Origin: a virus
DNA: 64,000 nt
Virus record (IMG/VR): IMGVR_UViG_3300045581_000900
Span: 47,940 to 111,939 of that record
Reading direction: 5' to 3' (one strand)
In this document: positions 1 to 64,000 of the stretch, one piece after another
Numbering within the stretch: the first letter of the stretch is position 1
Layout: each line of letters opens with the position of its first letter
The notes under the pieces: model-generated
The model's database searches: none
Told to the model about the DNA's origin: nothing
Seen by the model: the letters and a program-made list of their open reading frames with translations, nothing else
Position numbers and translations under genes: made by a program

Positions 1-1715
1 AGAATCTGCTTCACGTCAAAATCAGCCAGACTGCCAGCTTCGAGCCGCTTTCGCAGCACGGACTGAATCATGCCCGGCGAATCGACAAGGTTCGGGGCCA
101 ACTCGGAAATCTCGTTAAACGCCATGGCCACGTCTTGCGGATCATAGCCCGAGATTACAGGGTCATTAAGCACAAGGTCGTGCAGGACGCCCTTGGCCCG
201 AATCGTTTTCAATGCCTGCTCGTGATCGGCATCGGTGAGCGATTGAAAGTGTTCTTTTGTCTTGTCTTTCTTGCCGTCACCATGCAGCATCTTGCCGATC
301 TGCCCAGTCACGCCTTCTTGGCTCGCACCGATTAAACCGCCGACCATTTTCACTGGCGTTGTAATACCAATTTTGTTGTCTTTCAGTATCGAGTTTAATC
401 CGCCAGACGTGTCCTTCGCGACTTGTTTTCCTCCGGCGAGTAACGCGTTGATCGGGTCCTTGGTAGCCTGACTTATCTGTGTAAACGGATTTTTTGGCTC
501 CGGGACGCTATCGCGGGTTGCTCTTCCGTCGGCGACTCTTTTTTCATGCTCCGCAATGCTGTCGTCCCACGGTTTAAAAAGCTCGTCGACATATTCTTCG
601 GTGCTTTGTTCGCCACGAGCCGCTTCTTCGCGGTCCAGTTTTTTGTCGATGGACTTGGTGCTGGTCAGCGGCGGCGAATCCTTTGAGCCAGCGAAATCCC
701 GGGCGGTGAACGACGTGCGACCGGCGAACGGGTCGGTAGGCATTAAGCCGCCTGTTAAGTACGGTTCTTGCAGAGCTTTGCGGGTTTTTGCGGCCTGCAC
801 GCGGGCGTCAAGTCCGCCGGCTTCTTTTAACGTCAGTGGTTCGTCAGCGGGATTGTGCAAGATAGAGCCTGTAATAAACTCTGGTGCTTCTTTCTTACCA
901 AATCCCGCATCAGCTTTTTTTGTGGCTACCCGGCTCTGTGCCTCGTTGTAGTGCTCAACGGTGCCAATCACGTCTTCCACAAGCTTGTACAGCGGGTCAT
1001 GCCCGTAGTGGTTCTTGCCGCTGTCTGCCTGCTTCGTAAAGTGCGGGTACACCGCGGCGATCTTTTGCAGGACGCTCACGCCGCTGGGACCAAGCCGCAA
1101 GCCGACCTCACGCAGGGCGTCTCCAAACGGCATATTGCCGGGCGTGCGGAAATACGTATTTAACTCTTCAAGGCTGTTCGCGGCTTTCTGATATGCCGCG
1201 GCGGCTTGCCGCCGCGTTTCTTCTGCCGCACGCAGTGCGGCATTTTTTTCGCTTTGGGCCCGCATTACAGCCGCGTGCTCGTCACGCGGTGGCGGGGTCC
1301 ATGTCTTCTCGGGCAGAGCCACACCGGCACTCGCGGCCTTCTGCATCGCGTCCCGGCGGCGGTTTAAAAAGCCAGACGGCGGTACTGCATACTCGGTCGA
1401 GACGAGTTCGGACCGTTTCAGTTCCGCAGATGTCTTCACGTTCTCGGGGTACAGGGCTTCAAGAATCACGCGAACGTCAGCCAACGGAAACTCAGCCGCC
1501 TTTTCCAGCGTGTTTTCGCCGCCTTCTCGCTGCTTTGTCGTCCGGCCGGTGTTATAGGCATGCACCATCAGGTTAACGTGCCCGGACGGAATATTGGCGT
1601 CGCTGGCACTCTTGATAATCGCGTCATTGGGGCTCATGCCTTCGTTAACAAGCGAGGCGGCCTTCTCAATGGCGGAGATTAGCTTCCGCTCGGCTTCCTT
1701 GGTGAGTGTACGCAT
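1..1715 (-). CDS. Hypothetical probable virion protein, truncated by the left edge (absent from ORF track)
   Basis: ATG at 1715 just after the upstream stop. Reads MRTLTKEAERKLISAIEKAAS...EKAAEFPLAD, and the same frame reads ...NDPVISGYDPQDVAMAFNEISELAP... near base 1. Middle not checked codon by codon. Confidence 0.8.
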   Translation of the reverse strand, partial: MRTLTKEAERKLISAIEKAASLVNEGMSPNDAIIKSASDANIPSGHVNLMVHAYNTGRTTKQREGGENTLEKAAEFPLADVRVILEALYPENVKTSAELKRSELVSTEYAVPPSGFLNRRRDAMQKAASAGVALPEKTWTPPPRDEHAAVMRAQSEKNAALRAAEETRRQAAAAYQKAANSLEELNTYFRTPGNMPFGDALREVGLRLGPSGVSVLQKIAAVYPHFTKQADSGKNHYGHDPLYKLVEDVIGTVEHYNEAQSRVATKKADAGFGKKEAPEFITGSILHNPADEPLTLKEAGGLDARVQAAKTRKALQEPYLTGGLMPTDPFAGRTSFTARDFAGSKDSPPLTSTKSIDKKLDREEAARGEQSTEEYVDELFKPWDDSIAEHEKRVADGRATRDSVPEPKNPFTQISQATKDPINALLAGGKQVAKDTSGGLNSILKDNKIGITTPVKMVGGLIGASQEGVTGQIGKMLHGDGKKDKTKEHFQSLTDADHEQALKTIRAKGVLHDLVLNDPVISGYDPQDVAMAFNEISELAPNLVDSPGMIQSVLRKRLEAGSLADFDVKQI

Positions 1716-1716
1716 T

Positions 1717-2649
1717 TCATTCTCCCGGAAAATCTAGTTTAGATATTTCTTCGGCGGAAGCGTCGAGGGTGCCGCCGGCGGCAAGAATCATCATTTCATC
1801 GCCGCGTAATTCTGCCGCTTGTCCATCAAAGGGTAACATTTTTGACCCCTCTGAATCCAGTTTCGTCCCAACTTTAAACGGCAACCCGACCAGCATCTGC
1901 CCAATATTGTCAATAATTGAGTGCTGAGCCTTGGTGGCGTTGTCGGTTGTACGTTCAATTTCAACGTATTTCACAAACGCTTCAATCAGCGGCAATTGCG
2001 TGTGACTGTTCACTGGGATGGTCACCGCCGCAAGGGCCGCCTTGTATTTCATGGTGTTGATGGCGAAATCCTGCAGGAATCCGCCGACTTCGTCAGCCGA
2101 CGTCGGTTTGGGCACGCTCGGGCCGCGATTGATCGCCGCATCAAGGGCGTATTCCCCGCCCTGCAGGCCGATCATCTTCCAGAGCAGGTCGTAATGCCGC
2201 TCGCTTAATCCCCGGGTCACAGCGTCGGCCAGAATGACGCCCTGTATGTAATCCGGGCGGTTGAGTTTTTCCCGCACGTCGAAAAAAACGTTTATGTAAG
2301 CCTCCACGACACCGACCTCGGTGCCCATTTTCTCCGCGATAGCCTCGTCGGTCTCGCCGGCCAAGACGCGGGCTTCTAGTGCCCACCGCATCTGGTTCTT
2401 GTCTTCGGACCAGATAGAGTACGCCCAGAACATGTCCGGGTCGCGGAGCATGACGTTGTATAAAGCGTCCTGCCGCCCAGCGGCCCGCTCTACGCGGCGT
2501 TTCGTCCGCAGAGCCCGCCGAATCCATGTAAAGCCTTCGGGGCCGTCAAGGCGTCGTGTTGTTTTTTGACCACCCGCGTCGATTTCACAGGCACGGGCCC
2601 AACGCCAGTGCGGAAATCGCTTGTTGTAGTCTTTGCAGGACTTAAGCAT
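1717..2649 (-). CDS. Hypothetical protein (310 aa)
   Basis: Long ORF tightly packed in the - strand operon. Confidence 0.8.
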   Translation of the reverse strand: MLKSCKDYNKRFPHWRWARACEIDAGGQKTTRRLDGPEGFTWIRRALRTKRRVERAAGRQDALYNVMLRDPDMFWAYSIWSEDKNQMRWALEARVLAGETDEAIAEKMGTEVGVVEAYINVFFDVREKLNRPDYIQGVILADAVTRGLSERHYDLLWKMIGLQGGEYALDAAINRGPSVPKPTSADEVGGFLQDFAINTMKYKAALAAVTIPVNSHTQLPLIEAFVKYVEIERTTDNATKAQHSIIDNIGQMLVGLPFKVGTKLDSEGSKMLPFDGQAAELRGDEMMILAAGGTLDASAEEISKLDFPGE

Positions 2650-2652
2650 GCG

Positions 2653-3042
2653 TTACCGCAGGGTCGGGGTGTCCACCGTGACCGAGAACACGTAGTTCTT
2701 CGTGCCTGTGCCAGCCGGCGTAATTTTCAGATATAAATACCGCACGGGCGTCGAGGGCTTGCCGTCCCGGTTCAGATACGACAGGTTTAAGTCCTCGTCA
2801 GCCGGCGTGGCCTGATCAAATGAAAGCAGCTTGAACGCGGCTTCGGGCAGCGTGCTGTTTGGGGCCTCGTCCCGCTTGCTGGTATACAACGTCGCGGTGA
2901 AATCGCCCGTGGCTCCGCCAGCGGCTTCTACAAGGCTGTAGCCCTTCAAAATACCGCGGTGCGGCATCGGGATATCAATAACCGACGCCTCGCCGGCGGG
3001 AACAGTAAACGACTTGCTACCAGACCAAACTGTGCTCGGCAT
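2653..3042 (-). CDS. Hypothetical small beta-rich protein, possibly structural
   Basis: ORF packing; alternating beta-strand pattern. Confidence 0.7.
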   Translation of the reverse strand: MPSTVWSGSKSFTVPAGEASVIDIPMPHRGILKGYSLVEAAGGATGDFTATLYTSKRDEAPNSTLPEAAFKLLSFDQATPADEDLNLSYLNRDGKPSTPVRYLYLKITPAGTGTKNYVFSVTVDTPTLR

Positions 3043-3051
3043 AATTCACCT

Positions 3052-5478
3052 TTAAATGTTAGCGGAAGGCCCAAGATCGACATCGCCGGCCGACTCCTCG
3101 GGGAACGGCTCGATGGTCTTCTGCTTGAGGAAGAGGATCACGTCGCCCAACATCTCGAACGCGTTGCGGAGCGAATCTTCCAGTTCCGGCATATCGGCCT
3201 TGCCGTAGCGATCGGCGAACCGGTCGCCATGCCAATAGAACATGAACAGGATGCGGCCCAGCTTGTCGAGACCCTTGGTAAGCTCACCCATGTAGCGGTC
3301 CACAAGGCCGTCATCCCGCACGGCCCGAAGCATGGTGCCGATCATGGCGGTGTCAAACACCTCACGCTGGCCAGTTTGGGCCGCCTGCATCACCTGCTGC
3401 ACGGCACCCTGATCCAGTTGCGTGTTGGGGTTGTACACGCTGCGATCCGTCTGGCTAGCCGACATACCCGGCACGGGCACACCGACGTCGATGCCAAGCT
3501 GCGTGGGGACGCTCGTCCCCATGATGGTCTCGCCGCCCATGACCGGCCCCGGGTCTGCCGGGGCTGTGGGGGCGTTCTGGATCATCATCGGCGAGCCATA
3601 CGGGTTTGCGTACTTCACGTGGCAGGCAAACTTCCGCTTAGCCTTGGCACGCGAAAGAATTTCGCGTGCATTTTTTTCGCGAAGGCCGTGCTTGGCGACC
3701 AGCGAAACAAGGGCTTGCTTCTCCGAAAGCTCCTTCTCGATCAGTTGTTGCTTCGGGCTGTGAATCTCGACGGCCGTGCCGTTGTGATACACCGTCAGGC
3801 TCGACAGCTTCTGCATGATTACAAGCTGGGCGTCAGCCAGATTGCCCGGCATCAGCGGCGGATTGTCGCTCTCGCCGCAGCCGCAGGAGCCCTGACCGCC
3901 CTCAGCCGCGTCGGCCACATCGTCTTCGCCCGGAGCACACTTTAAGAGCTTATACGTGCTCGGCACGAAGATGTCGCCCATGCTGGAGCGGATCGAGCCG
4001 CCGCCCTTGGCGTTTAAATGAATTCTGACGCCGTCGCGGTACTTGTCGTAGTTCAGCGGGTCGGTGTAGCAGCAGGGCGAAATTGAGCCCTTGGGCGGGA
4101 ACTTGGAGTGATCCTCCATGTGAACTTCGTAGGCATTTCCGCCGAACTCAGTCTCGCCGTACTCACGAATCACGCGGAACGGCACCGTGGTATCGCCCGA
4201 CTTGCAAATCGCCATGTACCGGCCGTTTTTGGAGAGACTGGTGGCGTCAGGCAGGCCGTTGAGCCATGTATCAAATTCGTCGCCTTCCACGCGGGAGAAG
4301 CAGAATACGTGGTCGGCACGGGTGTTGATCCACTCAGGCCTGCCTTCGGTACGGACGACGGTCACAAAGTCAGACCGCTTGGCGGGCCCTTGTGGATATA
4401 CCGCGACGTAGCACTTTTCGATCTCGCCCGGCTTGACTAGCACCATGTACAGGCCGCTCTGGGTGGGATTGAACAGTTTTTGCTCAACCTGAATCTGGTA
4501 CGGCACCGAGACGTTATCCCGATCCCGCTGGTCGAGAATAAGCACGCCATCCCGCAGCAGCTTTTCTTGGTCTTCCTCGGTATGCCCGGGCGGAAGAGCC
4601 GTCTGCGTCGTGGCGTCGTACGTAATGACTTTCAGCGTCTCTTTCGCCTTGGGCGTCTCCGGGGCGTCAGAAAGCACGCTGGCGATCTTAGTCGCGTTCT
4701 GGCGGGCACTGGCGGCACTGATAGCCTCGCTAATAACGTCTAAACCGTGGAATTCGTCAATCGCCTGAGCCAGATGCGGGGCGTACTGGCAGGTTTTAAC
4801 AAGAGCCGAAATCGTATCCATTCCGGCCTGCTTGAGAAACGCCTTGAGGTTCAGCTTGTGGCCGAGTTCTTCAAACGCCAGCTTCGTGTTCATCGTGGCG
4901 GTCTTGGCCAGTGTCGGCATCACCGCGGTCATCATCTCCTTCAGCGTCGGTTGGGCCGAGCCGAACTTGGCGGGGCTGCGGGAAAGCTGCGTAAAATCAG
5001 GCTGCCGCTGGCCGAACTGGGTGAGATTCTTATCAATGCCGCTGCCCAGAATGCTGGGCTTGCGGTTGACGAGATAGTTGACCCAGTTTTCCTTGAGCGG
5101 GACGAACATATCCTGATTCTTGATATACAGGAGTTCGTGGCCTTTGAGGTCGCCGTTCAGGAAGAAAACCGGGGCATACAGCCACATGGAGCCGACCTTG
5201 AACGCAAAAACACCGACAGCCTTGGTGTTTTCCCGATTGCGGTCGAGAAGTTGAAAGCCGATCTCGTGGTCCAAAAGCTTCGGAGCAGAATCCCGAAGAT
5301 AGGCGTGGGCCAGATTAGAAAAAGCCTGTTCAAACGCCACGTCGTCACCGCGGCCACCAATCTCGGCGGTTTTAGTGCGGTCGTGAGACCGGACGACGTT
5401 TAACCAATGCTTCCACGAGGCTTCTTTTGACTTTTTATTAAACACAGAGCCACCTCCATGCGGCAGATATTGAACCAA
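3052..5478 (-). CDS. Large probable virion/internal head protein with multiple K-x-A motifs (start may be GTG ~5445 after GGAGG)
   Basis: 808 aa ORF; TKTAE, LAKTA, TKLAF, LKQAG, TKIAS, VKYAN. Confidence 0.75.
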   Translation of the reverse strand: MVQYLPHGGGSVFNKKSKEASWKHWLNVVRSHDRTKTAEIGGRGDDVAFEQAFSNLAHAYLRDSAPKLLDHEIGFQLLDRNRENTKAVGVFAFKVGSMWLYAPVFFLNGDLKGHELLYIKNQDMFVPLKENWVNYLVNRKPSILGSGIDKNLTQFGQRQPDFTQLSRSPAKFGSAQPTLKEMMTAVMPTLAKTATMNTKLAFEELGHKLNLKAFLKQAGMDTISALVKTCQYAPHLAQAIDEFHGLDVISEAISAASARQNATKIASVLSDAPETPKAKETLKVITYDATTQTALPPGHTEEDQEKLLRDGVLILDQRDRDNVSVPYQIQVEQKLFNPTQSGLYMVLVKPGEIEKCYVAVYPQGPAKRSDFVTVVRTEGRPEWINTRADHVFCFSRVEGDEFDTWLNGLPDATSLSKNGRYMAICKSGDTTVPFRVIREYGETEFGGNAYEVHMEDHSKFPPKGSISPCCYTDPLNYDKYRDGVRIHLNAKGGGSIRSSMGDIFVPSTYKLLKCAPGEDDVADAAEGGQGSCGCGESDNPPLMPGNLADAQLVIMQKLSSLTVYHNGTAVEIHSPKQQLIEKELSEKQALVSLVAKHGLREKNAREILSRAKAKRKFACHVKYANPYGSPMMIQNAPTAPADPGPVMGGETIMGTSVPTQLGIDVGVPVPGMSASQTDRSVYNPNTQLDQGAVQQVMQAAQTGQREVFDTAMIGTMLRAVRDDGLVDRYMGELTKGLDKLGRILFMFYWHGDRFADRYGKADMPELEDSLRNAFEMLGDVILFLKQKTIEPFPEESAGDVDLGPSANI

Positions 5479-5490
5479 TCCCTTATCAAT

Positions 5491-7464
5491 TTACAGTGTT
5501 TTAGGCGGCGAGCCTAGAGGACCCGGCAGTGGACTTGCGGGGGACATGCGGGGTACTTGCGGGGTACTTGGGGGGTACTTGGGGGCTGGCTCCGGTTTCC
5601 AGCCGCTTGTTGTGCCAGAAACGCCGAATTGTTCGCCGCGGGCCAAAGCCGGCACATAGCTGCTCCCGGACGTATCACTGGCACGGCCGCGGTGCACGCT
5701 ATTAAGAAATCCGCGTTCCTGATACGACCCGAGCATTCTTGTCATCCAGTCGGGGTCGTTGGAGATATTCGCCATGCCACGAACCATTTCAGATTCAAAC
5801 GGCGGCGGTTCTTTGTGGGCTTGGATGTTTGTAATTCCGTACTTCTTCAGATTATCGGCCACGCTTTTTGTAATCTTCGTTCCGATCGAGTAATGCAGGG
5901 CGGGTTCTTCCAGATAGTGATTTGAAAGTGTCGCCGGGTTGCCCGCAATGGCCCCGTCTCTGGGTTTCCACGATCGTTCCAGCATGGAATACGGCACAAT
6001 GTCGTCCGGGGCGTAATCGCCGTACTCGTCATTGAGCCGCACATGATTAATCAAGCCGCGAGCGACCAGTTCGATATTCCGGCGGTGAGCGGTAATGCCT
6101 GAGTTCTTCAATACATCACGCATGGCAGAAACGAAATATCGCCGGCCCTCGCCGACGCCTTTGTGCCTGACGATCTCCGCCGGGTTGGGCATGCCATCAG
6201 ACAGCACGTCGCCGGCTTCGAGCATGTCGCCTTTCTTGACAGAGACCACGCGGTCAGCAGGGACGTAGTGCTCTTCGCCGTCCACCACGACGTACGAACC
6301 GCCTTGAGCCGCCGGGCGAATTTCCTGCACCCGGCCCTCTCGCTGGGCATGTGTGGCCCCGTCGGGATATTTCTTGGGCACCTGCACCAGAGCGTTAATA
6401 GCCTTGAAGCCGCCAATAGACTTGGCCCCGCCGACACCGCCGGAGTGCTTTGAACTAAGCTGAGACTGGCTGACCGGCTCCGAGAGAGCTTGAGCCGCGG
6501 CCACGCCCACATAGTCGCCTACGGGCGGCAAACGGCCCTTTTCGCGGTAGCCGACGTCTTTGGCGTACACGCCGCCGTCTTCAGGGCCGCCCACCGTCGG
6601 GCTGCGGACAAGGATGTCTTTGACGCCCATCTCTTTAAGGTCTTTGAGAATCTTGGGCGTGAGCAGCGTGTTTCGCTTGTAGGGGCCGATCGGGCGGGCC
6701 AGAAACGCCCCTTCGTTGTCGGGATCGTCCACATCGGAGGGCATACCGCGGTTCGAGGCTGTGGTCGCTCGCTCTTCGTCATCATCGTCGTCTGCCGTTA
6801 CAAGCAGGCGGTGAGCCATCTGCGTAAGCTGCTTGCCGTAGAAGCCGGCGTCGGCCGTGGCTGTTTTGACGTCAATGACGCCCTTGCGGGTGCCGAAGCT
6901 CGCGGCGAAGTATTCCGCCGGCGTTAAGCCTCGCCCGTAAGACCGCAGCACCGGCAGCGGAATCGGCTCGTCCTTGTGGTCGACGTACTGCAAATCGGCA
7001 CCGATCAACGAGTTCAGCGTAAACTTATTGCCGGACCCGCCGCCCAACACCTGCTGCACCAGCGGGTTATTGTTCTCTAACGCCTCGTTGTAAACATCGT
7101 CGATGAGTTTCTTCTGCGTATCTGCCGCCAACTGCAGAATCTTTAGCTGCCGCTCTTTTTCCGGCATGTTCGGCGTGGCCATGATGCCGCGGAGCTTTTT
7201 ACGCACGTCAAGTTCCGCCCGGCGGCTGGCAAACGTGGGCTTGATGTCTTTTAAGCCCATCGACAAACCGCCAGTCGAATACGCCACGTCGCGGGAGACG
7301 TCATGAATCTTCTTCATGACTTCGCGGTACTTGTCCGGGTGCCGCTTTGCTAGGTCCGTCGCCAGCGAGCCCATATTTTTCTTGTCGAGCACGCGGTTGT
7401 AATCCCGCATGTCTTCAGGCAGAGCTTCGTTGATGAGCAGTTGGCCTAGCGTCGTTTTTAACAC
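5491..7464 (-). CDS. rpoC: DNA-directed RNA polymerase beta-prime subunit, C-terminal part
   Basis: Starts at KTTLGQLL (=TTVGR); bridge helix GTRKGVIDVKTATADAGFYGKQL; trigger loop VGVAAAQALSEPVSQSQLSSKHSGG; AHRRNIELVAR. Confidence 0.93.
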   Translation of the reverse strand: MLKTTLGQLLINEALPEDMRDYNRVLDKKNMGSLATDLAKRHPDKYREVMKKIHDVSRDVAYSTGGLSMGLKDIKPTFASRRAELDVRKKLRGIMATPNMPEKERQLKILQLAADTQKKLIDDVYNEALENNNPLVQQVLGGGSGNKFTLNSLIGADLQYVDHKDEPIPLPVLRSYGRGLTPAEYFAASFGTRKGVIDVKTATADAGFYGKQLTQMAHRLLVTADDDDDEERATTASNRGMPSDVDDPDNEGAFLARPIGPYKRNTLLTPKILKDLKEMGVKDILVRSPTVGGPEDGGVYAKDVGYREKGRLPPVGDYVGVAAAQALSEPVSQSQLSSKHSGGVGGAKSIGGFKAINALVQVPKKYPDGATHAQREGRVQEIRPAAQGGSYVVVDGEEHYVPADRVVSVKKGDMLEAGDVLSDGMPNPAEIVRHKGVGEGRRYFVSAMRDVLKNSGITAHRRNIELVARGLINHVRLNDEYGDYAPDDIVPYSMLERSWKPRDGAIAGNPATLSNHYLEEPALHYSIGTKITKSVADNLKKYGITNIQAHKEPPPFESEMVRGMANISNDPDWMTRMLGSYQERGFLNSVHRGRASDTSGSSYVPALARGEQFGVSGTTSGWKPEPAPKYPPSTPQVPRMSPASPLPGPLGSPPKTL

Positions 7465-7473
7465 GGCAATTCA

Positions 7474-7698
7474 TTAGTTTTTTGGCGGCGGAGGAAGTTC
7501 ATTCACTGTCGGGGCCGGCGTGGTAACGCCGGCCATTTTTAACACCGTAGCAAAGTCATTGTCGCCGACAGCGGAATACACAATCCCCTCTGCCACGTGA
7601 GTTGCGACAAAGATCGGGTTCTTTAGGTCGTCTTCAATGACAACCGTATGAGCCTTCGTCTCTGCCGGAATTAAATTATGCTGCGTTTTAACCAGCAT
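7474..7698 (-). CDS. Hypothetical protein (74 aa) between the RNAP genes
   Basis: Overlaps upstream stop; operon packing. Confidence 0.7.
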   Translation of the reverse strand: MLVKTQHNLIPAETKAHTVVIEDDLKNPIFVATHVAEGIVYSAVGDNDFATVLKMAGVTTPAPTVNELPPPPKN

Positions 7699-8404
7699 GA
7701 TTCGTCAAACTCCGGCACAGGGCGGCGACGGCACTTGCTTTCGTTTGAAGATCGAACGTTTCTGGCGTCGACGGGGTTGAAGACACACTGGGATCAATCG
7801 GCCGCCCGATAGAGCGGGCAGCGTGCGTATCTACCGCGTCCCACCAGTTGGCCATCTTCGGGGCACCGGCGTCGGGCGGCATAGGAGCACCGCCAGCCGC
7901 GGCCGGATCACCGCCCGGCGGAGCCGCAGGCGGAGGAGCCATTGGACCGCCGGGAAGGGCGGTTTCCGCCGGCGGAGCACCGGTTGTGCCGGGCGGCAGC
8001 ACCAGCGATTCAGGAGCAACCTGCACGCCCATCGCGTTCATGATCGCCGTAAGTTGCTGCTGCATGTTGTAAAGCCGGTAATCGAGCATTTGCATCATCT
8101 GCTCAGGCTTAAGTTTCTGACCGCCTGCGGCACCACCAGCGGGAGCCGGGGCTGGCTGTGCGGGCGGCAGAGCACCCAGCATCGACGGGTCCATCATTCC
8201 CGGCGGAACAGCACCGCCAGCCGCCGCAGGGTCGCCAGCCGGAGGAGCCGCACCCATCGCTGCCTGCATCGGGTCAGCGGGCGGAACAGCACCTTGAGCC
8301 GCGGCAGCCGGGTCCATACCGCCACCGGGAGGCACCACAGCCGACTTTTCAAACAGAGCCCGCTTGGCGAGCGATAACAATTCGGGATTTACCGTATAGG
8401 ACAT
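7688..8404 (-). CDS. Pro/Gly/Ala-rich low-complexity protein with a central helical segment
   Basis: GGAGG SD; EKSA and PKMA motifs; central KLKPEQMMQMLDYRLYNMQQQL. Confidence 0.8.
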   Translation of the reverse strand: MSYTVNPELLSLAKRALFEKSAVVPPGGGMDPAAAAQGAVPPADPMQAAMGAAPPAGDPAAAGGAVPPGMMDPSMLGALPPAQPAPAPAGGAAGGQKLKPEQMMQMLDYRLYNMQQQLTAIMNAMGVQVAPESLVLPPGTTGAPPAETALPGGPMAPPPAAPPGGDPAAAGGAPMPPDAGAPKMANWWDAVDTHAARSIGRPIDPSVSSTPSTPETFDLQTKASAVAALCRSLTNHAG

Positions 8405-8427
8405 GACTACCTCCGTGTAATATCAAG

Positions 8428-11400
8428 TCAAGGCTTATCTTCTACGATGTGAACCGGCGTGTCCACATCAATCTCGCCGCGTCGGTACGCCGCGAGAGCG
8501 TCCTTTTTGCTGCGGTAGACCCGTGGCTTGGAGCGGTTGTTCATTTTGCTGGAAGCTAAGTATACACCAGTCTGGTAATCTTTATTCGGCACATAATGGG
8601 CTTTGAAGTTCGCCGTGGCAAAAAGGTTCTTGCTCGGCAGCATCTTTTCCACGGCTTCTTTTGCCGCTTCTTCGGTACTGGGGACGTGGTACTGCATGGC
8701 GTCCCCGTCGAAATCAGCCCCGAAACCCTTGGTAATTACCGGATTTACTTCCATAACTTTGTTTTTAGTCAGCCGCGGATAAAACGCCATCACGCCGTAG
8801 CGGTGCAGCACAGGAGCCCGGTTGATCACAATGGGCTTGGCGTTCATCTGCGTGTTTAACTCGTCAAAAGCGGCTTTATTTTTGTCTTCTACAGCCCGCA
8901 GGGCGTTCATTCGGGGCATTCCGCGGCGGACGAGGCCCCGGACGACGAACGGCTTGTAAATCTCCCACGCTTTTTCCTCGGGGAGAGCGACTTCGTCCAT
9001 GTCGAGGTCGGGATTCGGGGTAATCACCGCCCGCCCCACAAGGTCGACGGTGCTGGAGAGCAGTTTTCGCTGCATGGTGCCGAATTTGGGGCTGTCGCCG
9101 AAAATTTTCGACAAGAAACCGCGGACGTTACGTTCGACGTTCTTGGGGTGCTGCGGATCACCAAGACCCGTCACGGCTTTCATCGAGTCATACAGAGATA
9201 AACGCTCGTTACCATAATCGGCAAACGTCCCGGAGGCTTCTTTTAAGACGTTATTGGAGTCGAGCAGTTCTTTGTAGAGATAATTCGCGTCATCCACGAG
9301 CGGGAGTTTCTTGGAGCCCATAGTCGAAACAGGGCGGAAAGCCGGCGGCAGCACACCCACTTTCGTGAGCATCCAGTCTTTCGGGTGCACGTTGGTTGTT
9401 TCGGCACCTTTTAAAAAGCCCAACCGGCGAACAGCGGCGTCTCGAACTGTCTTGCGGCCTGATTTGATGTCTTCGCGAGCCTGCTCAATTGCCTTCGGCA
9501 GATTAATGCTCTTCAACGCATCATGAATGGCCGCAGGTCCCGTTTTGTCGCCTAACTTGTCTTGGCCGGCCAGAATGCCGCGGAATTGCTTTTCGGTAAG
9601 CCCAAGAACGCGGCGAATGGGTTCTTCCATGATCGGGTTGGGCATCGGCTCGTGTAACGTGATCTTCGCCCACCGATTGCCGCCATGACCGCCCGTAAGC
9701 GTCTCATCGAACAAGCCGCCTTTGATGGGCTTGAGATTGCCTTTCCAGTCGACGGTCTCGGCACTGGTGATTTCACGCTCGCCGGCTAGTTCGTCGACGG
9801 ATTTGTCTGTTAAAGCCATGATGTGCGTCTTAGTTCCCGTACGCACTGTATTCACGCCAGACGCCCGCAGTTGATTCACAAACTTTTCGTAGACGTGCGG
9901 AACTTTGGGGAGCGGCGGGTCGTAACCGGCCATGAATTGCGTCCAGTACTCAGGATTAGCTTGGCCGCGTACCATCTTGGAGTCGCGAACTACTTTGCCG
10001 GCACCGTGGGAAAGCAAAGCTCCCAGTTCGAGCATGCCGACGCGTTTAGCCCCTTCTGATCCGCCCTTGGCTGGTGTGCCTTCGGCTGTATAGCCGCCGG
10101 TCGAGCGTCCTTGGCCCTTGGATTCGGCCGTGTGATGGAGTTTCATGAAGAACCGGTGGCCCGTTAAGATTCCCTTGATCTTCCGGCCAGATTCGGGGTC
10201 AGTCAGGTCTTCCGTGTCAGAGAGCCCGTGTTTGGCAAGTTCCTGCTGGGCGAACTCAATTAAGTCCTTCTGGTCGTCGAAATCTTTGATCTTGAACGGC
10301 TGCCCGGTCTTAGCCGCGACTTTGCCCAGTGCCGCCTCAACGATCTGGGCGGGGTTTACACGGCTAATAAGTCCGAGGGGGCTGACCAGTATCTCCATCG
10401 GGTTTCCGTCTTTATCGGTCGGCATCTGCTGATCTGGGACGATTTCAGATACCACGCCCTTGTCGCCGAATCTGCCGGTGATCTTGTCGCCCACTTCCAT
10501 CTGGGCTTTTGATTTCACGACAACCGAAACACCCTTCTTGGTGTGCTCGACGTCCGTAACAATCCCGGGAGAGTGGTGCTCCCACGTCAGAGTCTCGTTC
10601 GCAAACGCACCGCCGCGGCCTCGATGCACCTTGCCGTATACCTGTTCGCGTTTCTTGGCCACGAGAACGAGCGGGTCACCGAAGTTCACAACGGTGCCTT
10701 TCTTGATCGCCCCGTTGTCGTCGAAGCTCTCCAGCATCTTCTTGTCGTACTCGGACGGGAACAACGACATGAACGCCTTTTTGCCGACGTGGGTGTTGTC
10801 GTCCCACTCGGCTTCGTGCTGATACATGTGCTGGCTGGTAAGTCTCTTGGCCGCAGACTCAGAGATCACCACGGCGTCTTCGTAGTTTCTTCCGCGGAAC
10901 GGCAGATAGCCCACGCGAAGGTTTAATCCAAGAGCCGCGGAGCCGTTCTTATCGGTAAAGTTGGACGTGGCAATAAGCTGCCCGGGCTTGATAGTGTCGC
11001 CGGGCTGCACAGTCGGCGTCTGTGTCCAGAACGTCTTCCGATTGAACGGCATGTCGTTATACAAGTCGATAGTCTGCTTTTTGCCGTCTTGATCGCGAAT
11101 GATGATCTCGTCTGGCGTAATAGCTTCGACCTTGCCGGCAAACTGTGATTTAATCGCTCCCAGTTTCTCGCCCATCTCGTCTTCGTGCGAGGTGCCGGGC
11201 AGGTCGGCTTTTTCCGACTGCACAAACGGTGACTCGGCGTTTTCCAGCGGGAGAGCCTGTGTAAACATACGGCTGCCCATGATGACACGCTGGCCCTTTA
11301 CCATGGACTTCATCGGCACCATGTTTGTGAGAGCCGAGAACGTGCTGTCCATGTTGGGTACGGTGTACTGGGCGTCTTTTTTGGGCACGTACTTAATCTT

Positions 11401-12864
11401 GCCGTTCACCAGTGCCGCGACCATCGGAAGATCGGACTTCTCTTCGCCGGGGAACATCAGCGGCATGTCGGCGAGTTCCTGCGGCGTCTTGTACTCAGTC
11501 TCGCCCGTCTGGGAGTTCTTCACGGGCACGACAAACGTGTGCAAATTCTGGGCTGACTTGCGGGCACCGGCGGCAAATCGCATATCGACGCCTACCTTGC
11601 CGCTCTCGGGCGTGCGGAGATAGTCGATAAAGCCGAAATGACTCGGCTGCACGCTGCGGGATTCGGCGGGAACGGCGTCGAGCGAGCCGATGCCGCCTTC
11701 GCCCAGTCGCGTGACGCGGGTCTGGTGATCGAAGATTTCAGCCGGGTTGATCTCTTCGAGGCTGGAACCAAGACCTGACCCGATAAGGGCCGCGGTGATC
11801 GACTTGTTAAACACGCCGGAAGGAATGTGATCCAGTGACTTTTTGGCCGTGGCTTTCCAGAGCAGTTGCCGCAGGGCTGTCTTGTCTTTGACGAACCGCT
11901 CCGAGATCAAATCCTCGGGGCCGAAGACCTGCTGATACGTCATGCTGTCGCGGTCGTCGCTGTCGGCTTCTTTACGATTGACGGCGATCAGCTTCTTCGT
12001 GATGTCGAGAATCGCGTCGGGGGTGAGATTCTTGTAGGGCTTGCCGAGCGTGCGTTTGGTGACCTCTTCGTCCAACTCTGTCTTGTTAAACTCCGCCGCG
12101 ATGGCCTTGATCTTGGCGATCTGGTCTGCGTTGGCGTCTGGTTTGAAGACAAGGCGTTGATAAAGTTTGTCGAGCGTGCCGGCATCGCCCTTCTGCATGT
12201 TGACGGCTGTGATCTCATTGCCCCACGCCTCCCGCATCTGCTTGTCGGTGACGCCGAGCGTCTTCAGCAGGGGCATGAGCGGAATCTTGGCTTGGCCGAT
12301 TTGAATCTGGAACTCGCCGGTCTTGGGGTCCATGTAATACCGGTGCGAGCGACCTTTGCCGGGCAGAGTATTGACGTGCGACTCCAGTTCGCCGTTCTCC
12401 TTCTCGCGGGTGAACACGCCCGGCCGCAGACGGAGTTGGTGGGCAAGGGTGTATTCAACGCCTTTGTTCACGAACGTGCCGGAGTCGGTGAGATACGGGA
12501 CGTTGGCGATCGTAGCTTGGCGGGACGCGACCGGCTGCTGTGTTTTGTTGTCTATGAGCGTCCACGTGCCGGTGAGCTTCCGGGCCAGAGAGCCACGCGT
12601 GAGCACGGCCTTCTTTTGGTCCTTGCGGCTGAACCGTTCGGGGCCGGCGTAGCCGACGTTCTGCAACTGCAGCGTGTACAGATCGTTTTGAATCGGCTCG
12701 ATGCTCGACGCACTTCGCAGAGCTTCGTTGAAGATATTGTCGCGAAGAGCGGGTACGTCGCCGAACGCTCGCGTCTGCGGCTGAGCGATCGGCTGCTTTG
12801 GCAGCGGCGGAGCAAGCGGCGGAAGTTGCGGGGCTGGTTGCAGCGGATCAGGCATGGCTCTCAC
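8428..12864 (-). CDS. rpoB: DNA-directed RNA polymerase: beta subunit fused to the N-terminal part of beta-prime
   Basis: Beta motifs HFGFIDYLRTPESGKVG, GRNYEDAVVISE, GDKITGRFGDKGVV, MKLHHTAESKGQGRSTG; then beta-prime motifs VLPPAFRP, NRAPVLHR and catalytic GADFDGD (8701-8721). Confidence 0.96.
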   Translation of the reverse strand: MRAMPDPLQPAPQLPPLAPPLPKQPIAQPQTRAFGDVPALRDNIFNEALRSASSIEPIQNDLYTLQLQNVGYAGPERFSRKDQKKAVLTRGSLARKLTGTWTLIDNKTQQPVASRQATIANVPYLTDSGTFVNKGVEYTLAHQLRLRPGVFTREKENGELESHVNTLPGKGRSHRYYMDPKTGEFQIQIGQAKIPLMPLLKTLGVTDKQMREAWGNEITAVNMQKGDAGTLDKLYQRLVFKPDANADQIAKIKAIAAEFNKTELDEEVTKRTLGKPYKNLTPDAILDITKKLIAVNRKEADSDDRDSMTYQQVFGPEDLISERFVKDKTALRQLLWKATAKKSLDHIPSGVFNKSITAALIGSGLGSSLEEINPAEIFDHQTRVTRLGEGGIGSLDAVPAESRSVQPSHFGFIDYLRTPESGKVGVDMRFAAGARKSAQNLHTFVVPVKNSQTGETEYKTPQELADMPLMFPGEEKSDLPMVAALVNGKIKYVPKKDAQYTVPNMDSTFSALTNMVPMKSMVKGQRVIMGSRMFTQALPLENAESPFVQSEKADLPGTSHEDEMGEKLGAIKSQFAGKVEAITPDEIIIRDQDGKKQTIDLYNDMPFNRKTFWTQTPTVQPGDTIKPGQLIATSNFTDKNGSAALGLNLRVGYLPFRGRNYEDAVVISESAAKRLTSQHMYQHEAEWDDNTHVGKKAFMSLFPSEYDKKMLESFDDNGAIKKGTVVNFGDPLVLVAKKREQVYGKVHRGRGGAFANETLTWEHHSPGIVTDVEHTKKGVSVVVKSKAQMEVGDKITGRFGDKGVVSEIVPDQQMPTDKDGNPMEILVSPLGLISRVNPAQIVEAALGKVAAKTGQPFKIKDFDDQKDLIEFAQQELAKHGLSDTEDLTDPESGRKIKGILTGHRFFMKLHHTAESKGQGRSTGGYTAEGTPAKGGSEGAKRVGMLELGALLSHGAGKVVRDSKMVRGQANPEYWTQFMAGYDPPLPKVPHVYEKFVNQLRASGVNTVRTGTKTHIMALTDKSVDELAGEREITSAETVDWKGNLKPIKGGLFDETLTGGHGGNRWAKITLHEPMPNPIMEEPIRRVLGLTEKQFRGILAGQDKLGDKTGPAAIHDALKSINLPKAIEQAREDIKSGRKTVRDAAVRRLGFLKGAETTNVHPKDWMLTKVGVLPPAFRPVSTMGSKKLPLVDDANYLYKELLDSNNVLKEASGTFADYGNERLSLYDSMKAVTGLGDPQHPKNVERNVRGFLSKIFGDSPKFGTMQRKLLSSTVDLVGRAVITPNPDLDMDEVALPEEKAWEIYKPFVVRGLVRRGMPRMNALRAVEDKNKAAFDELNTQMNAKPIVINRAPVLHRYGVMAFYPRLTKNKVMEVNPVITKGFGADFDGDAMQYHVPSTEEAAKEAVEKMLPSKNLFATANFKAHYVPNKDYQTGVYLASSKMNNRSKPRVYRSKKDALAAYRRGEIDVDTPVHIVEDKP

Positions 12865-13976
12865 ACTGCCGGGGTGTTTTGATTGCCTAACGCCATCGCC
12901 TTTACCTGAGCCACTTCACGCGGGTCGATCCACGCTCCGGGCAAAGAAGTTAACCGCTCACGAGCTTTGCGGGCCCGGGCAAGTTGCTTTGCCGCCGAGT
13001 TTTCTTGTGTCTTGTTATACATGTATGTGCCGCCGACACCTGCTGCTCCCAGACTCGCTAACGCGGTCAGAGCAACGGGCAGCGTGATACCGACGTCAGC
13101 AAGCGTGCTGCCCCAGCCCTCGTTTTGCTTCAAGCCGTTGTTAGCTCCGTTCCCGCCGCCGCCAGAGCCAGCCCACGCTTCGGGGCTGGTGTGCACGTAA
13201 TCCCAGAAACTAGCTCCCTTTTCTTTATACCCGTTAAACGCCGCATCCAAGGCTGCCGCTGCTTTTTCGTCGGCCACAAGCGTTTTGAAATATTCGTTTC
13301 GGGCGTCTTGGATTGCGTTGACGTTTTTTTCTTCTTTTGCTTTTGTATCGCGGCTGTCGAGCAGCGTGTTGGCCAATGCACCGCCGGCAACAAGGCCCGC
13401 AGGCACTGCCGCATACCGTCCGGCCATCGCCAGCCCCTCGTAAAAATTATTGGCGGCTTGCGGTATGTCAGACGTTGATTTTTGCTGCGACTCCGTCGCA
13501 AGTCGGCCAAGATTTGTTAACCCTAGCCCGCCAGCGAGACCAACGCCGCCGCCCATCGCGGCTCCTGAGAGAGCCGCCCGAAACTTATCTTTCTTCGCTC
13601 GATTGGCGTTCAGGTACGCCCCGATCCCGGCTCCCGCTACTGGCAGGCCGTAAAATAAGGCCTTGTCCAGCGGCGATAACGGACCAGCGGAATCCCACGT
13701 TGAAGACAGCTTTTCTACTGGTTGTTCGGCGGTTACGTCTTCGGGCAGAAAGCCAGACGTGGCAATCGCGTTATAGTCGGGGGCTTTTGGAAGGTGATCG
13801 TCCACAAGCTTTTTCTTAGTCCTTTTGAGCAGGTGAAACAGCCCCATGCCGCCCATACCTAACGCAGCGTTTGTTAAAAAATTGCCAACGGCCGCGGCAT
13901 GGTGCCGATCCCAAATCCGTTGGTCGTTTATGGCCCGTTCCGCGGCGGCGGCGGCCGGATTTGCTTGTTTCTTCAT
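12861..13976 (-). CDS. Glycine-zipper multi-TM probable virion protein
   Basis: Several GxxxG hydrophobic helices; KKQA, EKAA, EKGA motifs. Confidence 0.75.
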   Translation of the reverse strand: MKKQANPAAAAAERAINDQRIWDRHHAAAVGNFLTNAALGMGGMGLFHLLKRTKKKLVDDHLPKAPDYNAIATSGFLPEDVTAEQPVEKLSSTWDSAGPLSPLDKALFYGLPVAGAGIGAYLNANRAKKDKFRAALSGAAMGGGVGLAGGLGLTNLGRLATESQQKSTSDIPQAANNFYEGLAMAGRYAAVPAGLVAGGALANTLLDSRDTKAKEEKNVNAIQDARNEYFKTLVADEKAAAALDAAFNGYKEKGASFWDYVHTSPEAWAGSGGGGNGANNGLKQNEGWGSTLADVGITLPVALTALASLGAAGVGGTYMYNKTQENSAAKQLARARKARERLTSLPGAWIDPREVAQVKAMALGNQNTPAV

Positions 13977-13983
13977 AATGCAC

Positions 13984-14331
13984 CTACTTGGGCGGAATCA
14001 TGCCATAGACCTGACACCACTCCAGCCAGACTCTGTAATGTTTTTTTTCTTCGTCCCAGTGGTTTTCACGTTTTTGCAACATGTACCAGCCGTTAACAAT
14101 CTTATCATTTATGTCGTCAAATTCGTTTTTTTGCGACACGTCCCATAGTTCAAACAGTTTCGACTTGAAATCGAGCCGAAAATCTATGCCTTCTAGCTCT
14201 TCCTGCTTTAAGTTCGGTGTGACGCCGGCTGCGGCGAGTACGGGGAACCCTTCAGGCGTCCCGGGCCAATGAAGCCGATTATTGCCGTGCTGCTCCCCCG
14301 CAACTTCACCGAAGTACTTCCTTGTACTCAC
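13984..14331 (-). CDS. Hypothetical protein
   Basis: ORF with SD, operon packing. Confidence 0.75.
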   Translation of the reverse strand: MSTRKYFGEVAGEQHGNNRLHWPGTPEGFPVLAAAGVTPNLKQEELEGIDFRLDFKSKLFELWDVSQKNEFDDINDKIVNGWYMLQKRENHWDEEKKHYRVWLEWCQVYGMIPPK

Positions 14332-14345
14332 AAATCACTCCGTTA

Positions 14346-14744
14346 TTAAAGGCCCTGAGCTTTCCGATACTTCAGATATGCCTGCCGAGCTTTTAAACGA
14401 TCGGTGTACGCCTTGTAGGTGTTCGCGAGTTCTTGAGCCTTGATATCGTCTTCCGTGACATCCGGCTCGTTGAGTTTTGCCAGCCCGTAGCCACCTGCGG
14501 CACCAGCGGCCAAACCGAGCCCGACCGGCACTCCGACGGCTAATGTGGCGACCGGCTTGGCCGCCTCCACAAGGGCTTTTGCCCCGCCACTAATAGCAGA
14601 CCCTACGCCCAGTAAGTCAAGAGATGCTTTTTCAAGCCAGACGGCTCGCTCGCAGGCCGCCTTTTGCGATAATTTTTCTTCACGGCAGCGGGCGGCGAAC
14701 CCAAGCTGAAAAGCTGTCTTGGCGTCAATATTGGCAAAATCCAT
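14346..14744 (-). CDS. Glycine-zipper membrane protein
   Basis: KTAFQLGFAA N-terminal motif; GLGLAAGAAGGYG. Confidence 0.75.
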   Translation of the reverse strand: MDFANIDAKTAFQLGFAARCREEKLSQKAACERAVWLEKASLDLLGVGSAISGGAKALVEAAKPVATLAVGVPVGLGLAAGAAGGYGLAKLNEPDVTEDDIKAQELANTYKAYTDRLKARQAYLKYRKAQGL

Positions 14745-14745
14745 G

Positions 14746-15237
14746 TCACTCTCCCGGCAGAATTAATTTTTTGGGGCCTGTGTTCGGCCCACCCATTGTA
14801 AAATCTGGGGCGACATGTTTTCCAGTGTCTTTTCCGAGCGGAAGCATGCCGGGCAGGCGAGTTGAAAAATCAGCCGCACTCGCCAAAGAAATACGGCTTT
14901 TTCGGTTCGGGCGGTGCTTTGTAAACCACTCGTCGACCTTGGGGTCGTTGCGGTCGCCCTGCTCTTTGGCCTCGTTTGTGCAGGCGACCATGTCCTCAAT
15001 CGCCTTGATAAGCTCGCTGCGGTCGGCCGAGAGCCAGACGGCCTTGCTGGGATTTTCAGCGGCAATCGAGCGGAGCCGGCGGGCTTCGTCGGACAGGGCC
15101 TGAGCCCGCAAGAGAAATTCTTTACGCGTTAAAACGTAAAACTCACCGGTATCTTCGTCATGCAGGCAGACAAAACCGTTTTCGGCGTAAAACTTAAGCC
15201 CGCGGAACGTGTAACACTTGCCGGTGACCTTTTGCAT
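14746..15237 (-). CDS. Hypothetical protein
   Basis: ORF packing. Confidence 0.75.
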   Translation of the reverse strand: MQKVTGKCYTFRGLKFYAENGFVCLHDEDTGEFYVLTRKEFLLRAQALSDEARRLRSIAAENPSKAVWLSADRSELIKAIEDMVACTNEAKEQGDRNDPKVDEWFTKHRPNRKSRISLASAADFSTRLPGMLPLGKDTGKHVAPDFTMGGPNTGPKKLILPGE

Positions 15238-15316
15238 CCTTGCACCTTTGTCGCATGTATCGGACCATAGAACGCGTAGGCACGTGTATATCAGCCGTTA
15301 CGCGTTTCGGCAACGG

Positions 15317-15664
15317 CTATTGCACCAGCCGTGTGCCTACCGGTGCCGGCTGCTTGTACCGATCCGGGTCTGATTTTGGTGTCTTAACGCCCGGAGCGGC
15401 GGGATAGATATCAAGTGTGTCACCTGTCGGCCCTTCGCAGTCGGGGCACTTGGTCCACGGGTTATTGCTGTCGCCGGTCCGCACACGGCCAGTGCCGTTG
15501 CAGTTCGTGCAGTCCTTCGTCGGCACCTTCGGCTTTGTGGGGGCCGCACTGGGAAGCGTGGCGGCGTAAGCAACATGAGCCGCAATCTCGCCGACGTAGT
15601 CGGTGTTGTCGGCGTGGTTGACTGGAAACAAAAACGCCAACACCGTCAAAAGCCACTTCCACAT
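15317..15664 (-). CDS. Exported protein with DnaJ-type Zn knuckle
   Basis: Signal-like N-terminus; CTNCNGTG...CPDC. Confidence 0.7.
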   Translation of the reverse strand: MWKWLLTVLAFLFPVNHADNTDYVGEIAAHVAYAATLPSAAPTKPKVPTKDCTNCNGTGRVRTGDSNNPWTKCPDCEGPTGDTLDIYPAAPGVKTPKSDPDRYKQPAPVGTRLVQ

Positions 15665-15733
15665 AGCAGTATCCTTTGTTTAGCCATCTTGTGCGGAACG
15701 ACATAACTTTCTGCTGTCATTCCGCTCGCAACG

Positions 15734-16759
15734 TCAAATCTTACCCCGTGCCCCGTAGCTCTTCAGTTTTTTGGGCGGCCAGCCGTTCACGCCGGAGAAC
15801 GCGATCATTGAGCGGTTCTTCATATCAGACCACTTTGACCAGAACGAGCCAACCGGAATGTCATAGTTGGTGCCGTAGATACGCGTCCCGCCGCGGTTCC
15901 ATTCACCCCACGAATTTTGAATTAACACCAGCGGCTCACCATAAAGTTTAATAATCTCGGGGCGGTCGTCGACTCCGAGATAGGCAAGGGCGTGGGCCCA
16001 GCCCTTCGATGTCCGCTTAGATACGCCATTTTCATCTCTGACGTCAGACCACGATTCGCCGCCACAGCTACTAACACAGTAACCGTTGGCCAAGAAGTCG
16101 CGGAGTTGTTCAAAGCTCGTGACTTCCGTCGCGGTGCGGATTAAATGATTTTTGCCGATCTCAAGCCACGAGTCGGGCGGCGTTCGCGAGCCGTAAATAC
16201 CGGCGTTGCGAGCACTGTACTTTGTGAGATCAACGCCGATCTCGTCGTACTTCTTTCGAAGCCACAGGCCGCTTTCTTTCAGCACGACCTGAGCCGCGGC
16301 CCCGCAACTCCATCCGTCCCCACCATGCCGACGCCAGTTGTAAATGGCTTCGGTGCTGAGCACGCCGAAGGCGATGGCAACCTCGCTGACTTCAGGGGCA
16401 CCTTCTAACTTGCCGCTGACCTCGTCGGGCTTGCCGCTGGTGATCTCGCAGCACATGGTGCCGAGACCGGCGTTTCGCGTCGACCAACTGACACAGTCGC
16501 CGCGGCCCTGACCGCCACCGGGTAAACAGCCGGGATACAAAGAAAGAATTTCAAGAACCGGAAGGCTTAACTTGCCCTTGCCGCTGTCTTCCAGCCCGAA
16601 TGACTGGCAGGCCATCGCACCATCGGGAATACCGCCGCTGGAGCGGACAAAGTCCCACAGTTCTTCGTTGGCCCTGGGATCGGAGTACGCCCCGAGAAAA
16701 CCACTCTCGTACGCTTTGACGACGTCAAAGACATCTGTGAAAAACAGTTCTTCAGCCAT
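15734..16759 (-). CDS. Papain-like (C1 family) cysteine peptidase
   Basis: Q-G-R-G-D-C-V-S-W; WAHAL; LIQNSWGEW (Q, C, H, N catalytic set). Confidence 0.8.
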   Translation of the reverse strand: MAEELFFTDVFDVVKAYESGFLGAYSDPRANEELWDFVRSSGGIPDGAMACQSFGLEDSGKGKLSLPVLEILSLYPGCLPGGGQGRGDCVSWSTRNAGLGTMCCEITSGKPDEVSGKLEGAPEVSEVAIAFGVLSTEAIYNWRRHGGDGWSCGAAAQVVLKESGLWLRKKYDEIGVDLTKYSARNAGIYGSRTPPDSWLEIGKNHLIRTATEVTSFEQLRDFLANGYCVSSCGGESWSDVRDENGVSKRTSKGWAHALAYLGVDDRPEIIKLYGEPLVLIQNSWGEWNRGGTRIYGTNYDIPVGSFWSKWSDMKNRSMIAFSGVNGWPPKKLKSYGARGKI

Positions 16760-16770
16760 CGTCGTCCTCC

Positions 16771-17226
16771 TTAACGAGCCGACGCGATAATCGTGTCGCA
16801 GGCTTTGACGAGCTTGGCCTGTATCAGCGGCGTCACTGCGTTTACTACACTGGCGTCCGTATCTTTGTCCTGCACGGCTTTATAGAACACAGCCTCGATC
16901 GCCTCGTCGAGTCCGGGGTACTTGCCCGGCGGCTCAATAGCAAGGGTCAGTGTTTCACCGTGCACTTCTTCCCACTTCTCTGTCGTGTTCACTCGCTTGC
17001 CGTTGTCTTTGTTCAAGACAGCCTTCAAGCCGCGGTACACGCTGACGATGCGAGCCTTGTCGGCGGCGGAGGCGTTCGCCAAGAGTTTCACGATTTCGGC
17101 GTCGGCAGGCACATTGACCTCGGGCGTCGACTCTGCCGGTTTTGAAAACGATGGCAGCGAAACGCCGTTCGGGTACACAATGGCTACTGCCAGCACCAGC
17201 CCAGCAACCCATACAAGCTTCTTCAT
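16771..17226 (-). CDS. N-terminally anchored or exported helical protein
   Basis: MKKLVWVAGLVLAVAIV signal/TM. Confidence 0.75.
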   Translation of the reverse strand: MKKLVWVAGLVLAVAIVYPNGVSLPSFSKPAESTPEVNVPADAEIVKLLANASAADKARIVSVYRGLKAVLNKDNGKRVNTTEKWEEVHGETLTLAIEPPGKYPGLDEAIEAVFYKAVQDKDTDASVVNAVTPLIQAKLVKACDTIIASAR

Positions 17227-17256
17227 GAAAAGTACTCCCGGTCGGGTATAGGTAGG

Positions 17257-17538
17257 TCAGGCTAAGGGCTTCTTCTTGGTGTGCTCGACGATCACCCGCA
17301 GCAGAGCCGTGCAGGCATCGACGCCCTCGGGGCAGTTTTCAGCCGCCAGCTTGTCGCGAAGCTCGGTGACCGAGATCAGGTCGTTGACGATCGTCACAGC
17401 AATCGAAGGCTGCACGTCTGCATCGGCGGAGCCGCCGGCCTTCAGCCTGCCGCGAACAAACGCCAACAATTCCTTCCGATACACGACCAGCAGCAGCGTC
17501 ACAAAAACGCCGGCCGCTACCAACTGAAATGTCGTCAT
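17257..17538 (-). CDS. Single-TM membrane protein
   Basis: N-terminal TM helix. Confidence 0.7.
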   Translation of the reverse strand: MTTFQLVAAGVFVTLLLVVYRKELLAFVRGRLKAGGSADADVQPSIAVTIVNDLISVTELRDKLAAENCPEGVDACTALLRVIVEHTKKKPLA

Positions 17539-17568
17539 AATTTAATCTCCTGTAACCTAGCTATTTTA

Positions 17569-18384
17569 TCATGTTTGCGGGACAAGTACGTAGGGCCTGC
17601 CGTTGATCATAATCTTGCCGCCAATTTTAAGTCCAGCGTCCTTTGTTAATGGATACCGGCCTTTGCGTTTGCCGTACAGCTTTACCATCTCTTCAATGTC
17701 GCCGGCACGTGGGGCTGTGCAGTTCGGGTCGTAGTACGGGGCCATTAAATTCCCTGCGTTTAAATGCCCCAGCCCCAACGCGTGCCCGAGTTCGTGACAC
17801 ATGACCGCTACGGCCATATTAAACGACCAGTCTTCTGCCTCGTCGTACATCTGATCAAGCTGCATGTTTTCTGCCACGCCGCACGGAAGTTCGCTCCACG
17901 CCAGCGTGCCACCGCGTGCGTCGAGATTGTGCTTTCTGCCCGAGCCAGAGCGGGCGTAGATATTGGCGTGCTCTTTCTTCTCCACGCGGGTCGGCTCGAT
18001 CGCACACACCTCAGCCCACTGCGAAAACGCAATATCGTACGCCTCTTTAATCTGCTCGTCCGACATGTTCGGCAGCTTGATGTCGTGGTAGTACGTGATC
18101 TTCTGCATGGGCCACTTGCAGGGGTCCAAGCCTGCGGCGGTCAGATTAAAATCAGGCAGGCCGCAACGAAGCTTCCGAATACGATGGGCGGTCTTCTCAT
18201 TGACGTCGCCGCTCTCCTCCAGCCCGTTAAACTTCTGATATTCGCGGACCGCTTTTTGCAGTTCGGCCCCCTTCAATTTTTTAACAGCCGCCCACGATTT
18301 GTCGCCAAAGTACCCATAGTCGTACAAGAACTTTAAAACGTCATTGATCGGGAGTACGCTGTTTAATGCCGGCTTCCGTGCCAT
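17569..18384 (-). CDS. Matrixin (M10) metallopeptidase with PG-binding-like prodomain and cysteine switch
   Basis: RCGLPD; HELGHALGLGH; Met-turn LMAPYY. Confidence 0.88.
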   Translation of the reverse strand: MARKPALNSVLPINDVLKFLYDYGYFGDKSWAAVKKLKGAELQKAVREYQKFNGLEESGDVNEKTAHRIRKLRCGLPDFNLTAAGLDPCKWPMQKITYYHDIKLPNMSDEQIKEAYDIAFSQWAEVCAIEPTRVEKKEHANIYARSGSGRKHNLDARGGTLAWSELPCGVAENMQLDQMYDEAEDWSFNMAVAVMCHELGHALGLGHLNAGNLMAPYYDPNCTAPRAGDIEEMVKLYGKRKGRYPLTKDAGLKIGGKIMINGRPYVLVPQT

Positions 18385-18396
18385 ACATCACCTGCG

Positions 18397-18807
18397 TCAG
18401 TTAGAGGATTGAACAATGCCAGCAATATCGTCGCGGCGGCATTGCTTCACCGAGCGAACGGCCGCCTCAAAAAACGGATTTTTCTTGCCGGGTTCGATCC
18501 CTCGCTCGGAACAGTGCTTCGCCCACAGGCTGTTCAGCCGTCGCTTGAGCCGCATTAACTTTCGCGGCGGCAGCATGCTGACGTTGGCCATGTCGAGTTC
18601 GACATCAGCCGCAGACCGGTTTTTCATGCACAGGTTCACCACCTGCAGAATCACCGAAATGATGAACAGGATGGTAAGCGGGTCGAAGCCGTAGCTTGCC
18701 CGCTCTTCCTGCGACATCAGGTCCGCGATCAGGTTCTGTTCTAGGTTTTTCAAGCCTTGCGAGGCGTCGATCTTCTCCCGGAGGGTCGTGAGTTCTTCGT
18801 GTGTCAC
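18397..18807 (-). CDS. Membrane protein
   Basis: Central hydrophobic helix FDPLTILFIISVILQVV. Confidence 0.7.
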   Translation of the reverse strand: MTHEELTTLREKIDASQGLKNLEQNLIADLMSQEERASYGFDPLTILFIISVILQVVNLCMKNRSAADVELDMANVSMLPPRKLMRLKRRLNSLWAKHCSERGIEPGKKNPFFEAAVRSVKQCRRDDIAGIVQSSN

Positions 18808-19169
18808 AGAGCCCTCATCTTTTCTACAGCCACAGCCTCGACGTACTGATACTTCATCGTCAGCAACTGCGACTTCAACGCCGTGCGGCTGGCAATAAAC
18901 TTCCAGATGAGAATCGAGTTCACCACGATCACCTCACTGGCCCCGACAAGAGCCGTGATCGCTTTCGTGAGCGTTTCCACCTCGGCGTTGCTCATCCAGC
19001 CCAGCAGGACGACGACCGCCAGCAGATTGGACACCGCGGTCGTGACCGTCGTGACAAGCTCGGGTGTCACCCACTTGGTCACTACGGCGTTTTCATCACG
19101 GCTGAACAGGTCAGTAATGAACCGCAGTTCTGCCACGGGAGCGTCAACAGGTTTTTTCATAGTCGCCAT
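18804..19169 (-). CDS. Two-TM membrane protein, holin-like
   Basis: Two hydrophobic helices; SD GAGG. Confidence 0.6.
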   Translation of the reverse strand: MATMKKPVDAPVAELRFITDLFSRDENAVVTKWVTPELVTTVTTAVSNLLAVVVLLGWMSNAEVETLTKAITALVGASEVIVVNSILIWKFIASRTALKSQLLTMKYQYVEAVAVEKMRAL

Positions 19170-19179
19170 ACTGCACCTC

Positions 19180-20154
19180 TTAATTTCTATTAAACATTGC
19201 CGGCACGATTGCGTGCATCATACCACCCCAAAGTCCCATGTCTTGTAACTTTTGTTGGCCCAGCGGTGTTAAACCGGCCATTGCCGACAACGCTCGGCCC
19301 GCGATGTTTGCCGTCGCCAATCCGACGCCCGCAGACGCAATACCGCGAATCACGTCGACAGGCCGAATAATCGGAGAACGTTGGGCCGTGCTGATGCCTG
19401 TCATTAAGCCAGTTGTCGCTGCGGCGTAAGCCGGGGGCGTAAACTGGCTCCCACCAGTATACATTCCGCGTTGTACATCTTGCCATGCCGCCTGATTAAA
19501 TTGCGGCACGGACACCGTCGGAGCAAACAGACTCGCGTTATTAAATTGTGCGAAGCCGACTTTTTCGTCAGGGGCGGTCGTGGGCGTCGTGTTCGGCGTC
19601 ACCCATGATTTCCAGAAGCCGATGTCTGGTCGCGTGCGGTAGGTGGCATAGGCGTTGTTTAAACCAATTAACCCGCCGCCAGCGAGGCCCATCAGGCCGA
19701 GATTCTTCCGCAGCCGACCACGCTCCAGATAGCGTTCTGGAAACAGGTTCTCTGCCAGTGCTCCCGCCCCGTAACCGACACCGCCAAGCATCAGCCCAGA
19801 GACGATCGCGTTGGATAACGGCGTCGGGCCGCCCAGCATTTTGTGGCCAAAATCGAACGCGTGACTGATGCCGGGAATCGCCGCAGATTTAATCAAAATT
19901 TCGCGGTCCCAGTCCGGCAGGGTTTCTCGGCTTCTGAGCACGACACAGCGACCATTATCGACGGCCAGCTTGGAGAGCGGCTTCGGTCGGTAGAGCACGA
20001 GCACGTCGTCGACCGTGTCCCATGTGGCTGTGGTGCCGGCTAAGTCACCGGTCTGGGCAGCGATCTTGAAATACAGATGCTGCAGGTGCATGGCCTGCGG
20101 CAGCAATTCAGCGACGCGGTTTGGCACCTGCTGCCAGTCTTGAAGCGTGGTCAT
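19180..20154 (-). CDS. Glycine-zipper probable virion protein
   Basis: GxxxG helices; FKIAA, SKLA, IKSAA motifs; HAFDFG. Confidence 0.75.
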   Translation of the reverse strand: MTTLQDWQQVPNRVAELLPQAMHLQHLYFKIAAQTGDLAGTTATWDTVDDVLVLYRPKPLSKLAVDNGRCVVLRSRETLPDWDREILIKSAAIPGISHAFDFGHKMLGGPTPLSNAIVSGLMLGGVGYGAGALAENLFPERYLERGRLRKNLGLMGLAGGGLIGLNNAYATYRTRPDIGFWKSWVTPNTTPTTAPDEKVGFAQFNNASLFAPTVSVPQFNQAAWQDVQRGMYTGGSQFTPPAYAAATTGLMTGISTAQRSPIIRPVDVIRGIASAGVGLATANIAGRALSAMAGLTPLGQQKLQDMGLWGGMMHAIVPAMFNRN

Positions 20155-21896
20155 TTCGGCCTCCCCAACGCCATGTTTAAAAACTGGTCGCCGTAGTTGT
20201 GAATGGCTTGTTCGGCGAAGTCGGGTTGCTCCATTTCGCCCCGCATGGCTTTCATGGCAAGTTGGTAGCGGTACTGCGGGCTTAACGCCGCCATGTACCG
20301 CTGATGATTCTGCCGAGCGTTGATCATGAAATCGCCGCGGCGTTTCACCTCCATCAACTGGTTCTGAATGTTTTCGAACACCGGCTTGTTGTAATCATAT
20401 TTAATCGGCTGCCGCAGGCTGTACATGTTGCGAAGTTGATTCATATACACGTTCTCGGCCGCCTTCACGGTCGCCGGAATAGCCGTCGGGTCCATGTGCA
20501 GCCGAAAGTTCGTCGGCGTATGCGTGACACCCTTGTGGTACGGCTTCGGGTCGTCAATCCGCCAATCGTGCGGCGATTGTTCCATTAATCGCCGCAAAAT
20601 CTGCGTCTTTTGTTCGTACTGTTTGTTGTCCGAGTGCTTTTTAGCCGCCAGCAGCTTTTGAATGATGGCTTTATCAGCGGCAATAGCGGCTTTTTCTATT
20701 TCTTTGATTTTTTCGTAGTAGTGGGGGTCTTCGGACAGATGATCTTTGGCAATTTCTTTGGCGATTTGATCATTACTTGTGTGTTCGTGCTCATGCTTGG
20801 CTCCTTCGGCTAACGCGGCTGGAGAAAATTCCTGATCGGGTAAATTATCGGCTTCTCCGCCCGGTAACAGGTCTTTTTGTCCCGAGTGGGAAAGTTCGGC
20901 AGCCGCGGCTTTGTTAATAGCCGGAGCTAAGAGTTTTTTAATGTCCGGGCCCATGTAGTCGTCGCCTTCGGGCAGGCCGTGCGACAACGTAACCACTGCG
21001 TCAGAACCGACAGTGGCATTAAAGTTTCCGGGCTTGAGTTTGTGCTTCAGCAGTTCCAGATAATGCTCGTGCTGCCAGCCTTCTCGCGGGTCGTTACCGA
21101 GCGGCCGAAACGCTGTCGGCCTAATCTTGACGCCGAGTTCTTCAAACATCTCCCGGGCGGCGGCTTGGGCCGGAGTTTCGCCCGCTTCGATGCCGCCGCC
21201 CATAAACCGCCGTTTGCCGATATTCTGCGGCCATTTTGAGTTGTTGAGCGTTTCCATCAAATACTGGTTTTTATACGGCATTACGACGCGGACGCGGGGC
21301 TGCGGCTGATCGCTGGCCGCTTTTCTCACCTCGTTATCCTGCAGCACTTTCTTGCGGCGAACAGCGACGGTGATGTGGAACTGATGGTCGCCGTTCATGA
21401 GCGGCGAGAGCCCGTAGCTCTTGCGTAACGCGGCCAGTTCAGGGCTGGAGACTTGAATGACCCAGACTTTGCTGATACTGCCGGCCTTATTAATGCTTAT
21501 TTCCTTCATGCTCCCCAGTCGATAGGAGAACATGTGGCCGCGTTCGTTGATCTTGTCAACACCGATCTGCTCCACCTCGTCAGCCTTCATGACCGAGATG
21601 TGGGCGTTGAGCACGTCTGCAGCAACGTTCGGCACGCTCCACACGCCACTCGTCGGCAATTCGGCTCCGGGAACCGACATGGCGTCGAATACGCCGCGGA
21701 CAAGGGCGTTCGGCACGGAGAGCAGCAGCCAGCCGCTTTTGGCTAAATACAGCCGGCCGACAAGCGGGTAGTTCGTCGCGGCCTGCTTGTTGCCGCGGTA
21801 CAGCCAGCCAAACGCGTGGCCGGCTTTATATTCGGGCGTTTCGGCGTAAAGCTCGGGTCGCCACGTTCGTTGATCTAAGACTGAGAAGCCATCCAT
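20151..21896 (-). CDS. Modular polyprotein: 2H phosphoesterase + NUDIX hydrolase + DUF5661-like + further modules
   Basis: HISV and HITV (2H motifs); NUDIX box GGIEAGETPAQAAAREMFEELG; EHEHT...EIAKDHLSEDPHYY; KQA/KAA linkers. Confidence 0.85.
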   Translation of the reverse strand: MDGFSVLDQRTWRPELYAETPEYKAGHAFGWLYRGNKQAATNYPLVGRLYLAKSGWLLLSVPNALVRGVFDAMSVPGAELPTSGVWSVPNVAADVLNAHISVMKADEVEQIGVDKINERGHMFSYRLGSMKEISINKAGSISKVWVIQVSSPELAALRKSYGLSPLMNGDHQFHITVAVRRKKVLQDNEVRKAASDQPQPRVRVVMPYKNQYLMETLNNSKWPQNIGKRRFMGGGIEAGETPAQAAAREMFEELGVKIRPTAFRPLGNDPREGWQHEHYLELLKHKLKPGNFNATVGSDAVVTLSHGLPEGDDYMGPDIKKLLAPAINKAAAAELSHSGQKDLLPGGEADNLPDQEFSPAALAEGAKHEHEHTSNDQIAKEIAKDHLSEDPHYYEKIKEIEKAAIAADKAIIQKLLAAKKHSDNKQYEQKTQILRRLMEQSPHDWRIDDPKPYHKGVTHTPTNFRLHMDPTAIPATVKAAENVYMNQLRNMYSLRQPIKYDYNKPVFENIQNQLMEVKRRGDFMINARQNHQRYMAALSPQYRYQLAMKAMRGEMEQPDFAEQAIHNYGDQFLNMALGRPK

Positions 21897-21911
21897 GGCA
21901 GCCCCGTATGT

Positions 21912-22109
21912 TTACTTCTGGGCCGCCGCCGCTGTCGTGGAATAACTTTCTGGGGCCGCGGCGGCCGCTGGACCACACACAGTAATCGCGTGTGCAGACA
22001 AAAACATCGCCCAGCCACATAGGGCCGCCATAATCCACGCCATCAGGCTCATCTGGTTACGGATGTGTTGATTCATGGTCATCGTTGTCGCCGTAGCGGT
22101 GTGTGTCAT
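21912..22109 (-). CDS. Small single-TM protein overlapping the holin-like gene end
   Basis: TM LMAWIMAALCGWAMFLSA; start uncertain. Confidence 0.5.
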   Translation of the reverse strand: MTHTATATTMTMNQHIRNQMSLMAWIMAALCGWAMFLSAHAITVCGPAAAAAPESYSTTAAAAQK

Positions 22110-22431
22110 CCCGGTCCCTTTCGTGATTAATGATGACTTTAATCCCGGCACCAGACAAGAGCGAAATTAAGATGTCAGTCAGCGTCGAGCCGCCCATGCC
22201 CGCGAGGACACAGATGCCGATTAGACCGTGAATATTCGCCGCCTTTTGATAGTTTTCGTACCAAATCAGGGAAATGGCCAAACCCATAAACCCGGCGTTT
22301 AACATCGAGCTTACCACCGCTAGTTTAGAAAGTTTGCGGCTGAAACGCAAAAGCGTCGCCAGCCCGGCAAACGCCGAGACCCCGAACGCCGACGCAAACA
22401 CCGATAAAGACACGATAAATTCGTCGACCAT
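22057..22431 (-). CDS. Three-TM holin-like protein
   Basis: ATG 22431 (MVDEFIV); three TM helices; charged C-tail. Confidence 0.65.
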   Translation of the reverse strand: MVDEFIVSLSVFASAFGVSAFAGLATLLRFSRKLSKLAVVSSMLNAGFMGLAISLIWYENYQKAANIHGLIGICVLAGMGGSTLTDILISLLSGAGIKVIINHERDRDDTHRYGDNDDHESTHP

Positions 22432-22448
22432 GATTTTTTGCGTTAAAA

Positions 22449-22681
22449 AGGTGTGTACCGCAAGCCCCCGCGATCCCCTATCCGCGGGCCCGACCCTGAC
22501 CGAAATCAGGGCTTCACGACGACTTTCGAGGGCAAGAAATTTGCCCCGTGTGGCATTCGCCGTACCCCCAATCGTGTTCACGACTAAACCTGACCACGAA
22601 ACCGTGTTGCCGCATTTACATCCCTGTAGCAGCAGCAACCCTAACCAGCCGACCACCACGGCTAACTCACGGTACACACCT
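22449..22681 (-). ncRNA. Unnamed ~233-nt structured RNA (closing stem plus radial hairpins)
   Basis: 18-bp terminal stem AGGUGUGUACCGUGAGUU/GGCUUGCGGUACACACCU with G-U pairs only on the - strand; about 8 internal hairpins; short U tail. Confidence 0.65.
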
Positions 22682-22763
22682 AATTGTACAAAACGGGGGG
22701 TGCGTAAATACACAACCCTGTTTTGCCTGCACGAATTTTCAACGAGCGATGCCCGCGGGCTAC

Positions 22764-23219
22764 TCAGATATAACGGGCTGGCTCGTTGCTGCATAGGCCC
22801 GCTGGTTCGAAATTCTCCAGCCAGCCGGGTTCGGCAAGCTCGGGGTACGCGGCGATCGAGCGGTCGACCAGAGCGTGCGGGGGCAGTGTCCAGATAAACT
22901 GCGAACTTGTTAACGACATAAAGTCGAGGCTGACCAGAAAACAGTGGGCGTTAATGTTACACAGGGCGTCCATCGTCTCGGGGTCCGACGCCCGGCACCA
23001 CACCCGGTGCTTTGATAACAATGCCGGCGGGGCCACATGAAAGCCGGACTCGTTCGGCAGGATGAAGCCGCCGTTGCGAAAGCACACGTCGACGCACACG
23101 TGCCAGCCTTCTTTTAACGCCTGTTGAATATGCGGCAGCGTGTTCTCTTTCTCCGGCTGCCGACCCCGAATGTTGCCCAGATGTGAAATGATAATGCCGC
23201 TAAACTTTTGTCGATTCAT
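22764..23219 (-). CDS. GDPD/PLC-like phosphodiesterase-fold protein
   Basis: IISHLGN...ENT...GWHVCVDV pattern. Confidence 0.6.
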   Translation of the reverse strand: MNRQKFSGIIISHLGNIRGRQPEKENTLPHIQQALKEGWHVCVDVCFRNGGFILPNESGFHVAPPALLSKHRVWCRASDPETMDALCNINAHCFLVSLDFMSLTSSQFIWTLPPHALVDRSIAAYPELAEPGWLENFEPAGLCSNEPARYI

Positions 23220-23330
23220 GATGACATCCTTGTCGCTGGGCTGCAGAGTGCGAGCCGTCAAATAGATAGAGGACCGCCCATCGTAGCGAACCACGATGGG
23301 CGTGTCCATGCTTCGGCGAGAGTCCGCGGA

Positions 23331-24365
23331 TCAGAGCACTTTCGCCGCGATCAGACACCCGCGGGCGACGGCATGCAGCGGATCGTTGGCGTGCCGCACT
23401 TCTTTGACCGGCAGCGGAAACTCGTTCTCTTCGAGCTTCTTGGCAAACAAGTCGACGAAGCCTTTGGCCTGACTCGTGCCGCCGGCGATCACGACCGGCA
23501 GCGGGTTCTTGAACTTGGGCAGGAGCTTGTGCCCCTTCATCGCCGCGGCCAGATTCTTGGTGGTGTAGTCGATGAGCCGTTCGTAGTAGGAACTCACCGC
23601 GGCTAAGACAACATTATCGTTCGGCTGGCCGATCGTGAACTCACCGTTCTCTTTCTCGGCCTGCACAACGCTGTCCGGCTCGCCCACGGCAATGGCACTC
23701 ATGCGGTCAATCCAGTCGCCCGATTTTGTCGTCGAAAACATGACGGTCGGCTCGCCGTTGAGCATGACGCAGCAGTTCACCATGCCCGCTCCGCACGACA
23801 ACGCCACGCCGGTGTATTCGTCACCCTCCAGTTCCGAGTAGCACAGGGCCTCGGCCTCGTTGATCGCCCGGGCGTTGTAGCCGCACGAGGCCAGCACGGT
23901 CTTGACGACGTCTTCGTGGTAGCCGACGTCGAACTCGTCGTCCTCTTGGTCGACAGGCTGGGCGGGCACGCAGAACACCAGCTTCTCGTCCTGCTCGACT
24001 GCCTTGCCGCAAACCTGCTTGAGGATGTACGCCAAGACACGCTTGGCTTCTTTCTCTTTCGAACTCACGACGCCGCGGTACATGGGCCGCTTGGCCGACT
24101 CGTTCCGCTCGATAGCTTTCTCGATGGCGTCTTGGCCCAGAATGATGAACGTGCCGTCGGTATCTTTGACGAAGACTTTGCCCTGCAGTCCCTTCTCAAT
24201 CATCTTCGTCGCCACCGGAGTCGTGGGCTTGATACAGTAGAACGCGTCGCGGAATTCTTTGTAAGTCGTGTATTCCGTCTTGTCGTCGCTGGTAAAGCTG
24301 ACGGGGCCTTCGGTGTCACTGGCCAGCACGATATACGAGGTTCCGACGTCGAGTCCTTTTGCCAT
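23331..24365 (-). CDS. Actin-like ATPase, volactin-like
   Basis: Phosphate-1 GLDVGTS, connect-1 INEAEA, phosphate-2 SCGAGMVN, adenosine IAGGTS, connect-2 PLHAVARG. Confidence 0.88.
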   Translation of the reverse strand: MAKGLDVGTSYIVLASDTEGPVSFTSDDKTEYTTYKEFRDAFYCIKPTTPVATKMIEKGLQGKVFVKDTDGTFIILGQDAIEKAIERNESAKRPMYRGVVSSKEKEAKRVLAYILKQVCGKAVEQDEKLVFCVPAQPVDQEDDEFDVGYHEDVVKTVLASCGYNARAINEAEALCYSELEGDEYTGVALSCGAGMVNCCVMLNGEPTVMFSTTKSGDWIDRMSAIAVGEPDSVVQAEKENGEFTIGQPNDNVVLAAVSSYYERLIDYTTKNLAAAMKGHKLLPKFKNPLPVVIAGGTSQAKGFVDLFAKKLEENEFPLPVKEVRHANDPLHAVARGCLIAAKVL

Positions 24366-24367
24366 GA

Positions 24368-24730
24368 TTACTTTCCTTTCAGTTGTGCTAGTTTCGACAC
24401 CGACGCGTTGATCGTGTCTTCCTGAGCCGTGGTCCGGCCCAGTTCAACGTCCGAGCCCTTCTGGATCGTGTCGGTGTCGATTTTAGTTACGACTGTACGC
24501 GTATCAATATCAATTTTGCCGAGTTTTTCCTTTGTGGCGGAAACTTTTGCGGCTTTCTTTTCCTGTTCAAAGAAGCTGGTCGGCGATTGGACGCGGCTCT
24601 CCATGATTAAACTTGGGCCGCCGTCGATGCCGTGGATTTTGCGGAGCACGGTATAGAGAAAGTCCATGCGGGCAAAGAAATAGCCCAGCAGGAAACCGCC
24701 CAGAAAGCCGAGTGTTACATACGCTGCCAT
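24368..24730 (-). CDS. Membrane-anchored protein directly upstream of the actin gene
   Basis: N-terminal TM; C-terminal helix SVSKLAQLKGK; 2-nt gap to the actin ATG. Confidence 0.75.
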   Translation of the reverse strand: MAAYVTLGFLGGFLLGYFFARMDFLYTVLRKIHGIDGGPSLIMESRVQSPTSFFEQEKKAAKVSATKEKLGKIDIDTRTVVTKIDTDTIQKGSDVELGRTTAQEDTINASVSKLAQLKGK

Positions 24731-24740
24731 AGTCGCCTGA

Positions 24741-24992
24741 TTATACAGCAGCGTCCCCTTTATACTCGTCCATTACGTCAAAACCGGCCCGCACGTCAAA
24801 AATACTCGGGGCGTGCTGGGCCGCTTCGTGCAGGTCCCACAATTGCGGATAGTGCTTTAACAGCCGGCGGGCTTCGGCTCTGACGGCGGCCGGAATCTTC
24901 TTAAAACCACTCCCGGACGGGCTGGCCAGCTTGATTAAAAACTTGGCCGTGGCCATCACCGCTCGGGAGCGTTCGTACGGGAGCGTCATCAC
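24741..24992 (-). CDS. BPSL0761-like small protein
   Basis: [11 protein letters not shown]...RAEARRLLKHYP. Confidence 0.65.
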   Translation of the reverse strand: MMTLPYERSRAVMATAKFLIKLASPSGSGFKKIPAAVRAEARRLLKHYPQLWDLHEAAQHAPSIFDVRAGFDVMDEYKGDAAV

Positions 24993-25318
24993 GCCGTCGC
25001 CTTATTCTTGCTGTTCTTGTGCGTGTCGTACTCTTCCTTGACGCACCAGTTCCACATGTGCGGCGGCTGCTTCGGCCACGCCGGAAATGGCGACGGGGCT
25101 GGGGTCCACGGGTTTTGAATATTCTTTTGCGGCGGCTGTTTCTCGTGGGCGTCCTTCACGACCTGAATCGCGGCCTCGGCCATGTCGAGCCGGGCGACCA
25201 GCACCAGAAGCTGGTCTTCAAGTTCGCTGATCCGGGCGTGCAGCGACGGTGTCTTGGGCTTGGCCGGCTTTTTAATACTTTTCACGGGCTTCTTGTTATT
25301 CACAATCTTCTTTTTCAT
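24989..25318 (-). CDS. Hypothetical basic/coiled-coil protein
   Basis: ATGA overlap start MKKKIV. Confidence 0.6.
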
Positions 25319-25725
25319 GGCATCCATACCTTCAGTGGGTCGACGGCTCCTTTGCCGAAGACGGGGAGAGTTTCGCACACCGGGAACATATCTTCAAGGC
25401 GTTTAAAGACGCTTTTGTCGGCGGCTCCAATTCCCTCGGGCATGTCGTCGATCCAGATGTCGATCGTGTAGCCCAGAGCCAGCGTCCGGTCTCGCTTTGG
25501 CGAGTGATTGCAGAACACGACGTCGGACAGAAGCTTGAACGTGCTTTCGCCAAACACGGCGGCCATTTCCAGCCGGCTATAGGCACTCTCGGTTCGGCCC
25601 GTGACACAGAGAACCTTGTGCCCCCGCTTCACCGCGTGCTTGATAAAAAACCGCCAGAATTCGACGTCGCTGGTGAACGTGCGGTCGAAGTCGATGGCAA
25701 TCGTCGTCGCCCGATACGGCGTCAT
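25315..25725 (-). CDS. HAD-superfamily hydrolase-like protein
   Basis: [17 protein letters not shown] motifs. Confidence 0.75.
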
Positions 25726-25937
25726 GTAATCTGGCCGTCCTCGATCATGGCCTCAAAAATATCAAAAGCCTTCTTACTGCGAATCTGATGAAGTTGCTGC
25801 AGCCCCAGCAGAGCATTGGTCAACTCATCCGTGTCCAGTTCGCCCTCCATGACGGCGTCGGCCAACAGCCCGATATCGTCAGCGGTGTTCCACGCGTTCA
25901 TAATCGCCGTCTCTAGCCCAAAACGATCGTCAGCCAT
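25722..25937 (-). CDS. Hypothetical phage protein
   Basis: GGAGG SD then [16 protein letters not shown]. Confidence 0.7.
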
Positions 25938-25948
25938 AATCAGCCTCC

Positions 25949-26065
25949 TTACTTCTTTTTCTTCTTGAGCTTCTTCTCTAACTGCCGAATGTATCTCGCT
26001 TGGTCGTGGCACTGCTTGGACAGCGTCTTGACCTTCTTCTTCGTCCACTTGTCCCAGAATGCCAT
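25949..26065 (-). CDS. 38-aa highly basic peptide
   Basis: MAFWDKWTKKKVKTLSKQCHDQARYIRQLEKKLKKKKK; stop abuts the next SD. Confidence 0.5.
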   Translation of the reverse strand: MAFWDKWTKKKVKTLSKQCHDQARYIRQLEKKLKKKKK

Positions 26066-26208
26066 GTGCGTTTCTACTTCTTTAACCGCTGTCCTTTTCG
26101 ATGCCGCCCGGAAGCCGGAAGGCGTACCAGTCTGTAGGAAAAATGGACGATATTTCCTACAGACGCCGCAGTCCCGTGAATGAAATCGCGGTGTTTTTAC
26201 TCCCTCAA

Positions 26209-26281
26209 CTGCCCGGGTAGGACTCGAACCTACAACCCCAGCATTAACAGTGCCGTGCTCTGCCAGTTGAGCTACCGGGCA
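26209..26281 (-). tRNA. tRNA-Asn (GTT)
   Basis: Cloverleaf TGCCCGG...CTGTTAA...GGTTCGAGTCC...CCGGGCAG. Confidence 0.93.
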
Positions 26282-26437
26282 TTCTTTTGTTTCACCGCTC
26301 GTGTGTTTCTATTGCATCGCTGATCTATGCGATCCGTGATCGTCGAGCACAGCACGTGCAGTACCCAGAAAACGACTACCGCCCAGAACAACGCGTAAAA
26401 CGCCGCGAACAGAAAAAAGGGGCTAACAACATACACG

Positions 26438-27043
26438 TTACCGCCCCCAACTGTCGCCAGCAGCGGCATGGGCACTGCGGTACTGCAGGGCCAGCGTGTC
26501 AGCCAGAATCCGCCGCATCTTCTCGGCGTCCTCGTAGCTGTCCTGAAGCTGGTCTTCAAAGAACAGCGTGAGGTACGGAGCCACTGTCGGATGGGCGGAC
26601 GACAGCCGCTCCAGTTGCGTCAGCCGGCACGCGTAGTTCTTAACAACTTCTTCCTCTAGCTGAACTGCGTGCCAGAGGGCGTCTTCGACCTTGGTGAATA
26701 CCGGAAACGACTTGCCCGACTGGTTGGGAAGGGCAAAGTTCAGGCCCAGAAGCCGGTCCAAGAACTGCTGCACGTGCTCCAGTTCACTCTTGGCGGCATT
26801 CGTAAAGAACTCTTTGTACTCTTCCGCGTGCAAACCCGTGATATGGCTAGCGTGATAGAGATAAAACTGGAGGTGCGTCCACTCGTTCTGCAGGTCGTCG
26901 TTCATCAACTGCAGAAACTGCGGCAGCGTGATCACCGGGTCAACAGGTGTAAACACCATCTCGACCGGGGAGCCCTGACCACCGCGGCAGCAACTCGAAC
27001 TACCCGTCGGGCCAATCGGACCGGTTTCGCCTGTATGCGACAT
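26438..27043 (-). CDS. Ferritin/bacterioferritin-like diiron protein
   Basis: DLQNEW, SELEH, QLEEEVVKNY, EDQLQDSYED four-helix pattern. Confidence 0.8.
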   Translation of the reverse strand: MSHTGETGPIGPTGSSSCCRGGQGSPVEMVFTPVDPVITLPQFLQLMNDDLQNEWTHLQFYLYHASHITGLHAEEYKEFFTNAAKSELEHVQQFLDRLLGLNFALPNQSGKSFPVFTKVEDALWHAVQLEEEVVKNYACRLTQLERLSSAHPTVAPYLTLFFEDQLQDSYEDAEKMRRILADTLALQYRSAHAAAGDSWGR

Positions 27044-27115
27044 TATCTTTCTCCTCCATGAGAATTGCGGGCAGTGCGTATTTGTACGGCAGGGGCTAAC
27101 CACCGTCAATGGGAA

Positions 27116-28027
27116 TTAGACCCGGGCTTTGATAGCTAAATTAAAGCTGTCCCGCCACAACGGGGCCACGATGGACCAGTCAAAGAACCGACTGAGCTTC
27201 ACCGCCGCGTCCGACATGGACTGATAGAGTTCCGGCTCGGACCGTAAACGCTGCAGCCACGTGACGGCTTCGGCGACAAACGCCTCTTCCTCCAGCGGCA
27301 GCACGATCCCGCCACCAGCACCGGCAATCACAGGAAACAGCCCCACCGGCGTACCCAAGGTCGGCACACCCGACGCCGCCGCCTCGATAGCCGTATACGG
27401 GTTGCCCTCGGTGGTCGAGCAGAAGATCACCACGTCCACATTGCGATACAGCCGGTCGGCGGCGAGAAAATGAAAGTTCTCGCGGTTGTAAAACTCCAGT
27501 CCTGCCTGCTCGGCTACCCGTTGGGCCAGATAGCCACGTTTCAGGTCAGGCTTGCCGTCGTCGCTGCGGTGCATGCGGGCAAAGTAGCCCAGCCGCGTAA
27601 CTGACTGGCTTCTGGGCCGGATGTAGTTGGCTGTTGTCACGCCCACCGGCAGGATCGTCGGGGCACGCGGTACGCCAACTCGTTCTGCGGCGTCCTGAAT
27701 CGCCGACGAGACCGCGGCAAAGCCGGCTAATTTGTCAAAATACTCCGGCGGAAACCGGCGGAGAGCGTCTTCGAGATCGAACTCGCTGTGGGCGTGGGCG
27801 AAGCACTTCTCCAGCGGCCAGCCGTAAATATCGTGCAGAAAGAAACAGCCCACCGGCGTCGAGTAATACAGGTCGTACTTGTCGCGGAGCATGGCTGCTT
27901 CTTCGGCGAGGTACAGCCGCGTCCAGCACAGCACGTCACCGTCGACTTCGGGATGCAAGAACTTGATCAGTTCATTGCATATTTTCCCGAACACCCAGTT
28001 GTTCTCTAGAAAATAGAGGATTCGCAT
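27116..28027 (-). CDS. Glycosyltransferase (GT-B/GT4-like)
   Basis: CSTTEGNPYTAIEAAASGVP; start MRILYF. Confidence 0.82.
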   Translation of the reverse strand: MRILYFLENNWVFGKICNELIKFLHPEVDGDVLCWTRLYLAEEAAMLRDKYDLYYSTPVGCFFLHDIYGWPLEKCFAHAHSEFDLEDALRRFPPEYFDKLAGFAAVSSAIQDAAERVGVPRAPTILPVGVTTANYIRPRSQSVTRLGYFARMHRSDDGKPDLKRGYLAQRVAEQAGLEFYNRENFHFLAADRLYRNVDVVIFCSTTEGNPYTAIEAAASGVPTLGTPVGLFPVIAGAGGGIVLPLEEEAFVAEAVTWLQRLRSEPELYQSMSDAAVKLSRFFDWSIVAPLWRDSFNLAIKARV

Positions 28028-28082
28028 GCCGGCGTTATACCCGCCCGGCCAAAAGAAGTAAACGGGTTTTACCGCCCGTCGA

Positions 28083-28739
28083 TTAAAACGGATAAACCCC
28101 GTAGGCGTTGGTGAGCATGCTGGCGGCGAACTCCTCGTACGACTTGCCGAGCGGGAGATGCAGCGAACCGTCGTCATCCACCGTCAGAAACTTCACATAT
28201 TCCGGCCTTTGCTTAAACGCCGTGAGTACCGCCAACTCCCGAGCCCGCCAGCCGAGCGACGGGTCGTGCCGGGCCTCGAACATCTTCTGGAGAATTCCGG
28301 CGAACCATGCGTCGCCCGTGTCGATCTCGCGTAACTGCCGGGTCGCCTCGGCCACGGCTTGGTTGAACAAGTAGTCGGGCTTGCCGGTCTCCAAATACTG
28401 CTGCTTTAATCGGTTGAGCAGAGCATGCACCTCGCTGGCCGTGGCCGGTGCTCCGGGCAGGCCCATGACCAGCGTGACCAAGAGCCAATTGGGCGTCGTG
28501 AAGAGTATCTCGCCGGGTTTGCGGGCGGCGTCGAGGGCTTTCTTGCCAGCACGCCAGCCGGAGCGATTCCCCTCCGCATCAAGGGTGTCCATGTACGCCT
28601 GAATCGTCTTGGCCACCTCGGCGGTCGTGTCGGTGGTCAACTCGGTGATCGTCGGAAGCTCGGCCAGTTTAAACAGCTTGACAACCCGCACGAACAGGCG
28701 GCCAAGCAGGGCACGCATCCCGTCGGGCAGCTTGTTCAC
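28083..28739 (-). CDS. Hypothetical protein
   Basis: GTGA overlap start. Confidence 0.65.
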   Translation of the reverse strand: MNKLPDGMRALLGRLFVRVVKLFKLAELPTITELTTDTTAEVAKTIQAYMDTLDAEGNRSGWRAGKKALDAARKPGEILFTTPNWLLVTLVMGLPGAPATASEVHALLNRLKQQYLETGKPDYLFNQAVAEATRQLREIDTGDAWFAGILQKMFEARHDPSLGWRARELAVLTAFKQRPEYVKFLTVDDDGSLHLPLGKSYEEFAASMLTNAYGVYPF

Positions 28740-30595
28740 TTGTCTGACTTCTTCTTCTTGTCTGTCTTCTTCTTGCCACTGCCCACAGGCCGGCACGAGT
28801 CGTTGCTGTACGGCTTCTTACCCGGGACTGGTTCATACCCGGCCCAGCAGCGGGCACTCTTCATGCACATGACGACGATGGTCTTCTTCGCCGCGGGCTT
28901 GGCTTGATTCCGTAGATTCAGTTCGTGCTCCCGGCGGGCTGAGTCCACGCGGTACGGTGCCCCCTTGGCTTTTTCAGCTTTCAGGTCGCTAAGTTCCTTG
29001 GCGTCCATGTCGTTGAACGCCCACTTCTCAACGAGTTTATTGATGTTCATGTCTGAGCTACCTTTTACTGTGCCCGGCTGGGCTTGTGCGATCTGCTGCT
29101 GCTGGTTATTACCCCAATTCCACGGCATTCTTGAGTTGCCGATTGTGTAGTCATATGCTCCCTGAGCCGCGGACTGAGCCGCGTTGTACGCTTTTTGCGG
29201 AAGGATTTCAGTGGCGAACGTGGAAACCGGGTCGTCTACATACCGTTGCCCCTGCTGCTGCATCTGAGAAAGTTCGCTCTTCGGGTCGTTCAAGTGCCCG
29301 TGCAGCATGGCGGCGTTTTGAGCGGCACGAACCGCCTGCTCGTCCGTCATGTTGGTGTCTGAAAGATTTTGCAGCATTCGCGGCCGCATGCCCTCGGGCA
29401 AACGCATCAGCGTGGCCAGTTGCTGCTTCTGCTGCTCGGCTTTGGCCAATTGCTCTTTTATTGCCGCGGGCGAAAAACCGCCGCTACCTTTGGCTTTAAT
29501 CGCAGCAATCGGGTCGTCGGCGGTGAGCATTGAGAGGTCTTGCTTGCCCTCAGGAATCATGCCCAGAAACGAGCCCATGTTGTACGCGGCATCCGCGGTC
29601 ATGTTCTGAGCCCCTTGGCCGAACATGCCGCCCGCGGCTCCGCCCAACACACCGGCACCCAAGCCCAGAGCCCCCATAATGCCCATGCCCATGCCGCCGC
29701 CGCCGAACAATGACGACATAATGCCGATTAAGCCCATTGGCAGACCGATGCCGACCATCGCCTGCAGCGGGAGCGGCATGTTTTGAAACGTGCTCATCGC
29801 GTTGTTCACCATCTCGCCGTAGCCCTGTGGCGTCGAGGCTTTCTCGGGATCAGCCTGCACCTGCTGCTGGATGTGGGCGTCTATGGCTGCTTTAAACTTG
29901 GCCTGATATGCCTGTGCCTGCGGCGTGTTCTTGCCCGCTTGGGCGTCTCGGAATCCCTGCACTAACTCGGGGTTCTGCTGCAGATGGTCGGTGACGAACT
30001 TCTCGGCGAACTGTTTCCGTTCCGCCTCCGGGATATTACTGTCATTCAGCTTGCTTTCGATCTCTGAAAACGCGACAGGCGTCACTTCAGGAGCCGGGCC
30101 TGATGTCTCCACCGGCTTGCCCTGTGTATCCGTCATCGTGCCCTGCATGTTCGACACGATCGGCTGCGGCTGGGTGTTGCCGGCCATCTGCGGTTCAGTC
30201 GGAGCAGGAGGGGCCACCGGCTGTGCTGGCTGGGCTAACGATGCTGGGCCCGGCGTCGACACCATAGGCGTCGTGGGGTTTATCGGAGCTTGCGGGGGAG
30301 CAGGAGCAGGCGGTGGCGGGGCGACGGGTGGCGTTGCTCCCATCAGGCTGTCCATGCCCGCCCGGCCGAAGTCTTTCCGCTGTTGAAACGTCGCCGGGAA
30401 CAGCGGCTTCGCGAGTGGTGCCGGCGGCTTCGCCAGTGATGGCGACGGACCAGCCCCGAGCGACTGTGTCGGTGACGCCGTGGTAGTGGACGCACTGATA
30501 CCGCCCGACGCGTTCGACGTCGTTAAACTAGGCTGGGACGCACCGATTGCGGCGTACTTGTGCATCACGCCGCGAATAAGCTGGGCCGTCGTCAT
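28736..30595 (-). CDS. Modular probable virion protein (Pro-rich region, Gly zipper, C-terminal RCWAGYEP micro-domain)
   Basis: HKYAA, EKWAF, MKSAR motifs; GxxxG helices. Confidence 0.8.
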   Translation of the reverse strand: MTTAQLIRGVMHKYAAIGASQPSLTTSNASGGISASTTTASPTQSLGAGPSPSLAKPPAPLAKPLFPATFQQRKDFGRAGMDSLMGATPPVAPPPPAPAPPQAPINPTTPMVSTPGPASLAQPAQPVAPPAPTEPQMAGNTQPQPIVSNMQGTMTDTQGKPVETSGPAPEVTPVAFSEIESKLNDSNIPEAERKQFAEKFVTDHLQQNPELVQGFRDAQAGKNTPQAQAYQAKFKAAIDAHIQQQVQADPEKASTPQGYGEMVNNAMSTFQNMPLPLQAMVGIGLPMGLIGIMSSLFGGGGMGMGIMGALGLGAGVLGGAAGGMFGQGAQNMTADAAYNMGSFLGMIPEGKQDLSMLTADDPIAAIKAKGSGGFSPAAIKEQLAKAEQQKQQLATLMRLPEGMRPRMLQNLSDTNMTDEQAVRAAQNAAMLHGHLNDPKSELSQMQQQGQRYVDDPVSTFATEILPQKAYNAAQSAAQGAYDYTIGNSRMPWNWGNNQQQQIAQAQPGTVKGSSDMNINKLVEKWAFNDMDAKELSDLKAEKAKGAPYRVDSARREHELNLRNQAKPAAKKTIVVMCMKSARCWAGYEPVPGKKPYSNDSCRPVGSGKKKTDKKKKSDK

Positions 30596-30597
30596 CG

Positions 30598-30786
30598 TCA
30601 GGCCTTCTTGTTGTGTTTATTCGCCGGGTCACCGTGCACATCACGATACGTCTTGCCATCATGCGGGGCTCGCACGGTCGGCGTGACATCGCGGCTGGCG
30701 GCTTTCGTTTCCCACTCGATCTGCCGCACGCCGGTCAGGTCAATGGGAAGATTCTTGGGGTTCTTGAGATTGCGAAAGTGTTGCAT
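30598..30786 (-). CDS. Small hypothetical protein
   Basis: ORF packing; TKAAS motif. Confidence 0.55.
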   Translation of the reverse strand: MQHFRNLKNPKNLPIDLTGVRQIEWETKAASRDVTPTVRAPHDGKTYRDVHGDPANKHNKKA

Positions 30787-30797
30787 GCGAGATTCCT

Positions 30798-31193
30798 TTA
30801 ACGAGCGAAGCCGCCCGGTTGACCGTCTAAAAATGTCTTGGTCTGCGTGTTGAACTTCCGGCCGTTGTCCGTCGTGATGATGTGCGGCGGGTCCTGCTGG
30901 CCCGTAGCATTGTTAAACGCAGTCGAGGTCGCCGAGAGCGGAGCGGACACAGGACCGGCACCCGTTTGATTCGCCATCGCCGACGAACCCGGAAGCATGC
31001 CCATCGCCCGCTGGAACAGCGACGGCGAGGTCGACGCCGCAGGGGCAGGGGCCGGTGCTGGGGCTGGGGCGGGAGTCGGCGTGGGTCGCGGCAGCTTAGG
31101 AGGCGTCGCCGGCGTGGCGAGCGTTTTCATCATGCTGCCGCTCCGTGGCGTGACAGCCGCAAGTTGATTTCCAAATTGAAACGCAGACGGCAT
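30798..31193 (-). CDS. Pro/Ala-rich protein with N-terminal SAFQFG motif
   Basis: SD AGGA; PAPAPA repeat. Confidence 0.7.
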   Translation of the reverse strand: MPSAFQFGNQLAAVTPRSGSMMKTLATPATPPKLPRPTPTPAPAPAPAPAPAASTSPSLFQRAMGMLPGSSAMANQTGAGPVSAPLSATSTAFNNATGQQDPPHIITTDNGRKFNTQTKTFLDGQPGGFAR

Positions 31194-31208
31194 GGTTGAG
31201 TCCTTTAC

Positions 31209-31511
31209 TTAAAAAGCTTCTGTGTCCGAGTCAGTGTATTTAAGTGAACGATTGGTAACTGAGAGTTCCGTTTTGTGACACCGCCCGCCCTCGCAGCAGG
31301 TTTCGTTAATCGTGCCGCAGCGGGTGCACACCAGCTTGCCTCGAATATCCATTAACTCACCGCGACAGATATGGCATTGCGTTGCTGTGGACATTATTGT
31401 AGCAAACTCCGTACTGCCCCGAACGTGCCGCGGTAAATAAGGGCAGTTTACACATCCGTTGCCGCAGCATCGCCCGTGCTGGAGTAACGTCTCCCGGGAC
31501 AGCGGTTTCAC
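31209..31511 (-). CDS. Cys-rich protein (DUF5522-like plus Zn ribbon)
   Basis: GRCCGNGCVNCPY; CHIC...CTRC. Confidence 0.55.
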   Translation of the reverse strand: MKPLSRETLLQHGRCCGNGCVNCPYLPRHVRGSTEFATIMSTATQCHICRGELMDIRGKLVCTRCGTINETCCEGGRCHKTELSVTNRSLKYTDSDTEAF

Positions 31512-31855
31512 ATGTGGGCGTGGGTGAACCGGGCTTCATATGCGGCGTAAATCTCCGCATAGGCCACGCCCCACGCGGCGTCATGGGCCAGTTTATTAAA
31601 CGCCTCGTCGTCGATGGCGTTGTCGAGGCGGTGGTTCCACGCCCGGGCATGGGCCCACTCGTGGATCAACACGTCCATCGAACGGCTTTCATCCAGACTC
31701 TTGTCGATCTGGATGTGGAACTTCTTACCCTGCTTCCAACAGCGGCCGTCGAGTTTTGTCAGCTTAACCCGCCGCACGCTGACCGGAAATGCCGCGGGGC
31801 ACTCCGTTTTCAGCATCTTGAGGAGAGACTGGTACTGTCGAAAGCGGGTCGCCAT
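31508..31855 (-). CDS. Small HExxH zinc metallopeptidase (SprT/ImmA-like)
   Basis: VLIHEWAHA...HDAAW; GGAGG SD. Confidence 0.72.
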   Translation of the reverse strand: MATRFRQYQSLLKMLKTECPAAFPVSVRRVKLTKLDGRCWKQGKKFHIQIDKSLDESRSMDVLIHEWAHARAWNHRLDNAIDDEAFNKLAHDAAWGVAYAEIYAAYEARFTHAHM

Positions 31856-31970
31856 GGCCGTCCTCCGTGACATGAAGCAGGCCAGCATCCTGCCGACCAG
31901 TCACCGATTGTATCAGGCCCTGAAAGAACTGGCGAACGCTTCTGAGCGAAAGCCGTGCCACTGCATCTGC

Positions 31971-32128
31971 CGCCGCTTTCAAGCCGCTTTCAAAGCTGCA
32001 CAGGGCGGCCCACGGGCACCCAACCAACAGCGGCGGACACCCCAAAATTCACGAGCAAAACCCGGTTTCCACCCGGATTTCACGCCCAACCAACAGCCTC
32101 GACCCGGTTTCCACCCGGATTTCACGCC
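31971..32128. repeat. Intergenic direct repeats
   Basis: 27-nt acccggtttccacccggatttcacgcc at 32060 and 32102; cccaaccaacagc at 32019 and 32085; gccgctttcaa twice near 31972. Confidence 0.8.
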
Positions 32129-32149
32129 GGCTCGCTTGACAGGCATTGG

Positions 32150-34030
32150 TCAGGCGGGTTGTTCCCGGTTTTCCGAGCCGATGTCGCGGAGCAGATTGCG
32201 AAAGGATTCGTTCAACTGTTCTTTCTCGGCCGTGAGGCGTTCGAGCACCTCATCAGCCGTGCGGTGCCGCTGTTTGCCGAAGAGTTTCCGGCCGAGCACG
32301 CCCGGCTCTTCAGAAGCGTTTAAATATCTTTGCACGGCGACGTTCTTGAGTTCCTCGGGCAGGCCGGCATGACTGTCGAACCGCAGGCCACGACCGCGGG
32401 CCTGCTGGAGCCGAGCCTCGTTCCAGTGGGGGTCCAGAAGCTGGATCAAACTCGTGCCCTTGGTCGAGATGCCCTCCGCGGCGGCCGGGCCTAAGAGCAA
32501 CGCCCGGAGCTTGCCCTCGTTATAGTCTTTCAGGGCCTGCTGGCGTTGCTTTGTGGGAATGCTGCCGTGAAAAATCCCATAAGGAATCTGGTTCTTCTCC
32601 AGTGCCGCAGCATACGGGTTGATGCCGGAGTCGACGAAGTTGGAATAGATAATCGCCTTCTTGCGAGGGTCTTCGTCGAGCACTTTCTTGAGGTTGGTGT
32701 ACGCCGTCTGCAGCTTGCCCGACTGCTCGAAGGCCTTGAGCGGGTTCTTGTCGGCCCGGAACGTCTGCGTCGACAGCCCAGCCTGCCGCATGCCGTTCAA
32801 AAAGCTGTTTAAACGACTAAGCTCGTCCTTCGAGAGCGGGAACTCGCGGTCCAGTTTCCAGAGAAAGCCCGGCGGAATCTTCGTGCGGATCGCCTTGTGA
32901 ATCTTCTCTTGTTCGGGCGTGAGCGGCGTACGGATGATCTCTTCGTTGACGTTCACGCCCTCGGGAGTCTTGCTGGGCTGATAATCGACTTTGCCCTTGA
33001 GCAGTTCCCGCAGTTCTGCCTCGTTCTTAATAAACGGCCGCACGCCGGGCTTCACGCCTCGCAGCCAGCCCATCCAGCCGGGCTTCACCTTCTTGTAGCC
33101 CACATAGCGTTCGGCAAAGCTCTCGGGGTCGATGCTCTTGCCCTGCAGCATCGAGACCAACGGGGCCAAGTCTGTGGGCGAATTCGTGATCGGCGTGCCG
33201 GTTAAGAGCATTACGCGTTTGGCATTGCGGGCCGCCTGCATGGCCGCTTGGGTCATCGCCGAGTTGGGATTTCTAAGCCTCGCCGCCTCGTCCATGATCA
33301 GCGTGTCGGGCTGGGACTTGAACGGCTTGCCCATGCCGAGTCCTGTGTAGCTCATGACCTCGGGATTGGAGTTGCGGGTGAACTTCTTGATCTCTTTCTC
33401 GAAGTTCCCCCGCAGACTCGCCGGCACCACGGCCGCATAGCTCCCGCCATGGAGTTTCCGGGCCGCTTCCGCCGCGGCTATAGACGACAGAGATTTCCCC
33501 GAGCCCAAGCCGTGATAGACGAGTAATCGGGGATTCTCGCCCGTGATTTTGTCGGCAATACGCTGCTGGTGGTCTTGTAGCTGGACGTCAGGGCTTAATT
33601 CCGCCTGTTTCTGCCGGTCGGCCAGATGCTGCTGAATCGCCTTGTTTTTATAGGCTTCCAGCATGTCTACGACACCATTTCGCGACTCGCTAGGGACCAA
33701 ATTCGCAGGGTCGATGCCCCAGTTGCGTAACGCCCAGCCGCGTCTGGCTGTGGGGTTTTTCACAAACGGGCCGCCATGGCGAGCCTTGAAGCTCAGCCAG
33801 CGTTTCATCTGCCGCTCGTCCTCGTCGGGAATCCTGCGGCCCGATGCGTAACGTTTGTACCACTGGGCCCAGCCCTTCGGGTCATGCTGGCTGATCCATT
33901 CGGGCTTCCACTCCCCCAGACTGGCTAAACGCGGACCTTGGCCGCGGTACAACGAGTCGTACACGCCCAGACTTTCCATCTGTTCGGGCGTGTAGTCCGG
34001 CGTGAATTTCGCAGCAAGGTCGTCGGGCAT
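32150..34030 (-). CDS. SNF2/SF2 helicase (poxvirus D6/D11-like) with a separate N-terminal domain
   Basis: YHGLGSGKS, MDEAARLRN, LLTGTPITN, AEGISTK, DPHWNEARLQQARGRGLRFDSH. Confidence 0.88.
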   Translation of the reverse strand: MPDDLAAKFTPDYTPEQMESLGVYDSLYRGQGPRLASLGEWKPEWISQHDPKGWAQWYKRYASGRRIPDEDERQMKRWLSFKARHGGPFVKNPTARRGWALRNWGIDPANLVPSESRNGVVDMLEAYKNKAIQQHLADRQKQAELSPDVQLQDHQQRIADKITGENPRLLVYHGLGSGKSLSSIAAAEAARKLHGGSYAAVVPASLRGNFEKEIKKFTRNSNPEVMSYTGLGMGKPFKSQPDTLIMDEAARLRNPNSAMTQAAMQAARNAKRVMLLTGTPITNSPTDLAPLVSMLQGKSIDPESFAERYVGYKKVKPGWMGWLRGVKPGVRPFIKNEAELRELLKGKVDYQPSKTPEGVNVNEEIIRTPLTPEQEKIHKAIRTKIPPGFLWKLDREFPLSKDELSRLNSFLNGMRQAGLSTQTFRADKNPLKAFEQSGKLQTAYTNLKKVLDEDPRKKAIIYSNFVDSGINPYAAALEKNQIPYGIFHGSIPTKQRQQALKDYNEGKLRALLLGPAAAEGISTKGTSLIQLLDPHWNEARLQQARGRGLRFDSHAGLPEELKNVAVQRYLNASEEPGVLGRKLFGKQRHRTADEVLERLTAEKEQLNESFRNLLRDIGSENREQPA

Positions 34031-34183
34031 AGCGTCACTGCCGGATGAAATACACCAGTGCCACCGCCAGCCCTGCCGCCAGAGCCGTCACGGCGTAAAT
34101 AAAAACAGCAATAGCGTCGGGAGCTTTTTTAGCCATAGTCTCGCCATTTTACACGGTTTTTCCGGCCGGCCCAACTGCGGTCT

Positions 34184-34441
34184 TTACTGCCAGTCGCTGA
34201 GATACACCACAGCGATATAGGTGCCCACGAACGCCCCCAGACTCAAGGGGACGATATACAGGACATTATGCGTGTAACTCATGACGCCCACGGCCCCGAG
34301 ACTGTACAGAATCGAGCCGGTAAAACTGGCCGCCAGAGCCCGTTTCTGGCTCACGCAGAGGACGTACAGGGCGTAGAGAATGTCAAACAGGACATAGACG
34401 ACAAAAACCATGAACGCCGTCAGCCAACTGAAATCCTGCAT
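34184..34441 (-). CDS. Small three-TM protein
   Basis: Hydrophobic helices; SD GGAGG. Confidence 0.7.
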   Translation of the reverse strand: MQDFSWLTAFMVFVVYVLFDILYALYVLCVSQKRALAASFTGSILYSLGAVGVMSYTHNVLYIVPLSLGAFVGTYIAVVYLSDWQ

Positions 34442-34450
34442 GCGATCCTC

Positions 34451-34693
34451 CTAGATTCTGTGGGCTGTTCGCCACACGACGTAGAGCCCACAGCCCGCCG
34501 AGACCAAGCCCAGATATCTCGCCCATGTATACACGTGGGCGAACCAGAAAATCCCCAGCCAGATCGCGGCCAGTGCGGTGATCGCCGCCAGAATGGGCAG
34601 CTTGGCGTGATGAAACCAGAGCGACATGGGCCCGCAGAGAAACAGCAGGCACCAGATCACAAACACCATGATCGCCAGACTTTCCATAAACAT
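34451..34693 (-). CDS. Small three-TM protein
   Basis: Start MFMESLAIM; hydrophobic. Confidence 0.6.
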   Translation of the reverse strand: MFMESLAIMVFVIWCLLFLCGPMSLWFHHAKLPILAAITALAAIWLGIFWFAHVYTWARYLGLVSAGCGLYVVWRTAHRI

Positions 34694-34851
34694 CAACTCC
34701 GTTTGATTTTCTTTTTCGGGCATTCGCGAAAGCCGCATACGGAGCACTTGCCCCATTGGCCGACTTTGTTGCAGTCGCAGCGGCTGCACCAAAACAGCCC
34801 GCGTTTTGCAATCTGGCTTCGTTGCCGATTCGTTAACACCGCGTCTTCCAT
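34693..34851 (-). CDS. Small Zn-ribbon protein
   Basis: CSRCD...CSVCG. Confidence 0.55.
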   Translation of the reverse strand: MEDAVLTNRQRSQIAKRGLFWCSRCDCNKVGQWGKCSVCGFRECPKKKIKRS

Positions 34852-34924
34852 GCTCGTTTCCTTGCGAATGTACACACAAAAAGCACTCTACACTTGCTGC
34901 GTGTATATGCCAGTTTGTGTGTAG

Positions 34925-35539
34925 TTAGGATTTCCCGAAACAGACGCACCAGTACAGCCGGCCGCGGGAGTCTTTCCGTGCTCCGCAGCCGATCTTGTTA
35001 AAACCAGTGCTCATGATATTACGCCGATGCCCCGGCGACCAGAGCCAACTTTTCATGACACTCTCGGGCGTCTCTTGGCCCCATGCGATGTTCTCGCCGG
35101 CCCGAGAGAACCCTAGTTGCATGAGCTTTCGCATCGACGAGTGCACCATGCGGCGATTTTCCGCCATCCAATTGGCGTGCTCTTGAGCGTAGTTTGTTAA
35201 TTTTTCATCGACCTGTAACGGCGGCAGATTCCACGCCCAACTGGCTTTCTCCCGGGCGGTGTTGTGCAGGGCGGCAAGCTGGTCGGTGTCGGCGTCAACG
35301 GTGTTGCGAAGCAGGGGTAGACTCTGAAGATTGAGCTTGCGGCGAAATTTATCATTTTCGCGAGACTTGAGCAGGTACATCTGCTGGTATTCGCTGGCGA
35401 GCTTCCGCTGACCGTCCAGTTCGTCGTAAAGCTCCAGTAAGACCTCCGCGGCCCTGTCATGCGGTCCGCCGATCACAGCCTCGGAGAACCGGCGAAGCTC
35501 CGCGGCTAAGAGGGCGATGTCCTGCTGCTCGTACCTCAT
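34925..35539 (-). CDS. CAP/SCP domain protein
   Basis: LHNTAR, AQEHANWMA, GENIAWG, WLWSPGHRRNI, YWCVCFG. Confidence 0.85.
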   Translation of the reverse strand: MRYEQQDIALLAAELRRFSEAVIGGPHDRAAEVLLELYDELDGQRKLASEYQQMYLLKSRENDKFRRKLNLQSLPLLRNTVDADTDQLAALHNTAREKASWAWNLPPLQVDEKLTNYAQEHANWMAENRRMVHSSMRKLMQLGFSRAGENIAWGQETPESVMKSWLWSPGHRRNIMSTGFNKIGCGARKDSRGRLYWCVCFGKS

Positions 35540-36384
35540 GGCTGCACCTCGGCGTCGGCCAAGGCGATCTCGGAGCCGGTCGTGCTCTGGGCCTTGAGAG
35601 CCAGTTCATAGTTCTCGATCTGCCGGTGCACCCAGTCGTGATACATGCTCACACGGGTAAACGCGGCCTCGTCGCCATAGGTGCCGTCGGTCTTCTTGTC
35701 GGCGGCGAGTAAAAACGAATTAATCCCAGCGAGCTTGTCGCCAATAAACATGCCGCCGCCTGAATCCCCCGGCGTAATCACAAACTCCAGCGGCATCCGA
35801 CCTTTGCCGGCCGTGGGCGAGCAGAAGAGAACCGCGTCCGCACGACCGTCGATCACGTTGTGCCCGGCACGCTTGCGTTGGTCCGATGTCTCGGCGTTCG
35901 CTCCGCTGGAAAACGTGCCCTGAATCCCGTAGCCGGCAATCGTGATCGCCTTTCCCATCTCGTCCTGCTGGTCGTAGAGCGGCGTGTAAAAATCGAGCTT
36001 GAAGTCCGTGCCGCTGTAGCCTAGAGCAAGGTCGTGCCAGCCGACTTTTTCTGACACATACTCGCGATGAATGATGACGGTGCTGAGCGGATATTCCGTG
36101 CCGTCGTCCTTGAGAATCTTTTGGCCGTACGTGCCCTCGACGACATGGGCCGCGGTGAGAATCCAGTTGGGCCGGATAATCACCGCCGAGCCGTGCTGCT
36201 CGTGTTCTTTCTTCGGGCAGTCGGGGTTCGTGCACTTGATCTTGGCGATGATTTTCACCACGCCCGGAAACTGCTGGCCGAACTCGACGTACTTGCTGTC
36301 GGGGGTATTCGGGTCTCGCGTGCCGGCCTGTACCGCCTCAGCACCAATAGCTAAAAAAAACAGGAGTGATGTAAAGAGTTTCAT
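35536..36384 (-). CDS. Exported trypsin-like (S1) serine protease
   Basis: Signal peptide; ILTAAHV, HDLAL, PGDSGGG. Confidence 0.88.
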   Translation of the reverse strand: MKLFTSLLFFLAIGAEAVQAGTRDPNTPDSKYVEFGQQFPGVVKIIAKIKCTNPDCPKKEHEQHGSAVIIRPNWILTAAHVVEGTYGQKILKDDGTEYPLSTVIIHREYVSEKVGWHDLALGYSGTDFKLDFYTPLYDQQDEMGKAITIAGYGIQGTFSSGANAETSDQRKRAGHNVIDGRADAVLFCSPTAGKGRMPLEFVITPGDSGGGMFIGDKLAGINSFLLAADKKTDGTYGDEAAFTRVSMYHDWVHRQIENYELALKAQSTTGSEIALADAEVQP

Positions 36385-36426
36385 GATCGGCCTCCTTGCT
36401 ACCGGCAGATGCGGCAGTGAAATGAG

Positions 36427-36744
36427 TTAGTTGCGGTCACGCAGCCATGTTTGGAATTCCTTCTTGTTCATGAGGCCGGCACGACGGGCCACCTCACGGG
36501 TTTTGTCGTCTAAACGCACCACGGTCGGCACGGTGGACACAGCGAAAATCTCGGCGGTTTCGGGGGACTCGATGATGTCGATCCGCGAAACAACAAAACC
36601 CTGAGTTAACTCAGGGTTCTCTTTGAGCATCTGCTCAAACTTGGCACAGGGCCGGCACCCCGGCATGTGAAAAATGAGTAATTCGTCGGCAAATAGTGCC
36701 GAAGAAAAGAGGGCCACAAGCAGGCCCGCGAGAAAAGTTTTCAT
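36427..36744 (-). CDS. Exported thioredoxin-like protein
   Basis: Signal peptide; GCRPC; VPT. Confidence 0.8.
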   Translation of the reverse strand: MKTFLAGLLVALFSSALFADELLIFHMPGCRPCAKFEQMLKENPELTQGFVVSRIDIIESPETAEIFAVSTVPTVVRLDDKTREVARRAGLMNKKEFQTWLRDRN

Positions 36745-36825
36745 GGCTGTTCCCCCCGCAGACCCAAAGACCCACAGCCGCCAGAGGAATTAACTTACCA
36801 CAGAAGTTAACACTTCGCCAAATAG

Positions 36826-37413
36826 TCACCCGCCGCCGGGCCAGAACGCCTGACAATGCCCGGAGGCGACGTGGACCAGATAGCCCAGTCCGGTCAGGCG
36901 GGCAATCAGGGCCTGACTCTCCTGTGCGGGCACTAACCCGTTGTGCTCAAAGAAGATAGACACGGGCCGGAGCGAGAGCGTGTCGAAGAAGTCGTTGAGA
37001 ATAATCGCGTCATGGCCCTCCGTGTCGATCTTCAAAAAGTCGATGTGGGTAATGTTGTATTTGGCGACGAGGTCCTTGATCCTGACGACGGGCACCGTGG
37101 TCTTGACCACGCACTCCGGTGGAATCACGCCCTGCCTGACGCCCGCCTCGACGGTCGGATGCGGCTTGCCCACGGAGTTACAGCCCCGCAGCCAGTTGTT
37201 CAGCCCCCGCTGCTCGATGACGTCTGACGGGACGCGATACAGGTCGATCTGGCCCGTATAGTTGCTCACCGCGACGTTCTCTTTCCGACACGTGGCCGGA
37301 AGCCTGTCGAAGTATTCTTTCACGGGCTCGATGAACAAACCGTCGACGACGCCCGCCTGTGTATCGAAGTCACAGGTGCCGATCTCAATGATAAATGGCC
37401 GGGGTGGTGTCAT
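36826..37413 (-). CDS. FkbM-family methyltransferase
   Basis: IEIGTCD, FIEP, IDFLKIDTEGHD. Confidence 0.82.
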   Translation of the reverse strand: MTPPRPFIIEIGTCDFDTQAGVVDGLFIEPVKEYFDRLPATCRKENVAVSNYTGQIDLYRVPSDVIEQRGLNNWLRGCNSVGKPHPTVEAGVRQGVIPPECVVKTTVPVVRIKDLVAKYNITHIDFLKIDTEGHDAIILNDFFDTLSLRPVSIFFEHNGLVPAQESQALIARLTGLGYLVHVASGHCQAFWPGGG

Positions 37414-37416
37414 ACG

Positions 37417-37450
37417 AAAAAACCCAGCCCGAGGAGAAGTTCGGGCTGGG
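37417..37450 (-). terminator. Intrinsic terminator
   Basis: CCCAGCCCGA-loop-TCGGGCTGGG-TTTTT. Confidence 0.75.
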
Positions 37451-37488
37451 CTCTAATGGTCCTGCGGTAGCGGGAAAGACGCAGTGTT

Positions 37489-38007
37489 TTATTTTCGTCG
37501 CAGGCTGTGGGCTAACGTCGTACCGAACGCGAACGCACTGGCGATCTTGGGTTCTTCGGAGCCGTACGTGTGGTCGCCGTAGGCTTTGCCGGCCATGCCG
37601 CCGAGCACCGTGCCTGCCGCGAGGCCGCCGGCACCGCCAGCCGCTGCACCACGCAGAGCCCCCATCAGTCGGCTGCGACGCCTGAGCCGCACGCCGCCCT
37701 CCTCGTCGATTTCACCCACGGCACCCGGATCATACGCCCCGTGCAAACCGCCGCCGATCACGCCGGCGAGGCCACCGCCCATGCCGCCTAAACTCGCTCC
37801 CGCCAGCGGAGCGACCGCCTGCGAAATGGCTTGGCTTAAACTTTGCTCGGCGGCCTTCGTTTCACCGCTCGTGTGCTCGCGGCTGAACTCGTCGGGGGTC
37901 ATCTTCTTGTGCTCTTCATACTGCATCTTAGGCTTCATGCCCTCGACCGGCTCGCTGCAGTCGTATACTTTCGCGGCCTTGGTCAGCAGTTCAATGTTTA
38001 CGCTCAT
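37489..38007 (-). CDS. Glycine-zipper hairpin protein
   Basis: TKAA x2, PKIASAFAFG; PG...DEEG...RRRSRLMGALRG loop. Confidence 0.8.
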   Translation of the reverse strand: MSVNIELLTKAAKVYDCSEPVEGMKPKMQYEEHKKMTPDEFSREHTSGETKAAEQSLSQAISQAVAPLAGASLGGMGGGLAGVIGGGLHGAYDPGAVGEIDEEGGVRLRRRSRLMGALRGAAAGGAGGLAAGTVLGGMAGKAYGDHTYGSEEPKIASAFAFGTTLAHSLRRK

Positions 38008-38034
38008 GTCGGGGTTCCTGTTTTAAAAGTAGTA

Positions 38035-39927
38035 TTAGCGGCCCAGCGTCGGTGAGCCGGGCAGTTGCATGTTGCTCATGTCAATGCCGGAGGCGTCAAA
38101 GCCACGACTCGGTGCTGTTCTGATATTCTCTTCGACCTGCTTGTCTCGAACCTGTTGCAGCATGCGGGCGAACTCGGCGGGATTCTTCTGCTTCATCGCC
38201 AAGACTTCGGGCGAGACGTTTTCAATTCCAGCCTGCTGGTCCATGCTGGCCTGCTGGGCCTTGGCCGCGGCCTGAGCCTTCGACTTGGCATACGCCGACG
38301 GGCCCATCAGCGACTCGTTCTGGCGGTCAAACTTGGCCTGCTCGTTGGCAGCAGCACGGGCTCTTAACGCGGCTACGCCAGCGGTATCCGTCGGCGTATA
38401 CGTCGGCGATTTAGGAGCCTGCATGTTCGCCATGTTCGGGCCCTTGTAGAGCGGATTCGAGACCTGCCCGCCGGTGTTCCCGCTGGCAATACTTGCTCCC
38501 ATCGTGCCCGGAGCACTCGCAGTCTGGGCGTCACGGAACCGCTTGGCCTCGCCCTTCTGCAGGCTCGGGCTGAAATAATCTTTGTCAGAACCGCGGTACG
38601 ACTTGGCATAGTTTCCGCCGCGGCCCTGTTCTGTGGCCAGAGCGACTTCCTGCGGCGACTTCGGGTTGGCGGTGCTCGTCGGTGCCTTGGGTCCGAAGCC
38701 CAGTCGCTTCGCCAGATCGCTGCCAAAGCCCGTCGCCGCACCGTAGGCACTGTTCACGGCATCAGGGGCAAAGTGGCCAGCCAGTCCGCCAGCACCAGCA
38801 CCCATCACGCCGCCGCCGATCAGGCCACGCAGAGCCGCACCAAATCGGCTGCGTTGCTTGCGGCCCACGAGATTGCCCTCGTCGTCATAGACGTCTTCTT
38901 CGCCCGGAGCGACAAGGCCGGCTAAGCCGCCGGCCAAGCCACCGCCCAAGCCACCCATGCCAGCACCCTGCAGGACGCCGGCCGGAATATTGCTGGTTAA
39001 ATTCTTGGCGTAGCTGCCGAGGTCCTGCAGCGACGGCATAGCCTGCTTTTCACTCGCCGTCTTGCCGCCCATGAGCCCGCCCAGACCGATCCCGGCCAGC
39101 ATCGAATTTAAATTGCCGCCGTTGGCCAGATGCGAGCCGATGTACGTGCCCGCACCACCTGCCGCCGCACCGAGCAACGCATTGCGAAATCGGTTCTTGC
39201 GACTGAGCAAGGCACCGGCTGCACCGCCGGCCAGAGCACCACCGGCCGCGTTTGTCAGATTGCCCGAGATACCCAGTCGGCCGGCAAGCGTCGTGTCTTT
39301 CTCACGCTGCTGTAATTCAGGAGCCACCGGATTCCCCGAGGGACGAGCCTCACGCACATGCATCGGCCGACCGTCGAACACAGGCTCAGGCTGACCAGAC
39401 GAAAACGGCCAGATGGCCTCTTTGCTCAGGGCCTGAATCCGCTCTGCCTTCTCGTTCAGCGACAGCGACGTGTTGTTCACAATCGCGGCGAGCTTTTCAT
39501 GAGCCGCCTTGGACGACTCGCCTTCGCTGTCGTCTTCTCTCTTCGGAGCTTTTTTCTTCTGCGGAGCCGGAGCTTTCTGCTGCCACGGAGCTTTCTTGCC
39601 CGTGATGCCCTTGGCGATGCCGGCACCAGCGTGATAGCCGCCGTAGCCGCCAAAGCCCGCACCGCCCACCAGCCCAGCCAGTGTCGGAAGACCCATCGCC
39701 ACGCCGCGGTACTCGTCGGGCACAAGCTGAGAAATGCCGGCTCCGATGCCACCACCGGCCAGAGCACCGGCCAGTCCGCCGGCACCAGCACCAACGCCGA
39801 GCCCGATCCCACGGCCGGCACCGTGCACGGCACCCTCACCACGGCTGCCTGCGGGCGACGACATCGCACCAATACCGGCACCGATTAATCCGGGCAGAAC
39901 AATCTCAGCTTTTTTTTCGTTGGGCAT
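38035..39927 (-). CDS. Glycine-zipper polyprotein (three hairpins)
   Basis: EKKA, SKAA, EKLA, SKEA, GKTASEKQA motifs separating Gly-zipper units. Confidence 0.82.
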   Translation of the reverse strand: MPNEKKAEIVLPGLIGAGIGAMSSPAGSRGEGAVHGAGRGIGLGVGAGAGGLAGALAGGGIGAGISQLVPDEYRGVAMGLPTLAGLVGGAGFGGYGGYHAGAGIAKGITGKKAPWQQKAPAPQKKKAPKREDDSEGESSKAAHEKLAAIVNNTSLSLNEKAERIQALSKEAIWPFSSGQPEPVFDGRPMHVREARPSGNPVAPELQQREKDTTLAGRLGISGNLTNAAGGALAGGAAGALLSRKNRFRNALLGAAAGGAGTYIGSHLANGGNLNSMLAGIGLGGLMGGKTASEKQAMPSLQDLGSYAKNLTSNIPAGVLQGAGMGGLGGGLAGGLAGLVAPGEEDVYDDEGNLVGRKQRSRFGAALRGLIGGGVMGAGAGGLAGHFAPDAVNSAYGAATGFGSDLAKRLGFGPKAPTSTANPKSPQEVALATEQGRGGNYAKSYRGSDKDYFSPSLQKGEAKRFRDAQTASAPGTMGASIASGNTGGQVSNPLYKGPNMANMQAPKSPTYTPTDTAGVAALRARAAANEQAKFDRQNESLMGPSAYAKSKAQAAAKAQQASMDQQAGIENVSPEVLAMKQKNPAEFARMLQQVRDKQVEENIRTAPSRGFDASGIDMSNMQLPGSPTLGR

Positions 39928-39934
39928 AGTTAAC

Positions 39935-40399
39935 TCACGCGGTTGTGGTGATCTGGTCTAAAAGAGGTTTGTTGACGTCAACAGCGTCATACTTCTTGGT
40001 GACGGACAGCGGCAGAAACCCCAGAGCAGTCTGTTTCACGCCGGATAAAATTTTGTCGATTTCAGGATTATACTGCGAAAGCGTTTGGCTTGCATAGTTG
40101 GATAACGCACTCGTGCCGGCCCCGATGGCCGCTCCTTGTAACGCCCCCATCCACGGATTTCGCTTCTTTTTCGCGATCACATTGCCGTGGGCGTCGAGCT
40201 TTTCATGATAGCCCGGCCAGAGTAATCCCCGGCCGAAACCCAAGCCGCCGCCGACCGTGGCCGCGATTAACAACTGCCGCAGAGCCTTGTAGTCATGGGG
40301 CAGCCGCGGATCGACGCCATACATGTGCTCAAACTGGGTTTTATATCCGTCCCAGAAGGACTCGGCGATCTTTTCACCGAACTCGCGTGGCGTACTCAT
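39935..40399 (-). CDS. Glycine-zipper hairpin protein
   Basis: TPREFGEKIA; PG...DAHG...KKKRNPWMGALQG. Confidence 0.78.
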   Translation of the reverse strand: MSTPREFGEKIAESFWDGYKTQFEHMYGVDPRLPHDYKALRQLLIAATVGGGLGFGRGLLWPGYHEKLDAHGNVIAKKKRNPWMGALQGAAIGAGTSALSNYASQTLSQYNPEIDKILSGVKQTALGFLPLSVTKKYDAVDVNKPLLDQITTTA

Positions 40400-41802
40400 T
40401 TGTTTTTATCCCATGCATCAAGAGCGGCGTAGCCCATGGCGGGTGTGGCGGGCGAGTTGTCTGCCTTTAAAAACTGCAGGGCGAATGGAGCCCGATTGCC
40501 CCCCATGTTTTCCTTCCATGTGTAGTTGTCCTGCCGCGGAGCCACCTCGAACTTTTGCCCCACCCACGGAAGCTCGTCCGACAGGATATTATCCCACACC
40601 CACCGGCCGCCAATCGTCTTCATCGTGCTGGAGTTCGTGTGGCCTGTGTCCTTCGTGGTGTACCAGCCCAGACTCTCGCTCAAGGGAGCTTCACGCCACT
40701 TGGAGTCGGTCAGGAACTTGCCCAGATTCTTCTTGAAGTACTCGCTCTCCAGCTTGCTCGGCGTCACGTCCCAGCGGTCGAGCACCATGCCCTGATACTT
40801 CCCGTCGGGCGTCTTCACGTACGGCACCTGCATGCCGCCCATCAACTGGTTGACGCCGAAGAAGTCGTACACGTTGGGCTGGTAGCTGGGATATTTGTTA
40901 AACGTCCTGAGAGCCGTCTCGGGGTCCTTGAGCAGTTGCTCCGGCCCTGACGAGGAAAGACTATCGCGTTTCAGCCCGACGTGCGTCTTGCTGCTAAACA
41001 GCGTCTTGAGCCGGTCGGCGTACTCGGGGCTTTTCTCGTTGAGCGAGTAGTAGCCTTCGGGGTTCTTCTGCCACCACGGATTCGCCTTGTCGACCGGCAG
41101 GCCAAACTGCCGCCGCACGAGTTCCATGCGGGCCGGAAGCTGCTTGAGCGGGTCGGTCTCGCCCGTGGCTTTGTTCGTGCCCCAGTACTTCATCGCGTCT
41201 TCGTCAAAGTCCTGCTTGTCAAGAATAGCCGCGTTCCAGATACGCTTGAGCGACGGCGTGATCTCCTTCGTGGCCGTGGGGCGATAGCCCATCGGTATCT
41301 TCGTGTTGGCAATGTACCGGCGGAACCGGTCGCCCACGATGTTGCTCAAGCCCGCCCCGGTCAACGCACCTGTTAACACACGCTTGAGCGTCTGGCGTTT
41401 GCCCTTCTTGTCCTTGCCGCGGATGAGGTCGTACAGGCCGCCGACACCAGCCCCGGCCAAACCGCCGGCCACGGTATCGGGCACACGGAGCTTGGGCAGA
41501 TGCCAGCGGATGTTCTCCAGCACCTCTTTCAGGTCGGCGGTCTTCTCGGCCGGGACAGGAGCCAGTCGCTTTTTCTTAGCTATCGCCTTGGCTTTCACAC
41601 TGGGCCGCTGCTGGTTTAAATACCATAACGCGGCCCCCAAGCCGCCCACCGTCGCGAGCGGGGCGTAGTTCCAGAGCTTTTCTTTCACCGCGTTGTAGTC
41701 GTACGTGGCGGCGAAGCCCGGCTCATTGATGTCGGGCAGGTCGGGGTACTGCTGGCGAAGCGTGTCCCGGAAGTCAGTCGGTGAAGGGAAGGGAGCGGGC
41801 AT
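40396..41802 (-). CDS. Glycine-zipper protein with a C-terminal globular domain
   Basis: EKTA; GGLAGAGVGG...GALTGAG. Confidence 0.78.
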   Translation of the reverse strand: MPAPFPSPTDFRDTLRQQYPDLPDINEPGFAATYDYNAVKEKLWNYAPLATVGGLGAALWYLNQQRPSVKAKAIAKKKRLAPVPAEKTADLKEVLENIRWHLPKLRVPDTVAGGLAGAGVGGLYDLIRGKDKKGKRQTLKRVLTGALTGAGLSNIVGDRFRRYIANTKIPMGYRPTATKEITPSLKRIWNAAILDKQDFDEDAMKYWGTNKATGETDPLKQLPARMELVRRQFGLPVDKANPWWQKNPEGYYSLNEKSPEYADRLKTLFSSKTHVGLKRDSLSSSGPEQLLKDPETALRTFNKYPSYQPNVYDFFGVNQLMGGMQVPYVKTPDGKYQGMVLDRWDVTPSKLESEYFKKNLGKFLTDSKWREAPLSESLGWYTTKDTGHTNSSTMKTIGGRWVWDNILSDELPWVGQKFEVAPRQDNYTWKENMGGNRAPFALQFLKADNSPATPAMGYAALDAWDKNK

Positions 41803-41810
41803 TGGCGACG

Positions 41811-42785
41811 TTACTCCTCTGCTGTAGCCGTGCGGGCCGGAGCCTTCTCGTCGTCTTTTTCAGCAGACTCGTCGTCGTCCTGCCGGGCCTTGGCCGCGGG
41901 CTTCTTTTTCTTCTTGGGGGCTCGCTCGGAGACGTACTTGCCACCAGCCCCGGCGGATTCAGCAAGGCCATATAGCTTGCCAGCAGCCAGACCAGCCAGC
42001 GGACCCATGGGCCCAGCGAGACTGCCCAGATAACTGCCCATGCCCGCCGGAAGTACCCGCTGCCGTTCATCGAGAATCTGATTGAGCTTCTTGGGGTCAT
42101 TGCGATAGGCCTTTCGCAGAGAATCCTCGCTGTTAAAGTTCGCGGCGGCTTCTTGATACAGCATGATCGGCGTCAGGGCCCGCGAGAGCATGTACGCGTC
42201 CCGGGTCAGGCCGCCACCCTGCCGCTTGAGCCAGCCGGTCACGCCCTTGCCCTTGGGCACCGGGCGGGAATTAAAGTCGATGGCGTGGCCGAGTTCGTGC
42301 GTGAGCGTGGCGGGCGAATTGCCATATAAATGCGTCGTGTCGCTGAACGGATTGTAGTGCGAGCCCCGCATGGAATTCATCGTCAACGCCGTGAGCGGAT
42401 ACGACGCCAAGCCTAAGCCTTTGCCCAGAATGCTCGTTCTGGGGTTGCTCATGATCCGGGGAATATCCCGGGTGAGTCGCGTGCCGCCCAAGACCACGGT
42501 ATGGTTCTTCAGTTCCTGCGGATTGGCCCGCTCCATGTCTTGGGCAAGCTGCTGGAGAGCCATCGCCCGGCGGTCCTTCTTGCTGATCTCCGCCTCGTTC
42601 CAGCCGCCCGTGGCACCCTCCCAGTCCGTCGGGTTCACGTGGCTCTTGAGTGTTAAGAGCGGCAGGCCCGAGAGCACGCCGCCCGCTTGGCCGACCGTCG
42701 AGGCCAACGCCCGGCTGGGCAGCCCCGCTCGTTCAACGTTGATAGCCTGCTTGACCAGCTTTCCAAACGCGACAGCGTGCGACAT
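41811..42785 (-). CDS. HExxH zinc-metallopeptidase-like domain plus Gly zipper
   Basis: HAVAFGKLVKQA; TLTHELGHA...YQEAAA. Confidence 0.75.
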   Translation of the reverse strand: MSHAVAFGKLVKQAINVERAGLPSRALASTVGQAGGVLSGLPLLTLKSHVNPTDWEGATGGWNEAEISKKDRRAMALQQLAQDMERANPQELKNHTVVLGGTRLTRDIPRIMSNPRTSILGKGLGLASYPLTALTMNSMRGSHYNPFSDTTHLYGNSPATLTHELGHAIDFNSRPVPKGKGVTGWLKRQGGGLTRDAYMLSRALTPIMLYQEAAANFNSEDSLRKAYRNDPKKLNQILDERQRVLPAGMGSYLGSLAGPMGPLAGLAAGKLYGLAESAGAGGKYVSERAPKKKKKPAAKARQDDDESAEKDDEKAPARTATAEE

Positions 42786-42823
42786 GACAATGATCCTTGC
42801 TGGAGAAAAAGACAGTTATTTAT

Positions 42824-44674
42824 TTATTCAGTGGGCAGCCGCAGCGGGCCCATCTTGTGCATCCGTTCGGCGAGCCGTTTGAGTTCCTTGGAGCTATAGC
42901 CGACGCCCGAGCTTCGCATGGCGGCCTCGTAGTCGTCCGCGGTGCCCTCTTCGGGCACGCTGGCCAACGCGTGAGCCGCCGCCGTGGGCCGGTCCTTGAA
43001 CCCGTCGCCGATCCACTTGTACAGGCTGCGGGTCTCTTTATTCGCTTGGCGGCCACTGGGCCGGCCCCAGTCAGTCTCGATGTACGGGAACGGGGCCAGA
43101 CCAATAGCCGTGCCACCGATCGGGCCGCCGAGGCGTAACGCGATATCAGGCGTCGGAACCACGCCGCCTAAATATCTGTATCCCACTTGGGGATTGAGGC
43201 CCCATTCGCCGAGTTGCCACTTCTGGCCGCCCCAGCTTGGCGAGAGATTTAACACCCGCTTGGCAGCTTCTTTGCCGAAGCTTTCCGCGGCACTGCACTT
43301 GCAGTTCCACTTGCGTAACGCCTTGTTAATCCGGGAGTCGGGGTCCTTCTTGGTCTTGCTGCCCGTGTTCACCCGCTTCATGCCGCACATCCGTGAGCAG
43401 AACGAATTCTGGCGTTTATCGCGTTCGCCCGTGGGGTTCTTTTCGGTCACCGGAGCCTTGAGATTGCCGCCGGTTTCGCGGTTGTAGCTCGCCCGGCCTT
43501 TGGCGTTTAAGCCGCCCTCGTCGTTCTTGCCGGCAGCCCGTTGCCATGCTGGCGTGCTGGCCCATTTCACCACGGCACTTTTCACGCGTTCTTCGGCCAG
43601 AATATCGAGCATAGTATCGGGCTCAACGTGGTCCATGCCCATGAGCCAACCCTGAATGGGATCACCGCTGCTGCTGGACTTGAAATGCGTATTTAAACGG
43701 TCATAATCCGGCTGAAAATCCTGCACGGGATACTCGCTGTCGTCGTAGTCGCCCTGTGTATAGTTGCGGTAGCCCGCCCGCAGAGCTTTCGACAAGAGCG
43801 AGCCGGCCAACATACCGCCAGCCAGCGGACCAAACGGCAAATGCACAGTATTCGCCGGCGGCTTTTTCTTCTTGGCCGTGGTTTTCGCCGCCGAAATCTT
43901 GGTGTTCACGGTATTGGGTGCCGACAGGCTGGCATTGCCGTTGATAATTCCGCTCATAGATAACCCCGAATGAAATTTAATTGGGTCCGTGGTCGCCGAG
44001 GACTGGCCGGCACCTACGGGTGTCGGATTCGCTGGCTGGGATTGTTGTTTTTGCTGCGATTGTGCTGGCTGGGCAGGGGCTTGAGCCTGCTGCATCCCCA
44101 TTGGGAGTGGTATCTGCGGCGTGGCGACGGGGTACTGTTTTAAACCTTGGTTTTTTCCCACGCGGACGGGAACGCGGCCCTCCCGTTCAGCATTCATGTT
44201 CTCCATGGTCTGTTCAATCGCTGGAGATAACACCACGGAAAGCTTCTGTAGCAGCGTGTTTATGGCATTTTCGCCCTGACCTTCGTCGATATTCTTGCCC
44301 GTATCTATGCTGCTGGAAATCAGCCCCTTTTCTCGCTCTTCTCCGGCATACACTGGCTTTTCACTCTGCGGCATGTCGACTTTTTCCTGTTTGGAGTCGG
44401 CTGTTTTCGCGTTTTGGGCCGGATCGGGGTCTAAAATAGAAGGCACGGTAAAGTTAACACTGTCCGTAAATCGACGAATTAAACCCGAAATGTTAATTTG
44501 GGCTGTTTTCTCCGCGGGCTGGGTTGTATCGTTTTTATCACTGGCGTACATGGGCAAATCCTTATTGGACTTGGGATATTTATGGGCCCAGCGTTTGGCG
44601 ATATCAGGGTGTTCGGCCCAGAGAAAGCGGCGTTGTTTCTCAGATTTAAACGGCATAGCGGATTTGGTTCCCAA
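42824..44674 (-). CDS. Modular probable virion polyprotein (MPFKSEKQRR micro-domain, DUF6321-like domain)
   Basis: TKSA, EKTA, AKTA, VKSA, VKWA, GKEA motifs; AWQRAAGKNDEGGLNAKGRASYN...SFCSRMCGMK...RINKALRKWNC. Confidence 0.8.
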   Translation of the reverse strand: MGTKSAMPFKSEKQRRFLWAEHPDIAKRWAHKYPKSNKDLPMYASDKNDTTQPAEKTAQINISGLIRRFTDSVNFTVPSILDPDPAQNAKTADSKQEKVDMPQSEKPVYAGEEREKGLISSSIDTGKNIDEGQGENAINTLLQKLSVVLSPAIEQTMENMNAEREGRVPVRVGKNQGLKQYPVATPQIPLPMGMQQAQAPAQPAQSQQKQQSQPANPTPVGAGQSSATTDPIKFHSGLSMSGIINGNASLSAPNTVNTKISAAKTTAKKKKPPANTVHLPFGPLAGGMLAGSLLSKALRAGYRNYTQGDYDDSEYPVQDFQPDYDRLNTHFKSSSSGDPIQGWLMGMDHVEPDTMLDILAEERVKSAVVKWASTPAWQRAAGKNDEGGLNAKGRASYNRETGGNLKAPVTEKNPTGERDKRQNSFCSRMCGMKRVNTGSKTKKDPDSRINKALRKWNCKCSAAESFGKEAAKRVLNLSPSWGGQKWQLGEWGLNPQVGYRYLGGVVPTPDIALRLGGPIGGTAIGLAPFPYIETDWGRPSGRQANKETRSLYKWIGDGFKDRPTAAAHALASVPEEGTADDYEAAMRSSGVGYSSKELKRLAERMHKMGPLRLPTE

Positions 44675-44726
44675 GCTGAATGTGCCTTATATCTTCGCAA
44701 ATGAGGTGCCGGGGGTAAAGGGCTCT

Positions 44727-44765
44727 GATAGCTAAAAAAAGCCGCCTAGGTGTTAAGTAGGCGGC
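44727..44765 (-). terminator. Terminator with conserved T7AGCTATC tail
   Basis: GCCGCCTA/TAGGCGGC stem plus TTTTTTTAGCTATC. Confidence 0.8.
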
Positions 44766-44787
44766 GAGAAACTAGCAGATGTTACAT

Positions 44788-45000
44788 TCAAACGGAACAA
44801 AGCCGTTGAACCCGGTGAGCGTCATACCAGCCGGCGTTCGGGAGTGGGGTAAGTGTCGGTCCTGTGATGCTTTCCGGTTTGAACATGACCAAATAAGATG
44901 GGGCGGCCCAGCGGCTCCCGGGATAAATATCAATAACCGTACCCCGCATCTTTTCATCGTCATCGAACGTAACAACAACACGATCGTTTTTCTTAATCAT
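44788..45000 (-). CDS. Small SH3-like beta protein
   Basis: IKKNDRVVV...GTVIDI...YLVMF. Confidence 0.6.
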   Translation of the reverse strand: MIKKNDRVVVTFDDDEKMRGTVIDIYPGSRWAAPSYLVMFKPESITGPTLTPLPNAGWYDAHRVQRLCSV

Positions 45001-45027
45001 GACGTGTAGCTCCAGAGGGTGAAAAAA

Positions 45028-45345
45028 TCAGCAGATGCCGGGGATGTGAATTCCGGCCTTGGACGCGGCGTCACGGTGCTGGCGGAAAACACGCTGCCAG
45101 TACCGGTAGTCGTCAACCGCCCTTTTTTGACTGGCCGGCGAGTAGTCTTCCCCGAGTTCAGGCGTCCACTCGTACGACAAGGCAAGTTCCATTCTGGCCT
45201 CGGCGAGGTCATACTGCTTCTTCAGGTCGATGACGTTCTGCTTGAGAATCTGGTTGTGCTCCATTTTGTTGGCAATGAACTTGAGCACGACCAAGGCGAT
45301 CACGAACACCAGCATGACGATCAGGAAAAACTGTTCGGCGGTCAT
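45028..45345 (-). CDS. Single-TM protein
   Basis: SD AGGAG; N-terminal TM. Confidence 0.7.
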   Translation of the reverse strand: MTAEQFFLIVMLVFVIALVVLKFIANKMEHNQILKQNVIDLKKQYDLAEARMELALSYEWTPELGEDYSPASQKRAVDDYRYWQRVFRQHRDAASKAGIHIPGIC

Positions 45346-45387
45346 GTATATGACTCCTAGAGTGAATGGTTACAGGTCCCTTATTTG

Positions 45388-45416
45388 ATATGCCCGGATT
45401 ATGTTGGTTATTTAGC
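45388..45416 (-). promoter_or_regulatory. Phage promoter-like motif GCTAAAT-N15-GGCATAT (copy 1)
   Basis: Exact bipartite match in four intergenic sites. Confidence 0.8.
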
Positions 45417-45424
45417 CGGACGCC

Positions 45425-45647
45425 GATAGCTAAAAAAAGGGGCGAGTTGTTGAGTTAGGCAGGCACTACAGCCTGTTTCTCCTCTCACTCACTCCCCTTT
45501 ACTGCGGTTGACGTACGCAGCTTTACGGGCAATACCCTATGGCTTTCGCCCAAGGGTTCGGGACCACCTTGCTTTTTTGGCCGTCTTACGGGCTGTCCAT
45601 CGGATATTACGTCCGGGGACCAACTGAGGGATAAGCAGAACCTCGCC
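45425..45647 (-). ncRNA. Unnamed ~207-nt structured RNA ending in the T7AGCTATC tail
   Basis: GGCGAG/CUCGCC terminal pairing; UCCCC/GGGGA and UCCCUCA/UGAGAGGA rod; five internal hairpins; no ORF in the track. Confidence 0.55.
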
Positions 45648-45688
45648 AGAAACCAAGAAACATTAAACCAACATTATCGGGTACAGCA

Positions 45689-46132
45689 TCAGAGGCTGTA
45701 CCACTTACCGGCACCGGGCAGACCAATAAAGGTCTTCTGCTCGCCGTCACGGGTCGTCCACGTGGCAGTGGAATACACAACGCCCGGACGGACTTTCACG
45801 TCAGCCAGCCCCGTCTCGATCGCGATGTAGACGGCGTTCCGCTGGAAGAACGTCGCCTCTGGATTCACGTCGATGTTCGCGTACTCGAACGTCTGCGGCG
45901 GAGGGACCACTGCAGCCGTTCCGCACGCCACCAGCACGAAGGCCACCAGCGGGGCCGCGATTCCGCAGGTGATCCGGGTCGCGAGGTAGGCCCAGTAGGA
46001 TTCCGGGGCCACCTTGTCGACAATCCGGTAGAGCACCGTGGCGAACACGAAGTCGCAGGCAATCATCAGCAGGAACATGATCAGGGCAGCGGTCAGGATT
46101 GCAAACGTCGTCATTGGTTTTGTCCTCTTCAT
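45689..46132 (-). CDS. Membrane protein
   Basis: Two TM helices plus a soluble C-domain. Confidence 0.7.
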   Translation of the reverse strand: MKRTKPMTTFAILTAALIMFLLMIACDFVFATVLYRIVDKVAPESYWAYLATRITCGIAAPLVAFVLVACGTAAVVPPPQTFEYANIDVNPEATFFQRNAVYIAIETGLADVKVRPGVVYSTATWTTRDGEQKTFIGLPGAGKWYSL

Positions 46133-46181
46133 AAAAGTATCGAAACCATCAACACCCAGCCGAACACACGTCGGCGGGGAA

Positions 46182-46242
46182 AGTCCGTGTGCAGGATTCG
46201 AACCTGCTCGGCACCTTGGGCAAGTGCTTTCCTTTCACGGAC
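46182..46242 (-). ncRNA. D-armless tRNA-like RNA (CCC at the anticodon position)
   Basis: Acceptor GTCCGTG/CACGGAC; AAAGGAAA in place of the D arm; GCACT-TGCCCAA-GGTGC; canonical T arm GCAGG-TTCGAAT-CCTGC. Confidence 0.65.
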
Positions 46243-46250
46243 GGCTTTGG

Positions 46251-46496
46251 TCAGCCGGAGACGGGCTCCGCGATGACCGTGCCGTTGGACAGCGTGGCGT
46301 GCTGGTAGCGGCGGCGGGTCACGCCGTGCTCCCAGTCGAACCACGCCAGAGCACCCGTGTCATTGCCGACAAACTCGGCGAACGACTCCCGGACCGCGGC
46401 GAGACCGCGACCGGTGCCCACGACCTTGACGGTCTCGGCCAGCAGGCTATCGAACTGGGCGGCCTGCTCACGGGTAAAGGTGGTGTTGTTCTGCAT
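46251..46496 (-). CDS. Hypothetical protein
   Basis: SD GGAG; start MQNNTT. Confidence 0.65.
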   Translation of the reverse strand: MQNNTTFTREQAAQFDSLLAETVKVVGTGRGLAAVRESFAEFVGNDTGALAWFDWEHGVTRRRYQHATLSNGTVIAEPVSG

Positions 46497-46598
46497 GATA
46501 GAATCACTCCACAGCGACACAATTGAGTTAAAGTTCAACAGCCCTGTCGAACCCCGGGCAGGGCACTACGTCGCGAATAGTATTCCCCTGCTTATTAG

Positions 46599-46627
46599 AT
46601 ATGCCGTGGTTTTGCTGTTTATTTAGC
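46599..46627 (-). promoter_or_regulatory. Phage promoter-like motif (copy 2)
   Basis: GCTAAAT-N15-GGCATAT. Confidence 0.8.
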
Positions 46628-46647
46628 TATTGGCGGGCAGGGGTTTT

Positions 46648-46677
46648 GATAGCTAAAAAAAAAGCCCCGAAGGGCTT
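46648..46677 (-). terminator. Terminator with T9AGCTATC tail
   Basis: AAGCCC-TTCG-GGGCTT hairpin. Confidence 0.82.
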
Positions 46678-46687
46678 CGGCTGGGGA

Positions 46688-47008
46688 CTAGCCGCGGGAC
46701 AACCCACGGCAGCCGACGACGTTGCCAGCGTCGTCGCGGACGAGTTCCCCGGGGGCGAACACATCGTCCCGGTCGCTGCAACGAGCGGCGACCATCCCCG
46801 ACACAACATAAACTGTTCCCCGCTTCGGGGCCGGAAGCCCCTCGACCTCGCCAAAGGAGGTCATCGACGTGGGAATGCCGTCGACCTCGGGCCCGGCGGC
46901 CCGAGTGGTGGCGACGCGAGCCACCGTCCCCGACTTTGCAATGACGCGAACGTCACCAGCGGGGAGCACGATCTTGATGTCGTGCGGCGTCAAATTCGTA
47001 ATCGTCAT
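46688..47008 (-). CDS. Conserved-type phage hypothetical protein (NLTPH family)
   Basis: NLTPHDI...GLPAP...YVVS...PGELVRD...VGC; SD GGAGG. Confidence 0.75.
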   Translation of the reverse strand: MTITNLTPHDIKIVLPAGDVRVIAKSGTVARVATTRAAGPEVDGIPTSMTSFGEVEGLPAPKRGTVYVVSGMVAARCSDRDDVFAPGELVRDDAGNVVGCRGLSRG

Positions 47009-47113
47009 ATAAACCTCCAAAAAGAAACACGCAACGTAAACACGGACGTTGCACCCGTTTGCTCCCTGATGAGTGACGTGCTTGAGAGCACCAGCCCGGA
47101 AGTAAGCTTTCGC

Positions 47114-47272
47114 CTAAATCACATCCCAGCCGTTGAGCCGGATGTGCACCGTATCCAGCTTCTTGGCCAGCCGGCGGTTCAGCCGGTGGTTCAGCCGCTT
47201 GAGGAACTTGCGGCTCTTGGCCACACGGCGGGTCTGGCAGCGAAGGCTCCAACCGCGATTCCAATCGGTCAT
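47114..47272 (-). CDS. Small Arg-rich protein
   Basis: SD GGAGG; KFLKRLNHRLNRRLAK. Confidence 0.65.
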   Translation of the reverse strand: MTDWNRGWSLRCQTRRVAKSRKFLKRLNHRLNRRLAKKLDTVHIRLNGWDVI

Positions 47273-47386
47273 ACATACCTCCGTTAAAACAACAAAAGAA
47301 CGCAACCAATCACCGCTGGTTGCATACGGGTGCACACAGTGAGTCACGTGCTCGTGTGCTCCAAGCCCGGTGTAGGTTCGCAAGAC

Positions 47387-47683
47387 CTACGGGGAGTCGC
47401 TGAGGCACGGCTCGACAATCCCACCGTGTTTTTCAATCACGGCTTCGACGACCTCGACCGGCACGTATCCGTAGACCGTACCAGTGGCGTCGTCAGGATT
47501 CTCGGCGTACTCCATGAACTCTCCGACCCGTCGCGAGGGAAAGCCGATTTCGACGGCGATCCATGGCCCGACGCTATCCCGCGGCGTGCAGTAGTGCGTG
47601 ACGCTCGCCTGTACGGAGAGCGTCAGCCCGTCGGCACACTCGATGGGAAGCACCTGCCGAAAACGGTTCTTGGGCTCATCCAA
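47387..47683 (-). CDS. Conserved-type phage hypothetical protein (start uncertain)
   Basis: CADGLTLSVQAS..YC.PR...VEIGFPS...YGYVP...KHGG. Confidence 0.72.
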   Translation of the reverse strand: MDEPKNRFRQVLPIECADGLTLSVQASVTHYCTPRDSVGPWIAVEIGFPSRRVGEFMEYAENPDDATGTVYGYVPVEVVEAVIEKHGGIVEPCLSDSP

Positions 47684-47821
47684 CTGGAAAGCCTTGAACT
47701 CTTCTCGGAGGTTTGCGGGGTCAAGCAGGTAGGCGTTGAGGTTAAACGCTATGGCCTGATCCTTCGAAGATGGCAGTCATACAACACAGGTGCCCGATGA
47801 CTGCAAACCGGGGCACAGAGA

Positions 47822-47850
47822 ATATGCCACGGTATTGTTGTTTATTTAGC
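47822..47850 (-). promoter_or_regulatory. Phage promoter-like motif (copy 3)
   Basis: GCTAAAT-N15-GGCATAT. Confidence 0.8.
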
Positions 47851-47865
47851 TGGCGACCGACGGGC

Positions 47866-50475
47866 TTAGGGCACCGTGAGTGACACCAGATTCCCCGACG
47901 GTTCCGGCCCGCTGGATAAGCTAGACCATACAGATGCGGGCGGTTGTTCCGGCGGCGTGGCGGCGGTGGTGGCAAACTGGTTTGTCCAGAAATGAATTTG
48001 GGCGTCAGGCGTGTACGTGGGCAGAGCCCCGAGATTTTTTCCGATATACCACGCGTCCGACAACAATATGCCGGCGTCAACCGCGGGCTGCGAATCGGCC
48101 CAATAGAGGTATGCAAACACGCCGCCTTGTGATTGGGTGGCAGGGCTTCGAACATAGTACGGCTTGTCTTGGTACGTGCCCGCGTACGTGTAGATGCCGG
48201 CAACGTCCGAACTCGTTTGTGTGACAAGCACAAATCCGGGGTCCGGCGGCGGCAAGCCCGGCGTCGTCAATGTGGCCGCGTTGCTATACGCGAGGACTTG
48301 AACCTGCTCGCCGCCGCAGAAAATATAAGAATACACCAGACACCGCCATTTACTCCAGTTATCGGCGTACGTTAAGCCTGAAAGTTGCAGCGTCGGTTGG
48401 GAGTACGTGGGCCCCTCCATCCAATCGGTCCACGTAACGCCGTTATCGTTGGATCGCTGCCATTGATAACTGAAACCATTTTGCCCCCCGAATCCGACAA
48501 AATTCTTTGTGGCCTGCACGGAAAAAGCCGCCGCGGACCCGATGTTTGTTGAATAGTTTGTCGGATGCTGGGTAATCGTCATCGTAGGCACCGGCACAGT
48601 CAGCGTCACGGCGTTGCTGGCGACACTGACCGAGGGGTCGAGCGTAGACGTGGCAACCACGCGGTAGAGGGCACCATTTGAAAGATTCGCCATTCCGGTG
48701 GGCGTCGCGTAACTGTATATCCACAGGGCGGCCGAGATGCCGCCGGCCCAGTAAGCGTCAGTCGTGGTTTGATACAGCCGGCCGTTGCTGATATTTGTCC
48801 AACTGACGCCATTGTCGCTTGACGTCTGCCATTGAAACGTTTGCGAGCCGATGGAGACCGTGCTGATAGCCGAAAAAAGAGCCGCGTGTTCAGAAGAGTA
48901 CGGAACTGGATTGTTGGGGGCGGTGGGGCCGTAGCAGGCGTCGAGATCAGCCGTGTCATTTTGCGGCTGGCTCGTGAATGTGATGACAGGCACTACCGGC
49001 GTACCACTGGCAGTTAAGGCGTACGGGCCAGTCCCCTGACTGTTCACAGCGGCCACTCTAAATAGATAACTCACGCCGTTTGTCAGACCAGTCACAACAG
49101 CAGAAGTTGTTGTTGAAACGCCGTCGTTAAATGTTGTCCACGTCGAGCCGTTGTTCGACGAGTATTGCACGACGTAATTAGTAATGCTGTATCCTCCCGT
49201 GTTCGTCGGAGCAGCCCACGACAAAATAACTTGTGCATCGCCAAACGTCGCACTGAGGCTTGTCGGGGCGGCGGGTGTCGTTAATACCGTATCAATCTTT
49301 GTGCCATCCCACAGAGCCACATACGTGCTGTCGCCGAGCATGACAAACCTGTCATTGCCGTATGCGATAGCGTTGTGTTTGACGCTTGCGGCTGAAGTTG
49401 TCTGCGACGCCCACGTATTCCCATCCCGCGAACAAAAAATATTTGAACTAACACCAGTTTTGTTGCCGACCGCGACAAAAAGGCCGCCACCGAACGCAAG
49501 TCCAGTCACGGTGGTCGCAAGTTGCACGGCGTTTTGGCCCCACTCCCACGTATTGCCGTTCGTTGTGGTGGCCAAAACCCGCGACGTGGAGAGCGTGCCA
49601 GTTTCTACCGCGACCGTTTTGTTATTGCCGACCCGGTGGAGAAGCGTGTTGAAAGACATGCCGGTGGGTGCCGCAGTCGTTTTTCGCCAATCCATATTCG
49701 TAGCCGCAAAATACCATTGCCCGTCGTGATCCTGTACGAGCCATCCGTCTGGCGTAGATATCAGCGTGCCCCACGCCGGATAGAAGGGCGTGACGGTTTG
49801 AGTTGCGGGGTCGTAGAACGTGTTCTCACACATGCCGATAAGGCTGCCGCCAAAAGCCTGAGCAATTGGGGTATTTGTGGCGTTGGCCGGCGGAACAGCA
49901 AACAATTCCCCGGGCCATGTGGGCTGGTTCACGCTACTCGGTCTGTGCCGGGAAACTAACTTGTACGGGATGTGTGAGGCCGAACCCCAATTGGCTATAG
50001 AGCACCCGTTGGCGGAAAAATTAGTTTCAATCCATGTGATCCCGTCATATGAATAAGCCAGCACAAGCGTTGCGGACGAGTAAGCATACTGGTCGCCAAT
50101 TACAGCAAATACGGGGGCGGCTCCGCTGCCGGCCATCATGCCGTAAGCCAGTGAGTAGCCGGTAGTTATACGCTTGTTAAACGTGTATCGGAGCGTCCAC
50201 GTTATACCGTCAAAAGACGTATATAACTTTGTTTTTAAATTCGCCTCGTTCATGCCGCCATAAAACGGCTCCAAGCCCATACCCACGAACTGGCCGTCGC
50301 CGAACACAACCCCGTACCACGCCACGTTGGGTTTTTGACCGACCGTCCAATTCAATATTTTGTTAGACGACAGCCGCTCTTCGTACACGATATTTGTGCC
50401 GAGGTAGCCACTGGCTACTGTTTGCGTGCCCAGTTTTAAAGCGGCGGGTGCGGCAGTGCCGAAAAATGTGGGCAT
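47866..50475 (-). CDS. Tail-fibre/adhesin-like protein: beta-propeller (BNR repeats) + FN3 + Ig-like domains
   Basis: S.DG.TW repeats; FN3 APTSLSAT...LSWAAP...VTGLTNGVSYLFRVAAVN; ITQHP...YQWQ Ig repeats. Confidence 0.8.
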   Translation of the reverse strand: MPTFFGTAAPAALKLGTQTVASGYLGTNIVYEERLSSNKILNWTVGQKPNVAWYGVVFGDGQFVGMGLEPFYGGMNEANLKTKLYTSFDGITWTLRYTFNKRITTGYSLAYGMMAGSGAAPVFAVIGDQYAYSSATLVLAYSYDGITWIETNFSANGCSIANWGSASHIPYKLVSRHRPSSVNQPTWPGELFAVPPANATNTPIAQAFGGSLIGMCENTFYDPATQTVTPFYPAWGTLISTPDGWLVQDHDGQWYFAATNMDWRKTTAAPTGMSFNTLLHRVGNNKTVAVETGTLSTSRVLATTTNGNTWEWGQNAVQLATTVTGLAFGGGLFVAVGNKTGVSSNIFCSRDGNTWASQTTSAASVKHNAIAYGNDRFVMLGDSTYVALWDGTKIDTVLTTPAAPTSLSATFGDAQVILSWAAPTNTGGYSITNYVVQYSSNNGSTWTTFNDGVSTTTSAVVTGLTNGVSYLFRVAAVNSQGTGPYALTASGTPVVPVITFTSQPQNDTADLDACYGPTAPNNPVPYSSEHAALFSAISTVSIGSQTFQWQTSSDNGVSWTNISNGRLYQTTTDAYWAGGISAALWIYSYATPTGMANLSNGALYRVVATSTLDPSVSVASNAVTLTVPVPTMTITQHPTNYSTNIGSAAAFSVQATKNFVGFGGQNGFSYQWQRSNDNGVTWTDWMEGPTYSQPTLQLSGLTYADNWSKWRCLVYSYIFCGGEQVQVLAYSNAATLTTPGLPPPDPGFVLVTQTSSDVAGIYTYAGTYQDKPYYVRSPATQSQGGVFAYLYWADSQPAVDAGILLSDAWYIGKNLGALPTYTPDAQIHFWTNQFATTAATPPEQPPASVWSSLSSGPEPSGNLVSLTVP

Positions 50476-50482
50476 GATTGTT

Positions 50483-50522
50483 GATAGCTAAAAAAAAGGG
50501 GCGAACGAATTTTCGTTGCCCC
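50483..50522 (-). terminator. Terminator with T8AGCTATC tail
   Basis: GGGGCAACGAA/TTCGTTCGCCCC stem. Confidence 0.82.
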
Positions 50523-50532
50523 GATTCTACCA

Positions 50533-51156
50533 TCAGTCCCACAGTCCGCGAAGGTACTTTCCAAAGAGGCACAGGCCGTTTTGGATGCGGTTTTCGTGGG
50601 CTTTCATGGCCTCGAAGTCGTAGGTCGTCCGGGCCATCATTTCGGTAAACGAGATGCCCGGCTCGTCACTGGGCTTGGCCGGGTCTTTGTCTTTACTGAA
50701 CTGCCCAGCTTCGTCGCCCTTCTCGATCTGTTCCCACGCCCAGATCATTTCGTCGATGACCCAGTCCCACCGTTTAAAGTGATTATCATCGACGCCGCCG
50801 TAATTCTCCTGCTCTGGAGTGAGCGGCGGGGCAGATGTCGATCGCAGATGCTCGGGCACGTCGGCGTCGTCCACATATGGGGCTCCCTGCTTTGTCTTCT
50901 GGAGCATTTTGAGCATCGGCACGACGATGACGCTGAGCGTGGCATCCATGCTCCAGACGTCGTAATAATCAATGCGGACCTTGATCCGCCGCTTTCGGCG
51001 TTCGTCGATCCATTCGCAGACGGCCTTGAGCCACGTCTTGTTCAGCCACTCACCGATCTTGTGGCAGCGGTCTTCGGAGACGCCGACGTACTGAAGCAAA
51101 TCGGCAATTTGATAGGGGCCGATCCAACTTACGTAGGGGCCGAGATATACCTTCAC
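50533..51156 (-). CDS. Conserved-type phage hypothetical protein
   Basis: GTG start KVYLGPY; DVWSMDATL...RWDWVIDEMIWA...GLCLFGKYLRGLWD. Confidence 0.75.
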   Translation of the reverse strand: MKVYLGPYVSWIGPYQIADLLQYVGVSEDRCHKIGEWLNKTWLKAVCEWIDERRKRRIKVRIDYYDVWSMDATLSVIVVPMLKMLQKTKQGAPYVDDADVPEHLRSTSAPPLTPEQENYGGVDDNHFKRWDWVIDEMIWAWEQIEKGDEAGQFSKDKDPAKPSDEPGISFTEMMARTTYDFEAMKAHENRIQNGLCLFGKYLRGLWD

Positions 51157-51446
51157 GGTGCACTCCTTGCAGGTTTTTGAAACCGGGGGAACTGGTGCTT
51201 GCAGTCGGGGCACATCCAGTACGACACGCCGTCATAGTGATCAATGTGGTCGTACGGGAGTTCTACGCCGATGATCCGGCTGAACTTGTACGGCGGGGAA
51301 TAGCACTGTTGGATATACGCCCGCAGTTCCTCGTCCGTCTTGTCTTTGGTCCAGTCTTGCGGGCGGAGCACGTCGAAGATGTCGCCGCCGTCCCAGCTAG
51401 CACTGCATTCGGGGCAGTTGCCGTGATGGTCGAGTTTAGTGGTCAT
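51153..51446 (-). CDS. Zn-ribbon protein
   Basis: CPEC...YDGVSYWMCPDC. Confidence 0.7.
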   Translation of the reverse strand: MTTKLDHHGNCPECSASWDGGDIFDVLRPQDWTKDKTDEELRAYIQQCYSPPYKFSRIIGVELPYDHIDHYDGVSYWMCPDCKHQFPRFQKPARSAP

Positions 51447-51711
51447 TGTGCGAAAGCTCCACAGCGAGGGCGTGAATGACAAGCTCGGCGACGTAGAGCC
51501 GATACTCGTCGTAAGGCCAGTTGATGAGTTGTTTTTGGTCTTCGTGCGGCTCGATGTCAAACATCGCCACGCCGTCGATCACGGACAGGGTGCACGAGAA
51601 CTTGTTCTGGTCCAGCCAATAGCCGACTTCTTTAAGCCGGTCAAGCTGGGCATCGTTTCGCACCCGACCGAGCAGGATATTAACAGAAAAACAGTCTTTG
51701 TCGTCGGCCAT
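51436..51711 (-). CDS. Hypothetical protein
   Basis: SD GAGG; start MADDKD. Confidence 0.6.
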   Translation of the reverse strand: MADDKDCFSVNILLGRVRNDAQLDRLKEVGYWLDQNKFSCTLSVIDGVAMFDIEPHEDQKQLINWPYDEYRLYVAELVIHALAVELSHNDH

Positions 51712-51805
51712 TGTGAGCGGCACCTCTGGGGGTAAAGACAACAATACCGACCGGGTCGGGCTAGGTGGCGGTCCCTAGCCCGAGCCCGGAGTATAGCACG
51801 TGAGA

Positions 51806-52591
51806 TCAGACGTTACCGGCTGCGATTTGGCACACAGTCGGAGCAATCCGCTTGAAGCCGTCGACGATAACGGCATATTCGCTCGGCTTGCGGCCGGCTT
51901 GCGGCTTCTTCCGTTTGTCGTGCCGGCTCTCACGGCGGTTCAGAGGAAACGGCAAAAACCGAACCTCTTCATTCACGTCGAGCGGCCAATTCCCATAACG
52001 GTCAAACTGCCGCACAGCGTCGCGTAGCTTGGCCGGGGTCTCGTATTCTACGATCCGATTTCCATTGTCGGAGTAGATTTTGCTGACGTATTTGCCCACG
52101 ACAAAACCGTCAAGCAACCCGAAAAAGGAGCGGCGTAAAGCCATGGCCAATACACATTTGCGGCCGTCGCGAGTGGTGGCTTTAACGATATCAGACGCCT
52201 CCACCTTAAACTTCATCGGCTCGTTCGCCCAACCTACCCATTTCCCATTTTTCTGCTGCCGCCACGTAATAGGTTCGGGCGGATATTTAGAACGATCAAT
52301 CTCGCGGAATTTCCGCGGTTTTGAACCGGTAGATTCTGGGCTCTTCTTGGAGCCCTTCACAACCGGGCTCGCGGGCTTGGCACCCTTGCCAAGCTTCTTG
52401 CGAGCCTTCTTCTTTTCCGCCCGTTCAGCAGGCGAAGGCACGTCCACCTTGGAATATTGTCCGGCCTTCCGGGACTTATCAGTCGACTTCTTTGCCGCCG
52501 ATGACGGCTTCTTGTTCGTCGGCTTACGAGCGGACGACTTGCGGGAGTTAACCCGCTTTGGCCCTTGCGGACCTTTGGCCTTCTTGGCCAT
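51806..52591 (-). CDS. Protein with Lys-rich histone-H1-like N-half; paralog of 52667-53047
   Basis: AKKAK/KKS-rich N-half; shared ITWR...TP...RDA...D..G domain. Confidence 0.75.
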   Translation of the reverse strand: MAKKAKGPQGPKRVNSRKSSARKPTNKKPSSAAKKSTDKSRKAGQYSKVDVPSPAERAEKKKARKKLGKGAKPASPVVKGSKKSPESTGSKPRKFREIDRSKYPPEPITWRQQKNGKWVGWANEPMKFKVEASDIVKATTRDGRKCVLAMALRRSFFGLLDGFVVGKYVSKIYSDNGNRIVEYETPAKLRDAVRQFDRYGNWPLDVNEEVRFLPFPLNRRESRHDKRKKPQAGRKPSEYAVIVDGFKRIAPTVCQIAAGNV

Positions 52592-52666
52592 GTTGTTCTT
52601 CTCCGAAGTAGAACAGCCGGGTTAGGTTTTGACGCTAACCCGGCTGCGTGAATTGGTGATTGACGT

Positions 52667-53047
52667 TTACCGACTACTCCGCTTTCTGTAGCGAAGCGAG
52701 TAGGGTTTAAACACAACAGGGCCCGCGACACCTACACGCCCGCTTTTGTCGTAGTCGACGATGGCGTCGCGTACAAAATTGGGCGTGCGGAACGCCACGG
52801 TCCGCGAACCGGGTGAACGACTTTTTGGCGAATGCACATAGAATTTCGTAGTGCAACGCCCGATTTCAACGCCATTAATCCATAAACCAAACTGATCGCG
52901 GAACGCCGCAAGCAGTTCGATTTTGTCGAAGACAACACCGGTTTCTTTCTCCGCGTCTATCTCCGTTAGTGAGCCGTTGAACTTGAACGCCTTGTTCGCA
53001 AAACCGGTTTTACGGTTTCGCCAAGTAATTGCCTTTGCGGTGGCCAT
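52667..53047 (-). CDS. Hypothetical protein; paralog of the 51806-52591 C-domain
   Basis: ITWRNRKTGFANKAFKF...FRTPNFVRDAIVDYDKSG. Confidence 0.7.
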   Translation of the reverse strand: MATAKAITWRNRKTGFANKAFKFNGSLTEIDAEKETGVVFDKIELLAAFRDQFGLWINGVEIGRCTTKFYVHSPKSRSPGSRTVAFRTPNFVRDAIVDYDKSGRVGVAGPVVFKPYSLRYRKRSSR

Positions 53048-53116
53048 GCCTATGAACTCCTGTATTCGCGTGAGGAACCCGCGGCGACGTTGCCCGGGCT
53101 TAAAACTGACATAAAA

Positions 53117-53404
53117 CTAAGCCGCGGCGGGTTCGGGTTCGTCCTTACCCTGCAACGTATTCAACACGGTGTCGGCGTCGCCCAAGCAGGCAGCCGTCAG
53201 CAGAATGATCAGATGCGTGATCGAGAACTCGGTGGGCTCGGCCAGCGTCACGCCGGGCATAGTGCCCTGCAGTTTGGCCGCCGAGCATTCAGACAATCGG
53301 AGCAGATGCGTGAGACTGATTGCCGTTCTCAGATCGTGGGCTGTCCCCACGAAATCGTCGGGTGCGTTGAGCTTGCCGCCGATGCAATAGAAGTTCAGTT
53401 CCAT
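53117..53404 (-). CDS. Hypothetical protein
   Basis: Start MELNFY downstream of the tmRNA terminator. Confidence 0.55.
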   Translation of the reverse strand: MELNFYCIGGKLNAPDDFVGTAHDLRTAISLTHLLRLSECSAAKLQGTMPGVTLAEPTEFSITHLIILLTAACLGDADTVLNTLQGKDEPEPAAA

Positions 53405-53427
53405 AAACTCTGCTTTCGTTAGGGGAC

Positions 53428-53462
53428 AAAAAAAGCCCGGACAGCGAAGTTGCTGCCGGGCT
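53428..53462 (-). terminator. Terminator after tmRNA
   Basis: AGCCCGG-CAGC...GCTG-T-CCGGGCT-TTTTT. Confidence 0.75.
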
Positions 53463-53470
53463 ATGAGAAG

Positions 53471-53817
53471 TGGAGCCGGCCGGATTTGCACCGGCGTCCG
53501 GCGATATATCCAACTAAAACGTCTACATGCGTAGCCTGTTGTGCTTGTCAGCAGGCAAACCAGTCGGACTCACCCGACAGCAGGTGGGCTACCACCATCT
53601 GTGCCTGTCTTTGCAGGCCGTCAGGCGTCTTTCCGCCGGTCCGCACGGTGGGCGATGATGCCGTGCCATCACCCGATCACTGCGTACTAGGCAGCGAGAG
53701 CGGGAGCACTGTTGAAAGTGCCAATTAACAATTTAATCGAGTTTTAACGTGGCCACCCGATCAACCACGGCATGCAGTCTTAATCTTCCTTATCCCGTCG
53801 AATCTAGAATCGGCCCC
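53471..53817 (-). ncRNA. ssrA: tmRNA; tag (A)GTFNSAPALAA at 53687-53722
   Basis: 5-prime GGGGCCGATTCTAGATTCGAC; acceptor with G3-U wobble; pk1 CGTGG..CCACG; tag ends LAA-TAG. Confidence 0.93.
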
Positions 53818-53872
53818 TTGTTGCCACCCATTTTACGGCGATCCGAAGGCTGGGTAGCCCCACCAAAACTAA

Positions 53873-53946
53873 CGAGCACAATGGGACTTGAACCCACAAC
53901 CTCCAGCGTGACAGGCTGGCGATCTAACCAATTGATCTATGTGCCC
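53873..53946 (-). tRNA. tRNA-Asp (GTC)
   Basis: Cloverleaf; loop CTGTCAC. Confidence 0.93.
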
Positions 53947-54330
53947 AAAACACAGTACGTCAGGTTTAGTGCTGCTTCTTTATCCTGACACGGCCGAGTA
54001 TGAAGTTATCTCTGGCACTATACCGCTGTGTTTTTGTTTTGCAACCGTCGCCCCCGCTCTGGCCTAGGGCATGGAGCCCGCTGGTCACGTGGCACGTGAC
54101 CGTTCAGCCAGAGCAGGGACGACGGAAGATCACATCCTACACATGGCAGGCGTGGCTGCCCAGATTATATGCGTAAAGTCACGCTTTGCGTTGCTTTTTG
54201 CATATGAAAAGCGTGGTTTATTCCGGTTGCACCACCACGAGGTTGTTTAAACACCGGACCTTCTGCTGCTTGGTAGCGTTGTGGGGCAAAGCAGCCTGCA
54301 CGCATCCCACGAACGTGCCCAATCGGGCAT

Positions 54331-54403
54331 TGACCCCACGGAGATTCGAACTCCGGTTCCCGCCGTGAAAGGGCGGTGTCCTAGGCCACTAGACGATGGG
54401 GCC
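54331..54403 (-). tRNA. tRNA-Glu (TTC)
   Basis: Cloverleaf; loop CTTTCAC. Confidence 0.93.
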
Positions 54404-54407
54404 GCGA

Positions 54408-54707
54408 TCACCAGTCCTGCCAGTACATGTTCGCCCGCTTGATAGCGACGTCCATGTTCTTACGCCCGACTGGATTCGCGGAGTGTATCAGAACTTCCAT
54501 CGGCGGGAGCAGCTTTTTATACGCCGCCTCTTCGATGAACTTGGCCACGTCATAACCGGTTTTCTCTGACTCTTCGCCCAGATCGTGATCCAGCGAGATG
54601 CACGTCACAAGCCCTGTGCGAAGCGTGCGAATGGCCACGTCGGCGTCTTTGAGCCAGACGTCAAAATCATCCGGCTTTTCTCGGACATCATCGAGCCAGA
54701 GTCTCAT
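54408..54707 (-). CDS. Cyclic-phosphate processing receiver domain protein
   Basis: LWLDDVR, ISLDHDLG, TGYDVA, IHSANPVG. Confidence 0.85.
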   Translation of the reverse strand: MRLWLDDVREKPDDFDVWLKDADVAIRTLRTGLVTCISLDHDLGEESEKTGYDVAKFIEEAAYKKLLPPMEVLIHSANPVGRKNMDVAIKRANMYWQDW

Positions 54708-55041
54708 CGTAGTACGCCTTGTCCTTTTCTTTTAGTGATTCGAGGTGACGATCTACAGCCGCAAACATCCATTCTCGAAGAGCAGTGCTGCCCTCTGATA
54801 GTTCCATGTCGTCAGGAATCGGCTCAAGGGCTTCAATCGGAACAGCGGTGCCATACGGAGCCCCGGTGTCCCAGTGATACTCTGTGGACAGGAACACGCT
54901 GCCGAACTTTTCACGCAGGCCGATAAAACCTTTTTCTTCTTCGTGAAAAACGCCGAGACTGAAGTTTCGGCACGGGACGTAATACAACCATCGCGGCTTA
55001 CAGTCGGCCAGCGGGATCATTCTAGGCGTTGGACGCGGCAT
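54688..55041 (-). CDS. Hypothetical phage protein
   Basis: RNFSLGVF...FIGLREKFG...EYHWD. Confidence 0.7.
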   Translation of the reverse strand: MPRPTPRMIPLADCKPRWLYYVPCRNFSLGVFHEEEKGFIGLREKFGSVFLSTEYHWDTGAPYGTAVPIEALEPIPDDMELSEGSTALREWMFAAVDRHLESLKEKDKAYYDETLAR

Positions 55042-55453
55042 CGGGATTCTCCTTGGCGTGAGAGATTTGCGGGAAACCAGTCGCCGCGAGCCATGCCGCG
55101 ACCTTTTCAGGATTCAGTTCAAACAACACGCGAACTTTGAACCGCGGCTCTCCGACGCTGAGAATCATTACTGGCGGCGGATCAAACTGCTGGTTAGCAA
55201 TCGTAAGCATCTCGCCGTGCTCGACCAGATTGGGCCAGTACTCTGAGCGTTCATAATTCCACAGGCTCGCCTCGTCAAACGCGACCGCGGCAACGAGGTC
55301 GGTGAGAGCGTTAAAGCCGAGTTTGTCTAACCCGTCCTGCGGATTGATAAAAGCACGCAGGTCGACCTCGTCTTCCAGCGTGACCTTTTTATCGGGGTGC
55401 ACGGTCAGGAGCTTGGCGAACTTCTTGACCGTATATTTGTATTTCTTGTCCAT
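55022..55453 (-). CDS. Hypothetical protein
   Basis: SD GGAGG; start MDKKYKY. Confidence 0.7.
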   Translation of the reverse strand: MDKKYKYTVKKFAKLLTVHPDKKVTLEDEVDLRAFINPQDGLDKLGFNALTDLVAAVAFDEASLWNYERSEYWPNLVEHGEMLTIANQQFDPPPVMILSVGEPRFKVRVLFELNPEKVAAWLAATGFPQISHAKENPDAASNA

Positions 55454-55596
55454 GTCGCCTCCGTGTAGAAAAAGGGCGGGCACAGCAGCCTTGGGCAAAC
55501 TGCCATGCCCGCCCCAAAAAGACCCGCGGAAGTGAGCGTCGCACCGAGTTCCCCAGTTCGACGCCCCGCGGGTTTGCTACCGGGCCATGATGCACG

Positions 55597-56097
55597 TCAG
55601 CCGAGACTGGCGAGCGGTGCACCCGGTGTGTTTGACGGCATTTTAACGGTTGGTACATGTGCGGCATACAGAGCTTCAAATTCCATCAAAATTTCTTTGA
55701 CTTCTTGGTATTTGTTTGCTGCTGCTTCTGCCGTGGCGTAACAACCAATGTAATGCGTTTTACCGTGTCTACAAACGGCAACGTGATACGGCCGAGACTT
55801 ATACTCAGGCCGATATCGTACGCCGGGCGGCAAATCTAATTTTCTCCGCCTACGTGTATTTCTCGTGTTAAGTGACACGGTAGCTGGTCGCAGATTTTCA
55901 AGCCTATTGTCGAGTCGGTCACCGTTGACGTGATCGAGCATTGGTGGCACCGTGCCATGCGTGAGTTCCCATACATAACGATGTAAACGAACTAAAGGAT
56001 TTTTGCGACCATTTGGTCGGCCAACGGCGTATCCTTTTTGCACATACCACTTGCAACGCTCAAGCACCCACGAATATTCCGAATCGACTTTGATCAT
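55597..56097 (-). CDS. HNH-AP2 homing endonuclease
   Basis: LHRYVW...LDHVNGDRLDNRLENLR...N; AP2-like GV...YIGCYATAEAAA. Confidence 0.88.
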   Translation of the reverse strand: MIKVDSEYSWVLERCKWYVQKGYAVGRPNGRKNPLVRLHRYVWELTHGTVPPMLDHVNGDRLDNRLENLRPATVSLNTRNTRRRRKLDLPPGVRYRPEYKSRPYHVAVCRHGKTHYIGCYATAEAAANKYQEVKEILMEFEALYAAHVPTVKMPSNTPGAPLASLG

Positions 56098-56471
56098 CTG
56101 CCGTACCTTTTGCACGCATAATAGCGTCCGTTACGACCTAGTGCAACGCCCTGATCAACCACGGCCCAGCCATTGCGGCTGTAGCAGCAGTTGTTCAGAG
56201 CCTCTTCGGGGCTGGACCCCATGCCGACGCCTTCGTAGCCCGAGTTGCCGCCAAAGTGCTGCATCACGCAGCGACTGGCCATCATCTCCGCCACGCCCTG
56301 TGCCGAGCCCGTGGAGCCGGCAGAACAACCCGTTGAACCAGCCGTGTAATTCGTTACACGCGGCGTCGAGGTAGTCGGGGTCGTCGTGTAGTTCGAGCGA
56401 CGCCACCGCGGAGCGGCCTCCGCCGTCGCGGCCACGCACAGAACCAGAAGGGCCATCAGAATGCGAATCAT
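56094..56471 (-). CDS. Exported small protein, CAP-like
   Basis: Signal peptide; AQGVAEMMA...H...EGVG...CCY. Confidence 0.65.
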   Translation of the reverse strand: MIRILMALLVLCVAATAEAAPRWRRSNYTTTPTTSTPRVTNYTAGSTGCSAGSTGSAQGVAEMMASRCVMQHFGGNSGYEGVGMGSSPEEALNNCCYSRNGWAVVDQGVALGRNGRYYACKRYGR

Positions 56472-56542
56472 GCAATCCTCCGTGAAAGCCTGCCGGTGGT
56501 GTGCCCGGCAAAGATGTTTTTACGCCCCACACCGGGCGAGAA

Positions 56543-56827
56543 TCACTTGTTGAACCGCGTGAGCGTCTTTACCTTGCCCGCGTCTTCGACCAGAATCCAC
56601 GTCTTCGGCCGGTCGTCTTCCTTGCTGGTAAACCCGCGAAACTCGTCGAGGTTGTAGCAGTAAGCTGCCGCCTCGAACGGGCCGTTGTCGACCACGCAGA
56701 CAATCGCCCCCATCTGCTCCTTGATAAAGAACTCGGCCTCGTCCTGCGTGATCTCGATGCCGTCCAGTTCCTTGCAGATGGTTTCGGCCTTGCCCTTGGG
56801 CTCGGCCGTCTGGATGTAATAACCCAT
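56543..56827 (-). CDS. Hypothetical phage protein
   Basis: MGYYIQ...VCVVDNGPFEAA...DDRPKTW. Confidence 0.72.
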   Translation of the reverse strand: MGYYIQTAEPKGKAETICKELDGIEITQDEAEFFIKEQMGAIVCVVDNGPFEAAAYCYNLDEFRGFTSKEDDRPKTWILVEDAGKVKTLTRFNK

Positions 56828-56856
56828 CACGTGTCCTTTCTGTAAAGAGAGAAACA

Positions 56857-57054
56857 TCAGGCCGCGAGGTCAGCGATCTTTTCCTCGCGATACTTGTTGA
56901 CGCTGTTCGCCTTCCCTGCCCACGACAGCATCGTCTCGACCGAACTTTGCGGATAGAACCGCGTGTACTCGCCCTTCACGGTGAGTACGCCTTCCCGATT
57001 AATCCCGACAATCTTGCCACCGTCAAACTCACCGCCAATGCGAAGAATGTTCAT
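56857..57054 (-). CDS. Small hypothetical protein
   Basis: SD AGGA. Confidence 0.6.
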   Translation of the reverse strand: MNILRIGGEFDGGKIVGINREGVLTVKGEYTRFYPQSSVETMLSWAGKANSVNKYREEKIADLAA

Positions 57055-57084
57055 GGAAAGTCCTTTGGGGGAAAAAGGCCCTAG

Positions 57085-57155
57085 TAGCCCGCCGAGGAGT
57101 CGAACCTCGCGTCGTTTGTTAATAAGACAAACTTGCCAACCGGTTTCCGCGGGCC
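57085..57155 (-). tRNA. tRNA-Ile (TAT)-like, with atypical D arm
   Basis: Acceptor GGCCCGC/GCGGGCT; GTTTGT-CTTATTA-ACAAAC; T arm CGAGG-TTCGACT-CCTCG. Confidence 0.75.
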
Positions 57156-57159
57156 ATAG

Positions 57160-57233
57160 TAGCCGCAGAGGGATTCGAACCCCCGACCTTCGGTATGTAA
57201 AACCGACGCACTAACCAACTGTGCTATGCGGCT
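57160..57233 (-). tRNA. tRNA-Val (TAC)
   Basis: Cloverleaf; loop TTTACAT. Confidence 0.9.
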
Positions 57234-57240
57234 ACGGTCG

Positions 57241-57486
57241 TCAGATGCCGACCTCGACTTCTACGTCGTCGGGCACGAAATCTTCTTCGGCCCGGTAGTA
57301 GCTGACGAGGTCCATCATCTTGTCTTCGATGTCCGCGACAAGATTGGCAAGATCGTCGGGCATCGAGGTGCCGTCGATAATCTCACCAGTTTCGGGGTCG
57401 ATGTTCAACCCCTCGCCGTCCCACGCGTTCTTCTTGGCGTTGTCCCACGCCGTAATCAGCAGTTCGACCTCAAGCGGCATTGTCAT
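57241..57486 (-). CDS. Small acidic protein
   Basis: SD AGGAG; start MTMPLEVE. Confidence 0.65.
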   Translation of the reverse strand: MTMPLEVELLITAWDNAKKNAWDGEGLNIDPETGEIIDGTSMPDDLANLVADIEDKMMDLVSYYRAEEDFVPDDVEVEVGI

Positions 57487-57508
57487 GTTTAGGCTCCTGT
57501 TGGGTTGA

Positions 57509-57844
57509 TCAGTCAGCAGGGAACACATAGTCGGGCGGAAGCGGGCACCAGCTTTTGGCCCGCTCCGCGTCATACGGCATCCACCACGGGGCGTCATCGG
57601 CATCGCACACGCCCCAGTCGTTGTTGAGAAACTTATTGTGGTTGATCGAGTTAATAACGCGTTCAGGCATGTCTTCCAACACCGACTCGCCGTTCTCGTT
57701 CTCGACCCAGCATTTGGTCTCCACCGTCGGATCAAACGTTCCGATGTGCAGACCGATGTTGGGCCCGAAGTAGTAGACCATCTGCCCTTCTGCGGGCAGC
57801 CGATCGCGACAGCGAACCCAGCCCCGTTCTTCAGCAGATCGCAT
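57509..57844 (-). CDS. DUF551-like protein
   Basis: WVRCRDRLP...WWMP. Confidence 0.6.
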   Translation of the reverse strand: MRSAEERGWVRCRDRLPAEGQMVYYFGPNIGLHIGTFDPTVETKCWVENENGESVLEDMPERVINSINHNKFLNNDWGVCDADDAPWWMPYDAERAKSWCPLPPDYVFPAD

Positions 57845-57863
57845 GGGCACCTCGTTATGTTGT

Positions 57864-58148
57864 TTATTCGTCTTCTTCGTGGCCGCCGAACATCTCGTCC
57901 CAGCACTTTCCACAAATGCCCGAGATCAGAAACTCCCGTTGCTCGGCTGGCAGGGTCGGGAAGCAGTCTTGGGCGAACTCGCCGGCACGGAACTTTCGCA
58001 ACGCCGCGTCTTCGACAATAACTTCTTGCTGCTCGCCGCAGTGGTAGCACGGTCCGTGAACGGCGACCTTGAATTCGGGGGCAAGGCTCGCGACATCCAG
58101 CGTGCAACAGCCCTGACGAAACGCGTATTTTTCGATCAAAAAGCTCAT
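57864..58148 (-). CDS. Zn-binding hypothetical phage protein
   Basis: CYHC...REFLISGICGKCWD. Confidence 0.7.
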   Translation of the reverse strand: MSFLIEKYAFRQGCCTLDVASLAPEFKVAVHGPCYHCGEQQEVIVEDAALRKFRAGEFAQDCFPTLPAEQREFLISGICGKCWDEMFGGHEEDE

Positions 58149-58165
58149 GGCTTCCTCGGGGTGAA

Positions 58166-58239
58166 TAGGAGCGGCGGGACTCGAACCCGCAACACAGGGA
58201 TTTTAAGTCCCTTGACTCTGCCAGTTGGTCTACGCTCCC
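58166..58239 (-). tRNA. tRNA-Leu (TAA), short variable loop
   Basis: Cloverleaf; AGGGA-CTTAAAA-TCCCT; 74 nt. Confidence 0.88.
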
Positions 58240-58240
58240 A

Positions 58241-58344
58241 AAGACAAATCGACGTAACTCCTTTGCCAGCAAGCACATATAGCGAGAAGGTTTTACCTGC
58301 TTGCTTTAAGTGCAATACTGACAAAGGGTTACGTCGATTTGCTT
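58241..58344. repeat. Long imperfect inverted repeat upstream of tRNA-Leu
   Basis: CAAATCGACGTAAC-T-CCTTTG...CAAAGG-GTTACGTCGATTTG. Confidence 0.75.
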
Positions 58345-58658
58345 CAAGAACGATTTTCTTGCTGCCGGGTTTTAATCCAGTTGAGCATGTTTTCCAGACT
58401 CCCCGTGCAGGGAGCCGGAGCGTGGTTGTAGAACCAGCCCACGTACAACCGAATCAGCGGAAGATTTGTTTCGTCCGCATGGTTGACCGCCATACGCAGG
58501 TCGTTAGAAATCACGCCCTGCAGGAAATGGCCGGGGGCAATACCCTGTACGACATACCGCCGGATCGCCTCCTGCATGTGCGGAGGAATCTGGGCGTACT
58601 CGTTCGGAAACTCACACGCGAACTCAATGGGTGGGAGGACCGTTTCCGTTCCAAACAT
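58344..58658 (-). CDS. Hypothetical phage protein
   Basis: YVVQGIAPGHFLQGVISNDL...AD...GS...W. Confidence 0.7.
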   Translation of the reverse strand: MFGTETVLPPIEFACEFPNEYAQIPPHMQEAIRRYVVQGIAPGHFLQGVISNDLRMAVNHADETNLPLIRLYVGWFYNHAPAPCTGSLENMLNWIKTRQQENRS

Positions 58659-58884
58659 AAACCTGTCCGTTCTCGTATTTGTACCACTTCACGCCGTCGA
58701 AGTGATACCGGGGTGGCTGGGGCTGCATTGCCGGCGTGGGCCCCTGCATCATAGGCTGCATAGCCACCTGTTGCGACTGCTGCTGCGGAACGCCCAGTTT
58801 TTCGTGTACCTTGGTGGCACCGAGTTGGGCGATCGGCTGGAGCAGCGGCATGAGCAACGTGAAAATCAAAATGAACAACTGCAT
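58624..58884 (-). CDS. Small exported/membrane Gln-Pro-rich protein
   Basis: SD GGAGG; hydrophobic N-terminus. Confidence 0.6.
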   Translation of the reverse strand: MQLFILIFTLLMPLLQPIAQLGATKVHEKLGVPQQQSQQVAMQPMMQGPTPAMQPQPPRYHFDGVKWYKYENGQVYVWNGNGPPTH

Positions 58885-58940
58885 CGAACACCTCCTTGCG
58901 TAAGAAAACATCGACGCCCCGGCAATCCGTTTACCGGGAA

Positions 58941-59013
58941 TGGGGCCCGTGGGAATCGAACCCACAACCTAGAGGTTAAAAGCCCCTTGCTCTGCCAATT
59001 GAGCTAGAGCCCC
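58941..59013 (-). tRNA. tRNA-Lys (TTT)
   Basis: Cloverleaf; loop CTTTTAA. Confidence 0.93.
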
Positions 59014-59030
59014 ATGACTGCCGAAGCAGC

Positions 59031-59648
59031 CTACCTGACCCGAGGGAAACTGCAGTTTCCGTTGGGGCAGTGTGATTTCATGGTAATGCCGTTTTTAGCA
59101 TTGACCGCTTTGGCGTTCGGGCCATTATAGACGCCGTCGTCGGTGTAGCCCACGTAAGGCTTCCGCGGCTGCGTCATCACCAGCCACAAACGCCACTTGC
59201 CGCCTTCTTTCTTGAAGGCCTGCACATACTCCACCTCCTCCTCGCTCGGCAAGAGCTTGGAGTTTTCGCGGTAGTACGCTTCGTCCGCTGTTGGCTCGGG
59301 CGTGTCTTGTGCCGGCAGCGTGACCTGCACAACACGAGCCGTCGCGAACGGCTGCCGAACCTCCAGAAGCTCGAAGTCTTTGACGCTGATATACGCATCG
59401 GTGTCCGCGAACAGCTTGCCGGCCTGCTGAGCAAACTCGGCACGGTCGGGCAGCGTCGGTGACAGAGACTTCATCATCCGGGGCACGTCCTCCGCGTTGT
59501 AGGCAGCGAAGTTCTCGTCGAGAGCCGCCCTGATATTGTCGGTCTCGTCGGCCCGCAACATCCGCATGCCGCCGAACAGGACCGCCGCCAGCAGGAGCCA
59601 TCGCCAAGTCGAGAAAAACACCGCGAACAGGATACGCATCATGGTCAC
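59031..59648 (-). CDS. Exported NTF2/SnoaL-like protein
   Basis: IRAALDENFAAYNAEDV...FKKEGGKWRL; C-terminal CPNGNC. Confidence 0.65.
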   Translation of the reverse strand: MTMMRILFAVFFSTWRWLLLAAVLFGGMRMLRADETDNIRAALDENFAAYNAEDVPRMMKSLSPTLPDRAEFAQQAGKLFADTDAYISVKDFELLEVRQPFATARVVQVTLPAQDTPEPTADEAYYRENSKLLPSEEEVEYVQAFKKEGGKWRLWLVMTQPRKPYVGYTDDGVYNGPNAKAVNAKNGITMKSHCPNGNCSFPRVR

Positions 59649-59821
59649 TTTCCTCCTCGTATGCAGATATCGGTAAAAGCCCCGAACAGGGCCATGCCGA
59701 GAAATGCACAGGACATGTTTACCACAGGCTCCAGATGAGTCGTTGCGGCAAACCCGATCGCTGCTCCACCAACCGTGGCTAAGAGCATGACCGCTTCACG
59801 AAAGAATCTGATCGGGGACAT
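59645..59821 (-). CDS. Small two-TM protein
   Basis: Start MSPIRFF; first gene after promoter copy 4. Confidence 0.6.
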   Translation of the reverse strand: MSPIRFFREAVMLLATVGGAAIGFAATTHLEPVVNMSCAFLGMALFGAFTDICIRGGK

Positions 59822-59885
59822 TGGTTCCCTCCTCGCCGTCAGATAATGCACAAAGTCCGCAATACAATATTGCGGGGTGCAGAGA

Positions 59886-59914
59886 ATATGCCCGGATATT
59901 GCCAAAAATTTAGC
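59886..59914 (-). promoter_or_regulatory. Phage promoter-like motif (copy 4)
   Basis: GCTAAAT-N15-GGCATAT immediately after the GT stop. Confidence 0.8.
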
Positions 59915-61039
59915 TCAGGCCGAAGCCTTGGGGGCTTCAATTTTTCGCTGTTTATATTTCTCGGGCAGCGTGTACCAGCCGTCGTCGTAAAGCTGGTGAA
60001 TCTGCGTAAACGCCTTGTCGTACCGTTTACCGCACGCCTGCAGGCTGTACGTAGCCCGGGCCTTGTCAGCGATAGCCTTGCGGTCTAGCTGGCCCACGAC
60101 CTCAATTGCCTCCAACCAGTCAAGCAGCGTCTTGCAGCGATAGCCGTTAAAGCCCTCCTGTACCGTCTCTGTAAACGCTCCGTAGTCGGTGGAGATTAGC
60201 GGTGTGCCGCAGAGCAGGCCCTCGACGCCCGAACCGCCGAAGGGCTCAATGAAGTTCGTGGGCATGATCGAGCAGATCGCGTTTCGCATGAACTCACTGC
60301 GGGCCGTGCCCATCAGCGGGCCGCGGTATTCGATATTGGGGTGTTTCCACGGAGTCGGATCGCCTTGGCCGTGGAGCACGATTTTCTTGTCAATATATTT
60401 GGCAATTTCCAGAATCGTGTCGAGTCCCTTGCAGGAGTTAATCCGACCCAGAAACGCGATATAGCTCCCCGGCTCATAACGCGGCTCCCAGTCGTCAATC
60501 TCGAAATAGTTCGGGATCACCCATTCGTAGTTCGTGCCCTGCCGGTCTTCTTTGGCACAGTGGTAATGCCGCCACGCGTAACTTTCAAAGATACGCATGG
60601 TGCCCTTCACGAGCGTCGGATACCCGATGCCGGTTTCGACATGGATATTGCCCGGGAAGTCGTGCAGCAGTCGAGAGTGAGCGTGTCCGAACGGGTGGCA
60701 GATAATGTCCTTGGGCTTCACCCGCTTTTTCATCTCGGGTACGAGCTTGGCCTCAAACGCTGTATGATGCGGCGAGCCGACGGTCGCCAGATCACCGTGG
60801 AAGTTCTTTTTATCTCGGTCGCCGATAAGTTCCTTGTACTGGGCCGTCGTGAGCATCGGAACCTTCTCAACAGCCTCGCTTTCACTGCCTTCGTTGGCGT
60901 ACTCGATGACGTCGTAGCCGTACATCTGCAGCATCTTTGCAAACCGTAAGGCCTTGCCCGTGAAGGCACAATGCGAGAACGCCTGATTGTGGACGGTATG
61001 GAAAATACCAACTAAATGAAGTGTGGGCTTGTCGGCCAT
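59915..61039 (-). CDS. Glycosyltransferase (GT4-like)
   Basis: FLGRINSCKG; EPFGGSGVEGLLCGTPLI. Confidence 0.87.
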   Translation of the reverse strand: MADKPTLHLVGIFHTVHNQAFSHCAFTGKALRFAKMLQMYGYDVIEYANEGSESEAVEKVPMLTTAQYKELIGDRDKKNFHGDLATVGSPHHTAFEAKLVPEMKKRVKPKDIICHPFGHAHSRLLHDFPGNIHVETGIGYPTLVKGTMRIFESYAWRHYHCAKEDRQGTNYEWVIPNYFEIDDWEPRYEPGSYIAFLGRINSCKGLDTILEIAKYIDKKIVLHGQGDPTPWKHPNIEYRGPLMGTARSEFMRNAICSIMPTNFIEPFGGSGVEGLLCGTPLISTDYGAFTETVQEGFNGYRCKTLLDWLEAIEVVGQLDRKAIADKARATYSLQACGKRYDKAFTQIHQLYDDGWYTLPEKYKQRKIEAPKASA

Positions 61040-61062
61040 TGTCAGTCCTTTGACAACAAAAA

Positions 61063-61548
61063 CTATTCGGCAGAAATAAACGAAAACACCTGCTGGGCGG
61101 AATTCACAGTTTGTTTAGGTTTGGCTAATTCGGCCTCTAGCTTATCCGCGGCGTCGCGAAGCTGCCGAATAATTTCGCGGCGGCTGTTGTGGCTAGTCAC
61201 GGGCAGGGTGAGTTGGTACTGACGGTGCGGCCCGAAGTTGATTTCCAGTGTGCTGTCTTTTACTGCGAGGTCTGCCGGCGTAAACAAGTTTAAGACGCTT
61301 TTGAAATACGCGTTCTCGATCGCGAGGTCGGCAACGCGTTTGGCCAGTTGCGTTAGCGTGTCGTTTTGCAGGTCGAGCCTGCGGAATATTTTGCCCGCAT
61401 GCAGACCCGCCGTAGTTAACTCTTGCAATCCGTTGATAAACATATTCAGCGTGTACAGCCCGCCAAACCAAAGCTCTGTAGGTAACGTGGTAAGTTTTTC
61501 CGGCTCGGCAGTCTTTTTGCAGCCCGCCTTACTTCCGCAGCAGCCCAT
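61063..61548 (-). CDS. Hypothetical protein
   Basis: SD GGAGG; start MGCCGSK. Confidence 0.65.
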   Translation of the reverse strand: MGCCGSKAGCKKTAEPEKLTTLPTELWFGGLYTLNMFINGLQELTTAGLHAGKIFRRLDLQNDTLTQLAKRVADLAIENAYFKSVLNLFTPADLAVKDSTLEINFGPHRQYQLTLPVTSHNSRREIIRQLRDAADKLEAELAKPKQTVNSAQQVFSFISAE

Positions 61549-61567
61549 AACGCCTCCGTGCGTAAAA

Positions 61568-61858
61568 TCACTTTGAGATATTTGGACAATCACAGCCGGC
61601 GGTTAACCGTTTGATGGCCTCGTTTAACTTTTGCATGTCTATGTCGCCCTCAAGGATTGACGGCGACCGAGACGGCGGAGCCAACGATACCGGTGCGACA
61701 CTTGGCTCACCGCCGTCTTCTTTTATCGTGTCGTACAGTGCCTGCTCTTGCTGAGCTAATGTCTTTTTGGCCGCGGCGAGATTCTGATGCATCGCCGCAA
61801 CTTTTGCAAGCGTAGCACCCAGACATTTTTGCACCAGAGCCTGATCAGCGGGCTGCAT
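61568..61858 (-). CDS. Hypothetical coiled-coil protein
   Basis: SD GGAGG. Confidence 0.6.
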   Translation of the reverse strand: MQPADQALVQKCLGATLAKVAAMHQNLAAAKKTLAQQEQALYDTIKEDGGEPSVAPVSLAPPSRSPSILEGDIDMQKLNEAIKRLTAGCDCPNISK

Positions 61859-62180
61859 TAGAACTGTCCTCCAGCGGCAAGAATCTCCGACGACGTTCGC
61901 GGCGTTCGCAATGCGTGACGGGCACGGAAACAGGAGATTGGTTGGCGGCCTGAGCCGCCACGATTCGCTCCAACTGCTCCCGGCGGATAGCTTCGTGTTG
62001 CCACATCTGTAGAAACATCTCAGCCCGGTCTTGTGTGCGTTGTTCGTGCTGCTGTTTCATCCGCATGCGACGCCGTTTTGTTTCAGCCATTTCAAACAGA
62101 ATCAACGGAAGACTGATACACGCCATCACGCTGACAACCAGCAAAACAAAAACAGCTTCATTTGGCGAATTGGGCGTCAT
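61845..62180 (-). CDS. Single-TM protein
   Basis: TM followed by a charged helix. Confidence 0.55.
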   Translation of the reverse strand: MTPNSPNEAVFVLLVVSVMACISLPLILFEMAETKRRRMRMKQQHEQRTQDRAEMFLQMWQHEAIRREQLERIVAAQAANQSPVSVPVTHCERRERRRRFLPLEDSSNAAR

Positions 62181-62745
62181 AGCAATTAGCACATACGGGC
62201 AGGTACTTTTCTTCACAACCTAGTTCAACAGATGGGCCGGCAAGGGTTGGTTTGCCGTCGAGCAGTTTAAGGTTGAAGATCGCCTTCCGCAAGCAATAGT
62301 GACAGATTGTTTTGATTTCTTCAAGACTGTCGGCAAGCTCTAGCAGCCGCTGCGAAGCTGGGAAAAGCTGGCGGCGGAAATCCGTACGCAGCCCGTAGCA
62401 AATCACGGGTATCCCGGGCATTGGTTTGGGATCGACCGCGGCGTGCGTAATAAAACGCAACTGATCTATCGCGTCGGGGTGCAGAAACTGTGCCTCGTCC
62501 ACGAGAATGCACGTTATGTCGTCCAAAGCCGGCAGAAGAATCTTGCCGTCAGCGGGGGCCAATACGTCAGCCGGCATCTCAAGCCCAGCCCGCGTTTTGA
62601 TAGCATCTAAACCAAATCGCGTGTCGAGGGCTGGTTTGACTAGCAAGACCTCTTTACCCTGCTGCCGATAGTTGTGGGCGACCGCAAGAAGATTCAGCGT
62701 TTTCGCACTGCTGACCGTGCCGTATCGGAAATAGAGTTTGGTCAT
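62158..62745 (-). CDS. tdk: Thymidine kinase
   Basis: YFRYGTVSSAKT, ILVDEAQF, YGLRTDF, C..C...Y.PVC..C. Confidence 0.93.
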   Translation of the reverse strand: MTKLYFRYGTVSSAKTLNLLAVAHNYRQQGKEVLLVKPALDTRFGLDAIKTRAGLEMPADVLAPADGKILLPALDDITCILVDEAQFLHPDAIDQLRFITHAAVDPKPMPGIPVICYGLRTDFRRQLFPASQRLLELADSLEEIKTICHYCLRKAIFNLKLLDGKPTLAGPSVELGCEEKYLPVCANCYDAQFAK

Positions 62746-62747
62746 TT

Positions 62748-63287
62748 TTAACAAAGTTTATACGTGTATTTCAGCGTGTAAATGATGCCCGCAGGATTAT
62801 CGAGCCGCGGGTCTGGCCCGCCGCCGAGGTTTGTTACCGTTCCTGAAATTAAATTAGCTCCGCCGGGGACAAGGGTGTTAAGCGGCACGGCTACGGGAAC
62901 GCCGTCTACACGATTAAACGAGGCGGGTATATTTGCCGTAACACCGTTCACTGAAATCGTGGCAAAGTTATCGGCCGCAACGCGAAAAACAACTGAAGTG
63001 ATTGCGGCATTTGCCGGCACAGAAAATGAGTGATTAAGTGAAAACGTCTCTGTTTGTGTTGGATTCGCTACAAGATATGAAGACCAAATCCAAATACTAC
63101 CGGACAGCGTAGGGCCGTTATCCGCCGTCCAAAAAGGGCTGCCGTCAAACGTCGGTACGCCGTTGCTACCAAACCCGCTGCGAACATATGCCGTGTATTC
63201 CGGGCAATCACAGCAGCAACTTTGAGCCGCGGCTAAACCGCCTGACCGAACAAGCAGTTTTCCGTTGTACAGATAAAGCGGGCTCAT
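62748..63287 (-). CDS. Beta-sandwich (carbohydrate-binding-like) probable tail protein
   Basis: CCCDC N-terminal motif; WIW...AADN...NG...NPAG. Confidence 0.6.
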   Translation of the reverse strand: MSPLYLYNGKLLVRSGGLAAAQSCCCDCPEYTAYVRSGFGSNGVPTFDGSPFWTADNGPTLSGSIWIWSSYLVANPTQTETFSLNHSFSVPANAAITSVVFRVAADNFATISVNGVTANIPASFNRVDGVPVAVPLNTLVPGGANLISGTVTNLGGGPDPRLDNPAGIIYTLKYTYKLC

Positions 63288-63293
63288 ATTCGC

Positions 63294-64000
<707 letters not shown>

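Follow-up and report, generated by a model that had tools for sequence, protein, structure and literature searches.

Lys-x-Ala motifs in head-module proteins and at module joints of polyvalent proteins of an uncultured jumbo phage, putative sites of a T4/herpes-type capsid protease

The established code of the T4 prohead protease gp21 is I/L-x-E, and the release and maturation sites of the herpesvirus assemblins (MEROPS S21; VZV, HCMV, HSV) have the form (V/L/I)-x-Ala|Ser. Experimentally defined codes of phage prohead proteases are few, and those compared here (T4, phiKZ, SPN3US) all end in Glu. The polyvalent proteins described from phages and conjugative elements by Iyer, Burroughs, Anand, de Souza and Aravind (2017) are predicted to be carried in the virion and delivered together with the DNA, and embedded metallopeptidase domains were proposed to process them (PMC5512222).

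We analyzed a 64,000-nucleotide stretch (the window), the right-hand 64 kb of a 112-kb fragment from an uncultured ~200-kb myovirus-like jumbo phage. The clade comprises 65+ IMG/VR contigs, many of ~200 kb and mostly uncultured. Motif enrichment, specificity, conservation, joint position, protease fold and gene order were computed here. K-x-A marks the capsid-assembly proteins and the joints of swappable enzyme modules in two multi-domain proteins, and it is most likely, judging from sequence, a putative cutting site of the phage's own T4/herpes-type capsid protease. The full reading, a head protease with a K-x-A code that would act on head-interior and on polyvalent proteins, has in our estimate a probability of about 0.72. 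An earlier note on this DNA had suggested an undescribed system; we suggest instead the known scheme of a prohead protease and packaged proteins with a new recognition motif, coupled to the known class of polyvalent proteins.

The earlier note had listed 15 ORFs with K-x-[A/S/G] motifs near the N-terminus or at domain boundaries. The motif proved real, but neither its definition (K-x-[A/S/G]) nor its placement (15 ORFs) held. All 15 ORFs are present with the quoted tripeptides, of which chance alone predicts ~124 there, and K-x-[A/S/G] is not enriched in them (107 seen vs 124 expected, z -1.9). K-x-A reaches 68 vs 53 expected (z 2.4), the whole excess coming from 1-1715 and 3052-5478, with the other 13 ORFs at 45 vs ~44. 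The P1 residue is Ala rather than A/S/G (head-module K-x-S z 1.6, K-x-G z -0.4). The N-terminal placement, which T4-type capsid-targeting leaders of internal proteins would lead one to expect, is borderline for the genes at 5.5-44.7 kb, K-x-A being found in the first 45 residues of 14 of 38 vs 9.0 expected (p 0.05).

The features of the head module are as follows.
1..1715, minus strand: C-terminal 571 aa of a 597-aa head-module protein, gene start 78 nt upstream of the window
3052..5478, minus strand: 808-aa K-x-A-rich protein, homologous to gp218, which is abundant in Arash virions
L003:12396-13853, minus strand: prohead protease, 485 aa, gene ends 87 nt before the window start

The six head-module genes around the capsid gene (-5383 to 5478 in window coordinates) encode 57 K-x-A vs 23 expected (z 7.5; enrichment z-scores were computed against within-protein shuffles). 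Two of these six K-x-A-rich genes were among the ORFs of the earlier note, and most sit just upstream of the window. The scan of 106 contig proteins without preselection placed five adjacent head genes at the top for K-x-A enrichment, and in these five K-x-A was rank 1 of all gapped residue pairs (gaps 0-4; 54 vs 21.5, z 7.3), with KA, KxxA, KxxxA and KxxxxA at expectation in the same scan. R-x-A (z -0.3), ExA and pairs ending in E were not enriched in the head-module genes. The head-module signal depends on Lys and Ala at a spacing of exactly one residue; across the counts made, its z ranges from 7.3 to 7.8. The extended motif K-x-A-[AS] occurs 26 times vs 4.8 expected (z 9.4), the P1' residue being A, S or G in about 56% of head-module sites. 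As a positive control, the same scan of T4 gp67, gp68, gp21 and gp22 gave IxE first and LxE second. Codon use at the K-x-A sites equals background and blastp among the six proteins detected a single weak 54-aa similarity (455-aa protein vs protease tail), indicating a protein-level and not a DNA-level signal. K-x-A is found in the first 45 aa of 7 of 12 head genes vs 3.1 expected (p 0.018).

The orthologues in 29-59 IMG/VR relatives kept a 1.9-3.3-fold K-x-A excess, also at <60% identity, and capsid, sheath and decoration-like genes were without it. Motif K and A are conserved at 0.71 and 0.72 vs 0.44 and 0.51 for other K and A, x being at 0.48, and for relative conservation in the head-module families K-x-A ranks 1 of 128 pairs. 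The 597-aa protein carries 12 K-x-A vs 5.6 expected (p 0.009), all within its first 300 residues; its motif K is conserved at 0.74 vs 0.26 for other K in 41 orthologues, and the K-x-A ratio is 2.46 in 29 orthologues. Its N-terminal part is homologous to Arash gp220, in which K-x-A is found 10 times vs 3.0 expected. The 808-aa protein carries 11 vs 4.4 (p 0.001; ratio 2.21 in 56 orthologues), and Arash gp218 gave 1149 spectra in virion mass spectrometry (PMC10585845).

The earlier note had proposed a search for the prohead protease elsewhere in the genome, and we detected it just outside the window, with a gp21-type fold. The model of the protease domain, compared with 48,161 PDB chains, matched T4 gp21 (5jbl_A; Z 8.2, rmsd 4.0, 146/165 residues), the next match having Z 4.0; it also matched the assemblins of VZV (Z 3.8) and HCMV (Z 2.8), and the full-length model gave Z 5.8 in the PDB-chain comparison. 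The three best Foldseek matches were chains of 5jbl (prob 0.87-0.91). The sequence hit no Pfam family above threshold, Peptidase_S77 included, and no PDB profile, and hhalign against T4 gp21 gave a probability of 0.5%. H62, H103 and S164, the candidate catalytic residues, do not vary among 22 sequences with identities as low as 41%, and homologues in Gordonia phage Stormageddon and phage G are annotated as capsid maturation protease (PMC12484599). The protein consists of a gp21/assemblin-fold domain with a Cys-rich insertion, followed by a ~235-aa helical tail with many K-x-A sites in predicted helices. K39-x-A41 and K247-x-A249 flank the fold, the latter in a low-pLDDT linker immediately after it. 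Three conserved sites (53, 95, 137) lie within the catalytic fold and may be kept there for structural reasons.

The gene order is 808-aa, 129, 310, 597, protease, acidic 455-aa, 143, 185, capsid protein; the protease gene thus stands between portal-side head genes and scaffold/capsid genes, the same order as Arash gp218-gp226. K29-x-A31 is the one invariant site of the capsid protein. A Lys(P3)-x-Ala(P1) code, unlike the Glu-ending T4 and phiKZ codes, is very likely used by the head protease of this lineage, the earlier note having proposed Lys at P3 and a small residue at P1.

Two proteins encoded outside the head module carry the motif at their module joints.
20151..21896, minus strand: 581-aa polyvalent protein of leader, 2H-SAK, NUDIX, DUF5661 and C-domain (Pfam)
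21780-21788: joint K37-Q-A of this protein
21315-21323: joint K192-A-A
20904-20912: joint K329-A-A
20685-20693: joint K402-A-A
20457-20465: joint K478-A-A
32150..34030, minus strand: 626-aa SNF2 helicase with a conserved 140-aa N-domain, K141-Q-A143 (33602-33610) and helicase core (Pfam)

Each chain holds at least two unrelated effector-type domains (2H-SAK, NUDIX and DUF5661 in 20151-21896; N-domain and SNF2 in 32150-34030), and neither has an embedded peptidase domain. The 120 homologues of each protein differ in whether they have NUDIX, in inserted kinases, in an additional DUF6321 and in module order (2H-kinase-NUDIX vs 2H-NUDIX-kinase), the K-x-A-A leader staying with each module; in both proteins every swappable module (NUDIX, P-loop kinase, DUF5661, DUF6321) has K-x-A-[A/S/G] ahead of it. 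K192-A-A is invariant while indels and module swaps adjoin it, and all 111 of 111 homologues have a K-x-A after the 2H domain. In the 2H-SAK family the motif is found 39-43 aa ahead of the NUDIX box in 56 of 57, ahead of DUF5661 in 105 of 113 and 14 aa ahead of the P-loop in 5 of 5. The analysis of the joints of 20151..21896 gave 47 K-x-A-[AS] vs 12 expected (z 10.8). K141 of the SNF2 protein is invariant, and homologues insert kinase, NUDIX or other modules right ahead of it, each with its own K-x-A/S leader. The boundary examples of the earlier note were correct, namely DRQKQA before the SNF2 core, EVRKAA between 2H-SAK and NUDIX, VKWAS before DUF6321 (TPAWQR...) and MKSA before RCWAGYEP. 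Its mix-and-match polyproteins agree with the families of 20151-21896 and 32150-34030, which have K-x-A-[A/S/G] at every module joint, but not with 12861-13976, where no conserved K-x-A site was found.

The other ORFs of the earlier note are the following.
7688..8404, minus strand: 238-aa Ala/Pro-rich protein between RNA polymerase genes, conserved K20-S-A22 at 8339-8347
14346..14744, minus strand: 132-aa protein, conserved N-terminal K9-x-A11 at 14712-14720
19180..20154, minus strand: 324-aa protein, K30-x-A32-A at 20059-20067
28736..30595, minus strand: 619-aa protein, K524-W-A (29018-29026) and K579-S-A (28853-28861) ahead of a small C-terminal RCWAGYEP module
37489..42785, minus strand: five ORFs (37489, 38035, 39935, 40396, 41811), some with Gly-zipper membrane segments
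42824..44674, minus strand: 616-aa accessory-island protein, K370-W-A-S (43559-43567) 2 residues ahead of DUF6321 (PAWQR..., 376-450)

Conservation of the motif in homologues, which the earlier note had named as decisive, was found for the note's ORFs outside the head module, in which K and A of K-x-A are selectively kept (p 0.003 and 0.002, vs p 0.58 for K in 34 control families; the orthologues within a set share ancestry, and the p-values therefore assume more independence than there is). The conservation rank of K-x-A is 2/122 vs 116/278 in controls. N-terminal sites are conserved in 7688, 14346, 19180 and 20151. K-x-A is kept in 93% of 30 orthologues of 7688..8404 vs a local conservation of 0.54 (family ratio 2.11), KEA/KTA/KDA in 69% of 36 orthologues of 14346..14744 at an overall identity of merely 32-48%, and KAA/KVA/KIA/KFA in 63% of 43 orthologues of 19180..20154 vs a local conservation of 0.29 (family ratio 1.85). 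For 28736..30595, KWA is found in 4 of 6 and KSA/KAA in 5 of 6 orthologues, a weak result from few orthologues. By count, the seven ORFs at 7.7-34 kb show no K-x-[A/S/G] enrichment (z -1.6), and the six at 37-45 kb fall below expectation (z -3.8).

The six island ORFs at 37-45 kb have 21 K-x-A vs 19.9 expected and 6 K-x-A-[AS] vs 3.7, and no homologues in IMG/VR or five complete relatives. The membrane modules suggested there by the earlier note share this lack of relatives, and comparison supports only the DUF6321 joint of 42824-44674; we have no evidence that the five ORFs in 37489..42785 belong to the system. The whole 42824..44674 protein likewise gave no orthologues, and its DUF6321 module has AKLAG/QKEAG ahead of it in SNF2-family proteins, corresponding to K-W-A-S here. 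The N-terminal 'KSA' of this ORF is upstream of the likely ATG start (MPFKSEKQRRF), the start codon being doubtful.

The motif was also detected in cultured phages. In Salmonella phage Arash (OQ632216), K-x-A is the top pair of gp218-225 (44 vs 19.6, z 6.3), and the three highest-ranking of 77 ORFs for K-x-A are gp220, gp223 and gp222; phage G gp19 and gp21 have 15 vs 5.2. The Arash SNF2 helicase homologue, gp217, is encoded within the head gene block. It gave 1148 spectra in virions (PMC10585845) and is, with RNA polymerase subunits, among the most abundant proteins of virion mass spectrometry, a set of 116/272 proteins that may include contaminants (PMC10585845). These data lend indirect support to a possible packaging of the SNF2 helicase family into virions. 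On this contig nothing matches the Arash portal gp204, and the 86 kb of Arash that were examined contain no homologue of the 2H-SAK protein. Neither protease nor cleavage is mentioned in the Arash paper (PMC10585845).

We infer from the motif a cleavage site, the bond cut, and the packaging and ejection of the products. The protease would recognize Lys at P3 and Ala at P1, cutting most likely after Ala and before a small residue (A/S/G). One substrate class may be the prohead-interior proteins encoded around the capsid gene (129-, 143-, 455-, 485- (the protease itself), 597- and 808-aa), which carry a K-x-A site every 30-40 residues and would be cut into pieces or removed as long propeptides, in the manner of T4 gp22/gp67/gp68 and the propeptides of SPN3US. 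The other may be the polyvalent proteins encoded elsewhere, the 2H-SAK/NUDIX/DUF5661 protein and the SNF2 helicase, probably also 7688, 14346 and 19180. The class has one K-x-A-[A/S/G] per inter-module linker; the conserved N-terminal part would bring the whole chain inside the prohead, where the protease would free the modules, which could exit with the DNA. A tentative extension, which we hold possible and somewhat short of even odds, is that K-x-A-[A/S/G] acts as a plug-and-play grammar: modules behind such a leader on a capsid-targeted carrier (putatively the 39-aa leader with the 2H-SAK domain, or the 140-aa SNF2 N-domain) would be loaded, cut in trans and injected, and the clade, Arash and G included, would evolve its injected counter-defence repertoire by swapping cassettes at protease sites.

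Chance or composition, K-x-A being common in Ala/Lys-rich helical proteins and picked by eye, would fit the observation as first written, with K-x-[ASG] not enriched and the 37-45 kb ORFs flat. It is very improbable given z 7.5 to 9.4 against within-protein shuffles, the one-residue-gap specificity, the replication in orthologues <60% identical, in Arash and in phage G, and the selective conservation of K and A but not x. Shuffle z, replication and selective conservation led us to reject chance in the case of the head-module genes and of both polyvalent families; as an explanation it remains for the island ORFs alone. A protein-protein recognition or modification signal (scaffold-capsid contact; lysine modification or cross-link) in place of a cleavage site would agree with the several conserved sites in predicted helices and within the protease fold. 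We consider such a signal improbable, since the P3-x-P1 geometry and the substrate set (scaffold-like proteins, protease flanks, capsid N-terminus) mirror T4, phiKZ and SPN3US, the scan recovers the real cleavage code of T4, and a contact motif is unexpected at every joint of shuffled enzyme modules.

It is unlikely, though less so than the two readings above, that the head protease uses K-x-A solely in the proteins of the head module (scaffold/core, protease, capsid N-terminus), the K-x-A-A linkers of the polyvalent proteins having another role than marking capsid cargo; such a linker might cap a helix, provide a rigid Ala-rich connection or be cut by another protease (the phage matrixin, 17569-18384, or a host enzyme). 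The K-x-A counts outside the head module are at expectation, nothing puts the 2H-SAK protein in virions, and the genes are located 20-34 kb from the head module amid non-structural genes (volactin, glycosyltransferase). Both sets, however, share the tripeptide and the small P1' residue, the motif stands at fixed distances ahead of four unrelated modules, and the Arash SNF2 homologue is inside the head gene block and abundant in virions (PMC10585845). Generic Ala/Lys-rich linkers would also raise KA, KxxA and KxxxA, which is not so in the head proteins.

The proposed action of one head protease on both substrate classes can be compared with the known systems as follows. The protease fold matches here that of the T4 prohead core (gp21, MEROPS S77, PDB 5jbl; gp22, gp67, gp68, gp23, IPI-III, Alt), and the order of protease, scaffold-like genes and capsid gene is the same as in T4, phiKZ (gp175) and SPN3US (gp245; PMC10052503). 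As in these phages, a P3-x-P1 motif saturates core/scaffold proteins, flanks the protease and marks the capsid N-terminus, long multi-site propeptides are in common, and packaged enzymes are likely substrates. Their codes are (I/L)-x-Glu or (S/A/G)-x-Glu, in contrast to Lys-x-Ala here; the protease here adds the Cys-rich insertion and the C-terminal tail to the gp21 fold, with sequence similarity undetectable by Pfam and hhalign, and its sites stand also at internal module joints, beyond N-terminal propeptides. The herpesvirus assemblins share P1 Ala, a small P1', the P3-x-P1 pattern and the fold family, and one Ser and two His that are invariant here are candidate counterparts of their Ser-His-His triad. 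They differ in a hydrophobic P3 instead of Lys and in two sites in one precursor instead of dozens in many proteins, and the structural match is weak. If true, the Lys-x-Ala code widens the picture of phage codes and is nearer the herpesvirus Ala|Ser rule.

The relatives (Arash, Vibrio phages D69/D181/D148, Bacillus phage G with gp19) encode homologues of the protease (40% identity to Arash gp222), of the capsid protein, of the RNA polymerase and of the helicase, and share head-gene order and K-x-A enrichment. They are distant from this phage (27-29% identity to the Arash capsid protein by tblastn), and the Arash helicase lacks the N-terminal domain and K-Q-A joint found here, aligning only from residue 145. 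If the reading is true, mature protein ends become predictable across a large jumbo-phage clade, and Arash, cultured and with virion proteomics already published, offers a cheap test.

Like the polyvalent proteins (PMC5512222), the chains described here are multi-domain series of conflict-type enzymes (2H phosphoesterase, NUDIX, kinases, SNF2) of highly variable architecture. Unlike those with embedded peptidases (PMC5512222), they have no such domain and carry at every joint the motif that abounds in the presumed head-protease substrates, which suggests that the prohead protease processes them in trans; such processing at linker sites is a testable proposal for the open question of Iyer et al. 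2017, how polyvalent chains are processed.

The shuffle test, run protein by protein on all 106 contig proteins of at least 100 aa, gave its five highest K-x-A scores to neighbouring head-module genes located directly downstream of the capsid gene (negative window coordinates lie upstream of the window start):

-3408 to -2977, head-module K-x-A gene, 143 aa
-2958 to -1591, head-module K-x-A gene, 455 aa, acidic and scaffold-like
-1544 to -87, minus strand, head-module K-x-A gene, 485 aa, the putative prohead protease
-78 to 1715, head-module K-x-A gene, 597 aa
3052 to 5478, head-module K-x-A gene, 808 aa

At the family level the 129-aa gene adjoining the capsid gene on its upstream side is a sixth member. 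K-x-A ranked first of all gapped residue pairs scored in the five genes (gaps 0-4; 54 versus 21.5, z 7.3), while KA, KxxA, KxxxA and KxxxxA were at expectation in the same genes and K-x-S, K-x-G and R-x-A were not enriched in head-module proteins. E, T or Q is preferred before the Lys, L or F two residues before it, and A, S or G after the Ala; K-x-A-[AS] was detected 26 times versus 4.8 in the head module (z 9.4). The motif codon usage equals the background and blastp among the six head proteins found a single weak similarity of 54 aa, and therefore K-x-A is a protein-level motif; a DNA-level motif was rejected on the codon use.

As a positive control, the pair scan on T4 gp67, gp68, gp21 and gp22 ranked IxE first and LxE second, the established gp21 cleavage code, demonstrating that the method detects real protease motifs. 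The signal was replicated in the cultured Salmonella phage Arash, which has in common with the contig the protease (40% identity), the capsid protein (27-29%, tblastn), the RNA polymerase, the helicase and the gene order. K-x-A was again the top pair in Arash gp218-225 (44 versus 19.6, z 6.3), and gp220, gp223 and gp222 (the protease) were the top three K-x-A scorers of the 77 ORFs scanned. The Arash capsid protein carries K27-E-A29 at the position matching the contig capsid site, and K-x-A was counted 15 times versus 5.2 in phage G gp19 and gp21 together. The 808-aa protein was considered as the portal and rejected, its Arash homologue gp218 being distinct from the annotated portal gp204, which matched nothing on the contig or in the fetched loci; the ESM Atlas gave no usable match for it.

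The earlier note had called for a prohead protease elsewhere in the genome, and the 485-aa gene upstream of the window supplied the candidate. The N-terminal ~230 residues modelled alone (pLDDT 76) matched T4 gp21 (5jbl, Z 8.2, rmsd 4.0 A, 146/165 residues); the next chain reached Z 4.0. Assemblins of VZV and HCMV were listed too. The three best Foldseek matches were 5jbl chains. H62, H103 and S164 are invariant, the homologue in Gordonia phage Stormageddon is annotated as capsid maturation protease, and phage G gp19 has been named head maturation protease (PMC12484599). At the sequence level no link to S77 was found by Pfam, PDB profile or hhalign: the protease-family profile search against PDB sequences gave no match, and hhalign against T4 gp21 returned only a 6-residue chance match (VSSRGI/VSSRGL) at a non-homologous position. 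The protease core is preceded by a conserved K39-x-A41, and the nearly invariant K247-x-A249 lies in a low-confidence linker directly after the invariant RPADRIAY closing the fold. Eight more K-x-A sites are found in the helical tail. Sites flanking the fold and in the tail are what self-processing of the protease would need. The bond cut would be the one after the Ala, given the P3-x-P1 geometry of the fold family and the small residue following Ala. Two protease orthologues (loci L047:5874-7379 and L050:5833-7299) have large insertions in the N-part resembling inteins or homing elements (alignment A1).

Head-gene orthologues from 29-59 relatives have a 1.9-3.3-fold K-x-A excess, also at less than 60% identity. 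In the alignments the motif K and A are conserved at 0.71 and 0.72, versus 0.44 and 0.51 for K and A outside the motif (p 2e-7 and 6e-7), and x at 0.48; by conservation relative to the surroundings K-x-A was first of 128 residue pairs in the head families. The single K-x-A of the capsid protein (residues 29-31) shows no change in K or A down to 53% identity, and x varies. The capsid protein, the sheath and several beta-rich head-region proteins showed no K-x-A excess, or depletion. Summed across orthologues, observed versus expected counts were 15 versus 43 for the sheath, 4 versus 25 for a 134-aa head-region protein and 14 versus 34 for a 185-aa one; this depletion may be selection against protease sites or simply the beta-rich composition.

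The window covers bases 47940-111939 of one virus contig of 111,939 nt. Judging by its relatives, the contig is roughly half of the genome of a ~200-kb jumbo phage, since the product of its capsid gene (L003:8975-9916, minus strand) shares 54-99% identity with genes on 65 IMG/VR loci, many of which belong to 190-235-kb contigs. Five of these that were checked are 98-100% complete (198-224 kb), three with terminal repeats. The contig end (window 63690-64000) falls within a collagen-like G-x-y repeat, probably an assembly break. Arash gp204 had no match on the contig, so the portal gene is probably on the missing half. A megablast search with 20 kb matched no cultured phage, and PHROGs and Pfam left the majority of head and tail genes without a match. 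The minus strand carries nearly all genes; the tail module (sheath, baseplate wedge) is upstream of the window and the head module spans the window start. Apart from a glycosyltransferase gene, also within the window, the main features are:

L002:11829-15365, sheath, in the genome 11k-47k region upstream of the window
8428-12864 and 5491-7464, minus strand, split multisubunit RNA polymerase, beta fused to the N-part of beta', the rest of beta' being a separate gene
17569-18384, minus strand, matrixin (M10) with peptidoglycan-binding domain
20151-21896, 2H-SAK/NUDIX/DUF5661 protein
23331-24365, minus strand, with partner 24368-24730, volactin-type actin (PF25216, E 8.5e-62)
32150-34030, SNF2 helicase
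35536-36384, minus strand, secreted trypsin-like serine protease with signal peptide
42824-44674, DUF6321 protein

The matrixin is conserved in 43 loci. At least 99 IMG/VR stretches carry a version of the actin with 70-98% identity; an actin in a jumbo phage brings to mind the PhuZ tubulin of phiKZ-like phages. The trypsin-like protease was rejected as the K-specific enzyme because of its signal peptide and its absence from the fetched relative loci.

The earlier note had read at least 15 ORFs within 1-44.7 kb as capsid cargo polyproteins with K-x-[A/S/G] motifs. With its mixed content of RNA polymerase, matrixin, actin, glycosyltransferase, helicase and secreted protease, this stretch does not form a structural block. 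Every quoted tripeptide is present in the named ORFs, and K-x-[A/S/G] is not enriched in them (107, where within-protein shuffles predict 124; z -1.9). K-x-A alone (68 versus 53 expected) owes its whole excess to ORFs 1-1715 and 3052-5478, the two closest to the start of the window, the other 13 giving 45 versus ~44, and the proposed placement near N-termini was marginal (14/38 genes versus 9.0 expected, p 0.05). Five further named ORFs at 37-45 kb showed no enrichment and no homologues in IMG/VR or the five complete relatives. For 38035-39927, 12861-13976, 40396-41802 and 42824-44656 these sources gave no relatives except isolated DUF6321 domains in unrelated phages, and 12861-13976 has no conserved K-x-A site. 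The ~7-kb block 37489-44674 (60% GC, Gly-zipper/membrane proteins and the DUF6321 protein) is missing from the five complete relatives and looks like a strain-specific accessory island. The core idea of the note holds for the head proteins and two polyprotein families; its definition of the motif, its statistics and its list of genes were for the most part wrong.

In the named ORFs beyond the head module, K-x-A counts show no excess but conservation does. In the six named families with orthologues (7688, 14346, 19180, 20151, 28736, 32150; 21 sites) relative conservation was higher for the motif K and A than for K and A elsewhere (p 0.003 and 0.002), versus p 0.58 for the same K comparison in 34 control families; K-x-A ranked 2/122 pairs, versus 116/278 in controls. 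In the 2H-SAK protein (20151-21896) the K192-A-A site never varies, and indels and module swaps flank it directly. The 120 database homologues compared have architectures from 2H-DUF5661 and 2H-NUDIX-DUF5661 to versions that add P-loop kinases (one or two) in varying order, and K-x-A follows the 2H domain in 111/111, lies 39-43 residues ahead of the NUDIX box in 56/57, 31-47 residues ahead of the DUF5661 landmark in 105/113 and exactly 14 residues ahead of the P-loop in 5/5. In a thinned homologue subset K-x-A-[AS] was counted 47 versus 12 (z 10.8). A Cys-rich module (TTYDCxCSGxCxCPxTCxCK...) directly follows the invariant K-A-A joint in orthologues from loci L123, L097, L108 and L107 (alignment A2), substituting for NUDIX in one orthologue.

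The SNF2 family (32150-34030) shows the same behaviour. It has an invariant K141 ahead of the helicase core, and in homologues insertions of kinase, NUDIX or other modules sit just ahead of this Lys, every inserted module bringing a K-x-A or K-x-S leader. N-terminal extensions have AKMAA, AKLAA or QKQAT joints, and C-terminal DUF6321 modules have AKLAG or QKEAG in front; the island ORF 42824-44674 carries VKWAS two residues ahead of the same PAWQR... (DUF6321) module. The Arash helicase gp217 aligns from residue 145 only, immediately past K141-Q-A143.

The evidence for packaging is indirect and comes from virion mass spectrometry of Arash. The study lists 116/272 proteins, among them the helicase (1148 spectra), the two RNA polymerase subunits and several small phosphohydrolases, and does not discuss proteolysis (PMC10585845). 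The polymerase homologues gp206 and gp216 were among the most abundant virion proteins (PMC10585845), which suggests that the contig RNA polymerase would be packaged as well. Polyvalent proteins are known and their packaging predicted, the processing being thought to depend on embedded peptidases (PMC5512222).

K-x-A is a real feature of these proteins. Its most likely meaning is a Lys-x-Ala code for prohead-protease maturation that also extends to polyvalent proteins, cleavage and delivery being predicted. The K-x-A rule was tested here at the polyvalent-protein joints, with the T4 control and the replication in Arash. No Lys-x-Ala prohead code was found in the literature searched, nor does one appear in a recent review of jumbo phages. 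Prohead-protease maturation and polyvalent proteins are already known; the Lys-x-Ala code and the proposed coupling of the two would be new. For the self-processing layout of the K-x-A protease, SPN3US provides the published parallel: its protease cuts its own C-terminus, and the phage uses A-x-E sites with several cuts per long propeptide and a processed portal (PMC10052503).

Follow-up and report, generated by a model that had tools for sequence, protein, structure and literature searches.

A bacterial-type RNA polymerase on two rearranged chains in an uncultured freshwater phage

Does a phage whose only RNA polymerase has its beta subunit joined to the front of beta', with the back of beta' encoded apart, possess a working enzyme, and if so, how did it arise and when is it used? 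The question is posed by an uncultured freshwater phage with a genome of ~200 kb, of which a stretch of 64,000 nucleotides (the window) was analysed. Taken as a whole, the explanation that we moderately favor is a two-chain polymerase of the phage's own that would descend from a single-chain ancestor, act with a phage sigma factor and be packaged in the virion.

The two chains and their genes

The beta-beta'(N) fusion gene (8428-12864, minus strand) is one open reading frame of 1478 aa with a probable ATG start at 12855; the database version of the chain (1475 aa) begins at this ATG, three codons in. Pfam placed Rpb2_3 at residues 369-431, Rpb2_6 (PF00562, the beta barrel region, Rpb2 domain 6) at 575-926 (3.5e-53), Rpb1_1 at 1131-1211, and Rpb1_2 (PF00623, the beta' barrel with the DxDGD magnesium loop) at 1341-1406 (4e-24). 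When the chain was compared with solved PDB chains, bacterial beta was alignable to residue ~1005-1030 and beta' from 1081-1087 to 1473. The chain consists of a complete beta followed by beta' to ~90 aa past the GADFDGD loop and so carries both double-psi beta-barrels. GDKG occupies residues 800-803, with Lys802 invariant. The catalytic loop, located by motif position and alignments at residues 1382-1388 (8701-8721, minus strand), opens with Gly where Asn is usual, and Asp1384, Asp1386, and Asp1388 were invariant in both alignments inspected (A1 and A3).

The beta/beta' junction (residues 998-1016; 9817-9873, minus strand) was assessed from the translation, cluster alignments, and Logan contigs. 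QLRASG, the last beta motif, stands at residue 998, and the beta' N-terminal strand IMALTD follows ~10 residues on; the translation shows no linker domain between them, and neither it nor the Logan contigs contain a stop or frameshift. An earlier note on this DNA had described a 1478-aa chain running from beta through QLRASG straight into beta' and its catalytic loop, and Pfam, the PDB-chain alignments, and the translation all agree with it. A stop or frameshift in the reads, which the note had named as the sign of an assembly artefact, was not found: Logan contigs of 45.6 kb (depth 60) and 14 kb (depth 198), from two runs that may themselves be source samples, crossed the junction and showed neither differences nor gaps, and hundreds of assemblies concur.

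The site of the missing beta' zinc-binding domain lies at 9655-9720 (minus strand), where GGLFDE...GGHGGNR...KITLHEP stands in place of the four-Cys finger; Gly1049-Asp1053 and Trp1065 are invariant columns there (alignment A1). The corresponding order in Escherichia coli is GLF...C-x-C...C-x2-C...GHIEL. Both four-Cys zinc sites of beta' are absent, and the two chains together contain 0 Cys, compared with 11-30 in the bacterial enzymes examined and with the ~26 that the genome mean would predict (P ~4e-12). A group of further large ORFs in the same genome likewise lacks cysteine.

The fusion chain does not hold the whole of beta', the rest of which is encoded 960 nt downstream by the beta'(C) gene (5491-7464, minus strand; 657 aa). 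Its GTG start is set by an in-frame TGA that lies three codons ahead of it, and the chain carries Rpb1_5 at residues 179-477 (1.2e-22). It aligns to residues 664-1184 of Mycobacterium smegmatis beta', a span with the bridge helix and the trigger loop. From alignment and motif positions, the bridge-helix region (GTRKG...ADAGF) was placed at residues ~191-222 (6799-6894, minus strand) and the first trigger-loop helix (SEPVSQ...KHSGG) at residues ~328-346 (6427-6483, minus strand). The trigger loop is without the SI3 insert, and the C-terminal region is also present. Thus, the ORF, its Pfam domain, and the M. smegmatis alignment bear out the earlier reading of a separate gene for the rest of beta' two ORFs downstream, and the opening residues VLKTTLGQ that of a split just before TTxGR.

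Two ORFs were called between the polymerase genes. The Pro/Ala-rich one of 238 aa (7688-8404, minus strand) matched nothing in Pfam or PHROG and is kept in place only in relatives whose beta'(C) is at least 68% identical and in a few at ~55%. The other, of 74 aa (7474-7698, minus strand), stops 9 nt ahead of the beginning of beta'(C), a spacing that would permit translational coupling; relatives at ~50% identity yielded no match to it. Because conservation is limited to close relatives, both are unlikely to be polymerase subunits.

In the enzyme as we picture it, chain 1 would contribute all of beta together with the beta' clamp and catalytic barrel, so that the active site would be built inside one polypeptide, and chain 2 would supply the bridge helix, the trigger loop, and the remainder of the cleft.

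Distribution of the layout and the single-chain relatives

Protein clusters with the fused-and-split layout numbered at least 150 at 50% identity. The layout also recurred at 69 other IMG/VR loci and, among deposited phages, in four: Salmonella phage Arash and Vibrio phages D69, D148, and D181. The representatives of the best 150 clusters all aligned across the beta/beta' junction, and ~120 of them could be followed to a common C terminus, give or take 15 residues; in the other ~30, the alignment chain fell short of the end, mostly at an intein near residue 1390. Of 70 IMG/VR loci, 69 had beta'(C) as a gene of its own, on the strand of the fusion gene. In most split genomes, 0.9-5 kb of other genes lie between the halves, and the cuts in Arash and D69 are at most ~5 residues from that in the window. 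The layout is confirmed as genuine and common to hundreds of environmental phages, and judging by its sequence, the phage almost certainly encodes a real, functional bacterial-type RNA polymerase. The chance that this is a pseudogene, an artefact of assembly, or cellular rpoBC DNA wrongly binned as viral is negligible, given that the same open frame recurs in hundreds of assemblies made independently and in four phage isolates, that the Logan contigs show no differences, that identity to bacterial enzymes is only 24-29%, and that the phage clade is separate with full support.

A sister family carries the whole enzyme on one chain of ~2020 aa (~2000-2080 aa), with at least 120 homologues among those listed, on contigs of up to 228 kb. 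At one such locus (L071), a single ORF of 2044 aa contained all six RNAP Pfam domains, and the two chains of the window adjoined when placed on it, only ~7 residues apart. Single-chain enzymes (e.g. IMGVR_UViG_3300005077_001095, 2044 aa) share with the window enzyme the seamless junction, the missing zinc finger, ~32% identity, and phage-sized contigs but differ in being uncut, in having four Cys and no more (those of the second zinc site), and in reading NADFDGD at the catalytic loop. Some of them also contain a Peptidase_M23 domain, N-terminal as suggested by the Pfam order; virion-borne wall hydrolases carry this domain as well.

A phylogeny against bacterial enzymes, which the earlier note had suggested, was calculated from 57 concatenated enzymes (1978 columns, LG+G4, short search), with a skewed bacterial sample (many Patescibacteria and Bacillota) and with mReC and phiKZ-type enzymes left out. 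The phage enzymes stood apart from the bacteria (SH-aLRT 100). The split forms made up one clade (87) and the single-chain forms another (92), i.e. one change per layout, with support below 95 for both sister clades.

We found no paper describing the fused-and-split layout, which the earlier note had likewise not recognised as a known combination, and none on single-chain beta-beta' phage polymerases. The Arash paper names the two proteins beta and beta-prime and does not mention a fusion (PMC10585845).

Virion packaging and sigma factor

The earlier note had proposed a packaged polymerase because of the position of its genes among putative virion genes. This context is not demonstrable from the window, since the neighbours of the polymerase genes match no Pfam or PHROG family and none is assignable as structural; packaging itself gains indirect support from Arash. 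The T4 gp23-type capsid profile PF07068, a trait of the mReC phages, had no match in the 55%-complete record, but no control genome can match it either. The 808-aa gene directly downstream of beta'(C) (3052-5478, minus strand) occupies the same position across the clade (60+ loci); it belongs to no Pfam or PHROG family but is a weak homologue of Arash gp218 (27% identity, E 2e-5, tblastn) and also matches D69 gene 0266.

In virion mass spectrometry of Arash, gp206, the counterpart of the fusion chain, gave the most spectra (3516, 100% coverage) and gp216, the counterpart of beta'(C), gave 1210, although these homologues are only ~32 and ~26% identical to the two chains of the window. Sigma factor gp10 was represented by 467 spectra, helicase gp217 by 1148, gp218 by 1149, and the portal protein by 877. 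By analogy with Arash, the polymerase is probably packaged in the virion. It would then be synthesised alongside the particle proteins, enter the capsid, and reach the cell together with the DNA, where it could start transcription without the host polymerase.

Alternatively, the polymerase might be real but unpackaged, made after infection to transcribe middle and late genes with the phage sigma while the host enzyme serves the early genes; the Arash particle preparations would then hold it as carry-over. The Arash proteome lists 116 proteins, among them metabolic enzymes such as ribonucleotide reductases, and its authors allow for carry-over of abundant non-structural proteins (PMC10585845). 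Together with the lack of any neighbour in the window assignable to a structural family, this keeps the alternative alive, but we regard it as rather unlikely. The spectra of gp206 and gp216 exceed or equal those of the capsid and portal proteins, each complete genome has a single polymerase set, and the polymerase chains resemble other candidate cargo proteins in lacking cysteine. The Peptidase_M23 domain of single-chain relatives also argues against it, as does the position of the genes within a long one-strand array, with the nearest copy of a promoter-like motif at least 45.4 kb away.

The earlier statement that no alpha, omega, or sigma is recognisable holds for the window but, as regards sigma, not for the genome. 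Pfam profiles for alpha, omega, and sigma region 2 had no match in the window or the 112-kb record, and those for alpha and omega (PF01000, PF01193, and PF01192) gave nothing there at E<=1. In five complete relatives, PF01000 and PF01192 also gave nothing, whereas 14 of 14 control genomes matched; being a profile result, this absence could be escaped by a very divergent substitute. The covalent beta-beta' link may stand in for the assembly platform of the alpha dimer and for omega. Outside the window, 31 kb upstream, the same genome encodes a sigma-70-family protein of 269 aa (G000:C1:16688-17497). Its regions 3 and 4 passed the Pfam cut-offs, and region 2 was not detected by Pfam. Each of the five complete relatives (205-235 kb) has one polymerase set, one sigma-70-family gene, no alpha, and no omega, and the longest contigs listed for sigma homologues have the same sizes as those listed for the polymerase (207,520, 208,853, and 205,044 bp).

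From this co-occurrence, it seems reasonably probable that the phage sigma-70-family factor pairs with the phage polymerase, which it would guide to promoters. That the sigma instead serves the host polymerase, with the phage enzyme finding its promoters through another factor as phiKZ/AR9 enzymes do, is improbable in our judgement. Phage sigmas that act on the host polymerase are well known (PMC7598289), and region 2 escapes Pfam. However, sigma and polymerase occur together in all five complete relatives, and Arash gp10 is present in virions alongside the polymerase. Moreover, the beta' clamp-helix segment of the fusion chain is alignable with bacterial enzymes, and sigma factors from solved holoenzymes match the predicted model of the sigma from end to end.

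Origin of the cut and comparison with known polymerases

As the bacterial outgroup has an uncut beta', the cut is a derived state. With the split forms as one clade beside the single-chain family, fission of a single-chain ancestor is the most likely origin of the layout; the order of fusion first and fission later appears probable from the tree. The wider family, a very large one of environmental-phage polymerases, would have placed beta and beta' head to tail and deleted the beta' zinc finger; most of the sister group would have stayed one chain of ~2020 aa, and the lineage of the window phage, Arash, and the Vibrio phages would have been cut once. Conversely, the two-chain layout might be ancestral in the phage family and the single-chain enzymes a product of later re-joining. 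Since the layouts form sister clades, the tree by itself gives the change no polarity, and fusion of adjacent genes is common. Nevertheless, with uncut beta' in the outgroups, this order costs two events (cut and re-joining) against one for fission. The other genes between the halves in most split genomes would make re-joining harder, and the single-chain forms retain the ancestral second zinc site and NADFDGD. We therefore judge it unlikely. Fission and fusion may be frequent in phage polymerases.

Helicobacter and Wolbachia have rpoB-rpoC fusions in which, as in the window chain, the beta C terminus runs into the beta' N terminus in one frame. Those proteins contain the whole beta', function together with alpha and omega, and have retained the zinc sites, whereas the window chain stops ~90 aa past the catalytic loop; the phage enzymes are their own clade apart from the sampled bacteria. 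In cyanobacteria and plastids (rpoC1/rpoC2), beta' is likewise cut in the loop after the barrel. Residue 5 of rpoC2 aligned to residue 23 of the second chain of the window, placing the cuts within ~20 aligned residues, and the cyanobacterial gamma subunit extends ~60 residues beyond the end of the fusion chain. These enzymes differ in carrying TTxGR on the first piece, in a separate beta gene, in adjacent pieces, and in the presence of alpha, omega, and zinc sites.

The virion and non-virion enzymes of phiKZ/AR9 are split after the beta' barrel at the cyanobacterial position (PMC7598289). The earlier claim that phiKZ-type enzymes are split differently is thus correct for beta but not for beta', and by alignment the position of the cut is itself not new, being near the cyanobacterial and phiKZ/AR9 site. 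The cut in the window enzyme lies in this same inter-domain loop. Like the window enzyme, the phiKZ/AR9 type (PMC7598289, PMC7824862) is phage-encoded and has neither alpha nor omega. One version of it is virion-packaged, as is probable for the window enzyme, and an SF2/SNF2 helicase gene is also linked to its polymerase genes. It has beta in two to three pieces never joined to beta', no sigma, and two enzyme sets, whereas the window phage has an intact beta and a sigma gene, and its complete relatives one set each. The greater divergence of phiKZ-type enzymes that the note had asserted was evident from matches that covered a quarter to a third of the query at E values of ~1e-10 to 1e-21, whereas bacterial beta reached 1e-72.

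The mReC phages (Weinheimer and Aylward 2020, PMC7481178) are likewise tailed phages from the environment, and their polymerases can be aligned with cellular beta and beta' and branch outside bacteria. Their listed enzymes consist of separate beta (920-1563 aa) and beta' (902-1370 aa), in contrast to the fused chain and 657-aa second chain found here. The mReC filter asked for two matches of at least 800 aa and NADxDGD, and that paper mentions a fusion for crAssphage only (PMC7481178). With GADFDGD and a 657-aa second chain, the window enzyme would fail this filter. Tentatively, and with more doubt than confidence, one could see here a third kind of phage multisubunit polymerase, very large as a group and essentially undescribed, next to the phiKZ type and mReC. 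Such an enzyme would depend on sigma-70, lack alpha and omega (and, in this clade, any metal site or cysteine), have both barrels on one chain, travel in the capsid with sigma and an SNF2 helicase for host-independent transcription, and owe its two-chain form to a single fission. That fission would have fallen in the loop where cyanobacteria, plastids, and phiKZ-like phages each acquired a cut independently.

The closest parallel among deposited phages is Arash (OQ632216), with gp206 (1525 aa) and gp216 (606 aa) in the same two-chain layout and without the zinc finger. Arash, D69, D148, and D181 all encode sigma factors and fell into one clade with the window phage. The Arash and Vibrio enzymes differ in having kept the second four-Cys zinc site and in reading AADYDGD instead of GADFDGD. 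In Arash, nine other genes, most of them on the opposite strand, occupy the 4.7 kb that separate the two polymerase genes.

The polymerase chains and their distribution

The fused-and-split polymerase layout is real and widespread. The window forms the final 64 kb of a 111,939-bp IMG/VR virus record of 55% completeness (CheckV), and nearly all of its genes are encoded on the minus strand, separated by tiny gaps. The earlier note had described a fusion of beta to the N-terminal half of beta-prime in one chain and, past two ORFs, a separate downstream gene for the rest of beta-prime. Both descriptions were borne out. The ORF at 8428-12864 (-) encodes a long chain of 1478 aa with the Pfam domains Rpb2_3, Rpb2_6 (3.5e-53), Rpb1_1, and Rpb1_2 (4e-24), and the ORF at 5491-7464 (-) encodes a short chain of 657 aa with Rpb1_5 (1.2e-22). 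Upon alignment to solved structures, bacterial beta chains covered the long chain through residue ~1005-1030 and beta-prime chains covered ~1081-1473; the short chain matched M. smegmatis beta-prime 664-1184. As evident from the sequence alignment, the beta/beta-prime join is seamless: QLRASG, the final beta motif, lies at residue 998, and the N-terminal strand of beta-prime starts ~10 residues further on. The catalytic motif GADFDGD occupies residues 1382-1388, and the long chain stops 90 residues beyond it. The short chain begins with VLKTTLGQ, and its alignment showed a trigger loop without a large insert. The window polymerase can be aligned to the bacterial enzyme with an E value of 1e-72. 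Proline-rich tails of 40-55 residues are present at the N-terminus of the long chain (12700-12864 (-)) and at the C-terminus of the short chain (5491-5620 (-)); they are absent from bacterial enzymes and variable among relatives. Two spacer ORFs of 238 and 74 aa lie between both polymerase genes. They were rejected as core subunits (e.g. an omega-like 74-aa protein) because they had no Pfam or PHROG match and lacked conservation among relatives of ~50% identity.

An assembly artefact at the junction was dismissed on the basis of Logan contigs and of the recurrence of the layout in other assemblies. Contigs from two freshwater runs, which may be the source samples of the record, covered 5400-12900 and 5400-11773 at depths of 60 and 198 with 0 differences or gaps, and fragments 90-100% identical were found in one wastewater run and one lake run. 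More than 1600 database proteins matched the junction-spanning half of the long chain. The best 120 of these were 80-100% identical, resided on contigs of up to 212 kb, and were mostly 1450-1485 aa long, the exceptions being fragments and intein-bearing forms. When a library of 50%-identity clusters was searched, all 150 best representatives spanned the junction, and about 120 of them could be traced to a C-terminus no more than 15 residues from that of the long chain; the other ~30 were lost by the alignment chain before the C-terminus, mostly at an intein near residue 1390. The fusion gene was located upstream on the same strand, with the second gene separate, in 69 of the 70 IMG/VR loci fetched with the second chain. 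Among deposited phages, both chains were found only in Salmonella phage Arash and Vibrio phages D69, D148, and D181.

Sequences of fused-and-split polymerases are already public. The Arash paper names gp206 and gp216, the homologues of the long and short chains, beta and beta-prime, and the fusion is unmentioned (PMC10585845). The filter for the mReC phage group called for separate beta and beta-prime hits of ≥800 aa with NADxDGD, the tables of that paper give separate proteins, and fusion is treated for crAssphage only (PMC7481178). Jumbo-phage reviews (including PMC7598289 and PMC7824862) are confined to phiKZ-type and YonO-type enzymes. In the literature covered, with subscription-only papers outside its scope, no account was found of a beta-beta'(N) plus beta'(C) enzyme or of a single-chain bacterial-type phage polymerase.

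The cut site and single-chain relatives

Residue 1467 of the long chain (P0001) aligned with E. coli beta-prime 544. This stretch was also matched by the gamma subunit of cyanobacteria, which extended ~60 residues further, and residue 5 of cyanobacterial rpoC2 aligned with residue 23 of the short chain. These alignments of gamma and rpoC2 to both chains place the window cut and the cyanobacterial cut within about 20 aligned residues of each other, on either side of TTxGR. The view that phiKZ-type enzymes are split differently did not hold for the beta-prime cut: in both of the phiKZ/AR9 enzymes, beta-prime is interrupted past its barrel, at the position known from cyanobacteria (PMC7598289), as in the window. 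Because the cyanobacterial and phiKZ/AR9 cuts fall at the same place, the cut is recurrent, and the novelty lies in its occurrence together with a beta-beta' join. Cuts in the loop that follows the beta-prime barrel are now recorded in at least three lineages.

At the distant locus L071 (IMGVR_UViG_3300005077_001095), one ORF of 2044 aa comprises all six polymerase domains, and the two chains of the window abut on it ~7 residues apart. A search with this protein gave at least 120 homologues among the matches listed, mostly of 2000-2080 aa, 35-70% identical, and on contigs of up to 228 kb. Two further single-chain homologues come from contigs of phage size that were assigned to bacterial MAGs in the species-genome collection, L075 (162 kb, Leptolyngbyaceae) and L076 (204 kb, Bacteroidales). 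These contigs are probably phage genomes binned together with their hosts and therefore provide possible host leads.

A maximum-likelihood tree was computed for 57 concatenated enzymes (14 split, 22 single-chain, and 21 bacterial; 1978 columns, LG+G4, short search). Phage enzymes stood apart from bacteria with support of 100. Split forms (support 87) and single-chain forms (support 92) each formed a clade at support <95, in a tree with skewed bacterial sampling that leaves out mReC and phiKZ-type enzymes. Arash and D69 constituted one deep branch of the split clade and the window's group the other, and one change suffices per layout. Because outgroup beta-prime is uncut, the simplest history would be that beta was joined to beta-prime and the zinc finger lost in the common ancestor, and that a single later fission of the joined chain occurred in the split lineage. 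The family constitutes a natural series of one enzyme in single-chain and two-chain arrangements and shows where a multisubunit polymerase tolerates cuts.

An origin of the cut from a homing endonuclease has no present-day trace in the ORFs between the polymerase genes, since no endonuclease was found among ten such ORFs scanned in eight distant relatives. Inside the fusion gene of relatives, inteins and homing endonucleases are abundant, and they interrupt this gene in Vibrio phages D181 and D148. Among the related proteins P0125-P0274 (e.g. P0174 and P0143), beta-beta'(N) bears many inteins and LAGLIDADG homing endonucleases, with up to 4 per gene and proteins of up to 3350 aa. Hot spots correspond to window-protein residues ~420, 611, 658, 795, 835, 914, 938, 1062, 1256, and 1388-1394, the last directly past the catalytic loop. 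The beta-beta'(N) gene of the window contains none of these elements. In one relative (L070:15-4783), the chain breaks off precisely at the 1388 hot spot, and the following ORF has a LAGLIDADG domain; this break may therefore be a split intein.

Zinc sites, sigma, and missing partners

Cellular RNA polymerases are thought to require an alpha dimer for joining beta and beta-prime, and the zinc sites of beta-prime are near-universal. In the long chain, the four-Cys site of the bacterial zinc-binding domain reads GGLFDE...GGHGGNR...KITLHEP, and this zinc finger is absent throughout the phage polymerase family. Arash, D69, and the single-chain forms retain the second zinc site (C-x51-58-C-x6-C-x2-C, CQKCYG), and the single-chain forms have no cysteines other than its four; in the freshwater subclade of the window, this site is lost. 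Both window chains together contain 0 cysteines versus ~26 expected from the genome mean of 1.2% (P about 4e-12); bacterial enzymes in the comparison set contain 11-30. The Asn opening NADFDGD, which in E. coli aids the choice of ribo- over deoxyribonucleotides, is otherwise near-invariant. This residue is Gly in the window (8701-8721 (-)), Ala in Arash and D69, and Asn in most single-chain forms. Given the replacement of Asn by Gly, the substrate choice of the window enzyme may be relaxed.

The earlier note recognized no alpha, omega, or sigma in the window. Pfam profiles for alpha (PF01000, PF01193), omega (PF01192), and sigma region 2 gave no match in the whole 111,939-bp record, and the statement needed amendment for sigma: a 269-aa protein encoded at G000:C1:16688-17497 (coordinates of the phage record) scores above the Pfam cut-offs for sigma regions 3 and 4. 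For its AlphaFold model (pLDDT 69), the alignments to sigma-S, sigma-A, sigma-B, and WhiG from holoenzyme structures spanned 240-280 columns. The longest listed contigs of the sigma homologues match in size those of the polymerase homologues. Five complete relatives (205-235 kb, rated 100% by CheckV, terminal repeats in two of them) possess exactly one polymerase set and one sigma-70 region-3 gene apiece, and alpha and omega are absent from them. The window polymerase appears to have kept a candidate sigma factor. A polymerase without alpha, omega, zinc sites, and cysteine yet apparently with sigma would be simpler than any other bacterial-type enzyme on record that uses sigma, and is a practical object for assembly studies, cryo-EM, and a compact two-gene transcription module.

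The motif CTAAATA-N14-GGCATAT, with a geometry like that of sigma-28-type promoters, occurs at 45388-45415, 46599-46626, 47822-47849, and 59886-59913, all on the minus strand (three exact copies and one with one mismatch versus 0.15 expected). No copy was present from 45.4 kb down to the polymerase genes, which therefore may share a very long transcription unit. A consensus scan of 1-18000 gave 3 promoter-like sites, below the 6.5 expected by chance, and 37 terminator-like sites, slightly above the 24.6 expected, with none convincingly placed between the polymerase genes on the coding strand.

Possible virion packaging and neighboring genes

In the Arash virion proteome, gp206 ranked top by spectra (3516, 128 peptides, 100% coverage), and gp216 (1210), helicase gp217 (1148), gp218 (1149), sigma gp10 (467), and the portal (877) were also found; its authors considered carry-over of abundant non-structural proteins possible (PMC10585845). 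In the window, the 808-aa gene directly downstream of the short chain keeps its position across the clade and encodes a weak homologue of gp218. Cysteine-free chains are a trait common to several other large ORFs of the genome (1-1715, 20151-21896, 32150-34030, 38035-39927, 40396-41802, and G000:C1:20859-25895), and zero cysteine may mark proteins that exit the capsid through the tail. The single-chain relatives P0328, P0385, P0387, P0388, P0393, and P0394 (~2000-2800 aa) carry Peptidase_M23 (PF01551), which heads their Pfam domain listing; a cell-wall hydrolase and a polymerase are here found on one polypeptide. The polymerase genes of the window are situated deep inside a one-strand gene array. 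For the window phage, all of these hints at packaging (the Arash counts, the gp218-like neighbor, the lack of cysteine, the M23 fusions, and the one-strand array) are indirect. The capsid profile PF07068 had no match in the 55%-complete record, and no control genome gave a signal for it. Should the virion indeed carry the enzyme, infection would begin independently of the host polymerase in a large and abundant group of ~200-kb phages (freshwater, marine, and enteric), with implications for how the host is taken over and for resistance to defences acting via host transcription. Arash, a cultured member growing on Salmonella Typhimurium ATCC 14028, makes these claims testable.

SNF2/SF2 helicase genes accompany the polymerase genes. 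The window encodes one at 32150-34030 (-) (PHROG 62, 3e-47, no cysteine), an ORF scan located others between both polymerase genes of two relatives (L049:6582-8069 and L050:4913-8401), and gp217, abundant in Arash virions, adjoins the second chain in that phage. This pairing resembles the link between helicase and polymerase in phiKZ-like phages (PMC7824862) and that of bacterial RapA.

Follow-up and report, generated by a model that had tools for sequence, protein, structure and literature searches.

A modular 2H and NUDIX protein with putative K-x-A cleavage sites, a candidate capsid cargo of uncultivated jumbo phages

Some phage proteins are packaged, processed by a protease and injected into the host, as is the case for Alt and the internal proteins of T4, the Dar proteins of P1 and the inner-body proteins of phiKZ. 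The cleavage motifs involved are short, being L/I-x-E for T4 gp21 and S/A/G-x-E for phiKZ gp175; we know of no precedent for K-x-A as a head-protease motif. The phage 2H enzyme Acb1 degrades the cyclic oligonucleotides of CBASS, and NUDIX enzymes cleave nucleoside-diphosphate-linked signals and caps. A further 2H family, 2H-SAK (PF22547), we take to be the 2H domain of 'Swiss-army-knife' RNA-repair proteins, an attribution that reportedly originates with Burroughs and Aravind in 2016, whose work is cited elsewhere only for the SAK HAD phosphatase. Searches of the literature found nothing on 'Swiss army knife' together with 2H or NUDIX, on DUF5661 or on a BCSR5 phage phosphodiesterase.

The polyvalent proteins of phages and conjugative elements, as described by Iyer, Burroughs, Anand, de Souza and Aravind in 2017, include 2H domains that are never linked to RNA ligases. 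The authors proposed that these proteins are packaged and reach the cell along with the DNA, and the absence of a ligase led them to prefer the degradation of nucleotide signals or a role as an RNase for the 2H domain; signal degradation by the 2H domains of phage polyvalent proteins is a hypothesis already published (PMC5512222). In crassviruses, the cargo proteins gp45 and gp46 of crAss001 are stored in the virion and ejected ahead of the DNA, gp45 being proven virion cargo (PMC10172136). The protein described here, P0001, is a variation on this known theme of polyvalent proteins and packaged effectors.

P0001 is encoded by a single open reading frame (ORF) with an ATG start, at 20151..21896 on the minus strand of the window, the 64,000-nucleotide stretch of DNA that was analysed (positions 47,940 to 111,939 of IMG/VR record IMGVR_UViG_3300045581_000900). 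Its 581 amino acids, followed by a stop codon, were delimited as a modular putative polyprotein through Pfam matches and homologues. Homologous clusters number more than 446, and 292 viral contigs carry a relative; gene order around it is identical in all 12 of the long related loci listed, and the flanking genes are each matched in 49-75 of 75 loci. P0001 is a genuine gene, core and syntenic, in an uncultivated clade of contractile-tailed jumbo phages of about 200 kb. DNA and protein searches of an isolated-phage collection revealed no near relative, the match to Virus Rctr197k being confined to the DUF5661 stretch. The surroundings comprise an actin-like gene, a metalloprotease gene and RNA polymerase genes, at least 18 kb from the head module. 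Immediately downstream lies the gene for a 324 aa Gly/Ala-rich hydrophobic protein (19180..20154, minus strand), the start ATG of which overlaps the P0001 stop codon in the sequence ATGA; adjoining P0001 in 64 of 75 loci, this conserved neighbour is possibly a partner of P0001. A phage promoter motif, CTAAATA-N14-GGCATAT, is genuine, with three copies against 0.01 expected, none of which is near P0001.

K-x-A tripeptides occur in P0001 only as K-[QA]-A at residues 37, 192, 329, 402 and 478, where they coincide with five module borders and so delimit six pieces, all on the minus strand. The preliminary description had reported about six modules joined by KQA or KAA, and both this and its placement of the ORF and of the 2H, NUDIX and DUF5661 domains on the DNA are borne out. 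The first piece is a leader of residues 1-39 (21780..21896) ending in K37-Q-A39, which stands as its own segment of 30-40 aa in 130 homologues, with the consensus MDGLSxLD...YxAGNAxGWLxRGxKQA and a terminal KQA in 120 of 163. AlphaFold2 (AF2) models, for which P0001 was folded as two halves, place helices at residues 9-34, with pLDDT falling to 63 in the block that holds the site. The leader is a candidate propeptide or capsid-targeting segment.

The second piece, residues 40-194 (21315..21779, ending K192-A-A194), is a member of the 2H phosphoesterase superfamily, with two HxS/T motifs and a two-lobed alpha+beta fold. The only Pfam 2H family matched is 2H-SAK, the hit spanning residues 98-183 and profile positions 37-122 of 124 with a score of 42.4 bits (E 1e-10; cut-off 27); 2H-SAK also exceeds its gathering cut-off in 10 of 10 relatives tested. 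The HISV and HITV motifs that had suggested a 2H domain at the outset are both intact, NAH99-I-S-V at 21591-21608 and FH174-I-T-V at 21366-21380, and are retained together in 155 of 163 homologues; H99 is invariant, and H174 is invariant in A2 and nearly so in A1. When the AF2 model (pLDDT 74.6) was compared with 48,161 PDB representatives using VIA-align, the top 21 rows were all 2H enzymes, covering residues 53-187 with Z from 6.5 to 3.7; as these values are modest, the argument for the fold lies in the consistency of the match list. A PDB sequence search with the family profile gave no 2H match, only generic Nudix-box matches.

The third piece, residues 195-331 (20904..21314, ending K329-A-A331), is a NUDIX hydrolase module, as had been proposed: PF00293 matches residues 230-291 (40.4 bits against a cut-off of 21.1) and the Nudix box GX5EX7REUXEEXGU is complete at residues 234-256 (window 21129-21197; GGIEAGETPAQAAAREMFEELGV). 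With their catalytic motifs intact, the 2H and NUDIX modules are apparently active. The earlier suggestion of a DUF5661-like domain likewise holds for the fourth piece, residues 332-404 (20685..20903, ending K402-A-A404), in which PF18905 matches residues 365-402 above its gathering cut-off (33.9 bits against 27). This module is helical in the AF2 model, has no PDB match and bears the motifs LLPGGxADN...HEHEHT...EIAKDHL...YY, many residues of which are invariant. Module 5, residues 405-480 (20457..20684, ending K478-A-A480), is modelled by AF2 as two helices and a three-stranded sheet, and module 6, residues 481-581 (20154..20456), as a helical bundle; module 6 is a conserved C-terminal core of the family, forms a separate segment family of 121 members and had structural matches at noise level only. 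No family match was found for modules 5 and 6, and for the C-terminal half as a whole (DUF5661 and modules 5-6) the best Foldseek E was 1.5 and the best VIA-align Z was 5.3, to generic helical bundles. A likeness of this half to the Acb2/Vs.4 cGAMP sponge was rejected, its Z of 4.4 being at noise level.

Among 163 unique homologues of 364-1007 aa there are ten architectures, built on a fixed core of 2H, DUF5661 and module 6. Following the 2H module, relatives may carry cassettes including NUDIX (0-2 copies), a P-loop nucleotide-type kinase, a Cys-rich knot and others; NUDIX is thus an optional cassette, present in about 40% of members. Most of the inserted pieces seen are accompanied by a K-x-A boundary, and an 857 aa relative has nine such sites and ten pieces, two of them NUDIX modules. 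P0001 shares with polyvalent proteins a 2H domain, several effector domains in one protein and a mosaic, variable architecture, but differs from them in its core, in the much smaller size of the protein and its relatives and in lacking MuF, portal or other hallmark packaging domains, none of which was found by Pfam or PHROG in P0001 and its relatives. In addition, since its modules are parted by a fixed tripeptide resembling a protease site, it would function as free fragments and not as a single giant protein.

The junction motif is under selection, judging by its distribution. In 20,000 shuffles of P0001 the mean number of sites was 0.89, with five or more in 0.2%. Across the 163 homologues, the five module cores contain 16 K-[AQS]-A tripeptides (0.26 per 1000 aa) and the sequence outside them 511 (18.7 per 1000 aa), a 72-fold difference in density, and a site-by-site comparison of 120 homologues shows the motif conserved. 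In the AF2 models, pLDDT is < 52 around sites 192 and 329 and dips locally at sites 37 and 402, and site 478 is in coil. The preference for a hydrophobic residue just before the Lys (K-2 or K-1) is weak, at 64% of sites with a background of 53%. Two further patterns were discarded: a relaxed K-x-[AGS] is so common that it has no diagnostic value, with, for example, 20 conserved copies in RNA polymerase, and a shared N-terminal 'AFxFG...K-x-A' tag, an expression that does not include P0001, was found 4 times against 0.7 expected, a count that shuffles also reach.

Strict K-[AQS]-A is also concentrated in four adjacent genes of the head module, at 8-14 per 1000 aa against 1.6 genome-wide. The first of these encodes a 597 aa protein with six K-[AQS]-A in its first 230 residues, the 3' part of the gene being in the window (1..1715, minus strand); the remainder lie just upstream of the window and are given in coordinates of G000. 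They encode a 485 aa protease candidate (46395-47852) with four K-x-A sites, an acidic, scaffold-like 455 aa protein (44981-46348) with five, and the major capsid protein (phrog_2522; 42974-43915), in which MQKQA at residues 28-32 of the N-terminus is conserved in two relatives. Four of six head-module sites are kept in a 47%-identical orthologue, and both K-x-A sites of RNA polymerase are lost despite 77-80% identity.

The protease candidate occupies the canonical position, in the order portal-like, protease, scaffold, capsid. Its residues H90, H103, S164 and D172 are invariant, and a nearly invariant K247-A-A249 immediately follows the conserved N-domain. Its language-model neighbours in the Atlas are prohead proteases, with a score of 0.88, which serves as a lead only. 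No PDB sequence match was obtained with phmmer or a profile, none of 40 members scanned with Pfam matched a protease family, and hhalign comparison with HK97 gp4 gave probabilities of 0.1-0.2 with a single sequence and with an 18-sequence profile. A resemblance to HK97 noted by eye (DH-x8-FGLV/PVSMAC here, NH-x6-VGKW/GMSVGF there) was set aside as being without statistical support. The Pfam S77 and S78 models had no match in the window's genome and three complete relatives; neither had S80, although the S80 control was silent too and the result is uninformative.

The presence of K-x-A in the capsid protein N-terminus, the scaffold-like protein and the protease-positioned gene leads us to read the motif as a site for a head-maturation protease, which on this sequence evidence is somewhat likelier than the alternatives together, and this reading of the motif in turn makes P0001 a candidate capsid cargo. 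The proposal in the preliminary description of a packaged polyprotein gains indirect support from the same shared motif. In the proposed mechanism, the protease would recognise K-x-A with the P3-x-P1 geometry of T4 and phiKZ, and the polyprotein would enter the prohead, be cut into separate small proteins and, in this form, be ejected into the cell along with the DNA. Less firmly, at the very start of infection the payload may target nucleotides or RNA ends, either destroying nucleotide immune signals or stripping or trimming host RNA ends. Overall, the probability that P0001 is a K-x-A-cut, packaged and injected enzyme polyprotein acting on nucleotides or RNA ends is put at roughly one half.

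As in T4 IP/Alt, phiKZ inner-body and P1 Dar proteins, a three-residue motif of P3-x-P1 type is common to capsid protein, scaffold and cargo, and an N-terminal leader precedes the first site in a protein that carries enzymes. P0001 differs in that its motif is K-x-A, in that five sites would give six pieces and in that the candidate protease is not a recognisable member of S77, S78 or S80. Storage in the virion and ejection, as established for crassvirus cargo, are likewise proposed for P0001, but the two lack homology outside DUF5661, and no cleavage of crassvirus cargo into modules is known. DUF5661 itself occurs in Vibrio phage VPs20, within a DUF2213 protein encoded between the genes for terminase and capsid, and one Atlas cluster, again a lead only, combines it with a crAss cargo-protein-1 domain; in crAss001 gp45 no DUF5661 was detected at E <= 0.1.

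If the payload is injected, it might serve against host signalling before phage gene expression begins, the 2H enzyme cleaving the cyclic oligonucleotides of CBASS or type III CRISPR systems and its NUDIX partner cleaving ADP-ribose-derived or dinucleoside-polyphosphate signals of the Thoeris type. This was the function first suggested, and we hold it tentatively, as possible but doubtful. Acb1 (the anti-CBASS nuclease of T4, gp57B, and phage FBB1; PDB 7t26/7t27) shares the 2H fold and two HxS/T motifs and is the best single structural match (7t27, Z 6.5, rmsd 3.4 over 106 residues; Foldseek ranks 1-2). Cassettes in relatives are all directed at nucleotides (2H, one or two NUDIX, P-loop kinase), their turnover resembles an arms race and the three complete relatives have no RNA ligase, a point against classical RNA repair. 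However, LigT (Z 6.0), Usb1 (5.6) and CPDase (5.4) are statistically tied with Acb1, all at 9-15% identity, and Foldseek E values to Acb1 are 0.066-0.1 with TM 0.30-0.41. Proteins labelled Acb1 in a viral structure library come no higher than 17th (E 0.05-0.25), with uncharacterised proteins of giant viruses and 2H proteins of the SAK type ahead of them. Sequence shows no relationship to Acb1, which is a stand-alone expressed protein rather than a polyprotein module, and the sole Pfam 2H match is to the RNA-repair-derived 2H-SAK. Judged on the structural model, the 2H module is no more clearly like Acb1 than like LigT or Usb1, the three being tied. Every clade member keeps the 2H module but not NUDIX, hence the two are no obligate pair. 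Of the anti-defence suggestion and the comparison with Acb1 and LigT that it called for, 2H superfamily membership stands, the comparison itself ends in a tie and no NUDIX subfamily model was matched above its cut-off.

Alternatively, and with lower probability, the enzymes could modify RNA ends during host take-over, NUDIX removing 5' pyrophosphate or NAD caps in the manner of RppH or NudC, 2H acting as a Usb1-like 3' exoribonuclease or 2',3'-cyclic phosphodiesterase and the kinase of some relatives phosphorylating 5'-OH, with the outcome of faster host mRNA decay or the neutralisation of RNA-cleaving defences. The presumed RNA-repair origin of 2H-SAK and the Usb1 structures among the tied top matches are consistent with this, as are weak NUDIX matches to RNA pyrophosphohydrolase, YtkD 'RNA deprotection' and Nudt16-like decapping models. 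An RNase role is also one of the two options of Iyer et al. (PMC5512222). Yet all 15 matches to curated NCBIfam models of NUDIX subfamilies are limited to the Nudix box and no equivalog model scored above its cut-off, the best, MutT, reaching 24.6 bits against 97.9; PDB profile matches are similarly box-level, with E of at least 2e-4. Counting further against RNA-end activity are the lack of an RNA ligase partner in the three complete relatives and of any RNA-binding domain among the modules, by Pfam and structure matches.

It is similarly unlikely that P0001 is an uncleaved, cytoplasmic multidomain enzyme working intact, for example in nucleotide housekeeping, with K-x-A a favoured Ala-rich linker. 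Its location outside the head module and the failure of the protease candidate to match known protease families would fit such an enzyme, as would the degeneration of the motif in divergent relatives, where some junctions read K-T-G, K-A-G or K-Q-S and the motif is consequently loose. A simple linker would not, however, be expected to keep an invariant Lys amid flanks of differing length and sequence, to reappear at the capsid N-terminus and repeatedly in scaffold-like head proteins or to travel with each inserted cassette, and no shared catalytic scheme is evident for which the modules would have to be covalently joined. Ligase-coupled RNA repair of the SAK type against host anticodon nucleases, to which the 2H-SAK match and the P-loop kinase cassette of some relatives might point, is very improbable given that P0001, unlike 2H-SAK proteins, has neither a HAD phosphatase domain by Pfam scan nor a ligase partner, and that the window's genome and three complete relatives contain no Rnl2-type ligase and no RtcB (controls positive in 8 and 10 of 14 genomes, respectively; a search for Rnl1-type ligase also gave no match, but its control was silent and it is uninformative).

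Were the junctions to be uncut, P0001 would be an ordinary multidomain nucleotide-metabolising phage protein. If instead K-x-A is cut in the prohead, as the capsid cargo reading holds, this would represent a polyprotein strategy in a tailed dsDNA phage, and a compact way, based on the swapping of cassettes, to have a set of small enzymes pre-loaded for the first seconds after infection begins, in a large family. At its most speculative, and with little confidence, it may be imagined that throughout a widespread clade a head-maturation protease specific for K-x-A, from a family not yet described, frees small enzymes within the capsid, the gene being a 'payload bay' of swapped nucleotide-directed cassettes (2H, NUDIX, kinase, Cys-rich knot) that, injected before gene expression, disarm nucleotide-based immunity. 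The presence and absence of modules between fixed boundaries would then be a natural experiment on payloads against hosts. K-x-A would also serve as a simple criterion by which capsid cargo could be predicted from sequence throughout the clade, and points to a possibly new family of maturation proteases.

The gene on the minus strand at window 20151-21896 had been described in a preliminary reading as a 2H and NUDIX polyprotein, and this description and its coordinates are correct, since a single 581 aa ORF, the domains and the junction tripeptides were all found. Pfam matches exceed the gathering score for 2H-SAK (aa 98-183), NUDIX (aa 230-291), the sole part recognised by PHROGs, and DUF5661 (aa 365-402). 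Both 2H catalytic motifs are present (H99-I-S-V and H174-I-T-V), as is a perfect Nudix box at aa 234-256. The protein contains exactly five K-[QA]-A tripeptides (aa 37, 192, 329, 402 and 478) and no further K-x-A, and these delimit six pieces: a 39 aa leader, the 2H, NUDIX and DUF5661 modules, and modules 5 and 6 (M5 and M6).

This junction motif is under selection. With the five module cores placed by BLAST in 163 unique homologues, K-[AQS]-A is found at 511 sites outside the cores, or 18.7 per 1000 aa, and at just 16 within them (0.26 per 1000 aa). The five junctions, as read in 120 homologues, take the forms GNKQAAT, GELKAA or VRKAA, xKKAA, IEKAA and GVKAA. Some junctions of the most divergent relatives are instead K-T-G, K-A-G or K-Q-S, which suggests that the rule is nearer to a Lys followed by any residue and then a small one, a loose form too common to be used by itself. 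In AF2 models (pLDDT 74.6 and 77.0), the chain around sites 192 and 329 is disordered, sites 37 and 402 coincide with local dips in confidence, and 478 is in coil.

The modules between these junctions vary. Among the unique homologues, 72 proteins are arranged as 2H-DUF5661-M5-M6, 55 as 2H-NUDIX-DUF5661-M5-M6 and 18 as 2H-DUF5661-M6. Inserted pieces include NUDIX modules of a second or a third type, a kinase of the P-loop AAA_18/SKI type, a Cys-rich knot of approximately 30 aa and a module of approximately 240 aa with no assigned family; every one examined brings its own K-x-A boundary. An 857 aa relative consists of ten pieces bounded by nine sites. The Cys-rich mini-modules (TYxCxCSGxCxCPxTCxCK...), found for example in the relatives at L014:10001-11926 and L053:10001-12571, two of the retrieved loci, form a segment family of 19 members.

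Structure comparison of the modelled 2H module against 48,161 PDB representatives identifies it as a bona fide 2H-superfamily domain, the best 21 all being 2H enzymes. No 2H subfamily is singled out by the Z scores, which are 6.5 for Acb1, 6.0 for LigT, 5.6 for Usb1, 5.5 for a Burkholderia phage phosphodiesterase and 5.4 for CPDase, with identities of 9-15% throughout and Foldseek E-values of 0.07 or worse. Among predicted viral structures, the module is closest to giant-virus proteins that are uncharacterised (E 5e-7 to 6e-4), and the best matches also include a SAK-2H protein and a phage protein of 1030 aa labelled '2'-5' RNA ligase superfamily'; models labelled Acb1 rank below the giant-virus and SAK-2H matches. 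The match of the NUDIX module to curated subfamily models is limited to the box, and structure searches with a model of the C-terminal half found no relatives of DUF5661, M5 or M6.

The IMG/VR record to which the window belongs is 111,939 bp long, the window being its right-hand 64 kb, and has an estimated completeness of 55%; complete relatives measure 198-205 kb, and direct terminal repeats occur in some of them. A tail sheath and a capsid protein of the HK97 type are both encoded, which makes the phage a jumbo myovirus. Its other products include a multisubunit RNA polymerase in which beta and beta' are fused, an actin of the Volactin family and a metalloprotease that resembles MMPs. In the polymerase region (window 5491-7464 and 8428-12864, minus strand), beta and the N-terminal half of beta' form one 1478 aa ORF and the C-terminal part of beta' (Rpb1 domain 5) is a separate 657 aa gene. 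The actin-fold protein (window 23331-24365, minus strand; full-length Pfam Volactin match, E 8.5e-62) lies three genes upstream of the polyprotein and is matched in 71 of 75 related loci. A 271 aa protein matched in 57 of the 75 (window 17569-18384, minus strand) combines Peptidase_M10 (matrixin) with a PG_binding_1 prodomain and the sequence RCGLPD, which resembles a cysteine switch, making it a phage-encoded MMP-style zymogen. Elsewhere on the minus strand are three exact copies, against 0.01 expected, of a phage-specific, promoter-like CTAAATA-N14-GGCATAT (window 45388-45415, 46599-46626 and 47822-47849), and a 616 aa protein (window 42824-44674) with a DUF6321 domain common to many phage proteins (E 1.2e-21).

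Within these phages the polyprotein is a core gene. More than 446 homologous protein clusters exist, and a relative occurs on 292 viral contigs; the searched collection of isolated phages contained none. All 12 of the long related loci printed share the order actin, 181 aa gene, membrane protein, polyprotein, 324 aa Gly/Ala-rich protein, metalloprotease and RNA polymerase, each flanking gene being matched in 49-75 of 75 loci. A 79 aa ORF with a hydrophobic helix (window 21912-22151, minus strand) ends 15 nt ahead of the polyprotein's ATG, and the polyprotein's stop overlaps the ATG of the 324 aa gene as ATGA, so the three genes look co-translated.

The strict motif is also concentrated in the head module: against 1.6 per 1000 aa genome-wide, a block of four neighbouring genes directly upstream of the one for the capsid protein reaches 8-14 per 1000 aa. 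These genes encode a 597 aa protein with six sites, all within its first 230 aa, a 485 aa protein, a 455 aa acidic, Ala-rich scaffold-like protein and a 143 aa protein. In the capsid protein itself, MQKQA occupies aa 28-32. Retention in two complete relatives is selective: the 597 aa protein keeps four of six sites at 47% overall identity and the capsid site persists, whereas the RNA polymerase, at 77-80% identity, has lost both of its sites.

The 485 aa protein occupies the usual protease slot, after a portal-like gene and before scaffold and capsid. His90, His103, Ser164 and Asp172 are invariant in it, and it carries a four-Cys cluster and, directly behind its conserved N-domain, a nearly invariant K247-A-A249. 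Among named Atlas clusters, those nearest to it are without exception prohead serine proteases (score 0.88), which serves as a lead only, and all formal tests of protease membership were negative (Pfam, PDB, hhalign against the HK97 protease, and S77, S78 and S80 models run on this genome and three complete relatives, the S80 result being uninformative because its control was silent). Its gene lies just left of the window (46395-47852 of the whole record; L004:6395-7852) and belongs to a very large family of 2592 representative clusters. About 15% of its best matches are 830-900 aa long and split at query residue ~170, beside the invariant S164-M-A-C167, resembling intein insertion at a functional site.

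Maturation proteases cut at L/I-x-E in T4, S/A/G-x-E in phiKZ and V/L/I-x-A|S in the case of herpesvirus assemblin, and in each system one motif is common to capsid, scaffold and cargo. Likewise, K-x-A is found here in the capsid protein, the scaffold-like protein and the polyprotein, and by analogy could plausibly be a P3-x-P1 protease site. We infer that the motif is tied to head maturation, and put the probability of cleavage at K-x-A at about 0.6-0.65; packaging of the polyprotein is slightly less probable. Other DUF5661 contexts are compatible with association with the capsid interior, without proving it. They comprise stand-alone phage proteins of 86-106 aa, a fusion to a crassvirus cargo-protein-1 domain in the Atlas annotation, the domain being absent from gp45 of the crAss001 prototype, and a DUF5661-like stretch amid the DUF2213 protein of Vibrio phage vB_VpaM_VPs20 (gp14, L109:4335-5603; 40 aa aligned at 50% identity, E 1e-4), encoded between terminase and a DUF2184 capsid-type gene.

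All recognisable cassettes have nucleotides or RNA ends as predicted targets. Iyer et al., discussing 2H domains of polyvalent proteins, proposed that these act as RNases or else degrade nucleotide immune signals (PMC5512222; see also PMC7824862), and used there the same no-ligase argument that applies here (PMC5512222). Were the enzymes active, destruction of immune signals would be a tentative possibility, and action on RNA ends a more doubtful one. Ligase-coupled RNA repair is unlikely, because Rnl2-type ligase and RtcB are absent from this genome and three complete relatives, in searches whose controls worked; Rnl1-type ligase was likewise unmatched in these genomes, uninformatively, as its control was silent too. 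The preliminary proposal of a packaged anti-defence polyprotein is supported in part: the junction motif shared with head proteins lends indirect support to a packaged polyprotein. Destruction of immune second messengers is a hypothesis beside that of action on RNA ends, and Acb1 is not singled out.

Cutting of head proteins by a protease, followed by their injection, is textbook phage biology. The published account of polyvalent proteins (PMC5512222) already contains the idea of packaged effectors with several enzymes, 2H domains among them, that counter nucleotide signalling. What is new is a system with no recognisable maturation protease, in which a small modular polyprotein format combines a fixed K-x-A delimiter with turnover of cassettes, and the finding that a large clade of uncultivated jumbo phages has this polyprotein among its core genes.
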